The translations under genes and the position numbers were made by a program. The notes beneath the pieces were generated by a model. That model was not told the DNA's origin, did no database searches, and saw only the letters and a program-made list of their open reading frames with translations. 45,489 bases of DNA, from positions 1 to 45,489 of IMG/VR virus record IMGVR_UViG_3300011429_000012. One strand, 5' to 3'. Source of the stretch: a virus (taxonomy: Duplodnaviria; Caudoviricetes). Shown in pieces: positions 1 to 45,489 of the stretch; position 1 is the stretch's first letter, and the number at the start of each line of letters is the position of its first letter.

Positions 1-276
1 CATCTTACTAATCTTATTCATATCCTGTTCATCTAATTCAATGTAAGATGGGTCACATGATGGACATAAAGGTCTATCCATCTTCATAGTTCGTGGGTCC
101 ATGATTGTAGTATTCTCACAATCAATTCCCCAGCATTGAGTGAGTTTACCCGGAATTAATCCAGCCATATGAACAGGCATATAATGATTACATTCAGGCC
201 GCGCACAGGCCCATACCTTAGTATAACCATTAAGGACAATTCTATGATACTTATGAGTATGCTTAGGATTCGCCAT
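1..276 (-). CDS. Cys/His-rich hypothetical protein, 3'-truncated by the window edge
   Basis: Manual translation from ATG 276: MANPKHTHKYHRIVLNGYTKVWACARPECNHY...CWGIDC...CPSC; frame stays open to position 1; start overlaps the stop of 276..503. Confidence 0.7.
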   Translation of the reverse strand, partial: MANPKHTHKYHRIVLNGYTKVWACARPECNHYMPVHMAGLIPGKLTQCWGIDCENTTIMDPRTMKMDRPLCPSCDPSYIELDEQDMNKISKM

Positions 277-503
277 TAAAGTAATTCTTTCGTGATACTA
301 GTCGATACAGAACCTATCTGATTATTCGTCATGTCCAATAATCGATAATCAGACTCACAAACAATCAGACCGAGAAAGCGCGTCCGATATACACAATTAT
401 CTTTCCACTGTGTTATCTTACTTACCGAACGTAAATTCCATTTAATTTTAAATGATTGACTTTTCAGCCAATTTAATTTAATAGTCATACAAATTAGTGT
501 CAC
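276..503 (-). CDS. hypothetical protein
   Basis: ORF lies downstream of the promoter at 550-579 and its stop is coupled to the next ATG (TAATG); true start uncertain. Confidence 0.5.
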   Translation of the reverse strand: MTLICMTIKLNWLKSQSFKIKWNLRSVSKITQWKDNCVYRTRFLGLIVCESDYRLLDMTNNQIGSVSTSITKELL

Positions 504-549
504 CGGAAGTGGACAGGAGTGTAAATCCTACCTACCCTCTGTCCCTACC

Positions 550-579
550 AGTATATCACAAGTCCCCCCGCCTTGTCAA
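550..579 (-). promoter_or_regulatory. sigma70-type promoter
   Basis: Minus strand reads TTGACA (579-574), 18 nt, TATACT (555-550). Confidence 0.7.
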
Positions 580-640
580 GTCAAGGTCCATCGGGGAGTG
601 TAAATTATTCATACATGTAGGATTAATTAATTATTATTAT

Positions 641-656
641 AAAAAAAAAAAAAAAA
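641..656. repeat. A16 homopolymer in an AT-rich intergenic tract
   Basis: attaattaattattattat followed by 16 A. Confidence 0.9.
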
Positions 657-815
657 TAATAAGAAAAACCCCATGTTTTGGACGGGAAGGTCGCCTAACA
701 TGCCCTATTCGACCGAAGGCATGAGGGTATATACAGAGACACCCTCTCCCTACCTATACCTTCAGGTCGATAAATTGTATGGATTATTTACTTTAGGAGA
801 GAAGTATGTGACTAA

Positions 816-857
816 GGGATGAAGGATGAAACATTATATATGAAATGCCTTCATCCC
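816..857. terminator. stem-loop, possible terminator or processing site downstream of 988..1356
   Basis: GGGATGAAGG (816-825) pairs with CCTTCATCCC (848-857); AT-rich loop; no strong U-tract. Confidence 0.45.
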
Positions 858-987
858 CTGTCACCGCACTAAGCCTAAACTCTATTTATACTCGCTTAGT
901 CGAGTCCTATGTTAAGTAGAGGATTAAGTGTCTTACGTGGTTCTTGACCACATTATAACCGTTTGCTTAATCCTTGTATTGCTTGTA

Positions 988-1356
988 TTACAGCGAATCA
1001 ACCGTAACACCGAACAAAGCAGCCGCCATCTGCTTAGCTTCATCTTCACTCTTACCCGTAGCAATAAGAGTCTTAACAGTATTCTTAGCTGCGAACAGAA
1101 TACCATCAGGCGTAGCATCAACCTTAGGAGCCTTAATACCGGCTGCCTCGAATGCAATAAGCATAGCCTTTTGACGTGCATTAGCCTTACGCTTATTATT
1201 TACGAGTGTAACGATATCCTTAGCTGAAGGCTGTTCCTCTGCTGGAATCTCTGCCTGTGCCTCAAGCAAATTGACAGTAAAATTATACTTTACTGCTTCC
1301 GGCAGTTCAGAACCGTACGCCGACTCTGCAACCGCTTCAAAGGTTTCCGTTTTCAT
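988..1356 (-). CDS. hypothetical early protein, 122 aa (MKTETFEAV...)
   Basis: Start moved from the ORF-track position 1431 to ATG 1356, which has an AGGAG Shine-Dalgarno; the longer ORF's TTG is the promoter -35. Confidence 0.85.
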   Translation of the reverse strand: MKTETFEAVAESAYGSELPEAVKYNFTVNLLEAQAEIPAEEQPSAKDIVTLVNNKRKANARQKAMLIAFEAAGIKAPKVDATPDGILFAAKNTVKTLIATGKSEDEAKQMAAALFGVTVDSL

Positions 1357-1402
1357 TCTGTCACTCCTGATAGGTTTGGGTCGGTATTGACCCGATGAGA
1401 GA

Positions 1403-1431
1403 AGTATAACACGAACGCCGCCGATTGTCAA
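1403..1431 (-). promoter_or_regulatory. near-consensus sigma70-type promoter
   Basis: Minus strand reads TTGACA (1431-1426), 17 nt, TATACT (1408-1403). Confidence 0.8.
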
Positions 1432-1434
1432 GAC

Positions 1435-1620
1435 CTAATCGATAGGTCTAAGTCGAATTTCTTTCGACGAAGGGTTCAGGACCGAGTTTAACATACGGTC
1501 TTGATAAATTACTACAGCATACTTAAGAGGATATGCAGTAGTAGTGATTCGATGCCATCGTCTACCGTTTAGACGGTCGCGCTCGAATAATGCGTAATGA
1601 CGTGGATGTTTATTACGCAT
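1435..1620 (-). CDS. hypothetical protein
   Basis: 61 aa ORF whose start overlaps the stop of 1613..1735. Confidence 0.6.
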   Translation of the reverse strand: MRNKHPRHYALFERDRLNGRRWHRITTTAYPLKYAVVIYQDRMLNSVLNPSSKEIRLRPID

Positions 1621-1735
1621 GTCTTACCATCCTAACTAATTTGATTGTGTAGATACGCGCTAATTCTTCCCGACCTGATACTATCAAATCAATTAAAATT
1701 AACCACGTATCTAACTGTGTTATTGGTAGTTTCAT
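1613..1735 (-). CDS. small hypothetical protein, 40 aa (MKLPITQLDTWLILIDL...)
   Basis: Manual translation; GAGG Shine-Dalgarno before the ATG. Confidence 0.55.
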   Translation of the reverse strand: MKLPITQLDTWLILIDLIVSGREELARIYTIKLVRMVRHA

Positions 1736-2201
1736 TGTATCCTCACTAACTAATAATGAAACTATCAGTATGTGACAGGGGTTTTATGTGCTTTCATTAG
1801 GTATGATTAGTGCTCTCTTATTGGGTAACGCTATCGCGCGTTTATCCATGCATAGCATTTTAATCAATCTAAATGCACATTATGTGTTGACGATTTTGTT
1901 ATCAATCATCAATCATCATATAGACTCACGACACGATAAGCATATGTTTCCTGCCTGCTAACGCGGTCTATGCGCGCCACTCCTGACAAGGGAATGTAAG
2001 GGGCAGATTGCCACCGTAACTATATTGTAGTAATACTACTCAGATGGGCACGCAAGAGTCTGTTAAACTCGTCCCACTGCCGCGAACGAATCACGGTTAT
2101 AGTATAGGCATGTCACGATAAGACACATGTATAGATTACGCGATATGGTCCTTTCTCGTATGCCTTCTCGCTTGCGTGCGAGCCAGACAACTATATGTAT
2201 A

Positions 2202-2216
2202 GCACGCATGATGCCA
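2202..2216 (-). promoter_or_regulatory. sigma54-type -24/-12 promoter (leftward)
   Basis: Minus strand TGGCAT-CATGC-GTGC, GG-N10-GC spacing. Confidence 0.5.
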
Positions 2217-2230
2217 ACCCATATTATCCC

Positions 2231-2335
2231 CTAACTCCTTTAGAATCAACAACATAACATACATGTATATGTATTAATTCCATACACTAGCGTATGATTT
2301 GACTACAGTCTAAGTCCTTTGTTTACAATAACTTA
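2231..2335. repeat. imperfect 26-bp direct repeat with IHF-like core (2231-2256 and 2310-2335)
   Basis: CTAACTCCTTTAGAATCAACAACATA vs CTAAGTCCTTTGTTTACAATAACTTA (18/26 identical); resembles WATCAANNNNTTR. Confidence 0.55.
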
Positions 2336-2368
2336 TGGGGGGTATATAATAATTACCGGGTCCCATCT

Positions 2369-2383
2369 TGGCATGAAAATTGC
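2369..2383 (+). promoter_or_regulatory. sigma54-type -24/-12 promoter (rightward)
   Basis: TGGCAT-GAAAA-TTGC matches TGGCAY-N5-TTGC. Confidence 0.65.
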
Positions 2384-2541
2384 GGCTATTGAGCACCCAC
2401 AACTGATTCATATTTATAAATTAAGGGAAAAGAAATAGGGTCCCATATTATGATAGTATTTAATAAATAATATGTAATAAAGTGTCCTCTCTGGATGACA
2501 CCCTACAGGTGGGGTCAGGAGGGTCTAGGACGAGACTTCTG

Positions 2542-2557
2542 ACACTAGATGTAGTGT
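2542..2557. promoter_or_regulatory. NrdR-box-like 16-bp palindromic operator
   Basis: ACACTAGATGTAGTGT vs consensus acaCwAtATaTwGtgt (14/16). Confidence 0.55.
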
Positions 2558-2614
2558 CTTGACTGACTGGCAGAGTTCGTGCTTCCTGGGGCATCCTGAC
2601 TCGAAATAGACCTA

Positions 2615-2644
2615 TTGACATTGATAAGTTTATTAGTCTATGCT
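2615..2644 (+). promoter_or_regulatory. sigma70-type promoter for the structural arm
   Basis: TTGACA (2615-2620), 18 nt, TATGCT (2639-2644); AGGA Shine-Dalgarno and ATG 2679 follow. Confidence 0.65.
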
Positions 2645-2678
2645 GAACCCGACCGGCGGACTATGTATGTAGGAACAT

Positions 2679-2885
2679 ATGCCACAATTAATTTGTTCTA
2701 AATGCAAACGTATTCATTTAGCCCAATTTACTACATTGATTAATACGTCGTTATGTTGTGATGCAAAAGTAATTACTAAGCCGCATAGGTTTGAAGATAG
2801 AAGGATTGAAAAGGCGCGCAAAGATTTGGAATTATTTAATAAAGGATTAAATATTAAGAGTTCTGAATTTCCTAGAGTGGAGTAA
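2679..2885 (+). CDS. small Zn-finger-like protein
   Basis: CSKC...CC motif; Shine-Dalgarno present; first gene of the + arm. Confidence 0.65.
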   Translation: MPQLICSKCKRIHLAQFTTLINTSLCCDAKVITKPHRFEDRRIEKARKDLELFNKGLNIKSSEFPRVE

Positions 2886-2887
2886 TT

Positions 2888-3418
2888 ATGCCTGTTGGAT
2901 TAGTTGATGATATCGATTTTGAAAAAGAATACGCTTCAATAGTTGATATTCAGCGTCCAGGTAGGAGGAATGGAGATAATAATATTCCGCCTGCCTTACG
3001 TCAAGTGATTGCTGAAGAAGCTATTGTTAATGGAAATGGTTCGGGTAAGGAACTGGCTGAATTATTTGGGGTGTCTAAGTCATCAGTATCCGCGTATAAG
3101 AATGGCGCGACCTCTACTGATAGTTATAATTTACCTGACTCGAAATTAAAGAATCACGTAAATAAAGTTAAGGATAAGATTCGAGGCAAGGCACATAGTA
3201 AATTAATTATGGCCTTGAATGAAGTTACTAAAGATAAATTACAAACTGCTAAATTAAGAGATATCGCCGCAACTGCTCAGGCAATGAGTTCGATTGTTAG
3301 AAATATGGATGATGTTGAAGGTGAAGGTAAGATTAATCCAAATAACTTCATTATTTTCGCACCATATGTGAAGAACGAGAATGAGTTTAAGACTGTAGTT
3401 ATTAATGAGGTTGGTTAA
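2888..3418 (+). CDS. HTH DNA-binding protein, candidate terminase small subunit
   Basis: HTH-like KELAELFGVSKSSVSAYKN, helical middle, beta-like C-terminal tail; position upstream of the large terminase. Confidence 0.55.
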   Translation: MPVGLVDDIDFEKEYASIVDIQRPGRRNGDNNIPPALRQVIAEEAIVNGNGSGKELAELFGVSKSSVSAYKNGATSTDSYNLPDSKLKNHVNKVKDKIRGKAHSKLIMALNEVTKDKLQTAKLRDIAATAQAMSSIVRNMDDVEGEGKINPNNFIIFAPYVKNENEFKTVVINEVG

Positions 3419-3781
3419 ATGGCATCTCAAGCAGTTAGACCTGGCGTATTAGAAACATTACAGTTAGCACAGACTGTTGGTAATGGTCAGGCTTATGCTG
3501 TTCCGGCTAATGTTAGGAAACATATATTTTATGTTGATTTCTCTGCCGGAGTAGGTGCAGGGGCTGTATCTATTGAAACCGCGAATGATCCTGAATATAC
3601 AGGAACATGGGCACCATTAGTAAATGATCTTGCTACACCTACAGTTAATCCAGTTACATTCGCTGTATCGAGTCAGAAGATTTATACGTATATTGGAGTC
3701 CTTGCAGCGATAAGAGCGCGTATTTCAACTACAGTAACTGGTGGAACTGTTACAGTTACATATAAAGGCGAAGTAAGCTAA
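3419..3781 (+). CDS. hypothetical beta-rich protein, possibly virion-associated
   Basis: Thr/Val/Gly/Ala-rich 120 aa ORF, tightly packed between neighbours. Confidence 0.6.
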   Translation: MASQAVRPGVLETLQLAQTVGNGQAYAVPANVRKHIFYVDFSAGVGAGAVSIETANDPEYTGTWAPLVNDLATPTVNPVTFAVSSQKIYTYIGVLAAIRARISTTVTGGTVTVTYKGEVS

Positions 3782-5700
3782 TGATTGAGAGGATTGAATT
3801 ACCTGGGGCGTCATATGGAGAGAATTTACCTAATGGTAGATTCGTTGCTTCATATCCTACAGGATTAGTTCAATCATCTGAAGGTGCATTTAGTGCGCCT
3901 GTTGATTTAATTTATACTAGAATTAATCCCATTAATGGATTCGTAGGTGTAGGTCATTCAGGGGAATTTAGGGATGAAGCACTGGAATGTATTAATGGAA
4001 TATTTAAAACGCGCGGACAGGCATGTGGAAATAGCCCTGTAGCTTATTGGCCTGATGGGACATTAGTAGTATGTGCATGTGCTCCACCATATGGAAGTCA
4101 GGGAATAAGATGGATTGATACATCTATTCATCCTGGTGATGATTCAATGTCTAATCCTGTTGAGGGTATATATCAATATACCACTCTTGCAGGAATTCAA
4201 GTAGGTCAAGGTGGAGATGGAATACATGGTGAAGATCCTTGTATTATAATCTTCGAAGGGGTCAGATATCTTCTTGAATCAGGAACTTGTAGAGTTAATC
4301 GATTTAATTATGATGCCATTACTGGTAAATTAGCAATATCATTCTGGAAGATGAATGTAGGAAGTAATGTTCGTTTTAGATTAGATATTGCTGACATACT
4401 AACATTAACTCAATTTCCACTCCATCCAGTTAACCCGATTGTAAGAATTAATAAACCCTGTTGGTTAGGTTGGTATGAATTTAATCAGCCGCCTCCAGTA
4501 TTACCTCCGGGGAATGCATTAGTTAAAATTAGATATGATATATCAGGCGCGACTATTAAATATGATGGAACTCAATTCGCAGAATATATTGATGGGCCAA
4601 CAGTAGAGAATATTGAACAACGCGCCCAAGCTAGTTCCTGGCCATGTATAGTTTATTGGGATGGTAGGAATTGGCCGAGATATCCTACCCTTAAACCTAA
4701 TGATTGGTTAGGTCTACAGGCATACTGTGGAGTTAATGAATCAGTTGAAGTATTTGAGCAGAGTATTCGTGCGCATATTCATGATGCTCAAATTCATTTC
4801 AATAAGATTGGACTTATTTGCCAGTGCTATACGTCTAATGATTCATTAACAAAGAACCTAAAAGGTTTAGTCCCTGTATTTGCTCGATTAGCTAGGGATT
4901 ACCCAGCATTAAATTTCCTTCTTGTATTCTCTGACCAGAATAGAGCTACTGGATTAAACGATCATCCTGAAGTAAGACCTGATTGGCAAACTTTATTTGA
5001 AGGAATTACTGGTATGCCTGATGATGAGTTTATCTCTGAACCTATTGATACACGAATATTAGATACATTAAAATTATTAAGACCTCAATATCCTACACCT
5101 ATGGGTGCAAGGAGTGGAGAATTATTAAATGAGGGCGCGATAGTTTATAAGAACGAAGGATATGGATTAGAACGTAAAGATGGCGGGAATGTAGTATTCG
5201 TTCCTGGTATAGTAGATGGTTCAGGTAATCCTATTCCATTAGCATCTGATATTATTAGAACTAGAACTACAGGTGGATGGGATGTTCTCCTTGATGCAGA
5301 AGGGGAATGTAAAGTTAAGGATGCCGCAATGTCTGGTCCTGTTGACCCTGATAAATTCGTTGAACCTGTTGGCAATGCTCCACCTATTGGAGACTTTAGA
5401 GTTGAATTAATTTCCTATGATACATATGTTCATAGGTCTGATCCAAAAGGAATGTTAATTCGATTCGATGTTACTTGTCCTAATCCTGTATTAGAGATTG
5501 AATTAGATTTAGTCGGTGATGGTGAGCCTTCTATTATTATTAACTTCCTAAATGAGCCAAGGAGAGATGGTAGATATTGTCGCGCTCTTGCATTTAAACC
5601 TACTGTAAATGGTGATTGGACTTTACAAGTAAGCGCGAAAGATAATCAGGGTAATACAGCAGAAGTAATGGGCTTAGTTCCGGTTCACGTTTCTCCTTAG
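3781..5700 (+). CDS. large multidomain protein of unknown function with Ig/PKD-like C-terminus
   Basis: 639 aa; C-terminus GDWTLQVSAKDNQGN is Ig-like; domains separated by Pro-rich linkers. Confidence 0.75.
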   Translation: MIERIELPGASYGENLPNGRFVASYPTGLVQSSEGAFSAPVDLIYTRINPINGFVGVGHSGEFRDEALECINGIFKTRGQACGNSPVAYWPDGTLVVCACAPPYGSQGIRWIDTSIHPGDDSMSNPVEGIYQYTTLAGIQVGQGGDGIHGEDPCIIIFEGVRYLLESGTCRVNRFNYDAITGKLAISFWKMNVGSNVRFRLDIADILTLTQFPLHPVNPIVRINKPCWLGWYEFNQPPPVLPPGNALVKIRYDISGATIKYDGTQFAEYIDGPTVENIEQRAQASSWPCIVYWDGRNWPRYPTLKPNDWLGLQAYCGVNESVEVFEQSIRAHIHDAQIHFNKIGLICQCYTSNDSLTKNLKGLVPVFARLARDYPALNFLLVFSDQNRATGLNDHPEVRPDWQTLFEGITGMPDDEFISEPIDTRILDTLKLLRPQYPTPMGARSGELLNEGAIVYKNEGYGLERKDGGNVVFVPGIVDGSGNPIPLASDIIRTRTTGGWDVLLDAEGECKVKDAAMSGPVDPDKFVEPVGNAPPIGDFRVELISYDTYVHRSDPKGMLIRFDVTCPNPVLEIELDLVGDGEPSIIINFLNEPRRDGRYCRALAFKPTVNGDWTLQVSAKDNQGNTAEVMGLVPVHVSP

Positions 5701-5711
5701 GAGTAAATACT

Positions 5712-5942
5712 ATGGTTGGACAGGTTACACTCACTGCTAAGACTGGTGCAGGTGTTCAGGTAACTGCACAGGTTATTACGAATGTTTCGGCGCTAACATT
5801 TAATTTAGTTAATGGAACTTTAGCTATTGCTAGGTTTGAAACTGATCCAGGGAATTTAAACGAACAAACTTATGACTTAACAGGCGTGGGGACTGTTACA
5901 TGTTCAATCAGCGGACAAACATTTACTTGGGTTGTATCCTAA
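5712..5942 (+). CDS. small beta-rich hypothetical protein
   Basis: AGGAG Shine-Dalgarno; 76 aa. Confidence 0.75.
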   Translation: MVGQVTLTAKTGAGVQVTAQVITNVSALTFNLVNGTLAIARFETDPGNLNEQTYDLTGVGTVTCSISGQTFTWVVS

Positions 5943-6112
5943 TTAGTATAATTTCATCCAGTTGTGCATCATCGAGGTATAAATTAGTAAGAGTAGAGCG
6001 CGTAGGACCAGTTGAAACTGAAGTATGGAAGAACAATAATACTAAAAAATGTGAAAGACGGGTATACTTGGATTCCTTATACTACAGAACTGATATCTCT
6101 TGCGAGAAGTAA
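5900..6112 (+). CDS. putative lipoprotein or membrane-anchored protein
   Basis: Hydrophobic stretch followed by SSSC (lipobox-like); fills the gap between neighbours; start uncertain. Confidence 0.45.
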   Translation: MFNQRTNIYLGCILISIISSSCASSRYKLVRVERVGPVETEVWKNNNTKKCERRVYLDSLYYRTDISCEK

Positions 6113-6417
6113 TGATGGATGAATGGGATGGAAATCCAAAAAGGCGCACTACAGATAGTGGTTATCCCTGGTGGTTAAACGCTATCTATAAAGTAGGTGT
6201 TCCGTCTGCAATTGCTATATTTTTAGTATGGTTTATGACTACACAAGTAAGGGATAATTTAAATTCCATTAAAGAAAATTTAATGCTTCATTCGGAAGTT
6301 AATATTAAATCCTTACAGGCGAATGAATTTCATAACGATAAGTTATTTAAACTCCTTCAACGTATTTGTGCAAATTCGGCTAAAACAAATACAGAGCGAG
6401 TAGAATGCTTTAGATAA
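6100..6417 (+). CDS. single-TM membrane protein (holin/spanin-like candidate)
   Basis: TM segment VGVPSAIAIFLVWFM followed by a coiled region and a C-terminal Cys pair; start probably 6112 or 6115. Confidence 0.55.
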   Translation: MREVMMDEWDGNPKRRTTDSGYPWWLNAIYKVGVPSAIAIFLVWFMTTQVRDNLNSIKENLMLHSEVNIKSLQANEFHNDKLFKLLQRICANSAKTNTERVECFR

Positions 6418-8099
6418 TGATTCTAAATCCAAATGAATGGAGACCTACTAAAAAGCAGGCTACATTCCTTGCATTACCTACATGGATTAAAGAGGCTACA
6501 TTAGGAGGAGGGGCGGGCTCAGGCAAAACAGACGTCCTTTTATTATATGCTATTGTTAGAAAGTGGCATCTCAATTCAAGATTCAAGCAAGTATTTTTAC
6601 GTAGGACCTCCCCAGAACTTAAACGCGAGGTCATGCCACGTTCAAGAGATATATATCGTAGGTTCGGAGCAACTTTTAACCAGACGGATATGGTCTGGAC
6701 ATTTCCTAGAGAAGATCAATACGGGACAGGGACTTCAACTAAAACTGGGGGACGTAATGAAGGAGCAATGATATTTCTAGGTCATTGCGAAAATGAAGAT
6801 GATGTTCATATTTACGATTCGATGGAGATAAATTTATTTACTCCTGAAGAATTAACTACCTTAACTGAATATATTTATTTATATATTGGATTTGAACGGA
6901 CGCGCTCTCCATTAGGAAGTGGATTACCTGCAATAATTAGGTCTGCCGCGGTATCAGGTGGTATTGGTCATAGTTGGGTTAGACAGAGATTCGTTAAACC
7001 CTATGAAGAATTAGGTCATCCTTTAAATCCAGATGATAATATCATTTTGGAAGGTAGGGGTGGAAATAAAAGATTTTATATTCATGCTACTGCGATAGAC
7101 AATGAATATTTAGACCCTGATTATGTTAAATCTCTACAGGCTTTGCCCGAGGCTGAAAAGCGCGCTAAACTGTATGGAGATTGGGATGCATACTTAGGAC
7201 AGGTATTTGAAGAATATAGAGATAGGAAATATCCTGATGAGCCCAATGAAGCTCTCCATGTTATTAAGCCTTTCGAAATACCTAGTTGGTGGCCTAGGAT
7301 TTTTGTTATTGATTGGGGATACTCGGCCCTTACGTATGTGGGATTTGCCGCTATTAGTCCTTACCGTAGAGTTTATATCTATCGTGAGCTTTATTGGAGA
7401 AAGACTAAAATCGAGGAGTGGGGAGCCTACATCAAACCATACATCCAAAAGGAAAAACCTAAACTCATTAGGGTATGTAAGTCAGCCGGGCAAAATAGAG
7501 GAGAGGATCATACTCTCCAGCAACAGATTGAAACAGCATTAGATAGTCCTGTTGAACTCACACCAAATTCACCAGGTAGTAGATTAGCTACTAAGGCATT
7601 ACTTCATGAATATTTAAGATGGAAAAGTAAATATGTTCCTGTAGTTGATGAAGTTGCTAGAGTATATAGTGAAGAAAGAGCTTTATATATATTACGTAAT
7701 AAAGGAATGATCGAATATAAGACTTATTTAGATTCATTTAATCCCCAGGAAGAAGAACGATTACCTAAGTTACAAATATTTAATACTTGCAACGTATTAT
7801 CTGAAGCAATTAAAGCAGCTAGTTACGATAAAAAGAAATCAAACGGAAAACCCGCAGAAGATGTGGCGGAATATGATGGCGATGATCCTTATGATGTTGT
7901 TAGGTATACCGTTGATGCAGCCGATAGGTTTATGGAAGATGCCAAGGATGAAATGGCAAAGGCTAGGAAACAGGAAGAATTATTATCTGCATTAGAACGA
8001 ACTAATGATCAAACATCATTCTACATGAATATGCGTAGAATTGAAGCTCAATCAACAAGCAATTCGGTAAGTAGATATCATAATCGTAGGAGGCATTAA
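6417..8099 (+). CDS. terL: terminase large subunit
   Basis: PTKKQ adenine-binding motif, Walker A GGGAGSGKT, FLRRT, Walker B-like FTPEELT, GGIGHSWVRQRF, GDWD, nuclease IDWGY and DDPYD. Confidence 0.95.
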   Translation: MILNPNEWRPTKKQATFLALPTWIKEATLGGGAGSGKTDVLLLYAIVRKWHLNSRFKQVFLRRTSPELKREVMPRSRDIYRRFGATFNQTDMVWTFPREDQYGTGTSTKTGGRNEGAMIFLGHCENEDDVHIYDSMEINLFTPEELTTLTEYIYLYIGFERTRSPLGSGLPAIIRSAAVSGGIGHSWVRQRFVKPYEELGHPLNPDDNIILEGRGGNKRFYIHATAIDNEYLDPDYVKSLQALPEAEKRAKLYGDWDAYLGQVFEEYRDRKYPDEPNEALHVIKPFEIPSWWPRIFVIDWGYSALTYVGFAAISPYRRVYIYRELYWRKTKIEEWGAYIKPYIQKEKPKLIRVCKSAGQNRGEDHTLQQQIETALDSPVELTPNSPGSRLATKALLHEYLRWKSKYVPVVDEVARVYSEERALYILRNKGMIEYKTYLDSFNPQEEERLPKLQIFNTCNVLSEAIKAASYDKKKSNGKPAEDVAEYDGDDPYDVVRYTVDAADRFMEDAKDEMAKARKQEELLSALERTNDQTSFYMNMRRIEAQSTSNSVSRYHNRRRH

Positions 8100-8299
8100 T
8101 GCCGTCAGCAGAAGTTCAGTTAATTCAAAATAGTATAACTGTAAAGACTGAATTAATTATTTTCGCCGGTAAAGATGAAACGGCTGAACAGTTAACTAAT
8201 AGGAAGAATGATTTCTTACGTAATTTGAATAGACATATTAGTAAGATGGGATTAATCAGGGAGGTAGCAGATGTTCCTGTGGTTACATCATCTACTTAA
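8099..8299 (+). CDS. hypothetical protein
   Basis: TAATG coupling to terL. Confidence 0.6.
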   Translation: MPSAEVQLIQNSITVKTELIIFAGKDETAEQLTNRKNDFLRNLNRHISKMGLIREVADVPVVTSST

Positions 8300-8648
8300 T
8301 CCTCATTGTTCTCATTGTTTAGAGTTACGGAGGGAAAAATTAGTTTGTAATTCCTGTGAAACATTAAGATCACAGTTAGCTGAAGCTAATCATGAAAAGA
8401 AACAGTTACTGGCGAGAGTATTAAGTCAAGGGAATAATACTGTTATAACTAATCAGATCGAACAAGAAGAACCATTTAAACAGTTAAATCCTAAACATTT
8501 ACCCTGGCCTGCTAAAAGATTTCAGTTAGAAGAAGCTGATAGATTACGGGCAATGGAATTAGATAAAGAAAAGCAAGTTAGAGCTGATATAGATAAACGA
8601 AATGCCGAATTAGAGAAAGAAGTATTAGGAGCTGAAAATCATGTCTGA
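8271..8648 (+). CDS. hypothetical protein with CxxC motifs and coiled coil
   Basis: GGAGG Shine-Dalgarno; CSHC and CNSC motifs. Confidence 0.7.
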   Translation: MFLWLHHLLNPHCSHCLELRREKLVCNSCETLRSQLAEANHEKKQLLARVLSQGNNTVITNQIEQEEPFKQLNPKHLPWPAKRFQLEEADRLRAMELDKEKQVRADIDKRNAELEKEVLGAENHV

Positions 8649-8853
8649 CGGTATTGGACCCTCGACACCATTCATGGATAAACTCTCTCAAAGAATGAGA
8701 GGACAGAGATCATCTATAAGTATGCCTGGTAAGGATGTGAATTTAGAAGCACCAAAGAAAAAGAAGAAGTTTGGATTTATTGAATCTGGTAGTAAAGCTG
8801 ATGAAATGGTTAGTGGATTTAATAAGTTACGTGAATTAGTAAAGAAGAAGTAA
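8641..8853 (+). CDS. small basic hypothetical protein
   Basis: AGGAG Shine-Dalgarno; overlapping start. Confidence 0.65.
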   Translation: MSDGIGPSTPFMDKLSQRMRGQRSSISMPGKDVNLEAPKKKKKFGFIESGSKADEMVSGFNKLRELVKKK

Positions 8854-8854
8854 T

Positions 8855-9016
8855 ATGCCTGCTAAATCGGGTAAACAATATAGATTCATGCAGATGATGG
8901 CTCATAACCCTTCTGCTAAGACTACTAAAGGTATAGGTCCATCTCCTGAAGTGGCAAAAGAATTTATACATAAGACTAGCGCAGCTAAGCGTAAGTTATT
9001 TTCAAAGTCTAGATAG
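8855..9016 (+). CDS. small basic protein, 53 aa (MPAKSGKQYRFMQMMAHNP...)
   Basis: Manual translation; fills the gap before the portal exactly; resembles small MPxKSxxQxRxM proteins of phage head modules. Confidence 0.7.
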   Translation: MPAKSGKQYRFMQMMAHNPSAKTTKGIGPSPEVAKEFIHKTSAAKRKLFSKSR

Positions 9017-11413
9017 ATGCCCAAAAAAGAAGAACTTACGGACGATTTAAAGCAAAAGCTCGGCACTATCCTTGATGCTATTGATAGAGAGGATACAGTA
9101 ACGCGCGAGCGACAGATTCGTAAGTATAGGTATTTTAAATTATTATGGGAAGGTTTCAGTCAAACATGGTGGAGCACTACTGCGCATGATTGGAGAGTGT
9201 ATGATGCACAATCTTCTTTAGGTGATAATCAAGGTGGCTATTACGATAAACCAATTAATGTCTTTCGAGCCTACCTTGAGTCAATTATTGCTGCTCTTTC
9301 TATCACCGTTCCTCCTGTTACTTGTTATCCTGACGATGCTACTAATCCGTTGGATTTGGAAACAGCTAAGGCTGGTGATAAGATAGGTCAGTTAATTTAT
9401 AGACATAATAATGTAAGTCTTACATGGTTACACGCGCTCTATATTTATTGCACGGAAGGTCCTGTATTTGCTTATTCTTATCCTAAAGAAGATAAGGAAT
9501 ATGGGACATATGAAGAAAAACAATATAAAGACGAAAAAGAAGAAAAATATGTATGCCCGCATTGTCAGATGCAGTTAGATGATGCAGTAATGCATGGCGC
9601 GCCTCCCGAATTAGTTGAAGGTATGACTGATTCTAATGAGGCATTTACACAAGATTTGCAAGATCAATATCAGCCTAGTGATGTAGATGCTGAATTACAG
9701 AATTTAATACAGAACGAATCGATGATTGTCTGTCCTGAATGTGCTAAGGAATTAGACCCATCGATGGAAAAGTCTGTATTCATTGTTCGTAGAATGGTTG
9801 GAACTACTACTAAACCTAAGACTCGGCAATGCCTAGAAGTCTATGGTGGTTTATACGTAAAGATTCCAAATTGGGCAATGTTTCAAAAGGATTGTCCATA
9901 TTTACGATTTAGTTATGAAACTCATTATACTTGTGCTATTGATAGATATCCTAAATTAAGAGAATCTGGTAAACTTGGTCCTAATGGAATGGGTAGAGGA
10001 CCAGATGATCCATATGAACAGTGGGGACGTTTAAATCCTCAATATAGAGGAGAATACCCAGATAATACTGTTACTGTTAATACTTATTGGATTAGGCCAG
10101 AGACTACTAATCTATTAACAGATGAAAAGGATATTTCTGAATTAAAAAGACTATATCCTAATGGAATTAAGGTAGTTCGGATTAATGATACAGTTGTAGA
10201 TGCAGAGAATGAATCTCTTGATGATTGCTGGACTATTACTTATAATCCACTAAGTGATTATCTTGTTCATGATCCATTAGGTGAATCATTAGTTTCTGTT
10301 CAGGATATTACAAATACTTTAATTAGTCTAGTATTACAGACTATCGAGCATGGAATACCTCAAACATTTGTATCTCCTGCGGTATTAAATATTGATGCCT
10401 ATGGACAGACTGAAGCTACACCTGGGGCTATTACAGCTACTAAGGCTAACTTCAATAAACCTTTGTCTGAAGGATTCCAAACTATTCAAACGGCTACATT
10501 ATCTCAGGAAGTAATGCCGTTTGCTAATAAGATTCAGGAATTAGGTCAATTAGTTACAGGCGCGTTACCGAGTTTATTTGGTGGTCAGTTAGATGGAAGT
10601 AAAACCGCGTCTGAATATTCAATGTCGCGTGCTCAGGCGTTACAACGATTACAGAATACATGGAAAATATTTACATGTTGGTGGAAAGAAATCTTCGGTA
10701 AGATGATTCCTTCTTACATTGAATGTTTACATGAGGATGAGAAGTTTGTAACTAAAGATAGTCAGGGCGATTTCTTAAATGTTTATGTAAAGAAAGCTGA
10801 ATTAAAGGGTAAGATTGGTAATGTTGAATTAGAGGCGAATGAAAATCTACCTATTACGTATGCTCAAATTAAAGATGTTGTAATGAAGATGTTTGAGCTT
10901 AATAATCCTGAAATTCTTGAAGCATTGGCGAGTCCTGAAAATCTACCAATCTTAAAGAAAGTATTAGGATTAGATGCTTTCGTTATTCCTGGTGAATCAG
11001 ATAGACAGAAGCAGTATGAAGAAATTAAAGATTTATTAGCATCACAGCCATTAATGGTTCCACCTGATCCTAATGTAGTAGAACAAATGGTTCAGTCAGG
11101 GGAACAAATTAATCCTGAAATGATGCAGGGACAGGAACAACCGTCTGTTGCTATTGATCCTGATGTTGATAATCATGAAATCGAGGCATATATTTGTAGG
11201 ACATTCTTAGTATCTGATGCGGGTAGATATGAAAAAGTAAAAAATCCAAATGGGTATCGAAATGTCCTTCTTCATATGAAGGCGCATCAACAGGTATTAC
11301 AACAGCAACAAATGCAACAAATGCAGATGCAAGCAATGATGGGTGGGCCACAAGGTCCAGGTAAAGATAAAGAAAAACCAAGCAATAATCCAAAGGAACA
11401 AATAAATGCCTGA
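9017..11413 (+). CDS. portal protein (podovirus/P22-like)
   Basis: 798 aa between terL and scaffold; PINVFR early motif, SVQDITNTL helix, KTASEYSM..AQALQRL, Gln/Met-rich tail. Confidence 0.85.
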   Translation: MPKKEELTDDLKQKLGTILDAIDREDTVTRERQIRKYRYFKLLWEGFSQTWWSTTAHDWRVYDAQSSLGDNQGGYYDKPINVFRAYLESIIAALSITVPPVTCYPDDATNPLDLETAKAGDKIGQLIYRHNNVSLTWLHALYIYCTEGPVFAYSYPKEDKEYGTYEEKQYKDEKEEKYVCPHCQMQLDDAVMHGAPPELVEGMTDSNEAFTQDLQDQYQPSDVDAELQNLIQNESMIVCPECAKELDPSMEKSVFIVRRMVGTTTKPKTRQCLEVYGGLYVKIPNWAMFQKDCPYLRFSYETHYTCAIDRYPKLRESGKLGPNGMGRGPDDPYEQWGRLNPQYRGEYPDNTVTVNTYWIRPETTNLLTDEKDISELKRLYPNGIKVVRINDTVVDAENESLDDCWTITYNPLSDYLVHDPLGESLVSVQDITNTLISLVLQTIEHGIPQTFVSPAVLNIDAYGQTEATPGAITATKANFNKPLSEGFQTIQTATLSQEVMPFANKIQELGQLVTGALPSLFGGQLDGSKTASEYSMSRAQALQRLQNTWKIFTCWWKEIFGKMIPSYIECLHEDEKFVTKDSQGDFLNVYVKKAELKGKIGNVELEANENLPITYAQIKDVVMKMFELNNPEILEALASPENLPILKKVLGLDAFVIPGESDRQKQYEEIKDLLASQPLMVPPDPNVVEQMVQSGEQINPEMMQGQEQPSVAIDPDVDNHEIEAYICRTFLVSDAGRYEKVKNPNGYRNVLLHMKAHQQVLQQQQMQQMQMQAMMGGPQGPGKDKEKPSNNPKEQINA

Positions 11414-12584
11414 TGAAGTCGTTACTCCAGAATTAACAACTGAAGAAATTATCTTTGCCGAAGATCCTACAGATAAAGATGAACCTCTTAAACTTCCTGA
11501 TGAAGAAAAGACTGAAAAAGTTGATAAGGAAGATAAAGAGGATAAAGAAGAACCAGAAATTGAAATTAAAGACGAAGATGAATTTAATATTGTTACACCC
11601 GTAAATCGTAAGGAAATTCTTGCTAAGTTCCCTGATTTATATAAGACTTATCCGTTTATTGAAACGGCTTTAAGTCAACATAAACAGTTTACGGAAATTC
11701 TGCCTACCATTGATGATGCTAAAGAAGCAATGGAAAAGGCTTCTGCTTATGATAATTTATATTCAGAAGCAATGGATGGTAAGACGGAATCAATTTTATC
11801 AGCAGTTAGGGAAGAAGATAAGGAAGCCTTTAATCGTATCGTAGATGATTATCTACCTACTCTTGCTAGAGTTGATGAAGCGGCATTCCATCATGTGGTA
11901 GGTAATTTATTCAAAGATGCAGTTAGTAGGATGTATGGTGAGGCGCGCAATAGTAAGAATGAAGCATTAGAGAACGCGGCCCATATTCTTCATCAGTGGG
12001 TATTTGGAACTACTGAATGGAAACCAATTCAAACTTTAGCCAAACCTAAGGATAAAGTTGATGAGGTTAAGCAGCGGGAAGAAGAATTTGTTAATGAAAG
12101 ATTTCAGGTTACTTTATCTGATCTGAATACGCGCGTAAGTAATGTTCTTAAAGCCACGATTGATAATAATATTGATCCTGGCAAGTCAATGACTACGTTC
12201 ATTAAGAAACAGGCCGTAAAAGAGGCCCAAGCTCATTTGGAAGAATTAATTGCTAACGACAAACAGTATCGTGCAATTAATGACAGATTATGGCAAAATG
12301 CATTTAAGGCTAATTTCAGCCAAGAATCTATTAATAAGATTCGTTCTAATTATCTCGCAAGGGCTAAATCTCTCCTACGCCCTGTATTAGCAAAAGCGCG
12401 AACAGATGCTTTAGAGGGTTTAGATATTAAGCCCAAAGAAGAAGATGGAAAAGATAGACGTGGTAGATTACCAGTGGGGCGTTCCGCAGCTCAAAATACA
12501 AATAGTCAAAGCGGCAAGTCCATTAAAGACCAGGCTATGGCTATTAAGCCAGGCATGTCAACGTATGATATCTTGATGAGTTAA
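11406..12584 (+). CDS. capsid scaffolding protein
   Basis: Acidic N-terminus, helical body, basic C-terminus; lies between portal and capsid. Confidence 0.7.
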   Translation: MPDEVVTPELTTEEIIFAEDPTDKDEPLKLPDEEKTEKVDKEDKEDKEEPEIEIKDEDEFNIVTPVNRKEILAKFPDLYKTYPFIETALSQHKQFTEILPTIDDAKEAMEKASAYDNLYSEAMDGKTESILSAVREEDKEAFNRIVDDYLPTLARVDEAAFHHVVGNLFKDAVSRMYGEARNSKNEALENAAHILHQWVFGTTEWKPIQTLAKPKDKVDEVKQREEEFVNERFQVTLSDLNTRVSNVLKATIDNNIDPGKSMTTFIKKQAVKEAQAHLEELIANDKQYRAINDRLWQNAFKANFSQESINKIRSNYLARAKSLLRPVLAKARTDALEGLDIKPKEEDGKDRRGRLPVGRSAAQNTNSQSGKSIKDQAMAIKPGMSTYDILMS

Positions 12585-12589
12585 ATATT

Positions 12590-13846
12590 ATGGCAGTAGT
12601 TGAACAACAGGTAAATGCATTAGAACTTGAAAAGGTCGTTCCTAAGATTGCAGTTGCATTTGAAAGAGATGATAAGTTTTTCTCGAACATTAAGAAGCGT
12701 GATGTTCAGAAAGTTTCAGCTCGTCAGATGCGTGTTCCGATTGCATTAAGGCCCGGCGGTAAGTTCAAGTATTATAATGCAGATGGTGGTGGGTTAGGTC
12801 GTGGTGGTGGCCCAACGTGGGATAAGGCGTTAGTTTCTTGTGTATTCGTTGCTGAGGCAATTGAATATACGAAATTAACGGAATGGTCTACAGATTCTGA
12901 TGCTAAGGCAATCGAGAATGGTCCTAAGAGGATGATTGCTGATACGTTAGATGAATTGAGGCGTCAACTAGATAGTCAGATGATGCAGCCGGGTAATGGT
13001 GTTATTGGAACTGTTACTACTGATACTCCAGCAGCGGGAAGTAACGTAATTGTTTTAACCACTGATGGATTTGGCGCGCGATTAATGCGGTTCAATCAGG
13101 ATGTTCAGGTATTTGATACCACATTGGTAACGAATCGTGGAACGGCTACGATTACCCAGTATGATATTGAAAATAATACTATTAGTCTGACTCCTCAGAT
13201 TGCAGGTGTAGTCGCAGGTGATAAGATTGTGGTTGATGGTATTGCATCTCCATTATCTTTACCTGCTATTTATGGAGTTCCTTACCATCACAGTAATAGT
13301 TCAACTGGAACATGGTTAGGATTCCCGCGCTCTACTACGCCTGAAATTCGTGCATCTAGAGTTAATGGCAATAACAACGCGTTTGCACTTCCATTAGCGC
13401 GTCTTGCTATTAATAAGATTGGTAATAGGACTGGAATTGATAACAATTTCTCTCCTAATGCATGGATGCATCCTGCACAGAAGCAGGCATATGAGGAGTT
13501 AGGTCAGTTAGTTTCTATTATCCAGAAGCAGGCTAAGGATGAATCATTAAATCTTTACTTTGGCGGCCAGATGCAAATGGCTGGTTCTACAGTAAAGGAA
13601 TCCTTTAGCTGGGATAAGACACGTATCGACTTTGTTACGGATTCTGTCTGGGGTCGTGGAGAAATCCTTCCAATTGGTTTCTACACGTCTGATGGCCGTA
13701 ATATTTTCGAGATTCGTGATTCTGTTGGTGGTGTTGCTACGGCTGATATTTTCTATATGACCGTTGGTATGCAGGCGTATGTTAATAATCCTGCTGCTTG
13801 CGCTTATATCGATAATTTGGCTGTTCCTGCTGGATATGTGAGCTAA
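12590..13846 (+). CDS. major capsid protein
   Basis: 418 aa after the scaffold; HK97-like organisation with long helix DTLDELRRQLDSQMMQPGNG and an insertion domain. Confidence 0.85.
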   Translation: MAVVEQQVNALELEKVVPKIAVAFERDDKFFSNIKKRDVQKVSARQMRVPIALRPGGKFKYYNADGGGLGRGGGPTWDKALVSCVFVAEAIEYTKLTEWSTDSDAKAIENGPKRMIADTLDELRRQLDSQMMQPGNGVIGTVTTDTPAAGSNVIVLTTDGFGARLMRFNQDVQVFDTTLVTNRGTATITQYDIENNTISLTPQIAGVVAGDKIVVDGIASPLSLPAIYGVPYHHSNSSTGTWLGFPRSTTPEIRASRVNGNNNAFALPLARLAINKIGNRTGIDNNFSPNAWMHPAQKQAYEELGQLVSIIQKQAKDESLNLYFGGQMQMAGSTVKESFSWDKTRIDFVTDSVWGRGEILPIGFYTSDGRNIFEIRDSVGGVATADIFYMTVGMQAYVNNPAACAYIDNLAVPAGYVS

Positions 13847-13858
13847 TAGGAGATTAAA

Positions 13859-14170
13859 ATGAGTAACCTTAATTTCCAAGAAATTAGTTCAGTCCAGAAT
13901 ATTGCCGGAGCAGGAGTTAGAACTATTGCATCTGCAACTAGTATTTCTCCTACTACTCCATTAACTAAATTAACTGGTGCAGTTGCGTTAGCTACGGTTG
14001 TTCCACCTGTAGATGGAGTTCATTGTCTCTATTTAGTTTCTACAGATGGAGTAATTGTAATTGGAACTGGTGGTAATATTCTTGTTGGATATTCTACCGT
14101 TCAGAATCGACCCATTATGTTAATTTATGATCCCTTACAGGGAAAATATTACATTAATGCAGTTGTCTAA
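13859..14170 (+). CDS. putative capsid decoration protein, paralog 1
   Basis: Directly after the capsid gene; shares motifs with 15162..15488 and 15485..15769. Confidence 0.6.
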   Translation: MSNLNFQEISSVQNIAGAGVRTIASATSISPTTPLTKLTGAVALATVVPPVDGVHCLYLVSTDGVIVIGTGGNILVGYSTVQNRPIMLIYDPLQGKYYINAVV

Positions 14171-14253
14171 CTAAATGTGCAAGGGGGCGCGCATCTTACA
14201 CGCGCAATAACTCTGGTCTAATTAGACTGTCCTTTTATGGATGGAGTAAATCA

Positions 14254-14907
14254 ATGCCTGGAAATGAACAGTTTGGACGCGGTAATATTTGGGCATCATT
14301 AAAGTCTGTATTTAATCTTGATGCCGGTTGGTATGTATTTGCAGGAACTCCTGTTAATGGCGCGGCTGGAACTTATTTCGGTAAGGCAGGATTAGGGGCT
14401 AAATTACTAGATTCTACGACTGGAATTTGGTATGTTAATTTAGGCACTAGGACTGTTCCACAGTGGAATCCATTAGGTGGACCTGTAGCATTAGGTGTGG
14501 GTGGTTCTACTGGTGGAGGATTAGGTGCAGTAGGTAATGCGAAGATGACATATGACTTCGCATCAGATGGCGGCGCTATTGCTACTATTACTCCAGCTAA
14601 TTCACCTACTGTTCCATTAGGAGCAATTGTTTTAGGTGGCGTAATTGATATTACGACTACACTTACTTCAGGTGGTGCAGCAACTATTGCATTAGGATTT
14701 GGTTCCGGCGCACAAGTTGCGGCATTAAAAGCTGCTACTGCTGTTGCATCTTATGCTGCTGGCACTACATTAGTAATTATTCCTATTTTTACATCTGCTA
14801 CTTATTATAAGTTAACTGCAGCTGCTAGAATGACTTTAACGGTAGCCGCTGTTGCGTTAACTGCTGGTAGAATGGATGTAAATATTGCTTATGTTCAGGG
14901 TAATTAA
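14254..14907 (+). CDS. putative virion decoration or spike protein
   Basis: GGAG Shine-Dalgarno; Gly/Ala/Thr-rich, beta-sandwich-like. Confidence 0.65.
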   Translation: MPGNEQFGRGNIWASLKSVFNLDAGWYVFAGTPVNGAAGTYFGKAGLGAKLLDSTTGIWYVNLGTRTVPQWNPLGGPVALGVGGSTGGGLGAVGNAKMTYDFASDGGAIATITPANSPTVPLGAIVLGGVIDITTTLTSGGAATIALGFGSGAQVAALKAATAVASYAAGTTLVIIPIFTSATYYKLTAAARMTLTVAAVALTAGRMDVNIAYVQGN

Positions 14908-14909
14908 TT

Positions 14910-15095
14910 ATGCCTAAGGATGCAATTCAGCATGATTTTGCAGTAGGTGATATAGTTAATGTTCCATGCTTAGTTACGGCTGTAGGTGGAACTGCTAGTC
15001 AGCCTAATGTGACTCTTACTACTAAGTATATTGGATGGGATGGAAACGCAGATACGGTTAGCGTTGATAGCAAGCAAGTGATTAAGGACGAATAA
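14910..15095 (+). CDS. small SH3-like hypothetical protein
   Basis: FAVGDIVNV motif; 61 aa. Confidence 0.6.
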   Translation: MPKDAIQHDFAVGDIVNVPCLVTAVGGTASQPNVTLTTKYIGWDGNADTVSVDSKQVIKDE

Positions 15096-15161
15096 GGAAA
15101 TGGGGTTATTTCAATATGCTAACTTATATAATGGGACATAAGGGATAATTGGAGTAACCCC

Positions 15162-15488
15162 ATGACTGATTTTCGAGATTTATCTACAAATAGAGAATTT
15201 GGTGGTATAGTAGTAACTACTTTAACTGTAGCTGCAACTATTAAACCTGCAAGTGTTTTTATAAAATTAGTGGGCACTGCAGCATCAATTATAAATATTA
15301 TTCCACCAATTGATGGATTTCATGAATTAAATTTCTTAATGGGAAATGATTTAATACTATTTGATAGTGGAGGTAATATAGTACTTCCTGTAGCTGGAAC
15401 AATGACTGCTGGTATGAATACAGTAGTTAAGTTGACATTTAATCCTTTAAATAGGCGTTATTACGCCTCGGCTATGTTAGCTTCATGA
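15162..15488 (+). CDS. putative decoration protein, paralog 2
   Basis: IIPPIDGFH, GGNI and FNPLNRRYY match paralog 1. Confidence 0.65.
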   Translation: MTDFRDLSTNREFGGIVVTTLTVAATIKPASVFIKLVGTAASIINIIPPIDGFHELNFLMGNDLILFDSGGNIVLPVAGTMTAGMNTVVKLTFNPLNRRYYASAMLAS

Positions 15489-15769
15489 GATATTATATGA
15501 ATATTATTCCAACAGAACTTACAATTTCGCCCAAAAATGTATTAAATGTTTTAGAGGGTGCTGGTAATATCCAAAATATTGTTCCTCCTTTGGAAGATTT
15601 TCATATATTATATTTTACTAATAAGGACGATTTTATTTTTTTCATATCTGGTGGTAATATTATATTAGTTGGTGAGCTACCACACAGTATAAGTGTTGGA
15701 CCTATTTATGGTTTAGCTTTTAATCCTGAGTTAAATAAATATCAGATAGTGGGTCATTTAACTCCATAA
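15485..15769 (+). CDS. putative decoration protein, paralog 3
   Basis: IVPPLEDFH, GGNI and FNPELNKY. Confidence 0.6.
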   Translation: MRYYMNIIPTELTISPKNVLNVLEGAGNIQNIVPPLEDFHILYFTNKDDFIFFISGGNIILVGELPHSISVGPIYGLAFNPELNKYQIVGHLTP

Positions 15770-15773
15770 TATC

Positions 15774-16313
15774 ATGGAACTCCGAGAAAAAATAGAGACG
15801 ATTAATCGTCAATTAGTTGATCATTTTGGGGTTGATACAGTAACTGGTCAACCTATGTGGAGACTTGTATGGGCTAATAATGTCCTTGAAAAGAGGCTTA
15901 TGACTCATACAGATAGTGGAATAGAATTATTACATCCAAGTGTTAGAGAAGTTCGAAAATATCAAAATGTTAAAGATCGTTATGTATTAGAACGATTAAT
16001 TGGATTAGACCCAATAAGTTCTGTCGAATATGGTGGGGATCAAATCTATTATTATCCTATGTGGACTTTTCAGGATAGATTTGGTCGATATTTACCCCCA
16101 TTCTTTGATGGATGTAAATTTATTGTAGATGGAGTATATGCAAAGGAAGGAAAGGTCAATATTAGCGCGCTCTATAATGACCCCGAGGCAGACCCTGAAA
16201 CTAAACGAAAGCGCGTAGATGCTTTAATTGAAGAACTATTCGGAGAACATCCGGGTTATACCGAAAAGAATCCTAATACAACAATTGGATTTCACCCAAA
16301 TATAAAAGGATAA
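15774..16313 (+). CDS. hypothetical protein (morphogenesis region)
   Basis: 179 aa ORF within the operon. Confidence 0.75.
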   Translation: MELREKIETINRQLVDHFGVDTVTGQPMWRLVWANNVLEKRLMTHTDSGIELLHPSVREVRKYQNVKDRYVLERLIGLDPISSVEYGGDQIYYYPMWTFQDRFGRYLPPFFDGCKFIVDGVYAKEGKVNISALYNDPEADPETKRKRVDALIEELFGEHPGYTEKNPNTTIGFHPNIKG

Positions 16314-16316
16314 GCA

Positions 16317-17021
16317 ATGCCCGCATCAAGCATGTTTGATATTCGTAATCGCCCCACAATTAGGGGTCCGGTTAATCCGTTAGATAGGTCTACAATTGTA
16401 TCAGTTTATAACAAGCAAATCATTGAACAGAAACCTACTATTCAGCCAGGTATTTTTATTCTAGAGCGCGGGACGTATGAAAAACCATCTCTAACTATTA
16501 TTGAACCATCTTCATGGTGGAAGGATGTTGATATTCAGCAGCCTTTGTTAGAGATTCCAATGGGTTCTGTAGTTATTGCAGAATCTGTTGTAAAGGATTA
16601 TTGTAATGGTTTGTTTGCTTGTAATATGAGTGATTGTATGCCGGGGATTTTCTTTGTTCCTGGCGTAATCAATGAATTACAATTAAAAACAGACGCGACC
16701 TTAAAGGCCCAATTAGCTAAGGCTAAAGATAAGCAGGATAAGTGGTATACCTTATTAGTTAAATTTGCTGATTCTTTCTGGGCAGTTACGAAAGGTAATC
16801 CGTTATCTATCATGGATGATATGATTATCGCTGCTAAGGAATTAGGATTAGATAAGGAATGGGCTAAGGCTCATGTTATTAGAGAACTAATTCGTTGTAT
16901 TGCTTGTGGTAATTTACGTAATCCAACTTATCCACGTTGTAATCATTGCCTAGAATATGTGGATAAGCCTCTGGCAATTAAACTCGGTTTACTTCCTGAC
17001 CCTGATAAGAAGAAGGAATAA
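16317..17021 (+). CDS. hypothetical protein with C-terminal Zn ribbon
   Basis: CIAC...CNHC; AGGA Shine-Dalgarno. Confidence 0.75.
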   Translation: MPASSMFDIRNRPTIRGPVNPLDRSTIVSVYNKQIIEQKPTIQPGIFILERGTYEKPSLTIIEPSSWWKDVDIQQPLLEIPMGSVVIAESVVKDYCNGLFACNMSDCMPGIFFVPGVINELQLKTDATLKAQLAKAKDKQDKWYTLLVKFADSFWAVTKGNPLSIMDDMIIAAKELGLDKEWAKAHVIRELIRCIACGNLRNPTYPRCNHCLEYVDKPLAIKLGLLPDPDKKKE

Positions 17022-17023
17022 TA

Positions 17024-17200
17024 ATGGAATACTTTATCCGTGGTTTAATCGCTGTAGTGGTATTTGTATTACTATATTTAGCAATTCCTTTAATTATATC
17101 TCTTGTAGGACTTCCGGTTCCACCTGCTGCAATTTCATTGATTTTTATATGTATTGTAGGTATTCTTTTAGCTTACGTTTATCGCGGTAAGGTGTGGTAA
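17024..17200 (+). CDS. two-TM membrane protein, holin candidate (58 aa)
   Basis: Manual translation MEYFIRGLIAVVVFVLLYLAIPLIISLVGLPVPPAAISLIFICIVGILLAYVYRGKVW; AGGA Shine-Dalgarno; basic C-terminus. Confidence 0.7.
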   Translation: MEYFIRGLIAVVVFVLLYLAIPLIISLVGLPVPPAAISLIFICIVGILLAYVYRGKVW

Positions 17201-17201
17201 A

Positions 17202-17924
17202 ATGTCCACGACTGACACTGTTGCATCAGATGTAATGGCATCTGCGGCCGCGCTATTAAATGATGCGGCGCAGGATACATATACTAATCCTGTTTGTATA
17301 CCTTATTTAAAGATTGCCTGTGATGAACTTCAGGAACAGTGTCAGTTATTTAATATTCCTTCGACTAATAAAACTTCTGCTATTATTAGTGTTGATAGTG
17401 GTGTTAATAGAATCACTAGCGTGGATGATCCTACCGCTGGTATACCACACTATCCAGATGATTTGGTAGAAATTCAACAGTTATGGGAAAGACAGACAGG
17501 AACTGAACAGGCTTTTGTTCCTATGACGAAGTTTGAATTTATACCGCATCAATGGGAAACCGCGCCTCCTATTGAAATGTTATTAGCATGGGTATGGATT
17601 GATCAGGAAATTCGATTTAGTAATGAGGGAAGTAATCAAAACAATGATGTTAAAATTGATTATATTAAGACTTTATTTCCTCAGCCTATTACATCTAATA
17701 CTGTTCTTGGAATCATTAACTCAAAGACTTTCTTGTCATATAGAACGGCTGCCTTACTTGCGTCTTTTTCAGGTGAAAACCCAACTAGGGCAGAAGAATT
17801 AAATGCTAATGCCGCGCTTGCTATGGATAGATTATTAGGCGTAGGTGTTAAGGGTAAGCAATCTATTATGACTAGACGTAGGCCATTTATGGCATCGTAT
17901 AAGTCACGTATGAGGAATTGGTAA
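17202..17924 (+). CDS. head-tail adaptor (tail tubular protein A-like)
   Basis: Helical N- and C-termini around a beta core (YPDDLVEIQQL); position before the nozzle gene. Confidence 0.65.
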   Translation: MSTTDTVASDVMASAAALLNDAAQDTYTNPVCIPYLKIACDELQEQCQLFNIPSTNKTSAIISVDSGVNRITSVDDPTAGIPHYPDDLVEIQQLWERQTGTEQAFVPMTKFEFIPHQWETAPPIEMLLAWVWIDQEIRFSNEGSNQNNDVKIDYIKTLFPQPITSNTVLGIINSKTFLSYRTAALLASFSGENPTRAEELNANAALAMDRLLGVGVKGKQSIMTRRRPFMASYKSRMRNW

Positions 17925-17926
17925 TC

Positions 17927-19432
17927 ATGGCTCTACGTGATCATGAACCAATTGAGATAAATGAATTTAATGGACTTTGGAGACGTGGAGATCCAGATGA
18001 TACACCTTTAGATCATTTTTCTAATTGCGAAAATATTCAATTTGAATCTGGAGCAGGTTTTTTAACTCGCGCTGGAATTAATATATTTCAACATTTAAAT
18101 GTTCCTTTAACAGGTATATTAAGAATTTATAACTTTCCTACTCAGACGGCTAATACACTTCTTGTATTAACTACAGGTGGAAAGATATATCATGTAATTG
18201 ATGATGTAACTGTTTTCGGGCCTATTCTTACTATAGCCACGATGACAGATTTCGGGTTCGCGCCATTTGCAGGTCGCGCGTATATTACGCCCTTCTTTAC
18301 CAATAGTGATGGTATTGAAGTTGGTATTGATAATGAATTTTTGTATGTATATCTTGGGGACGGATTATCTGTTGCCCGTAAAGCATCAGTTACTCCTCCA
18401 GTTACAAATACACTTGCTGCAGCACTCGGAACAGGCGCGTCCGATGCAGGACTCCATATTTTTGGGGTCGTATACGAAACAGATACTGGTGCATTATCAG
18501 CTCCAGCAGATTTTACTACGTTAGTTCAGACTTTAGGTAATGGAGTTTCATTTACTGGTATTCCAGTATCTCCTGATTCATTTGTTACAAAAAGACATAT
18601 TGTTGCGACTAAGGCGATACCGAATTATAACGGTGATGAAGATGGATATCAATTCTTCTTCCTGCCTGGTGGAACTATTAATGATAACGTAGCTGTTGTA
18701 TTACCAAATATAAGTTATTTCGACTCCCAGTTATTAGAAGATGCGAGTCACTTACTTGACAACTTTAGCGAAATTCCTGCGGGTGTTGGGCTTACTTTTT
18801 ATCATAATAGGTTGGTTCTTAATACTACATTCGATAATATCTCTATTGCATATGTATCTGCTCCCGGAGAGCCTGAATCAATTAATCAAGTAGATGGAAT
18901 ACTTGTCGCGCCTTTAGATGGAAATCCATTAACCGTATTTCAAGAGTTAAGAGATGTCATATACGGATTTAAAAGAAATCGAACCCATTCTTGGGTGGAT
19001 AATGGTGATGAACCTTCTACTTGGCCTCTTACTACTATAGATTATGGATTAGGGTGTCCTGTTCATGGAATTGCGACTGTTTTGGATAGTGGGGCAAGTA
19101 GTATTGATTACTTACTTACCGCCGCATACCAAGGAATGCAAATCTTTAACGGTAGATACGCCAATCCAGAATTAAGTTGGAAGATTAAAGATTTTTGGAC
19201 TGACATTGATAAAGATGAATTTAGAAGAATTCAAATACTAAATGATCCGGTTAGAAAAGTATTATATATTGTATTGCCCGATAGATTAATGTTGACTGGG
19301 GATTATAATATTGGACTTGATCCCAAAGCAATTAGATGGAGTCCATATCGCGCAGATATTCAATTCAATACAATTGCTTTGATTAACATTAACACATTGA
19401 TTATCGGGGCTGAAAAGAGGCTATTATCATGA
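17927..19432 (+). CDS. tail nozzle / stabilisation protein (tubular B / P22 gp10-like), N-terminal part
   Basis: FNGL...NCENI...LTRAG N-terminus and beta-propeller-like repeats (YHNRLV, YVSAPGEPES, GCPVHG); ATG 17927 preferred as start. Confidence 0.7.
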   Translation: MALRDHEPIEINEFNGLWRRGDPDDTPLDHFSNCENIQFESGAGFLTRAGINIFQHLNVPLTGILRIYNFPTQTANTLLVLTTGGKIYHVIDDVTVFGPILTIATMTDFGFAPFAGRAYITPFFTNSDGIEVGIDNEFLYVYLGDGLSVARKASVTPPVTNTLAAALGTGASDAGLHIFGVVYETDTGALSAPADFTTLVQTLGNGVSFTGIPVSPDSFVTKRHIVATKAIPNYNGDEDGYQFFFLPGGTINDNVAVVLPNISYFDSQLLEDASHLLDNFSEIPAGVGLTFYHNRLVLNTTFDNISIAYVSAPGEPESINQVDGILVAPLDGNPLTVFQELRDVIYGFKRNRTHSWVDNGDEPSTWPLTTIDYGLGCPVHGIATVLDSGASSIDYLLTAAYQGMQIFNGRYANPELSWKIKDFWTDIDKDEFRRIQILNDPVRKVLYIVLPDRLMLTGDYNIGLDPKAIRWSPYRADIQFNTIALININTLIIGAEKRLLS

Positions 19433-19848
19433 TCGTTATTCCGTCTGTAGGTATGGTCGCGGCTTTAAGAAGTATTTTAAATAAAGTTAGCGGACTGCAA
19501 GAACCTTTTACACTGAAGTTATATTCTAATAACAGGACTCCTGCAAATAATGATGTTATTGGAGATTATACAGAGGTATCAGGTGGCGGGTATGCTGATA
19601 TTGATTTGGATACGGATGATATTACTGTTACTGCGGGCGCGCCTTCGGTTGCATTATACGATTCATTTCTTACCTTTACGTTCACAGGAGCTACTGATGC
19701 TCCTGGCACTGTTTACGGTTATTATATTATTGATGTGAATAACGTCCTGTTCATAGCAGAAAGATTCCCTGACCCAGTTCCATTTACACCTAATAATGGT
19801 TCTATTATTCGTGTTAAGCCACGGATTACCGGAACTTATGAAGTGTAA
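19429..19848 (+). CDS. virion structural protein (tail-associated)
   Basis: LKLYSNNRTP...YTEVSGGGYA...TVYGYYI...AERF pattern typical of small phage tail proteins. Confidence 0.65.
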   Translation: MIVIPSVGMVAALRSILNKVSGLQEPFTLKLYSNNRTPANNDVIGDYTEVSGGGYADIDLDTDDITVTAGAPSVALYDSFLTFTFTGATDAPGTVYGYYIIDVNNVLFIAERFPDPVPFTPNNGSIIRVKPRITGTYEV

Positions 19849-19850
19849 TT

Positions 19851-20837
19851 ATGCAAATTATAGTTGCAGTAGCGAATTGTGCAACTGGGGGAGTAACATT
19901 TCCTACTGATAATCCCTCTACAAGTGGGTCTATAGGTAATTTAATATTATCTCAAAGTGGAGCCGGGGATTGGTGGGATTGTATAAATGCTTTAGGAGAT
20001 ACAGCATTTATTAATTCTTCATTTATTGAACCTAATCCCGGAGATTCTTGTGCTTGGACATATGGTGCTATATTAGATACCGCTGGTGATCCAGGTGTAG
20101 ATACCGGATTTGTAGCTAGACTTAGATTAAAATTTTCTTCAGATGTTGTAACTGATGGTGATGTATTTATAACTATTCAGTTATATGCAGGAGATATCGA
20201 CGATTTTTCAAATGCTATAACTTTTTGGACTGGAGAAACTTCACCAGTTCCAGTAGGTGTTTTAGCCCCGGCTGTAGGAACAACTTTTGTTGAAATAGAA
20301 ATTCCCTTAACAGAAGTTCAGGTTCAAAATTTTAGGGCTAAGGGTGGATTTAGTGATGCTAGTGTTATTATTCATTGCGAATTTAGTTCATTAAATCTCA
20401 ATATTGATAATTTCGATATTAGTTATTTTGCCTTAGAAATTCCTGATTCTAGTTCATCTTCTTTAGAAATCATTGGTTCCGGTGGATTCATATTTGGGGG
20501 ACAAGGATTAGGATTAGATTATTTTGTTCCTCAAGGTGGGTTTAAATTTGGTGGAGATGCTGAATTATACTTTGATCCTCTTGAAATAGAAGGAACAGGA
20601 GGATTCATATTTTCTGGTTCAGCAGGATTAGGTGGTAATCAAATTACAGGAACAGGTGGGTTCATATTTAGTGGTGGAGGAAGGGATTTCTTAATTCTAT
20701 CACCTGATATTGGTGGAATCTATTTTCTTGATTTTGATGCTCATCATGATACATTTTATCTTAGAGATGGTTTTCAGGGAACAGAAGATGTAAAGATTCC
20801 AGACCCATTTATTCAAACTGCTTATTTGGGAGATTAA
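19851..20837 (+). CDS. tail appendage protein with four GGFxFxG repeats
   Basis: GSGGFIFGG, PQGGFKFGG and two GTGGFIFSG. Confidence 0.65.
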   Translation: MQIIVAVANCATGGVTFPTDNPSTSGSIGNLILSQSGAGDWWDCINALGDTAFINSSFIEPNPGDSCAWTYGAILDTAGDPGVDTGFVARLRLKFSSDVVTDGDVFITIQLYAGDIDDFSNAITFWTGETSPVPVGVLAPAVGTTFVEIEIPLTEVQVQNFRAKGGFSDASVIIHCEFSSLNLNIDNFDISYFALEIPDSSSSSLEIIGSGGFIFGGQGLGLDYFVPQGGFKFGGDAELYFDPLEIEGTGGFIFSGSAGLGGNQITGTGGFIFSGGGRDFLILSPDIGGIYFLDFDAHHDTFYLRDGFQGTEDVKIPDPFIQTAYLGD

Positions 20838-20838
20838 T

Positions 20839-21117
20839 ATGGGACAGGATAATATAATTCATTTCAATGCATTACGTGGTCGAATTAAAGGAACTGGTAT
20901 ATTAAGAACGCGCCTTTTCGATTTAGATGAAACTCAATCAGTTAATTTTCCTTTAATAAATATGGAAGAAATTACTGGTAGGTTTGTATTTAAATTAATT
21001 AATTTTAAGTCCCAAAGAGCTTGTTTGGAATTAAAGACTACAGCTATCGATGAAATAATGCGTATTAATAAATTAGTTGTATTCGCTAAACCAATCTTTA
21101 CTGAATATCCAGGTTAA
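20839..21117 (+). CDS. hypothetical protein, possibly the detached C-terminal domain of the nozzle
   Basis: 92 aa beta-strand pattern. Confidence 0.6.
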   Translation: MGQDNIIHFNALRGRIKGTGILRTRLFDLDETQSVNFPLINMEEITGRFVFKLINFKSQRACLELKTTAIDEIMRINKLVVFAKPIFTEYPG

Positions 21118-21119
21118 TT

Positions 21120-22436
21120 ATGCCTTTAGGTAAAGATTTTGATTTAAATCGATTACATAGTAATCTACTTACTTCAGGATTACAGTCTACTAATTTTCCA
21201 TTATATCAAGTAATTGACCAATTGATTCGCGCTCTAAAATCATTTGAAGATTCAACTATTGGGGCTATTGATACTATTAATAACAATATCACCAATAATA
21301 TTAACAATAAGAATAATTTCGGCGGACCTGCTGGGCCTTTTGTAATTGATGGATTAGATGGTGCAGATGGTCAAGATGGAATGCCTGGTGTAGCAGGGGC
21401 TAGAGGTATTCCTGGTATTACTACAGTAGTTATTCAACAAATTCCTGGAACAGATGGTTTAGATGGTGAAATAGGTGAACAAGGTATACCCGGACCTATT
21501 GGACCTACAGGTTCATCTGGTGCTACAGGTTCTACAGGTTTTCCAGGTTCTCCCGGAATGGATGGATTAGAAGGAGAACAAGGTGAACAGGGTATACAGG
21601 GATTAATTGGTCCAACTGGTAATACTGGTTCTCAAGGAATACAAGGTATTCAAGGATTTCAAGGAATACAGGGTTTTGAGGGTGAAGATGGATTAGATGG
21701 TATACCGGGTAATATTGGTCTTAGGGGACCCACTGGACCTGCAGGATTAGTAGGAATAAATGGGCCTCCTGGATTAGATGGTATAGATGGAGATGAAGGA
21801 TTAATAGGACCACCTGGACCTGTAGGAAGTAGAGGGCCAACAGGATTAACTGGTTTAACAGGATTAGATGGATTAGATGGGGAGGATAGTTATATTATCG
21901 GTCTTCCCGGTCCTGTAGGTTCTACTGGCCCGACTGGTCCATCAGGAATAGGATTAATGGGGCCTATTGGACCACCAGGATTAGATGCTGAAGAAGCTGA
22001 ATATCCTTATATAATTCCTGGTCCTCAAGGTAAAACAGGTGCATCAGGTGGTGGTGGGGGAAGTTTTACTACCATAGAAGTAGATTTAGGTTCAGCCGCA
22101 TGGAGAGGTTCTTTTACTTTAGTTGATGCATCAATTACGGCGGCATCTAAAGTTTTAATATGGCAAGCACCGGGCCCATATACAGGTAAGGGAACTAGAG
22201 CTGATGAAGCTGAAATGGATCCAATATGGTGTGTAGCTGCACCAGGAACTGGACAGGCTACTGTATATTGGCGAACATTTACAATGATTGGAACTTCCTT
22301 CGCAAATATTACTGGAATACAATTTGTTAATTCACCTTCTACACAGGGAATGCAGCCATTTTATGCGTCATTAATAGATACTATTTTAGGGCGCGTTAAG
22401 GGTAATGTAAAATTTCATTATACTGTTACTACTTAG
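21120..22436 (+). CDS. collagen-like tail fibre protein
   Basis: Long Gly-X-Y repeats over about aa 78-310. Confidence 0.9.
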   Translation: MPLGKDFDLNRLHSNLLTSGLQSTNFPLYQVIDQLIRALKSFEDSTIGAIDTINNNITNNINNKNNFGGPAGPFVIDGLDGADGQDGMPGVAGARGIPGITTVVIQQIPGTDGLDGEIGEQGIPGPIGPTGSSGATGSTGFPGSPGMDGLEGEQGEQGIQGLIGPTGNTGSQGIQGIQGFQGIQGFEGEDGLDGIPGNIGLRGPTGPAGLVGINGPPGLDGIDGDEGLIGPPGPVGSRGPTGLTGLTGLDGLDGEDSYIIGLPGPVGSTGPTGPSGIGLMGPIGPPGLDAEEAEYPYIIPGPQGKTGASGGGGGSFTTIEVDLGSAAWRGSFTLVDASITAASKVLIWQAPGPYTGKGTRADEAEMDPIWCVAAPGTGQATVYWRTFTMIGTSFANITGIQFVNSPSTQGMQPFYASLIDTILGRVKGNVKFHYTVTT

Positions 22437-22445
22437 GAGTAAAGA

Positions 22446-23162
22446 ATGGCAGTTATTGAAGGTGGAGCATCTGCAGCTTTAACAGATGTAGGTGCAAATA
22501 CTAAAGCGGCTAGAATAGAAATAAGACCTACTGATGTAGGATCTTTAGGATCTTATTCAATGGCTACACTTAGCGGCACAATGGCTGCTGGTTTAGGTGC
22601 AGGTTCTACTATCTATTCAATTAGATGGGGCGATGCTACGCGCGCTATGTTATTAAGACGATTAAGTATGGTAGCTAGGAATGCTGGAACTGCATTTGCA
22701 GCTGGAGTATTTAATTTTGAATTAGTTGTAGCGCGCTCTTTCACAGCTAGTGACACTGGTGGAACAAACTTAACTCCTACAGGAAATAGTCAGAAACGTA
22801 GAACTTCATTTGGAACTACTTTAATAACTGATATTAGAACTTCATCAACAGCTACATTAACAGCAGGAACTAGAACATTAGATGTTCAGACACATAATTT
22901 AATTCGTGGTATGGTTCCAGCTACAGCAGTTAATTATCCATTTGTTGGTAAAGGTGTTGGTAATTTACCTGGTGCTAGTATTAATGCATTTTCTTTAGAT
23001 TGGCAGGATTTATTTTCAACTGATGTTTCTAATGAATGGCCTTTGGTATTTGTTCAAAATGAAGGATGTATTATTCGCGCTACGGTTCCTGCTACTGGCA
23101 CATGGGAATTTGGTGTATTAGTTGAATGGTCTGAAGTTCCAACAACGGCTGGATTCAATTAG
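22446..23162 (+). CDS. putative tail or fibre-associated structural protein
   Basis: AGGAG Shine-Dalgarno; beta-rich, Thr/Ala/Gly-rich. Confidence 0.65.
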   Translation: MAVIEGGASAALTDVGANTKAARIEIRPTDVGSLGSYSMATLSGTMAAGLGAGSTIYSIRWGDATRAMLLRRLSMVARNAGTAFAAGVFNFELVVARSFTASDTGGTNLTPTGNSQKRRTSFGTTLITDIRTSSTATLTAGTRTLDVQTHNLIRGMVPATAVNYPFVGKGVGNLPGASINAFSLDWQDLFSTDVSNEWPLVFVQNEGCIIRATVPATGTWEFGVLVEWSEVPTTAGFN

Positions 23163-23171
23163 GAGTTAAAT

Positions 23172-23516
23172 ATGGCACGTATTCCGAAAAGATTAGTTGG
23201 ACCTGCTTTAATTGCGACTGGTCCTACGACTGTTTATACCGTTCCGGCATTAACTAAGACTATTATTAGACAGATTCATATTTCTAATCCTTCAGCATCA
23301 CCTGTTACATTTACTTTATCAGTAGGTGCAGATGCGGCTGGAACTAGATTATGGTCTACCTATTCTATTCCAGCAGCCGCGGCGGGTGTAACTGATTCTG
23401 TTAGAGATATCTTTATGTATCTAATTATGGATGCTGCTGAAATTTTGACTGTATCTGCTGGTACTAATAACATTCTTGATATCACCATCACAGGTGATGA
23501 GATTGTATTGGGTTAA
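23172..23516 (+). CDS. small beta-sandwich virion protein
   Basis: TTVYTVPA..KTIIRQIHISN motif seen in many phage structural proteins. Confidence 0.65.
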   Translation: MARIPKRLVGPALIATGPTTVYTVPALTKTIIRQIHISNPSASPVTFTLSVGADAAGTRLWSTYSIPAAAAGVTDSVRDIFMYLIMDAAEILTVSAGTNNILDITITGDEIVLG

Positions 23517-23517
23517 T

Positions 23518-23916
23518 ATGTCTCTCGGACCATCCGAACATCTAACATGGAAGGAAATGGCATGTAAGGATGGTTCTGCTTATCCTACTGAATGGAGAAT
23601 AAATCGGGTAATTATATTATCTGAAATATTTGAATTTATTAGAGGCTTATGTGGAGGTAAGCCAATTAAAATTCATTCAGCTTATAGAACACCTGATTAT
23701 AATAGATTAATAGGTGGGGTGGTTAATAGTCAGCATGTAATGGGGCGCGCTCTTGATTTAGGTGTTCCATCAGGTATGACTATTAATCACTTTCATCAAA
23801 TCATATCTAATATTCCTATGAATACCGCATTAAGGGGTATAGGGAAATATAAAACATTTATTCATATTGATGTTAGACCTACTGTTAAAAGAGCTATTTG
23901 GGATTTCAGCAAATGA
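23518..23916 (+). CDS. peptidase M15A (Zn D-Ala-D-Ala peptidase family), probable endolysin
   Basis: SAYRT..YN, SQHVMGRALD and FIHIDVR motifs; start reassigned to ATG 23518. Confidence 0.9.
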   Translation: MSLGPSEHLTWKEMACKDGSAYPTEWRINRVIILSEIFEFIRGLCGGKPIKIHSAYRTPDYNRLIGGVVNSQHVMGRALDLGVPSGMTINHFHQIISNIPMNTALRGIGKYKTFIHIDVRPTVKRAIWDFSK

Positions 23917-24290
23917 TTTCGCTTGTTACGTCTAATCATATAGAGCGCGCCAAAGAGCTTCATGAGGCCCATTATAAAGACCAGTTTGATTTACCTAATT
24001 TCTTATCTGATTTTTTATTGGTATTTAGTTCTATTAATAAAGATGGACAACTTGTCAGTATTGCAGGAATTAGACCAATACTCGAAATAGTTGCCATAAC
24101 TGATCAAACAAAGTCAGCCCGGGATAAATACATTGCAGTTTATGATTTACTTAGAGCAGGATTATTTTCTGCCAAGAATAATCATTATGACCAATTGCAT
24201 GCATTTATTCAAGATCCGCATTGGAAAGATGTTATGTTAAAACGTGGATTCAAAGAAACTAAAGGGCAGGCTTTGGTAATAGAGGTCTAA
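23913..24290 (+). CDS. GNAT-fold-like protein preceding the internal virion genes
   Basis: GQLVSIAG...LHAFI...LKRGFKE pattern; same position as GNAT-like genes in other podoviruses. Confidence 0.55.
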   Translation: MISLVTSNHIERAKELHEAHYKDQFDLPNFLSDFLLVFSSINKDGQLVSIAGIRPILEIVAITDQTKSARDKYIAVYDLLRAGLFSAKNNHYDQLHAFIQDPHWKDVMLKRGFKETKGQALVIEV

Positions 24291-24292
24291 TT

Positions 24293-25420
24293 ATGGCAAA
24301 GGGTGATAAGGGTAAGCATCAGGCCCAAATTGATAAGCAGGGGCAAATATTTCAATCGGGAATGGATAAATTAACGCCTCAGTTAGCTAATACAACTGGG
24401 ACGTTTATGAATAATTATAATACTGGTGTCGATAAGAATATGGGTTCTTATGACCAGATTATGAATAACTATCAAGATTATTATGATAATCCTAGAGGCA
24501 GACGTGGGGGTGGAGGTGGAGGAACTCCGGGGTTTACACCTACTAATTATGTTGCGCCTAAGATAGATTATCAAGATCCATTTGAATCTTATGGAGGTTA
24601 TAAAGATTTTGCTTCTACAGGTGGATTTGATGAGGCAGGTAAGGCTAATATACGCGCTAGGGCTATAGCTCCGACTAGGGCGATTTATGAACGTGGTAAT
24701 GAGAATTTATCACGTCAGCGATCATTACAAGGCGGATATTCACCCGGTTATGCTTCTGCAATGAGTCGTAATAATCGACAAATGAATGAGGCAGTATCTG
24801 ATGCTAATATCGCTGCTGAATCTGATTTAGCACGTATGATTCAGTCAGGTAGATTAGCAGGTTTAGGTGGAATGTCCGGTATTGAAGGACAGAGATTAGG
24901 CGCGCAATTTCGTAAGAATGAATATAATGCCGATTCTGATAAATGGGCTACAGAAGGTAATGCTGGAGAGAATAGATACGGTGCTGAATATAATTATAGA
25001 AATAGTATGGATCAAGAAGGTGATAGATTAGGTGCTTTAACGGGAATGACTAGTCTTTATGGAACTACTCCAGGCATGGCTAAACTATTTGGTGATCAAG
25101 TTCTACAGGGTCAGGGCCAACAGATGCAAGGTCAGGAAATGCAGGGAAATTTTGGTAATAGTCAAATAGCTAATCAATATCAAAATTTCCAAATGCCATC
25201 TAATTTTGAAACTGCAATGAATCGTGTTGGAACAGGATTAAAATATGCAGGTCAAGTTGGTGCAGCTATTGGAACAGGTGGGGCTTCATTAGCATTACCA
25301 GGTGGTGGTATATATGGATCTGGTGGATTTTTAGCTAAAAATACTCCAAGAGTAATTAATGGATTAGGTCCTACTAATGCTAACTTTGGTCAATATGTTC
25401 CAGTAGGAGGGTATCAATAA
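24293..25420 (+). CDS. internal virion / DNA ejection protein
   Basis: Gln/Gly/Asn-rich helical protein with a Gly/Ala-rich hydrophobic C-terminal segment. Confidence 0.65.
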   Translation: MAKGDKGKHQAQIDKQGQIFQSGMDKLTPQLANTTGTFMNNYNTGVDKNMGSYDQIMNNYQDYYDNPRGRRGGGGGGTPGFTPTNYVAPKIDYQDPFESYGGYKDFASTGGFDEAGKANIRARAIAPTRAIYERGNENLSRQRSLQGGYSPGYASAMSRNNRQMNEAVSDANIAAESDLARMIQSGRLAGLGGMSGIEGQRLGAQFRKNEYNADSDKWATEGNAGENRYGAEYNYRNSMDQEGDRLGALTGMTSLYGTTPGMAKLFGDQVLQGQGQQMQGQEMQGNFGNSQIANQYQNFQMPSNFETAMNRVGTGLKYAGQVGAAIGTGGASLALPGGGIYGSGGFLAKNTPRVINGLGPTNANFGQYVPVGGYQ

Positions 25421-26028
25421 TGTTCCCTCTTAATGATAGAATGAAAGGTCGCACTCCTTTCATGACATCTACTCCTAGGTCTGCATTTGTTCCATCATTC
25501 AATAGGGATAATTCAGATATTGGAATGGATTCAAATAGATCGCGCGATTTTAATCAAACACAATATGTTCCTAATGCTGATTATAAACAACCTGCTATTG
25601 GCCCATCAGCTAATGCTATGACTCCTTCTGGTTCTACTCCAGGTGCATTTAATCCTATGGGTTATGGGACTCCAGGTATGGATAGTGCATATATGCCCAG
25701 TCAAATGATGTCTGGTATACCTGACTCATCTAAGGGCGGTGTGCCATATTCAGGTATGGGTGGAGTTCCTAATTCTGCTAATGGAGGAATTCCATATTCT
25801 GGGCAAAGTATGGTGCCAGGATTAGGTCCTTCATTTACAGATTTTAAACAACATATGAATTCTAATCTACCTAGACAGAAGAATGATATTCAAACTAATG
25901 CAAATAGAATTAGTCAAGGATTAGGTAGTTTTAGAGATACAACTAAAAATAATTTATCTTTTATGGGCCAACCTATTAGTTTCGGTGGCGGACAACAATT
26001 GCCGATTAATAGAAAGGTGCAATACTAA
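25420..26028 (+). CDS. low-complexity Met/Pro/Gly/Ser-rich protein, possibly ejection-related
   Basis: TAATG coupling at both ends; GGVPYSG-type repeats. Confidence 0.6.
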   Translation: MFPLNDRMKGRTPFMTSTPRSAFVPSFNRDNSDIGMDSNRSRDFNQTQYVPNADYKQPAIGPSANAMTPSGSTPGAFNPMGYGTPGMDSAYMPSQMMSGIPDSSKGGVPYSGMGGVPNSANGGIPYSGQSMVPGLGPSFTDFKQHMNSNLPRQKNDIQTNANRISQGLGSFRDTTKNNLSFMGQPISFGGGQQLPINRKVQY

Positions 26029-27182
26029 TGGCCTTCAATAATATTTTAAGAATGAAGAATTTATTTGGACCATCTGAATCCTTTAATCAGATGAATCAAC
26101 CTACTCCTTATCAGGCTCCTCCTCATATTGATGAAAATATTCAGACTGATGTAGAGAAACCAGATAGGGGCGCGCTTAGTCGTATTTATGATATGATGTC
26201 TAGTATGCCAGAGCGTGGTAAGGTTGGTACTAAGGGTAAAATTGGTGGTTTTCTTATGGCTTTAGGCGGTCGTTCGCCTGAAAATATTGATAGAACTGTT
26301 CAATCTAAATATTATGAAGGAATGGAAGATTTTGATAGAAAAATTGATCCCTTATTAAAAGCAGGAAAATTGGAATCGGATACGGCTAATACTCAATCCT
26401 TAACTGATTATCGAATGGGTAATGTAGCTAATGCTGGATTACGTGCTAAAATAGGCGCGGCTAATACGACTTCATTAATTGCTGACAGAAAAGCAGATAA
26501 TGATCGTGCTGAAAGGGCGTTAGAATTAAAACGTCATTTAGGTGATAGACCTGATACTATATTAAGGAAATCACCTGGTATAAATGATCAATTAATTGAT
26601 AAACGAACTGGTAAAGTATTAGCTGAATATCCTGTTGGGACCTTAAGAACTGATGAAGAAGAAGCATTAAAACAAGCAGGTAGATTAGAAGTAATTGATG
26701 CGCAAGGAACTAATTTATTACGTAATATTGCTGCTCAGGGAGCTGCTAATGTTGTTACTAAACAAACTCCTTCAGGTAATGTAACTAATCAAACTCCTGC
26801 TGCGGAAAGGCGCGCTGTATTAAATCGCCTTGATAAAATTAAATCAGCCTTTCCAGGTATAGGTGATGTTATTACTCTTGATGAACATGGTGGAATTAAT
26901 ATTGCACCAGAAGTAGATCCTGATACGCGTGATAAGATTATGTGGTTATTATATAGTGATAATGGACAGAAACCACCTCAATCATTAATAGGGACAGGAG
27001 TTCCTCCACCTCCGCCTAATAGTATTCCTATGACTGGGGGGAATAATACAGTTAATCAAACTCCTATTGGTGGGAATCCCCCAGCTAAAATTAAAATGAT
27101 GCGAGCTGATGGAACTACTCGTATGGTATCTCCTGAACATATTCAAATTGCAATTCAACAGGGATTTAAACAGGTTCAGTAA
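26028..27182 (+). CDS. internal virion / ejection protein
   Basis: 384 aa; position; Pro-rich linker before a small C-terminal domain. Confidence 0.6.
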   Translation: MAFNNILRMKNLFGPSESFNQMNQPTPYQAPPHIDENIQTDVEKPDRGALSRIYDMMSSMPERGKVGTKGKIGGFLMALGGRSPENIDRTVQSKYYEGMEDFDRKIDPLLKAGKLESDTANTQSLTDYRMGNVANAGLRAKIGAANTTSLIADRKADNDRAERALELKRHLGDRPDTILRKSPGINDQLIDKRTGKVLAEYPVGTLRTDEEEALKQAGRLEVIDAQGTNLLRNIAAQGAANVVTKQTPSGNVTNQTPAAERRAVLNRLDKIKSAFPGIGDVITLDEHGGINIAPEVDPDTRDKIMWLLYSDNGQKPPQSLIGTGVPPPPPNSIPMTGGNNTVNQTPIGGNPPAKIKMMRADGTTRMVSPEHIQIAIQQGFKQVQ

Positions 27183-29746
27183 TGCCTCAACAGCCAACTT
27201 CATTATTTCTCCGTATCTCATCGGATAGTCCTAAGACTCCGACTGAGCCGGATTTTGACCCAAATGAATTTGCTGATTTTGATCCTAATGAATTTTCTGT
27301 TGCTGTAGATCCTACTAAGAATGCTCCACCGAATGTAGTTAATCAGCAACCTGCTGAACAACCAGGAATGTTGAGATCATTATGGGATAAATATAATGCC
27401 CCTCTTACTACTGTTCCGTCTGAATTAGGTAGGGGATTAGCTAATAAAATTGATCCTATTGGAGCAGAAGCTGATAGGGGATATTTTAAACCATTCATGG
27501 CTGGTGCGGCTGAGGGATTAGGGGATGTAGTTAGTGGATTAACCTCTCCATCTAATATCCTTCCTACTATCGCAGGATATGGCGCGGCTAAAACTGGATT
27601 AAATAGTCTTGTTAAAGCTGCTAAGGGATTATCTGGATTACAAGGTGTTCATGGTGGAGAAGAAGTAATTAGACCAGATGCTACATTAGGCCAGCGCGCT
27701 TTTGGTGCGGCTGAATTAATGGGTGGTTTAGCTGGATTAACACATAATTATGCTAAACCTAAAGGAACTTCTAAACATATATCTACTGAACCACTTCCTG
27801 AATCATTTGGTCCTGATGCATATGCGGGGCCTGAACGTAGGGTAGAAACTAGAGTTCCATCTGAAGATGCTGTATTTAATGAATATAGAGAACGACTTGC
27901 TAGAGGTGAGGATGTAAGAAGTCCAGCATCTAAAAAATTATTAGAAAAGAAATCAGAATTAGATACAAGTAGAAAAGAAGCCAAGACTTTAGTTCGTAAT
28001 GGTATTAAATATGAACAGACTGGTATTAATCCAGATACGGGATTACCTACTTATAAGCCTGTTAAAACTGTTGGATTAGAATCTTCTGCGGAGAAAAAAG
28101 CTCAGTTTAGGGCAGTTCGTAATAGTGAAAAAGTAGGTGGATTTTCTGTTCCTAGAGAACCTAATAGTATAACTACTAATGCATCAGGTGAATCAATGGC
28201 ATCTGTTGAAGCTATAAATCGTCAGGCTTCAATGAAGGCTAATGGAAAGAAGTATGTTGTATTTGATCGTTCAGGTAAACCAAGAGATTTAATTGGACCT
28301 GAAGCAGTTGATTATAAAGCACGCCTAGGTGAAACTTATGGTGTGATGAATGCTGATGGTAATTTTACTCCTTTAGATAATAATGGTGGTTTTGTAAAAA
28401 GAACTATTAATCAAAAAGCTCCTTTACCTAAGGCTGATAATAATCAACCACCTAATCAGCCACCACCATCTAATCAACCATTAGCTCCGTCAGGTGGAAC
28501 TCCTCCACCTAAGAAGGAAATGGGTAAATTTGCTAATTTACTTAATGCAACTAAGACTCTTAAATCATCAATGGATTTCTCTGCTCCATTAAGACAGGGA
28601 TTACCATTAATTCATAAGGGTGCCTGGTGGAGATCCTTAGATGATATGGTAAAGGCATGGGGTTCTCAAGGGGCTTACGATAATATCATGAAGGAAATTA
28701 TTGATGATCCTTCTGGATATTTTAAGCCTGGTATTGATCCTGTAAGTAATAAACCAACACCATCTTATGCTGAAAAGATGGGATTAGATTTAACTGATAT
28801 TGTTCATAAAAGGGAAGAGGCCATGCTATCTACTATGTTAGATAGATATGTACCTTTAGTGAAAAGAAGTAATCGCGCTTATACGGCTTTCTTAAATAAG
28901 TTAAGGTCCGATTCATTTAAGACTTTAATTGATCAGGCTAAGAAGGCTGACCCATCTTTAGGTAATAATGATGTATTAGGAAAGAATTTAGCTAAGTTCG
29001 TAAATAATGCTACGGGTAGGGGTTCATTAGGTTCAATGGAGAAAGCGGCGGATATTATCAATGGCGCACTATTTAGTCCGAGATTAATATCTGCTAATGT
29101 TCAACGATTGAATCCAGCTAATTATATCTTTTCAGCTAATAAAGGGGCTAGGTTAGAGTATTTAAAGTCCATGATTGCTGTCTCTACCGCATGGACTACT
29201 ATGGCGGGATTAGCTAAATTAGGCGGGGCTGATGTAAGTCTTGACCCAACTAGTAGTGACTTTGGTAAGATTAGATTTGGTAATAGTAGAATGGACCCAT
29301 CTGGAGGATTACAAACTTATTTAGTCGCACTTGCAAGAATGACTCCTAAGAAAGTAGGGGATGAACTAGGTATAAAGACTGGTCAGTTTACCGCGCCAAT
29401 TAGGGAAGGGCAATCAAGACCTAAGACTTCTCAATATGGAACTGGATATCCGCCTAAGACTAAATGGGATGTAGCGAGTGATTTCGCATTTAATAAAGCA
29501 TCTCCACCTGCTAGGTTTGCAGGAGAATTACTTAAGGCGAGCGGTTATAAACCATTTAATACCTCCGACCAAATAGTTAGATTATTTATGCCAATGATTA
29601 TTGAAGATATGATTGAATTATATAAAGATGACCCATCTTCTATATGGATGTTAGGACCAGATGCATTAGGAATGGGTGTTCAGACTTTTGATAATGATAA
29701 TAAGGATACGTTATTTGGTTATAAAGAGCCAATGGCGATTAAATAA
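27182..29746 (+). CDS. large internal virion / ejection protein
   Basis: 854 aa, last gene of the arm; helical C-terminal domain (DFSAPLRQG, FSPRL, DPTSSDFGKI). Confidence 0.7.
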   Translation: MPQQPTSLFLRISSDSPKTPTEPDFDPNEFADFDPNEFSVAVDPTKNAPPNVVNQQPAEQPGMLRSLWDKYNAPLTTVPSELGRGLANKIDPIGAEADRGYFKPFMAGAAEGLGDVVSGLTSPSNILPTIAGYGAAKTGLNSLVKAAKGLSGLQGVHGGEEVIRPDATLGQRAFGAAELMGGLAGLTHNYAKPKGTSKHISTEPLPESFGPDAYAGPERRVETRVPSEDAVFNEYRERLARGEDVRSPASKKLLEKKSELDTSRKEAKTLVRNGIKYEQTGINPDTGLPTYKPVKTVGLESSAEKKAQFRAVRNSEKVGGFSVPREPNSITTNASGESMASVEAINRQASMKANGKKYVVFDRSGKPRDLIGPEAVDYKARLGETYGVMNADGNFTPLDNNGGFVKRTINQKAPLPKADNNQPPNQPPPSNQPLAPSGGTPPPKKEMGKFANLLNATKTLKSSMDFSAPLRQGLPLIHKGAWWRSLDDMVKAWGSQGAYDNIMKEIIDDPSGYFKPGIDPVSNKPTPSYAEKMGLDLTDIVHKREEAMLSTMLDRYVPLVKRSNRAYTAFLNKLRSDSFKTLIDQAKKADPSLGNNDVLGKNLAKFVNNATGRGSLGSMEKAADIINGALFSPRLISANVQRLNPANYIFSANKGARLEYLKSMIAVSTAWTTMAGLAKLGGADVSLDPTSSDFGKIRFGNSRMDPSGGLQTYLVALARMTPKKVGDELGIKTGQFTAPIREGQSRPKTSQYGTGYPPKTKWDVASDFAFNKASPPARFAGELLKASGYKPFNTSDQIVRLFMPMIIEDMIELYKDDPSSIWMLGPDALGMGVQTFDNDNKDTLFGYKEPMAIK

Positions 29747-30343
29747 TTACTTAGCGATAGGGAAGGAATCGTCATGAAAAAAGGCGGTTCCTTCCTGATA
29801 TATTAATACAGCTAGACCCCACATAGCAGCGGCTAAATCATCATCTATAATTGATTCCGTAACCATACGTGATCGAACATATTCCATATTAGTATTAGGG
29901 TCTGATAAGGCAACTCGAAATTTATTCATGTAATTAGTCAAATGATTCATTGTATGATTAATTACATCACTAGTTGGTAATCCCTTCTCCCAATTTCCTT
30001 CCCCGTATTTTAGCGCGCCCCCATCGGGCTTATTATTTTCATCTAACTTACCTGTAAATCTTTGTGCTAGTCTATCTAAAGCTACTTTAGGAATAAGATC
30101 ATAACGAGGCATCTTACTTGATCTTTTCGCGCCCGTCTCGAAATGAATCATTGACTCTACATTGTATCCTTTTGGTTCTATAGGCTGCGTCATATCCGCT
30201 TCTTTTACCTGCTTTCCATATTGCATAAACAGCTCTATCAATTCCTTCTCGAATTTTAATTCGTCTGAACGATTCCATAAGAAATTGTCTGAATGTCGCT
30301 GAAGAAGCGTATCCACCTTCTTTGCCAAGTCTTTTTCGTTCAT
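29747..30343 (-). CDS. dATP/dGTP diphosphohydrolase-domain protein (DUF5664-like)
   Basis: GAKR..PRYDLIP, GALKYGEGNWEKG, NH..NHL and DLAAAMWG motifs; real start may be ATG 30193. Confidence 0.85.
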   Translation of the reverse strand: MNEKDLAKKVDTLLQRHSDNFLWNRSDELKFEKELIELFMQYGKQVKEADMTQPIEPKGYNVESMIHFETGAKRSSKMPRYDLIPKVALDRLAQRFTGKLDENNKPDGGALKYGEGNWEKGLPTSDVINHTMNHLTNYMNKFRVALSDPNTNMEYVRSRMVTESIIDDDLAAAMWGLAVLIYQEGTAFFHDDSFPIAK

Positions 30344-30380
30344 TTGGTGTAGTTTCCTTAAAGTGTCTATATGGGGGCAT
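30114..30380 (-). CDS. basic hypothetical protein overlapping the diphosphohydrolase ORF
   Basis: ERKRLGKEGGYAS (KGG-like) motif; start overlaps the end of the upstream gene. Confidence 0.5.
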   Translation of the reverse strand: MPPYRHFKETTPNERKRLGKEGGYASSATFRQFLMESFRRIKIREGIDRAVYAIWKAGKRSGYDAAYRTKRIQCRVNDSFRDGREKIK

Positions 30381-30594
30381 ATTTATGCCATTTATAAAAA
30401 TTACGAATATAAATGAAACACATGCCTAATGTGGTAGGAAGAAGTCCCCACAGTTCTGAATGACTAATTATAGCTGCCCAAAGTATTTGATTAAATAATC
30501 CTAATAACCATGCTTTAGGAGACTTATTACCTGCCATCCACATAGTAGTAAGAGTAATAATTGATACTATCCACGGTAGTATTTGCCAAATCAT
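30367..30594 (-). CDS. small three-TM PnuC-like membrane protein
   Basis: W.LG..NQ.LW and IYIRNFYKW pattern; ATGA coupling. Confidence 0.65.
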   Translation of the reverse strand: MIWQILPWIVSIITLTTMWMAGNKSPKAWLLGLFNQILWAAIISHSELWGLLPTTLGMCFIYIRNFYKWHKYAPI

Positions 30595-30782
30595 ACCGCC
30601 ATTCCCAACCTTACCATCTTAATTCCACTCACATGTTTTTCTTCTAGTTTGTTATCATCAATCAATGACGACAGAGCGCGATCGTAATCTGCCTTATCCT
30701 TATATTTAGATTTTAACATATGAGACTGAATGATTTTCTGTTCTTTCATAAAATTCATGATTTCATCTTTAAGTAGGTTCAT
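30591..30782 (-). CDS. small winged-helix-like protein
   Basis: 63 aa; DRALSSLIDDNKL followed by a beta hairpin. Confidence 0.55.
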   Translation of the reverse strand: MNLLKDEIMNFMKEQKIIQSHMLKSKYKDKADYDRALSSLIDDNKLEEKHVSGIKMVRLGMAV

Positions 30783-31030
30783 GGTTCTACCTTTAAAATG
30801 AGTTCTACATTTTTGAAAAATAATCCATTATTAGGGCCTAATGATATTTGTGTAATAGATAAATCTCCCATACCGCGTTTAAATAATAATGTTTCTCTAT
30901 TCTTAATAGACCAATCAAATACTGCTTGACAACAATAACCATATGTTTCAGCATCTACATCATATGTTTCAGGCCATACTTTCTGTCCGAAGGTATCTTG
31001 AAAATGTTTATATAATTCATGTGATTTCAT
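30779..31030 (-). CDS. hypothetical protein
   Basis: ATGA-coupled ORF. Confidence 0.7.
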   Translation of the reverse strand: MKSHELYKHFQDTFGQKVWPETYDVDAETYGYCCQAVFDWSIKNRETLLFKRGMGDLSITQISLGPNNGLFFKNVELILKVEP

Positions 31031-31464
31031 AGCTTCAACAACCTTTCAATTACATCTTTACTAGTATGACCATCATAGGGTGGGGCAGTAAGTAATTCAA
31101 TTAAATTAAACTTATCCCAGTGTTCCATTTGATAATGAAAACTTATTAATTGTGGAGGTTTAGTTACATCTAATTGAGGAATAGTCATTCCTACTATAAA
31201 GTAACCATCAAACATAGTTCCATCTGAATGTAATTTACTTTTCCAACATCTAATTCTGGTGCCTAGAGGGGTAATATAAGTATCGTATATACGAAATAGC
31301 GCGACTGTTAGTGCGAGACGCATTTCATATAGTTCAGATAGGGTATGATAGCCATCTGATACTTCTATATCATCTCCTTGAAAAGTATGTGCTATAATTT
31401 TATTTCCATCTCTTACTTCTGTTATTTGTGATTCATTAGGTGTAAGAACAGTTAGTATGTTCAT
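31027..31464 (-). CDS. WDGH-domain protein
   Basis: SDGYHT..ELY..R, WKSKLHSDG, ISFH and YDGHT motifs. Confidence 0.8.
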   Translation of the reverse strand: MNILTVLTPNESQITEVRDGNKIIAHTFQGDDIEVSDGYHTLSELYEMRLALTVALFRIYDTYITPLGTRIRCWKSKLHSDGTMFDGYFIVGMTIPQLDVTKPPQLISFHYQMEHWDKFNLIELLTAPPYDGHTSKDVIERLLKL

Positions 31465-32684
31465 TTATTCTTCCCCGCAAGATATTCTCTCATTAATCTC
31501 ACTTGTTCATCAGGCATCGTAAATACCATCTTATGACCTTCTGCTACAGTATCTATCATACCTGTTGAACAAAGCCCATTCATTAATTCATCAAATTCAT
31601 CCGGCCCACCATAATGCATCCAAAATTTCTTCATTAGAACATCGCGCGCTATTCGATGACTAGTAGATGAAAGAAGTTCATTAATAATTAATCCTTTCAA
31701 GGGCGCGCTCTGAGATTGTCCCTTCTTACCCATCGTAGCGTGTCTTACATTACCTACTAATTTCTCACATATTTTAATCGCCAGGTCCATATCATCTATT
31801 GATATTGTTAATGATGTATCTCGGGATAGGCTCAATAACATCGCCACTTTCAATACGGAATCTCCGAATCGATTTAATGTTCCTGTGTCATCTTTAATCT
31901 CCATCTGATGAACTTCACTACGAAATTGTTGATACCAATCATCATAGAACTTACCTACAGGCGTAAGGTTGTTGTTCTCGTCGAATGTATCTGTAAAGGG
32001 TCCAGAAATTTTTGATATGTCCTTAAGATATTCAGCCAAAAGTTTAAGATCAGGTGGATTAGATAACTTTCGCATGAGAGAATTAATAGTCTGACTTTGA
32101 CTCTCATGTATAATGAACGTGCGCGCCAGGAATCCGCCTTGAATATCTTTCTTTCCAAAGAAATATTCCGCATGAGCTTCATTAATCCCTCCGAACATTG
32201 TAACTGTTGGATCTTTTAAATTGAAATTTTCCATCTTCAGGAGGGATTCCCATTCACCTACGTTATAATTACGGTCGTATAAATCTGTTAATATTGTTAA
32301 TGCCGCGTTATCTTCGACTAGTGAGGATGATAGTTCACTCGCACATATATAACCAGTCGATTTCATACTATGCGGATTACCTGACTGACCTGTTCCTAAT
32401 TTTTTTAATATCCCCTGAATCGAGCTGCGACCGCTAATAATTTTAGTATTATTGACAATTCGAACCAAATTCTTAGAGAGCGCGATTGGGGGGCCTTTCT
32501 TAAGCCCGGAGTCAGCATGAAGTATACAGAAAATATTAGGATATAAATTATAAGCTCCACCACGATTAAGCCAGACATTATCTTTCACCACTGCGCTTAT
32601 AGAACATAAACCACTCCACATCCAAAATGATGTAGGGGATTCCATTTCTTTGTGCTGGTCAACTAATTCCGTGAGCCAGGTCAT
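31461..32684 (-). CDS. DUF3987-like P-loop helicase
   Basis: ESP..F..WS, YPN...LHADSG.KKG, SELSS, LTDLYD and GGFLAR motifs; winged-helix-like C-terminus. Confidence 0.75.
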   Translation of the reverse strand: MTWLTELVDQHKEMESPTSFWMWSGLCSISAVVKDNVWLNRGGAYNLYPNIFCILHADSGLKKGPPIALSKNLVRIVNNTKIISGRSSIQGILKKLGTGQSGNPHSMKSTGYICASELSSSLVEDNAALTILTDLYDRNYNVGEWESLLKMENFNLKDPTVTMFGGINEAHAEYFFGKKDIQGGFLARTFIIHESQSQTINSLMRKLSNPPDLKLLAEYLKDISKISGPFTDTFDENNNLTPVGKFYDDWYQQFRSEVHQMEIKDDTGTLNRFGDSVLKVAMLLSLSRDTSLTISIDDMDLAIKICEKLVGNVRHATMGKKGQSQSAPLKGLIINELLSSTSHRIARDVLMKKFWMHYGGPDEFDELMNGLCSTGMIDTVAEGHKMVFTMPDEQVRLMREYLAGKNK

Positions 32685-32924
32685 TTATGAATCCACTGGT
32701 TCGATTTTTAATACTTCAGATTTTTGTGCGTGGCAAAGACAATATTCCCCAAATCCACGATTTTCTTTTTGCCTATCCCAATGATATGCTTGTATTGCTT
32801 CTAATATATTATCTGCACAAGATGTGCCTTCGTTGTATTTAAATTCTATATGATCTTTAGTAGCATATTCATCTTTCCAATATTCAACAGTTTCAAATAT
32901 GTGTCTTACCGTCACCTTTTTCAT
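32685..32924 (-). CDS. hypothetical protein
   Basis: Packed ORF in the operon. Confidence 0.6.
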   Translation of the reverse strand: MKKVTVRHIFETVEYWKDEYATKDHIEFKYNEGTSCADNILEAIQAYHWDRQKENRGFGEYCLCHAQKSEVLKIEPVDS

Positions 32925-33078
32925 TTATATTCTCCAAAACAGTAATCATGAAACATCTACAGTAGCCACATTTTGGGCCGGGTAAGTCGGTATCTAACTC
33001 ATTGAGACAATGAGGACAGACTACATGACGAATCTTTCTATTGTATTCAGTTGGTGAATCGGTGTATACTTCTTTCAT
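32893..33078 (-). CDS. Zn-ribbon protein
   Basis: CPHC...CGYC. Confidence 0.65.
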   Translation of the reverse strand: MKEVYTDSPTEYNRKIRHVVCPHCLNELDTDLPGPKCGYCRCFMITVLENINEKGDGKTHI

Positions 33079-33081
33079 GAT

Positions 33082-33279
33082 TCATTCTAATTCTAATTCA
33101 TCATTATTGTAATATTGATAATCAGGAATATATGCTTCGCAATTATCTGATCGATTTTCAAATAGAATCTTAGATAACTTATCACCAGGTATAGTTACTT
33201 CTCCAAAATAAGTATATCCCATACCATCATCAGTATCTGTATCTAACCATTTAACTCTATCGCCTGTTTTGAATTTCAT
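33082..33279 (-). CDS. SH3-like hypothetical protein
   Basis: MKFKTGDRV start; GGAG Shine-Dalgarno. Confidence 0.65.
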   Translation of the reverse strand: MKFKTGDRVKWLDTDTDDGMGYTYFGEVTIPGDKLSKILFENRSDNCEAYIPDYQYYNNDELELE

Positions 33280-33485
33280 ATTTTCAAACTCTCCAATTTA
33301 TATCGAAGTGTTCCTCGATAATAAAATTCAAGGGTATAGGGATCAATTAAATCCTCTAATACAGATTTAGTTAACATTTTAAATGTAGCTGTCGCGGATT
33401 CATAATTATTAATATCTAAACAACGGTCAAATCTTTCAGCATCTTTCTCATTTTGACATTTAAGGATGATTGTATAGTTCATCAT
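33276..33485 (-). CDS. hypothetical protein
   Basis: ATGA coupling to the polymerase. Confidence 0.6.
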   Translation of the reverse strand: MMNYTIILKCQNEKDAERFDRCLDINNYESATATFKMLTKSVLEDLIDPYTLEFYYRGTLRYKLESLKI

Positions 33486-35953
33486 ACCACCTTTTTATAT
33501 TTATATAGATTCATAAAATTATCACCTATCTCTACGTCCGATGGTATGGATAAGTTTGGGCGAGGTAAAGAACATACGGCAAAGTTGATTGGTCTTTCCA
33601 TTTCGAGCCTTGCAATGGGAATAAAGGCATCCACATCCTTTTCTGGAACCATGTATAATAACGCATCGTGACTTTCCATAATGAGACGGACTGGTAACTT
33701 ATACATCTTAATCCTAACGGCTGCATTCTTTGTGTTGTCAGATACAGCACGCTGAGGTAAGTAGGATAAAGCCTGACGTATAAGTTCGTCTCCATGTCTT
33801 TCAAAAAAGGATCTTCTTCCGCCAAAATCCGATTCGACACCGTATGGAAGTGGTGCAATAAGAGTTCTAGTCCTATTAATGATTTCTGTGACTTCTTTAA
33901 AATAGACATTTTGTATATTTGGACACATTCTATGAAATGTTTTCAATGCGGCATCAGCCATTGCTTCATCGATACGTATATCTATTTTATATTTTCTAGC
34001 TGAAGTATTTACTTCCGCCATAGCTCTACGTCCACGTGCTCCACGCTCTCCAGCATGTCGTAGAGTTTTTCCAAGGAATCTTTCAGAACATTCATATCCG
34101 AGTAACTTTTTACTATATTGTTCCTCAGTTCCTCCGAGGAACCATGAAGCTGTGAGAGCATGTATATCGTTGGTGTCGTAGAGTGCAAGCATTCTATCAT
34201 CGTTACTAAATCTTGACGTAACGCGAGCTTCAGCCTGGGATGAATCAATATTAACAAGGATATATCCCTTGTCAGGTCTATACGATCCTCTGACATCTTG
34301 CCCAATGTCTCCATGTTTCGTAATGGTTTGATAGGCAATGCCCATTGACTTCTTAACCTTTTTATTTTGAGCATTACGCATTTCAATTGCTGGCCTAATT
34401 GGTGGATCTTGTTGACCATTAGATGTTCTTCCTGTTTCTAAACATGGAAAACAAGTTGTTTTCATTCTTCCGTCATAATCTGGGAGGGCAAAGAGATAGG
34501 TGGAGATAGTTTTACTAACTCTTCTTCCTTCAAGAATAAGTTCAACGCCTCTACGATGTTCTTGATTTGTAAACGATTTGAGATTAAGAAGACTCGTAAG
34601 TTCTTCTTCTCCAGTTCCATTTCTTGCTGGTAATTTCCAGACATTATACAATAAGATGCTAACTTGTTTAGGCGAACGAAGATTAATTGGCACTTCAGCC
34701 AATCGATAGAGTTCATACGCAATACGCTCCTGCCAGGCTATATATTTTTTAAGAAGTAAGTCACGCATCTCATAATCAATAACGAATCCTGTAGTCTCAA
34801 TCTCTGCATATACTTCAGGGAGAGTCATCAGGAAATTACGATAGAATTTCTGTAAATTTAATTCGTTGAGGTCCTTATCCATCTCCTCATTAACTTCAAA
34901 TTGAACACATGAATCGCGCGCACAGCCAAGAAGTAAATCCTTTGGTTCCCCTTCATACATACCCTCATCTTTATAGAATGGTTCTTCTGTATATATGGAT
35001 GTATTAAAAGCCAATCCCTTAGGAAATTCAGGATTAATTGCAAATGCTTTAAGCATTAAATCATCGTAATGATTCTTTACTGAGAAACCTAATCTCTTAA
35101 GTTTATCACGGTCGTAATTAAAATTTTGACCAATAATACCAAAATTATTAAGAATCCACTGAATAAGTATCCAAATGTTAACCATATCCGAGTCTGGGGT
35201 GTTAATAATGGTGCTATCATTATTCCAGAAAGGGATAGAAATACCATGAGACCTAGAGAAAGCAAAACCAATGCAAAAAGGGATGCACTGTCCATGAGCT
35301 TCAATATCAGCTGAAACATTTAATTTTTCCTTATAACGATCTAAAAAGGCTCGAAGTTGCGCGCTATTTTTACAAATCTCTAATGTTCGTAATGGTGGTA
35401 GATATTCCTTGAAGGTACTCTGTTTAAGAGCGCGCTTCATATCCATTATCATTACATACTTATTCCAATATCCTTTAATTTCTGATGCTTCAGATGAACC
35501 AGTTAAATCGCGCGGATGATATGTTCCGACTACCTTAGTTCCATAGCCAGGTAGGATGGAACCTCTAAAGGATTGAATCTTAGTTTTTCCACTTATATAA
35601 GCTAATGATGTTCCGCCGAGAGTAAGAATACAATTGGGTGATACTGCCTTAATTTCATCTCTAAGATTAGATATTTGTTGTTCTAAATTTACACCTGATG
35701 ATTCAGCGCGCGTTTTGAATGGAATCTTTTTCTTTCCTATGTTTGGGGTTACATGGAATTTAGATAAACTGGTAACCCAACACGAATCTCTACTAATACC
35801 TGACTCTTTAAGAAGCTGGTCAAGCATCCTACCTGCTGAACCGGATAGAATTTTACCTGAATTAAGGTCATCATAGGATGGGCAATCAGTGATAATCATT
35901 AAATTAGCACCAAGCGCGCCCCCGCCGTATATTTCTCTCTTAATATCAGCCAT
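33482..35953 (-). CDS. polA: family A DNA polymerase with N-terminal uracil-DNA-glycosylase-like domain and 3'-5' exonuclease
   Basis: UDG-like SGSAGRML and TYHP; Exo I ADIE, Exo II GQNFNYD; TGRTS; motif A DSSQAEAR; motif C SHDAL. Confidence 0.92.
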   Translation of the reverse strand: MADIKREIYGGGALGANLMIITDCPSYDDLNSGKILSGSAGRMLDQLLKESGISRDSCWVTSLSKFHVTPNIGKKKIPFKTRAESSGVNLEQQISNLRDEIKAVSPNCILTLGGTSLAYISGKTKIQSFRGSILPGYGTKVVGTYHPRDLTGSSEASEIKGYWNKYVMIMDMKRALKQSTFKEYLPPLRTLEICKNSAQLRAFLDRYKEKLNVSADIEAHGQCIPFCIGFAFSRSHGISIPFWNNDSTIINTPDSDMVNIWILIQWILNNFGIIGQNFNYDRDKLKRLGFSVKNHYDDLMLKAFAINPEFPKGLAFNTSIYTEEPFYKDEGMYEGEPKDLLLGCARDSCVQFEVNEEMDKDLNELNLQKFYRNFLMTLPEVYAEIETTGFVIDYEMRDLLLKKYIAWQERIAYELYRLAEVPINLRSPKQVSILLYNVWKLPARNGTGEEELTSLLNLKSFTNQEHRRGVELILEGRRVSKTISTYLFALPDYDGRMKTTCFPCLETGRTSNGQQDPPIRPAIEMRNAQNKKVKKSMGIAYQTITKHGDIGQDVRGSYRPDKGYILVNIDSSQAEARVTSRFSNDDRMLALYDTNDIHALTASWFLGGTEEQYSKKLLGYECSERFLGKTLRHAGERGARGRRAMAEVNTSARKYKIDIRIDEAMADAALKTFHRMCPNIQNVYFKEVTEIINRTRTLIAPLPYGVESDFGGRRSFFERHGDELIRQALSYLPQRAVSDNTKNAAVRIKMYKLPVRLIMESHDALLYMVPEKDVDAFIPIARLEMERPINFAVCSLPRPNLSIPSDVEIGDNFMNLYKYKKVV

Positions 35954-36189
35954 TATAGTGGAACAATTCTACGATTAACAACATCAACTAATGTTTCAAA
36001 ATCAGGAGCCTTAATCATTGATGTGAAATGTAATCCATATGCATCTTCAGGTTTACTAACTATTCTATATGTAGTTCCATTTGCATCAATTAAATTTCTT
36101 TTACTGATATTAACTGTAGTAAGTTTATATTCTCGTCTCATCCATTCAAGAGTTGCTTCAAAATTAGATGAAAGGACTGCAATCATCAA
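35953..36189 (-). CDS. hypothetical protein
   Basis: TAATG coupling to the polymerase. Confidence 0.65.
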   Translation of the reverse strand: MMIAVLSSNFEATLEWMRREYKLTTVNISKRNLIDANGTTYRIVSKPEDAYGLHFTSMIKAPDFETLVDVVNRRIVPL

Positions 36190-36347
36190 TCATCCCCTTC
36201 CACGATAAATATGACTTTAGGAAAGTGTTCATTATTTCCTTCGACAGAACCAATTTCCCAATCAGTATCACTATGGTCACACCATAATCTAACTTCATAA
36301 TGAGGAGGGTGTTTCTTTAATTCAATTATTAATTCTTTAATAGTCAT
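36186..36347 (-). CDS. small hypothetical protein (MTIKELIIELKKHPPHYEV...)
   Basis: Manual translation, 53 aa; common phage MTxKELIxxL start; fills the gap. Confidence 0.65.
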   Translation of the reverse strand: MTIKELIIELKKHPPHYEVRLWCDHSDTDWEIGSVEGNNEHFPKVIFIVEGDD

Positions 36348-36544
36348 CATGGAGTCCGGGCGTATATTTTTTCTAGAATTTCTTCTTGTCTTTGACTTAA
36401 TTGCCTTCCACTCTTTAATTGAGAACTAAGACTATCAACAAATGTAGTTTCCCATGAAGTCAATTCATCAGATAATTCATTTTCAATTGTATCAATCCAA
36501 TCTTGATAAATCCTTGGATTCTGCGGATACCAAACTTCGGGCAT
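36347..36544 (-). CDS. hypothetical protein
   Basis: LTSWETTFVDSL...LSQRQ..ILEKIY, a recurring small phage protein pattern. Confidence 0.7.
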   Translation of the reverse strand: MPEVWYPQNPRIYQDWIDTIENELSDELTSWETTFVDSLSSQLKSGRQLSQRQEEILEKIYARTP

Positions 36545-36546
36545 GA

Positions 36547-36741
36547 TTAGTTAGTCCTTATGATTAGTTCTTCAATTTGTGGAGTAGAGGAATTATTATT
36601 CCACTTAACCTCAACAAATAAATGTTGTCCAACTTCATTAGTTACTTTGAATCCTAGAATTTCATTAATATTTTTAATAACTCTTATTTCATTCTTACTC
36701 ATAGTAGGATCAAGAATTGTAATACCGAAAGGAGAAAACAT
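36547..36741 (-). CDS. hypothetical protein
   Basis: GAGG Shine-Dalgarno. Confidence 0.6.
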   Translation of the reverse strand: MFSPFGITILDPTMSKNEIRVIKNINEILGFKVTNEVGQHLFVEVKWNNNSSTPQIEELIIRTN

Positions 36742-36743
36742 AA

Positions 36744-36902
36744 TTAATCCTCAACTTTAATATTACTAATTACATCAATTACATTTCCAACAGCAATCTT
36801 AATTTCGCGCGCTCGTATGTAATTACTATGTTTAATCGCATCTGCTGCTTCATTAATCGTTGCTAACTGTTCCAATATGAGTGCTTTGATCCACTTTGTC
36901 AT
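36744..36902 (-). CDS. small hypothetical protein (MTKWIKALILEQL...)
   Basis: Manual translation, 52 aa; AAGGTG Shine-Dalgarno. Confidence 0.55.
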   Translation of the reverse strand: MTKWIKALILEQLATINEAADAIKHSNYIRAREIKIAVGNVIDVISNIKVED

Positions 36903-37125
36903 TAATCACCTTAATCTTAATAGCCTTTACTGACTTGTTACCAAGAAGGATTTGATCAATTGGAACAAATTCAACTTCCATTCCCTTTTTTAAATCAGTG
37001 AAATGTAATGTATCAGAATTTAATCCTGACCAATGAAAATATATCCGAGTAAATGGAATGTCAGGAGATATGATAAATCCAAATCCTTTAGTAGGCTCAA
37101 TAAATATGATTCTACCTTTTTTCAT
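36853..37125 (-). CDS. cold-shock domain (OB-fold) protein
   Basis: RNP1 KGFGFI, RNP2-like IYFHWS, LKKGMEVEF. Confidence 0.85.
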   Translation of the reverse strand: MKKGRIIFIEPTKGFGFIISPDIPFTRIYFHWSGLNSDTLHFTDLKKGMEVEFVPIDQILLGNKSVKAIKIKVINDKVDQSTHIGTVSND

Positions 37126-37331
37126 TATTCTTCCTTACCTGCAACACTTAATTCAGTAGATGGTTCAAATCCCTCTCGATACCATTTAACAATACGTGTA
37201 TATTTTATTGCATTATTATTTTTTAATACTAACTCTACTACTTTAACTCTTTCAAGATTAAACATAGGGGAGATATATTCTAACCAGCCTTCTTGGGTCT
37301 TTAATTGAATTTCAATTGAATACATTATCAT
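37125..37331 (-). CDS. hypothetical protein
   Basis: AGGA Shine-Dalgarno; TAATG coupling. Confidence 0.6.
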   Translation of the reverse strand: MIMYSIEIQLKTQEGWLEYISPMFNLERVKVVELVLKNNNAIKYTRIVKWYREGFEPSTELSVAGKEE

Positions 37332-37342
37332 TTATTTATCCT

Positions 37343-37395
37343 AAAAGGCGGGGGCTGGCTCGTATATACTTGTTAGTATTATTGAACCAGCCCCC
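37343..37395 (-). terminator. terminator-like stem-loop
   Basis: GGGGGCTGG pairs with CCAGCCCCC; TTTT follows on the minus strand. Confidence 0.5.
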
Positions 37396-37462
37396 TATGA
37401 TTCCTTACTTCTATGCTCCCCTAGAAAGGATAATAGGAAAGGTAGTTTCGTAAGGAATCAAT

Positions 37463-37600
37463 CTATACAACTTCTTCATCTGTATCTGATTCGTTTCCTT
37501 CATCTTCGACTTCATCTTCTTCAGGTTCAACAGGAGTATCTTCACCTGTAGGTTCATCTTCCTGAAGGTGATACTTAACGATTAGATCATCATATGTCAT
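37463..37600 (-). CDS. very acidic 45 aa peptide
   Basis: Manual translation MTYDDLIVKYHLQEDEPTGEDTPVEPEEDEVEDEGNESDTDEEVV; AGGAG Shine-Dalgarno. Confidence 0.75.
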   Translation of the reverse strand: MTYDDLIVKYHLQEDEPTGEDTPVEPEEDEVEDEGNESDTDEEVV

Positions 37601-37609
37601 TCTATACTC

Positions 37610-37951
37610 CTAACGATTTAGAGCGTGGACAATTGCCTTGAATAAATAATCTTTTCGCTGCTGTTCAATTGGCAACTGTTCATATCGAACGAAACAAGGA
37701 TGTTCTTTTTTATCGGCATCCTTAATAGGTCCGTATTTCCATCCCATTAATTCTTTTTCTTTTAGCCATGATTGATGACTAAAATCCGGACCTGCATCTG
37801 GATTAGCTAAATGAAATTGAACCCCTTTAATAGCTGATTCTTGTTGCCATAATGGAGCGTTATTCCATTCTAATTGTGAATAATCACCAATGGATTCACA
37901 ATATGCTCTATTAGATTCATGACAAACGCGCGCTATTTGTTCAACTGTCAT
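37610..37951 (-). CDS. RyR (ryanodine receptor repeat)-domain protein
   Basis: HQSW...GWKYG..KD..KKEHPCFV.YEQLP..QQRKD. Confidence 0.88.
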   Translation of the reverse strand: MTVEQIARVCHESNRAYCESIGDYSQLEWNNAPLWQQESAIKGVQFHLANPDAGPDFSHQSWLKEKELMGWKYGPIKDADKKEHPCFVRYEQLPIEQQRKDYLFKAIVHALNR

Positions 37952-38371
37952 TCATTCATTCCTTGCAATAGCTGCGTTAGCCCAGAATACATATTCTTCT
38001 AATGATGTTAGAGCTAATGACTGTTCTCTACTTTCAGGTGTTTCCTGAATTGTAGTTAGAGCTAATGCTTTAGCTAGGTCACGAATATATACATATCTTT
38101 CAGGCTGGTCATCCTTTGGAGAATGATAAGTGAAATCATTTTCGATTCTCTTACTCATCTTCTCACTAATCTTATACTTCACTCTTGTTACCTCCCTAAT
38201 ATCGATGGTGATGAAATCGCGCGCTAATTCATTGAAACGGGGATATTGTTCCATGAATAGGTTTCGTATCCAAGTATATGTTCTAGAGGGAGACGCGCCA
38301 ACAAAATAAATTTTATCTTCCTTTCGAGTGAAGAATTCAATCTGTTTTGGATGTGGTTTATATTTATTCAT
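37952..38371 (-). CDS. Acb2/Tad1-like helical-hairpin nucleotide sponge with an N-terminal terminase-like extension
   Basis: FTYH.P...Y..IR and SREQSLALTSLEE..FWANAAIAR; internal GTG 38182 with a GGAGG Shine-Dalgarno. Confidence 0.7.
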   Translation of the reverse strand: MNKYKPHPKQIEFFTRKEDKIYFVGASPSRTYTWIRNLFMEQYPRFNELARDFITIDIREVTRVKYKISEKMSKRIENDFTYHSPKDDQPERYVYIRDLAKALALTTIQETPESREQSLALTSLEEYVFWANAAIARNE

Positions 38372-38377
38372 AAAAAG

Positions 38378-38459
38378 TGCCCCTGACTGGAATCGAACCA
38401 GTATGCCTTACGGCGAGAGATTTTAAGTCTCTTGTGTCTGCCAATTTCACCACAGGGGC
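38378..38459 (-). tRNA. tRNA-Leu(UAA)
   Basis: Acceptor GCCCCTG/CAGGGGC, D-loop TTGG, anticodon arm AGAGA-CTTAAAA-TCTCT, long variable arm, GGTTCGATTCC; CCA not encoded. Confidence 0.95.
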
Positions 38460-38577
38460 GTAAAAATTATGGGCCTTAACATTTTGAATTCCGTTGCGAT
38501 ACCCCTTTGTATCGTCGGAGTTAAGTAAGGACTCTTTGCCTTGAAGATATTAAATCTTCCGCCCGTAAACTGGCTAA

Positions 38578-38970
38578 CTAGTCCCTACACTTACGATACG
38601 TATGCTGAACCTTATTCTGCATCTTGTTGTTATACATATCATTCAGGACCATGACTTCAACATCATGTCCAGAGAGCGCGTTAGTATCGAACCTGCTAGA
38701 CTCAGTAACCGTTTCACCTAATGCTTCAAATAGACCCTTCATAAAACCAATGGCCTTACTATTGAAATTCCATGTAAGCGGAACTCCTGCATATTCTTCA
38801 GAACCATTATCAGCATTCTTAATAATGGTGGCTTCTACGACGTAGTTAATCGACTTTCCATCCTTACTCGCCTCGCCATTAGAGCAATCATCGATATGAA
38901 CCTTATACATCGCAGGTTCAACAATCTTATCACGAAGGAGATCCTTAGCTGTGAATTGAATTACGGCCAT
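38578..38970 (-). CDS. putative single-stranded DNA-binding protein (DUF669-like OB fold)
   Basis: VEPAMYKVHI...SKDGKS pattern; downstream of the Sak4-like ATPase. Confidence 0.65.
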   Translation of the reverse strand: MAVIQFTAKDLLRDKIVEPAMYKVHIDDCSNGEASKDGKSINYVVEATIIKNADNGSEEYAGVPLTWNFNSKAIGFMKGLFEALGETVTESSRFDTNALSGHDVEVMVLNDMYNNKMQNKVQHTYRKCRD

Positions 38971-38990
38971 GATTTTAATGATCCTTTTGA

Positions 38991-39821
38991 TTATGGAGTT
39001 ACTGATAATGGTTTCGGAGTAGGAACTGATGGTGCTAGACGATTTTTTTCAATTGCGGGTAAGATGTATTTATCATAGGCTTTGTCACTATTAAATACAA
39101 TCTTTCGAGGGAGCGGTAAAGACGTGCGTGCGTAATCGTCACCAGTATGGGATGTTAGACATGTATAATCTCCTTCCTTTGAGGTATCCATAGCGCGGTC
39201 TACATTGAAATGATATACTTCGCTGCAATATGTAGGAATCTTTGCAGAAATTATTTTTCCGCCTGTAACGATAATTCTGCTATGGTGAGTCGATGCGACT
39301 TCACTATCTAATTTCCTCTCACCAATTACATGAGCGATAAGGACAATATTAATTTTGAAATACTCTTTAATATCCTGAAATAGCGCGATTTCATCTGAGA
39401 AACCAGCAGCTTCAGCCTTATAATCACCCATTGTATTAACAGCAATGCCGCCGATGGTCATTCCTTTATCATCACCTTCGGTATTTTTTTTACCTTCTTT
39501 TGATTTAAGAGATTGTCTATTTATTACGTCGCCATTAGCGGTTATATTATCGAGAATGAGTGTCTTATACTTACAGTTCGTCCTCATTCGTTCTAATTTC
39601 TGTTTAATATTATTAAAATCAGTATAGTAATCAAAATCAATATCGGCTGGATTAATCCCCCAGTTACGACATGGTATGATAAGAGAATCCATCTTCTTAT
39701 CAATAGAAAACCAATATTGAGGAATAGGGAAGGATAGCGCGAACGTGCTCTTTCGAGTTCCCCATTCTCCTTTAAGGAGATACATCATGGAGTCTTGATT
39801 TAATTGGGATAGATTACCCAT
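38991..39821 (-). CDS. AAA_24 / Sak4-like recombination ATPase
   Basis: Walker A GEWGTRKST, Walker B TLILD, LIAH motif. Confidence 0.8.
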   Translation of the reverse strand: MGNLSQLNQDSMMYLLKGEWGTRKSTFALSFPIPQYWFSIDKKMDSLIIPCRNWGINPADIDFDYYTDFNNIKQKLERMRTNCKYKTLILDNITANGDVINRQSLKSKEGKKNTEGDDKGMTIGGIAVNTMGDYKAEAAGFSDEIALFQDIKEYFKINIVLIAHVIGERKLDSEVASTHHSRIIVTGGKIISAKIPTYCSEVYHFNVDRAMDTSKEGDYTCLTSHTGDDYARTSLPLPRKIVFNSDKAYDKYILPAIEKNRLAPSVPTPKPLSVTP

Positions 39822-40195
39822 TAGTCTTTCTCACCTGAAATTTTTTGCAATTTTACGACTAATTCAGGAGTTAACAATTCGTTTAACTTAGTTACGGCAT
39901 GAATGAAATGTTGAACTTCTTGAACATTACTTGTTACAATACCCAATTGTCTCGTACTTTTAATAATATTACTGACTTCTTCACCAAACATATTTCTAAT
40001 TTTAGCAATAGATTCTACATATGTTGAGAGAATAGGAACATAATTATTCAATAATGCTTCAGTTTCATTAATTACAACCTTTACTGTCTCTGCATGTTCC
40101 TGTAAGATTTTATTGCAATGTTCAATATGTTGTAATTCAGTTTGAGTCATAGGTTTATTTAGCATTTCCTTTATCTTTCTTAAGGATTTCTTCAT
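39821..40195 (-). CDS. helical hypothetical protein
   Basis: TAATG coupling; start probably about 40165. Confidence 0.65.
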   Translation of the reverse strand: MKKSLRKIKEMLNKPMTQTELQHIEHCNKILQEHAETVKVVINETEALLNNYVPILSTYVESIAKIRNMFGEEVSNIIKSTRQLGIVTSNVQEVQHFIHAVTKLNELLTPELVVKLQKISGEKD

Positions 40196-40334
40196 TAACT
40201 TTAATTAATCGTCTTGTATGGCGATTGATATAAGACTTATTATACATTACATTTGCATAATACTCAGTTCCTTCCCATACAATTATATATTTTTGAATAG
40301 TCTTATCCCATATTTCGATTCTGTATTTATTCAT
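40155..40334 (-). CDS. small hypothetical protein (MNKYRIEIWDK...)
   Basis: Manual translation, 59 aa; ATGA coupling. Confidence 0.6.
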   Translation of the reverse strand: MNKYRIEIWDKTIQKYIIVWEGTEYYANVMYNKSYINRHTRRLIKVNEEILKKDKGNAK

Positions 40335-40504
40335 TCTTCATTTAACCATTCTGATTTAGTCCAGGAATCAATTATAGCCCTTCCACTTGTAGCCATATGT
40401 TCATCACAAAGCCAAATAACTTCTGATTTCATTGGATTTTCATCATTTTCTACAAGGGCAATAAATGTTGGTTCTGAATCACAATATTCACATTTATCAC
40501 TCAT
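40331..40504 (-). CDS. small Zn-finger-like protein (MSDKCEYC...LCDEH)
   Basis: Manual translation, 57 aa; overlaps the nuclease stop. Confidence 0.65.
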   Translation of the reverse strand: MSDKCEYCDSEPTFIALVENDENPMKSEVIWLCDEHMATSGRAIIDSWTKSEWLNEE

Positions 40505-41585
40505 TCGAAGGGTCCCACTTAGGTCCGACCATAAATAATTCCTTTAACTTTCCTTCTCTCAATCCTCTATCAAGCCTACATACTTCATAGAAATCACAGA
40601 AACCATATTGATTCTGACATGAAGTAAAGCGCGGATCCCATTTATCTAAATCAATCGAGGAAAGAAATTCATATACTTTACCGGGTAGAATTTCATTTCT
40701 CCATTCATTAAGCCGGTCAGAAGTATAGGACATTGTTTCTCTGACAAACTTTTCAGCAGGTTTCAATGATGATTGAAAACCAATTTTATTAATTATCATA
40801 TTATTGGTTCCCATAATTAGACACTGACCCATAAATTGATTATCAATATCTCCCATCTTACGGTCTATCTTACGCGACTTATGGTCCATACTTACAGTTT
40901 TGGGTTGACCTACATTAACTACTACGTCAATCTTTGCCTTCCATAAGATGCGAATTTCATCATCTTCATATAATACTTTACCTTTAACTGTTTCTGATTC
41001 TGATGGTATGAAAGGGTCAGACATGTAATGTTGGAAATACATTTCCATTGTCTTGACAATCCAATTATAACCTACTATATACTTATCAGATTCAAGTGGA
41101 ACATTCTTACAACCGAGATAAGGGTCTGATTTCTTGTGTTTAATACATTTATTCTGTTTACAATCGAGACAACCGAAATAGTATTCTTCACCTGCTATCA
41201 TGCCGGCGGTAATGGATAGAGAGCGCGAAAATCCATTAATGAGATTGGTGTAATAAATTTCTAAAATCGCATGAACAATACTACCTGCCTCAAGAGAGTT
41301 ACCCTTACCATCGATATCAATTAACTGCATGTTATACACGAAGTTGAAATAGCGCGCGCACTTCATGTATGCAGTAAACATCGATGCGTCTAGAATGATA
41401 TTCTTCTTCTTTATAACTACTTCCGCAAGTCCAGAATCAAAGGCTTGCTCCAAACTAATCGTTTCTGGTGGCGTAATAGTTTGGATTTGCTGAATCGTTT
41501 CTTTAATGGCTTCAATTGATGGCAAAGTTTTCCCATGTGAATCCTTTTTTAATTGTTGTAATGCAAGTAGTTCTTCTAAGCCCAT
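40497..41585 (-). CDS. PD-(D/E)XK (Cas4/RecB-like) exonuclease
   Basis: AS...YMKC, GSIVH, KID...DHKS, Q, and C-terminal C.....C.F..VC. Confidence 0.85.
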   Translation of the reverse strand: MGLEELLALQQLKKDSHGKTLPSIEAIKETIQQIQTITPPETISLEQAFDSGLAEVVIKKKNIILDASMFTAYMKCARYFNFVYNMQLIDIDGKGNSLEAGSIVHAILEIYYTNLINGFSRSLSITAGMIAGEEYYFGCLDCKQNKCIKHKKSDPYLGCKNVPLESDKYIVGYNWIVKTMEMYFQHYMSDPFIPSESETVKGKVLYEDDEIRILWKAKIDVVVNVGQPKTVSMDHKSRKIDRKMGDIDNQFMGQCLIMGTNNMIINKIGFQSSLKPAEKFVRETMSYTSDRLNEWRNEILPGKVYEFLSSIDLDKWDPRFTSCQNQYGFCDFYEVCRLDRGLREGKLKELFMVGPKWDPSNE

Positions 41586-41621
41586 ATTACTTCACCATTA
41601 CTTCTACATTCTCAATGCCCA

Positions 41622-41837
41622 TCATCGTTTCTCCAATATATTAATAACTTTATTATAATTATCTTCTGTATCAAGAATTTCCATAGGATAATCAATTCCT
41701 TTAATATATAAATATCTAATTCTTTCTTTCATATCATTATTGAATGGTCCAGTCATCATATAAATTAATGACTCATCGATATAAAGAGTTAATCTTTTCT
41801 CATCAGTCCGATATGAAAAGGAGTCTAGAACTATCAT
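41622..41837 (-). CDS. hypothetical protein
   Basis: ATGA-coupled ORF. Confidence 0.6.
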   Translation of the reverse strand: MIVLDSFSYRTDEKRLTLYIDESLIYMMTGPFNNDMKERIRYLYIKGIDYPMEILDTEDNYNKVINILEKR

Positions 41838-42022
41838 GATTTACAGTTCTCCTCCATGAACTTAACGATTTCTTTCAATGATTCTATCGAATGATATATA
41901 CTATCCTCAACTTCAGTATATTCCCATATGCCGGAAATTATATTCTTACTTATGATAGCGAATGAACCATCTTCGTCATAAACGGCGTAGTCATTGCCAT
42001 CTTTAGTGAATGTATATAACAT
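41834..42022 (-). CDS. hypothetical protein
   Basis: TAATG coupling to the helicase. Confidence 0.6.
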   Translation of the reverse strand: MLYTFTKDGNDYAVYDEDGSFAIISKNIISGIWEYTEVEDSIYHSIESLKEIVKFMEENCKS

Positions 42023-44139
42023 TAAGATGCCTTCTTTCTTTTATTATGGCCTTTAACAATTGATTCAATCAATTCTTTAATAATATCAGCTTGATTAAAC
42101 TGAACTGCCTCGCCTTTATTCATGGAATTATGAAACTCTGACCGTTTCTTTTCAATAATTCCAGCAAGTAAATCATCTATGGAACCTGCTGCTGTCATGA
42201 ATATTACATTAATTATTGCCGCTATCTGTCCAATTCTTCTAAATCGTCCCGGTGCAGCTTGGTCCTCATTAGCAGGATTCCATTGTCTTTCATGGACGAT
42301 AGCATCACTACATGTCTGTAAGTTTAATCCCTCACCTGCAGCAAGTGTAGATGCAACAAGGAAAGCGCGTTCAGACTTATTAAATTTTTCCTGAACTTCA
42401 AATCTATCCATACTTGACTGTTCACCTGTTAGTCTCAATACAGGTATGGATGGAAATTCTGCCTTTAACTTATCATATAGTATACTCGCTACATCTTTAT
42501 GATGGACGAATATAACTAACTTTCTATCTGTTTCTTCGTAGAATGTTCTAGCCCATTCAACCGTTACAGGTATCTTAGCAAGACCTGTAATGTGTCTCAT
42601 TCGAGATAGTTTCGCTATTACTGGACCATCTTCATTGTCATATTCATCTTCAGTTCCGCCTATAACCTTTTCATTATACCACTTAACGAAATTACTGACT
42701 TCCTCATCATATGTCTGTTGCTGAACATTATCCATGTCACAGTAGAATAATGTTCTATTAACATCAGGCATTTCTCTCATTACTTCTGATATCTCTCTTC
42801 TGATAACTAAATCCTTTGTATATTCCTTGAACCGTTCAATATCTCGTATTCCGCCTTCTTTATACTTATCTGTTCCAGTCTGTTGATAGTAATTAACCCA
42901 TCTCTGACTGAACTGTGCGAATGAAGGAAATTTCTGCGGCGCCATCATGTTTAAGATGGAGAAATATTCAGACCCTCGATTTTTCCAAGGTGTCCCCGAG
43001 AGCGCGATAACATTCTTATCTTTAACTAATCGTCTTACCTGTTGAGTTCGTGTCGAATCTACGTTCTTAACTTGTTGGCATTCATCTAAGACTATTGTTT
43101 TAATATCAGCTAACTTACTTATATCAAAACCTTGACTAACTATCTTACCTTTCATCTTCCTATTCTTAGGGACCATTATATCATAAGAAATAATGTATGA
43201 CTTAAACATTGGAAGAATATGGTCCTCAGACGATGTAATTACTTGTGGAATAATATTCAGCCACTTCAATGCTTCCTTGAATAGCTGAAATTTAAGAGAT
43301 GATTTAACTACGAATAATACAGGAAATGCAACTGGATTAAAGAATAGATAACCCAACATCTGAATAGTTTTGCCTAATCCCATTTCATCGCAGATTAGGA
43401 CTCCCTTATTAACTGCTAAACTTGTTTCAATAAACCGCATTCCTTCTATCTGAAAAGGAAATGGTTTAAACTCGAAACATTTGTTACATTTATTCTTTTC
43501 CCATACATGCTTACATGCTTTAACACGCGGTTCATGATTATTAGATATGAACGTTTCGTATGGCGTGCCCTTACGAATCTCTTTAATTAAAAGGTGCCCA
43601 CATTTAAGAAATATCATCTTCCTATCTGGGCGGTCGGAAGATGTAGTTATTAGTGAACTTCTAACTTCAATTGCATCTTTACTACATGTCGGACATTTAT
43701 CACGAAGCTGAGTAATTTCATATTTAGGACGTGTAATAGTTTCTTCTACTTTTACATTCTTAGTTACTATTTCTTCCACATAATCAATCTTTACGTTAGC
43801 ACCTGACCTAATTGCATTAATAATATCAGGTGAAAGAGCTAAATGACTACATGGTGCAGTAGATGTGCATCCTATTAAACGCGCCTTTAACGCCCATGCA
43901 GCATTATGATGTTGCCCGGGGCAAAGCGCGTGTGCTATTTCATGTAATATTGTATTTCTAATTTCAGGTTCAGGATGGATATCTACATGATGAGCGTTTA
44001 GGATTATAGCCTTATCAGCATAAGAACATAATCCTAAATACCAATTATTATTGGTAGTCGAGAGTCTGACATGCCAATCTAATAGATTATGTTCTATTAG
44101 TTTTTCATGACAGAATCTTGTTGCGGCTTCTCTATTCAT
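42022..44139 (-). CDS. SprT-like metalloprotease fused to a SNF2-family (HARP-like) helicase
   Basis: LGLC..., TILHEIAHAL, HHNAAW; Cys-rich linker; PFQ, DEMGLGKT, DECQ, LSGTP, GEGLNL, WNP..EDQA..RFRRIGQ. Confidence 0.92.
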   Translation of the reverse strand: MNREAATRFCHEKLIEHNLLDWHVRLSTTNNNWYLGLCSYADKAIILNAHHVDIHPEPEIRNTILHEIAHALCPGQHHNAAWALKARLIGCTSTAPCSHLALSPDIINAIRSGANVKIDYVEEIVTKNVKVEETITRPKYEITQLRDKCPTCSKDAIEVRSSLITTSSDRPDRKMIFLKCGHLLIKEIRKGTPYETFISNNHEPRVKACKHVWEKNKCNKCFEFKPFPFQIEGMRFIETSLAVNKGVLICDEMGLGKTIQMLGYLFFNPVAFPVLFVVKSSLKFQLFKEALKWLNIIPQVITSSEDHILPMFKSYIISYDIMVPKNRKMKGKIVSQGFDISKLADIKTIVLDECQQVKNVDSTRTQQVRRLVKDKNVIALSGTPWKNRGSEYFSILNMMAPQKFPSFAQFSQRWVNYYQQTGTDKYKEGGIRDIERFKEYTKDLVIRREISEVMREMPDVNRTLFYCDMDNVQQQTYDEEVSNFVKWYNEKVIGGTEDEYDNEDGPVIAKLSRMRHITGLAKIPVTVEWARTFYEETDRKLVIFVHHKDVASILYDKLKAEFPSIPVLRLTGEQSSMDRFEVQEKFNKSERAFLVASTLAAGEGLNLQTCSDAIVHERQWNPANEDQAAPGRFRRIGQIAAIINVIFMTAAGSIDDLLAGIIEKKRSEFHNSMNKGEAVQFNQADIIKELIESIVKGHNKRKKAS

Positions 44140-44154
44140 ATGATTATTTATTAT

Positions 44155-44397
44155 TTAAAATACCAACTCTTCCCTACCGATAGTTCCATTATTATTAATA
44201 TAGTAACTAATTGTCAAAATCGCCGGTTGCTTACTTCCGTCAAAATTAAACCGACCTACATGCATTCTTACATTAGGACCTAATCCATTAATTCTAATCC
44301 ATCTACCTAACTTAATGAAATCGCGCGCCTCTGAAAGAGCTTCTCTAACCATCAAAACTGTGTAATCAATCTTCTGTTCTGATTTCATAGAATACAT
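44155..44397 (-). CDS. hypothetical protein
   Basis: GAGGAG Shine-Dalgarno. Confidence 0.6.
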   Translation of the reverse strand: MYSMKSEQKIDYTVLMVREALSEARDFIKLGRWIRINGLGPNVRMHVGRFNFDGSKQPAILTISYYINNNGTIGREELVF

Positions 44398-44524
44398 CTT
44401 CTATCTCCTCAGGGGAGCCATCATAAATATCATCTTTAATTGCCTCTGCTAATTCATTCAATTCCGCTTCAGTAAAATTAGCAATAGGGCTCACTGTAAC
44501 TTTAATTATGATTGTCTTAGGCAT
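44366..44524 (-). CDS. small acidic hypothetical protein (MPKTIIIKVTV...)
   Basis: Manual translation, 52 aa; TAATG coupling. Confidence 0.6.
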   Translation of the reverse strand: MPKTIIIKVTVSPIANFTEAELNELAEAIKDDIYDGSPEEIEDVFYEIRTED

Positions 44525-44727
44525 TATATTTTTTCTTGATAATTATGATTTCTAGTAAGAATTGATTTGCTTAATCCAACATCTTCAGGTCCACTTACTT
44601 GTAAACATTTTAGTGCTAAATTTAGGTTAGCTCTGGCTGGATTACTAGGATTAAGAAAAGTCATTGCATAATATATTTCTCTGGCTGCTTGTTCTAAATT
44701 ATTATGTAATTCATTTATGACTTTCAT
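44524..44727 (-). CDS. hypothetical protein
   Basis: AGGA Shine-Dalgarno. Confidence 0.6.
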   Translation of the reverse strand: MKVINELHNNLEQAAREIYYAMTFLNPSNPARANLNLALKCLQVSGPEDVGLSKSILTRNHNYQEKI

Positions 44728-44730
44728 GAA

Positions 44731-45489
44731 TTATCCTTGCTTAACCGGAACAGTTGACATCATTTCTTTATATCGAATTACCGCCTTAACCGGAGTTAAT
44801 TTAAATACAGTGCAAAGATTAGCTAATATTTCAGGCGCGATGCCATGTTCTTTAGCTACTTCCTTAATCTCGGCTAAATTGACTTTACCTGAATTATCTT
44901 TAGGTTTGGCTACTTTGACTTCATTAGGTTTGTAATTAATATCCCTAACTTTATACTTATCCTGTTCTTCCTTTGTAAGACTCGCAACTAGATTATTCAA
45001 ATAAGTTTGGTCTGCCTTGATGTTATTTGTAATTTCTAATCGCTTTTCTTCCACTTCAATTAATATATTCTTGAAATGTAAGTATCTCTCATGAACTGCT
45101 TTATATAGTTCATAATCCTTACGTTCAATCATCACATCTGCATCAATGACTGACTTTAACTCACTAATCGATTTAGTTTCAGCATTAAAGTAATCAGCGC
45201 GCGTAATGATTGATGCGTCAATATCTTTACTTATTTCCAATGTCTTACGAGTAATCTCATTCGCCCTATCTACTCGCTTCTGCTGATTCTCAGGCGATTG
45301 ATAATCTTTAGTTAGATTATTTATTACATCTTCCTTTTCAAAACATGATGGACATAGAAGAAATGTTCCTTTATATAAGTCACAATGACCTACATATGGA
45401 CATGCCTCACATGTCGCTAATGATGTATGGTCTAATTCAGGTCGTCTACACCTGACACATACATCAGGGACGCCACCTTGAATGAATGG
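44731..45489 (-). CDS. Zn-finger plus coiled-coil protein, 5'-truncated by the window edge
   Basis: Frame of 44731..45240 stays open to 45489: PFIQGGVPDVCVRC...CEAC...CPSC... Confidence 0.75.
   Translation of the reverse strand, partial: PFIQGGVPDVCVRCRRPELDHTSLATCEACPYVGHCDLYKGTFLLCPSCFEKEDVINNLTKDYQSPENQQKRVDRANEITRKTLEISKDIDASIITRADYFNAETKSISELKSVIDADVMIERKDYELYKAVHERYLHFKNILIEVEEKRLEITNNIKADQTYLNNLVASLTKEEQDKYKVRDINYKPNEVKVAKPKDNSGKVNLAEIKEVAKEHGIAPEILANLCTVFKLTPVKAVIRYKEMMSTVPVKQG

Follow-up and report, generated by a model that had tools for sequence, protein, structure and literature searches.

After decades, iterated words of the HIP1 kind still lack an explanation, in part because their reader cannot be located. 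As described in two reports, cyanobacterial HIP1 and the alternative HIPs are iterated, frame-independent and conserved beyond codon effects, the HIP1 core being enriched only with flanking G; HIP1 itself is palindromic, has cognate methyltransferases and is spaced quasi-periodically in host chromosomes (PMC4390886, PMC5861425). Chi-rich phages (the lambdoid LLS class, P1, MD8 and the recombinase-positive, inhibitor-negative lambdoids) are reported to carry a short, non-palindromic, GC-rich word that is over-represented in all frames and inside genes, and to have a recombinase while lacking a recognised nuclease inhibitor; their Chi is read by the host, has 8 bases and a median observed/expected ratio (O/E) of about 2.5-3, and is polar and end-clustered in LLS (PMC12315714, PMC3784561). 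Lambda exonuclease is described as pausing strand-specifically at GGCGA, a short GC-rich word that this phage resection nuclease meets in its own genome; the pausing was described for cos (PMC7496540). Finally, the prim-pol of NrS-1 is reported to use GTG/TTTGGTTA, a short word for the phage's own replication protein (PMC8718748).

The window analysed here, the whole stretch of 45,489 nucleotides of phage DNA, carries a dispersed word, GCGCG/CGCGC, that shares features with each of these systems. Like the HIPs it is iterated, frame-independent and conserved beyond codon effects, with a CGCG-type core enriched only next to G, but it is non-palindromic, randomly spaced and in a phage, and no methyltransferase was found with it. 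As in the Chi-rich phages, the word is short, GC-rich and over-represented in all frames and inside genes, and a recombinase is present with no recognised nuclease inhibitor; unlike Chi, it spans 5-6 bases, is 7-30-fold in excess, near strand-symmetric and evenly spread, and changes with the phage module. Its excess is genome-wide, whereas the GGCGA report describes no genome-wide selected excess, and pausing by the window enzyme is hypothetical. Unlike phage primase sites, it comes with no primase recognised in the window and no clear lagging-strand polarity.

The window has a GC content of 0.369 and holds 145 overlapping GCGCG and CGCGC matches, against 19.5 expected from base composition, 12.9 under an order-1 Markov model and 41.9 under an order-2 model; order-2 simulations (n=30) gave a mean of 41.2 and a maximum of 56. 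The matches merge into 94 loci on both strands between positions 200 and 45203 (mean gap 484 bp), at 2.0-2.3 loci per kb in all three regions of the window, and the + strand carries 73 GCGCG and 72 CGCGC. Eighty-three of the 94 loci contain (A/G)GCGCG, 52 times on the + strand and 45 times on the - strand. The genome-wide excess noted in a first-pass annotation is thus real and larger than first stated: about 80 loci had been counted by eye in the whole window, and about 20 in the first 10 kb, where we find 21. Twelve of the 13 positions quoted there have a site within 1 base, while 318 has none, and a site lies at 378.

To obtain a null that preserves the proteins, synonymous codons were shuffled in the 73 window genes (200 runs). 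GCGCG occurs 16/23/25 times by frame against 3.7/2.6/2.9 in the shuffles (O/E 6.9), and CGCGC 21/25/26 times against 5.0/1.6/1.8 (O/E 8.6), all six combinations of word and frame lying above the shuffle maximum. With motif codons masked, 130 matches were observed against 4.3 expected, about 30-fold, in automatically called ORFs. The sites fall in GA, TR, xAL and xAP contexts besides AR/RA. A codon or Ala-Arg artefact is therefore ruled out: the Markov and codon-shuffle comparisons gave neither an O/E near 1 nor confinement to Ala-Arg pairs in one frame, and the earlier suggestion of a dispersed signal is supported. The amino-acid pairs of the word are raised only mildly, also in some word-poor relatives.

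The word of the window is non-palindromic (A/G)GCGCG. Single sites preceded by A (30 observed, 4.3 expected) or G (19, 3.3) are in excess and those preceded by T (2, 3.7) are not, a 5' purine rule; in single orientation RGCGCG is enriched 6-7-fold and TGCGCG is not. The palindrome GCGCGC stands higher (29/1.9), as expected of a site that reads on both strands. The 4-mers CGCG and GCGC were rejected as the true word, with 18/24 and 15/32 outside GCGCG, and we found no longer consensus and no one-sided GC flank beyond the purine at -1. One-off neighbours are mostly undepleted (pooled O/E of the 15, 0.62-1.79; 11 of 15 above 1). Nor are the C-to-T source words depleted in the window (GTGCG 16/12, GCGTG 17/11, GCACG 17/13, GCGCA 15/15); the C-to-T variants pool at O/E 1.14-1.26, a pattern other than that of a very-short-patch or biased-repair target. 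Compensation for restriction avoidance can account for GGAAC, GATTA, GACCC and GGTCA (GTAC/GATC loss), not for GCGCG. Spacing shows no regularity: nearest-neighbour gaps are random in the window (p 0.13-0.18), as is spacing across 11 genomes (combined p 0.23 for the CV, 0.61 for the longest gap).

These properties bear on the HIP1-like, methylation-based framing proposed earlier, in which a host CGCG cytosine methyltransferase and G-methyl-C-directed mismatch repair would build G+CGCG and GCGCGC. Unflanked CGCG at its null with GCGCG and GCGCGC high is the pattern that Elhai reports for CGATCG within HIP1, and the density is of the order of the one per kb given there (PMC4390886). Such a ratchet, however, would put no constraint on the base 5' of G, and here that base matters strongly and differs by lineage; RCGGCT and GCGAGG, favoured words of relatives, have no palindromic core; and the word goes with genes of the phage. 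The window yielded no cytosine methyltransferase, as the annotation had stated of methyltransferases generally, and neither did 130 further proteins (129 from relatives). The framing is weak because the word is non-palindromic, with its 5' purine rule, spacing is random and C-to-T neighbours are undepleted, and we hold the ratchet to be very improbable. One relative, G012, encodes an adenine methylase.

Which trait of the phage does the word follow? Among 28 relatives the favoured word differs (xGCGCG, GCGAGG, GCGGCG or RCGGCT), and its profile follows the replication module (Mantel rho 0.53, p 0.0005, 24 genomes) and not the virion module (rho -0.08, 25 genomes). Restriction-site avoidance, taken as a host-imposed trait in this comparison, gave rho 0.03 against the replication module. 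Six replication genes reach rho 0.42-0.55 with the word profile, compared with -0.13 to 0.04 for capsid, portal, terminase and collagen fibre; since terminase (0.03) and portal (-0.04) distances are uncorrelated with the word, the packaging signal considered in the annotation is disfavoured. G026, G027, G010 and G019 are as close to the window in virion genes as the main clade is (capsid 0.68-0.74, main-clade median 0.68), yet their module genes are distant (Sak4 0.23-0.25, main clade 0.47) and all four carry words different from that of the window. G024 shares its capsid with G010 (83%), yet has a main-type polymerase and lacks G010's word. In 58 out-of-sample contigs, scored for the top of five tested words, the 38 with G026/27-type Sak4 (mutually related, some near-duplicates) gave AGCCG in 28, GCGGC in 8, none in 2 and GCGCG in 0, so that 36 of 38 carry the RCGGCT/GCGGC word of the other module; pooled, they hold 90 GCGCG against 100 expected and 883 AGCCG against 345. 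In three of the 38, L333 and L348 (capsid 41-42%) and L355 (terminase 31%), the sole virion gene in view is a distant one, and AGCCG is still about twofold or more over expectation in them. GCGCG was top in five of the seven new contigs of the window's main type (161/39), and the 11 G019/33-type contigs were a mixture, 4 with GCGCG as top word and 7 with no top word.

Because relatives with other replication genes carry another word, the word is likely a signal recognised by DNA-processing enzymes of the phage itself. A cause of some kind in the phage module is probable, and as the word tracks the replication module in and out of sample, a phage-encoded agent is now likelier than the host-encoded one envisaged before. 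The signal comes wholly from a deep split: when G010, G019, G026, G027 and G033 are left out, the word-module rho is 0.03, and in this set the word correlates with restriction avoidance at 0.18 (p 0.02). The R-, T- and G-GCGCG and GCGAGG variants are distributed patchily over the trees of exonuclease, Sak4 and helicase, G004 carries GCGAGG inside a GCGCG clade, and several genomes hold two or three words, a pattern to be expected from several hosts; module type could itself be a marker of host clade. Distant phages with the same polymerase type have GCGCG at 327/284 and 1/6.

Correlation is unable to rank the module genes because they are linked. All lie on the - strand of the window. A Sak4-like annealing protein (38991..39821; PF13479, phrog_124) has the top word correlation among genes present in the window (rho 0.55; within the main clade 0.32, uncorrected p 0.014), followed by a SNF2-type helicase with an N-terminal SprT-like domain (42022..44139; 0.50), a DNA polymerase A with an N-terminal family-4 UDG-like domain (33482..35953; 0.45), a PD-(D/E)XK exonuclease with four conserved Cys (40497..41585; PF12705, E 1.6e-4; 0.44), a probable single-stranded DNA binding protein, so named from its position and with no clear family match (38578..38970; 0.43), and a DUF3987 helicase-like protein (31461..32684; 0.42). 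The exonuclease model (pLDDT 85, pTM 0.77) has as best Foldseek matches AdnA, the Cas4-family ACE1, SSO0001, AddB and lambda exonuclease (TM by query 0.2-0.43), which predicts an AdnA/AddB/Cas4-type nuclease fold; it is a candidate reader. A PDB sequence search with the exonuclease returned nothing, and the only matches, weak ones, were for the DUF3987 protein and for a double zinc-finger protein at 1..276 on the - strand, which runs off the window start, occurs in 24 of 28 genomes and is a second-tier candidate reader. A small ParB-like HTH gene found in 18 of 28 genomes has the highest rho (0.58) but is absent from the window in six frames and was rejected as its reader. Exonuclease residue 277, the sole separating column of 5318, was rejected as a specificity switch: at least one such column arose in 7 of 13 permuted sets, and the residue is present in other classes.

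Our preferred explanation, to which we give a probability of roughly 0.38, is that the word serves proteins of the phage itself (the AddB/Cas4-fold exonuclease, the helicase and Sak4) as a private, Chi-like signal. The exonuclease, likely with the helicase, would pause or stop at RGCGCG, and the single-stranded end would then pass from exonuclease to Sak4. We infer that a module protein reads the word, and that the resection/annealing pair does so rather than the polymerase or a priming step. An AT-rich genome would have to hoard such a GC-rich site, of which a GC-richer genome would have plenty by default. Extended to the large uncultured phage family, it is slightly better than an even bet that each module reads its own 5-7-base word in a private, swappable signal system and that synonymous sites across the entire 45-kb genome are recast to suit the module carried. 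The polarity of the word is weak and uneven: in the early arm single RGCGCG sites are oriented 13:3 (p 0.04), the late arm has 16:17 and new main-type contigs have 16:16, and RCGGCT stands at 4.3x vs 3.0x with an over-dispersed control (z sd 1.93). Counting against a Chi-like reading, the window exonuclease is nuclease-only, whereas AddAB reads Chi outside its nuclease domain.

A selected word might instead be the attenuation site of a host AddAB/RecBCD, with module types infecting different host clades. The phage has a recombinase but no recognised nuclease inhibitor (no match to Gam or Abc2 among the 73 window proteins), and lambdoids of this kind are reported to over-represent Chi at a median O/E of 2.5 (PMC3784561). 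AddAB-type Chi words are described as short, non-palindromic and containing GCG (AGCGG, GAAGCGG, GCGCGTG; 10.1101/2021.07.08.451572), GCGGTGGT being a further one (PMC5443536). AGCGG is 1.7-fold enriched on both strands in SPP1, but sk1 and c2 hold just 2 and 1 GCGCGTG. GCGAGG is polar: 75:33 in the four genomes of discovery and 20:11 (p 0.01) in two new genomes. In sequence flanking matches to an Acidobacteria 16S primer, GCGCG ranks first or second among the enriched 5-mers in two groups out of six (277/181 in 42 kb and 537/377 in 33 kb, 1.4-1.5x); yet strand skew is absent from these candidate host flanks (286/195 vs 251/182), and their link to the phage is weak, with sub-threshold matches. 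Host searches matched the capsid to none of 50,697 phage records and gave best polymerase matches of about 24% identity, four GTDB hits on short MAG contigs assigned to four unrelated phyla, and Atlas matches that were viral or below threshold. Recent exchange of gene 23172 was rejected as proof of a shared host, its fourfold sites looking saturated in all but the closest relative (15/48 to 25/45). The word also follows replication genes and not virion genes or restriction avoidance, its excess is far over published Chi excess, it lacks the end clustering and strong polarity reported for LLS (20/23 one way; PMC12315714), and in GC-richer phages that have a tail-region gene in common with the family but lie outside it, GCGCG reaches an O/E of only about 0.75-1.4. 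Host Chi mimicry is thus unlikely in our judgement.

T7 gp4, a phage primase with a short recognition site, is a comparable reader of a short word, and primers start with a purine. The word may be a site of priming or of replication restart that the phage polymerase/helicase complex recognises, perhaps together with the double zinc-finger protein; an AT-rich genome would favour short GC-rich primers. The polymerase and DUF3987 distances do track the word, RGCGCG and RCGGCT both prefer a 5' purine and reject T, RGCGCG recurs about once per 0.9-1 kb per strand, and within the main clade GCGCG O/E varies with the subtype of the zinc-finger protein (p 0.007, without phylogenetic independence); phage prim-pols are reported to read sites of 3-8 bases (PMC8718748). 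But Pfam finds no primase domain, with no more than weak PHROG 'primase' labels on the DUF3987 protein, spacing is random in 11 genomes, the TGCGCG class violates the purine rule as written, and leading/lagging polarity is inconsistent. We consider a priming role rather unlikely.

Between close relatives, sites are kept above neutral codons. Of sites with the same amino acids, 38 of 66 are kept between the window and G001 (17.3 expected) and 34 of 35 between G001 and a closer contig (27.1 expected); for site codons the figure is 77 of 136 (54.8 expected). Four control GC-rich words are kept at 24 of 64 (14.3 expected), and because they too exceed expectation the neutral expectation is probably too low; retention of 58% for the word vs 38% for controls is a modest excess. 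The word is likely kept by selection. Were it instead a neutral by-product, the polymerase or its UDG-like domain would spare or create the context amid GC-to-AT erosion; that would track the module too, and random spacing and the modest retention excess fit it. Against this, no one-off source word is drained, near-identical contigs differ at sites by single transitions at varied positions, and a 30-fold excess demands protection of all five positions, which leaves the by-product quite improbable. Templated multi-base insertion was rejected, both cases sitting in locally diverged patches.

Returning to the phage-private signal, the word changes with about six phage genes, and therefore candidate readers are few and purifiable, and the two module types amount to a ready-made exchange of specificity (RGCGCG vs RCGGCT). 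Should the reading hold, genomes would be shaped by Chi-like or priming signals of phages and not of hosts alone, host prediction based on words would go astray for phages of this kind, and the family would offer a phage-encoded Chi counterpart with several natural specificities and be a source of sequence-responsive resection or priming enzymes of varied specificity. Two non-coding loci have a structural explanation: together they build the stem of an intergenic hairpin, recognised from its sequence at 14187..14205 on the + strand, and one relative has a different hairpin there.

The window, a tailed phage of 45,489 bp with a GC content of 0.369 and a near-complete record (98%, CheckV), carries its virion arm on the + strand (about 2.7-29.7 kb) and its early/replication arm on the - strand. 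The excess of GCGCG/CGCGC claimed in the first-pass annotation was confirmed, with 145 hits where order-0, -1 and -2 models expect 19.5, 12.9 and 41.9; the hits merge into 94 loci, of which the first 10 kb contains 21, and 12 of the 13 positions quoted there have a site within one base, while position 318 has none. Upon shuffling of synonymous codons in 73 genes, the observed/expected ratio was 6.9 in one orientation and 8.6 in the other, and all six combinations of frame and orientation exceeded the maximum of 200 shuffles. Since the frequencies of GCG and CGC codons are raised by the word, we also used a null built from the codons left after removal of motif codons, which gave 130 words observed versus 4.3 expected. 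Non-coding DNA of 11 word-rich genomes held 72 words versus 11.1 expected from base composition. Six window loci fell outside the gene list: one (at 200) lies in an ORF overlooked there and two form a hairpin (14187-14205).

Unflanked tetramers are not enriched in the window (observed/expected 18/24 for CGCG and 15/32 for GCGC, both outside GCGCG), and single-orientation sites require a 5' purine (A 30/4.3, G 19/3.3, T 2/3.7), RGCGCG being present at 83 of the 94 loci (52 on +, 45 on -). Past this purine the flanks show no preference, and the gaps between words are random. Among one-off variants pooled over 11 genomes, 11 of 15 were above 1, mostly without depletion; the C-to-T class stood at 1.14-1.26 and the lowest variant, GCGCT, at 0.62. 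A HIP-type methylation ratchet agrees with the G+CGCG pattern but misfits the 5' flank rule and the other words of the relatives, and is very improbable; the HIP1 framing of the first-pass annotation is mostly unsupported. Screening of the window and of 130 further proteins (selected accessory genes of relatives and one window ORF) detected no cytosine methyltransferase, although one Dam-type gene was seen in G012.

Comparison with the relative G001 (60 aligned gene pairs, 78% nucleotide identity) showed 66 of 125 window words conserved, GC-rich 5-mers being conserved at 0.26. Motif codons were retained in 77 of 136 cases (54.8 expected) and sites with the same amino acids in 38 of 66 (17.3 expected), part of this excess reflecting an underestimate in the null, since four control words also exceeded expectation (24/64 versus 14.3). 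About half of the sites turn over while overall density stays constant, as would be expected if selection acted on the word collectively and not on individual sites.

A capsid scan yielded 72 loci, from which 27 longer records were retrieved. The Sak4-like annealing protein and the exonuclease are both present in every one of the 20 genomes retrieved first. GCGCG reached an observed/expected ratio of at least 3 in 16 of the 28 genomes, and the favoured word differs among them in discrete steps: RGCGCG (G000, G001), T/Y-GCGCG (G005, G006, G012, G018, G020, G028), GGCGCG (G017), (C)GCGAGG (G002-G004, G009, G029), GCGGCG (G010, G014), AGCGC (G019) and RCGGCT (G026, G027). Some genomes have two or three words, unrelated to each other in G009 (GCGAGG and CCCGGT), G013, G015 and G018; such mixtures may have been left behind by exchanges of the module or by a history of several hosts.

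Word-profile distance, computed without the near-duplicates G001 and G014, correlated with distance in the replication genes (rho 0.55 for the Sak4-like annealing protein, 0.50 SNF2 helicase, 0.45 polymerase, 0.44 exonuclease, 0.43 SSB, 0.42 DUF3987), and showed no correlation with distance in virion genes (capsid -0.13, portal -0.04, terminase 0.03, collagen fibre 0.04). By module, with G022 also left out, rho was 0.53 for replication (p 0.0005) and -0.08 for virion, the former residing in a deep split, as it fell to 0.03 after removal of five genomes with divergent modules, whose virion genes are ordinary for the family. Without those five, three of 13 tests were nominally positive: Sak4 (0.32), the zinc-finger gene (0.30) and a single tail gene (0.28).

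As an out-of-sample check, Sak4 type was used to predict the word of 58 new contigs, excluding 8 loci already in the set. AGCCG or GCGGC ranked top in 36 of 38 contigs of the G026/27 type and GCGCG in none, whereas GCGCG was found in 5 of 7 of the window's type; Fisher values overstate the certainty of these counts because the new contigs are related to each other. The single G010-type contig had GCGGC at 22/7, contigs of the G019/33 type had GCGCG in 4 of 11 and no word in 7 of 11, and one distant contig had GCGCG at 28/13. In three G026/27-type contigs with a distant virion gene (one in view each), AGCCG was still enriched about twofold or more. RCGGCT in the new contigs follows the same flank rule as the window word (A 3.2x, G 4.2x, C 2.1x, T 1.0x).

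If the host read the word, the word would be expected to follow host range, and a methylation ratchet would be expected to be indifferent to the phage polymerase; the data point instead to a phage module. We take this as evidence that the word is a dispersed signal read by a component of the replication/recombination module that the phage itself encodes, and put the probability of a cause of any kind within that module at about 0.68. A host Chi site, an unlikely reading, stands if module type marks host clade. Within the module, the favoured reader would be the resection/annealing step: Sak4 has the highest rho among window genes and is the sole member of the module that still correlates with the word inside the main clade; the adjoining exonuclease is predicted to fold like AdnA/AddB/Cas4; and lambda exonuclease is described as pausing at a word rich in GC (PMC7496540). 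Because the module genes are linked, the steps can be ranked only weakly; a priming site is an unlikely alternative, and a polymerase-linked mutational bias a more unlikely one still. Searches of open-access literature, with subscription journals mostly absent, turned up no paper on a phage GCGCG excess, nor, under queries not worded for it, one on an iterated word following a phage replication module. SPP1 (L256), which encodes an exonuclease and a recombinase, is enriched about twofold in GCGGC/GGCGG and 1.7x in AGCGG, on both strands, resembling the G010 word.

Both orientations are enriched in every case. Single RGCGCG sites in the window were oriented 13:3 in the early arm (p 0.04) and 16:17 in the late arm, and the early arms of five discovery genomes gave 47:21. 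GCGAGG was oriented 75:33, again 20:11 in two new genomes; CGCGCA polarity is weak, RCGGCT in the early arm of new contigs was enriched 4.3x versus 3.0x by orientation with an over-dispersed control, and new contigs of the window's type showed no polarity (16:16). This pattern hints at a direction-sensing reader.

A lipoprotein-like ORF (5900-6112) adjoining a holin-like ORF, together with an M15 peptidase elsewhere in the window, suggests a diderm host from sequence features. Structural look-alikes of one relative's protein were Acidobacteriota clusters, the matches falling under the tool's bar. As candidate host DNA we used flanks of an Acidobacteria 16S primer (118 loci, 54 kept after filtering, six groups). 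In these flanks alone, whose host link is weak, GCGCG ranked first or second among 5-mers in two of the six groups, at 1.4-1.5x and evenly on both strands; CGCGAGG stood at 14/9 versus 4/8 in one 33-kb group. Family members on short MAG contigs (L073-L076) are assigned to four unrelated phyla and are probably mis-binned.

Restriction avoidance is a host-imposed trait, with rho 0.03 for the replication and 0.08 for the virion module. The window avoids GTAC (7/124) and GATC (79/154), and 14 of 64 palindromic hexamers are wholly absent from its coding DNA; it is also low in GAAGAC and CTCTTC, A runs are avoided, and many relatives have almost no GATC.

Two conserved early genes on the - strand are truncated by the record ends: a double zinc-finger protein at 1-276, which comes in two subtypes and is present in 24 of 28 genomes, and, at 44731-45489, a zinc-finger protein ending in an HTH-like tail, found in 19 genomes, every one of the window's module type. 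The record apparently lacks a short segment where its two ends would join. In 18 of 28 genomes the region upstream of the polymerase has a small helix-turn-helix gene, represented by L081 18428-18715 (- strand) and absent from the window; it gave no family hit and presumably resembles the ParB type. A gene annotated as ParB-like or as a methylase occupies a similar place in two distant phages. The window also encodes an Acb2/Tad1-type hairpin domain at 37952-38371 (- strand; PF24729, E 8e-16; by annotation a nucleotide-sponge anti-defence family) adjoined by an RyR-domain gene (37610-37951), and a dATP/dGTP diphosphohydrolase domain at 29747-30343 (- strand; PF18909; in 5 of 20 genomes), with which no base-modification cluster was recognised in the window. 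A tRNA-Leu(TAA) lies at 38377-38459 (- strand), and TTA is the most frequent leucine codon (640). At 630-660, a long non-coding poly-A tract follows ATT repeats between two early genes.
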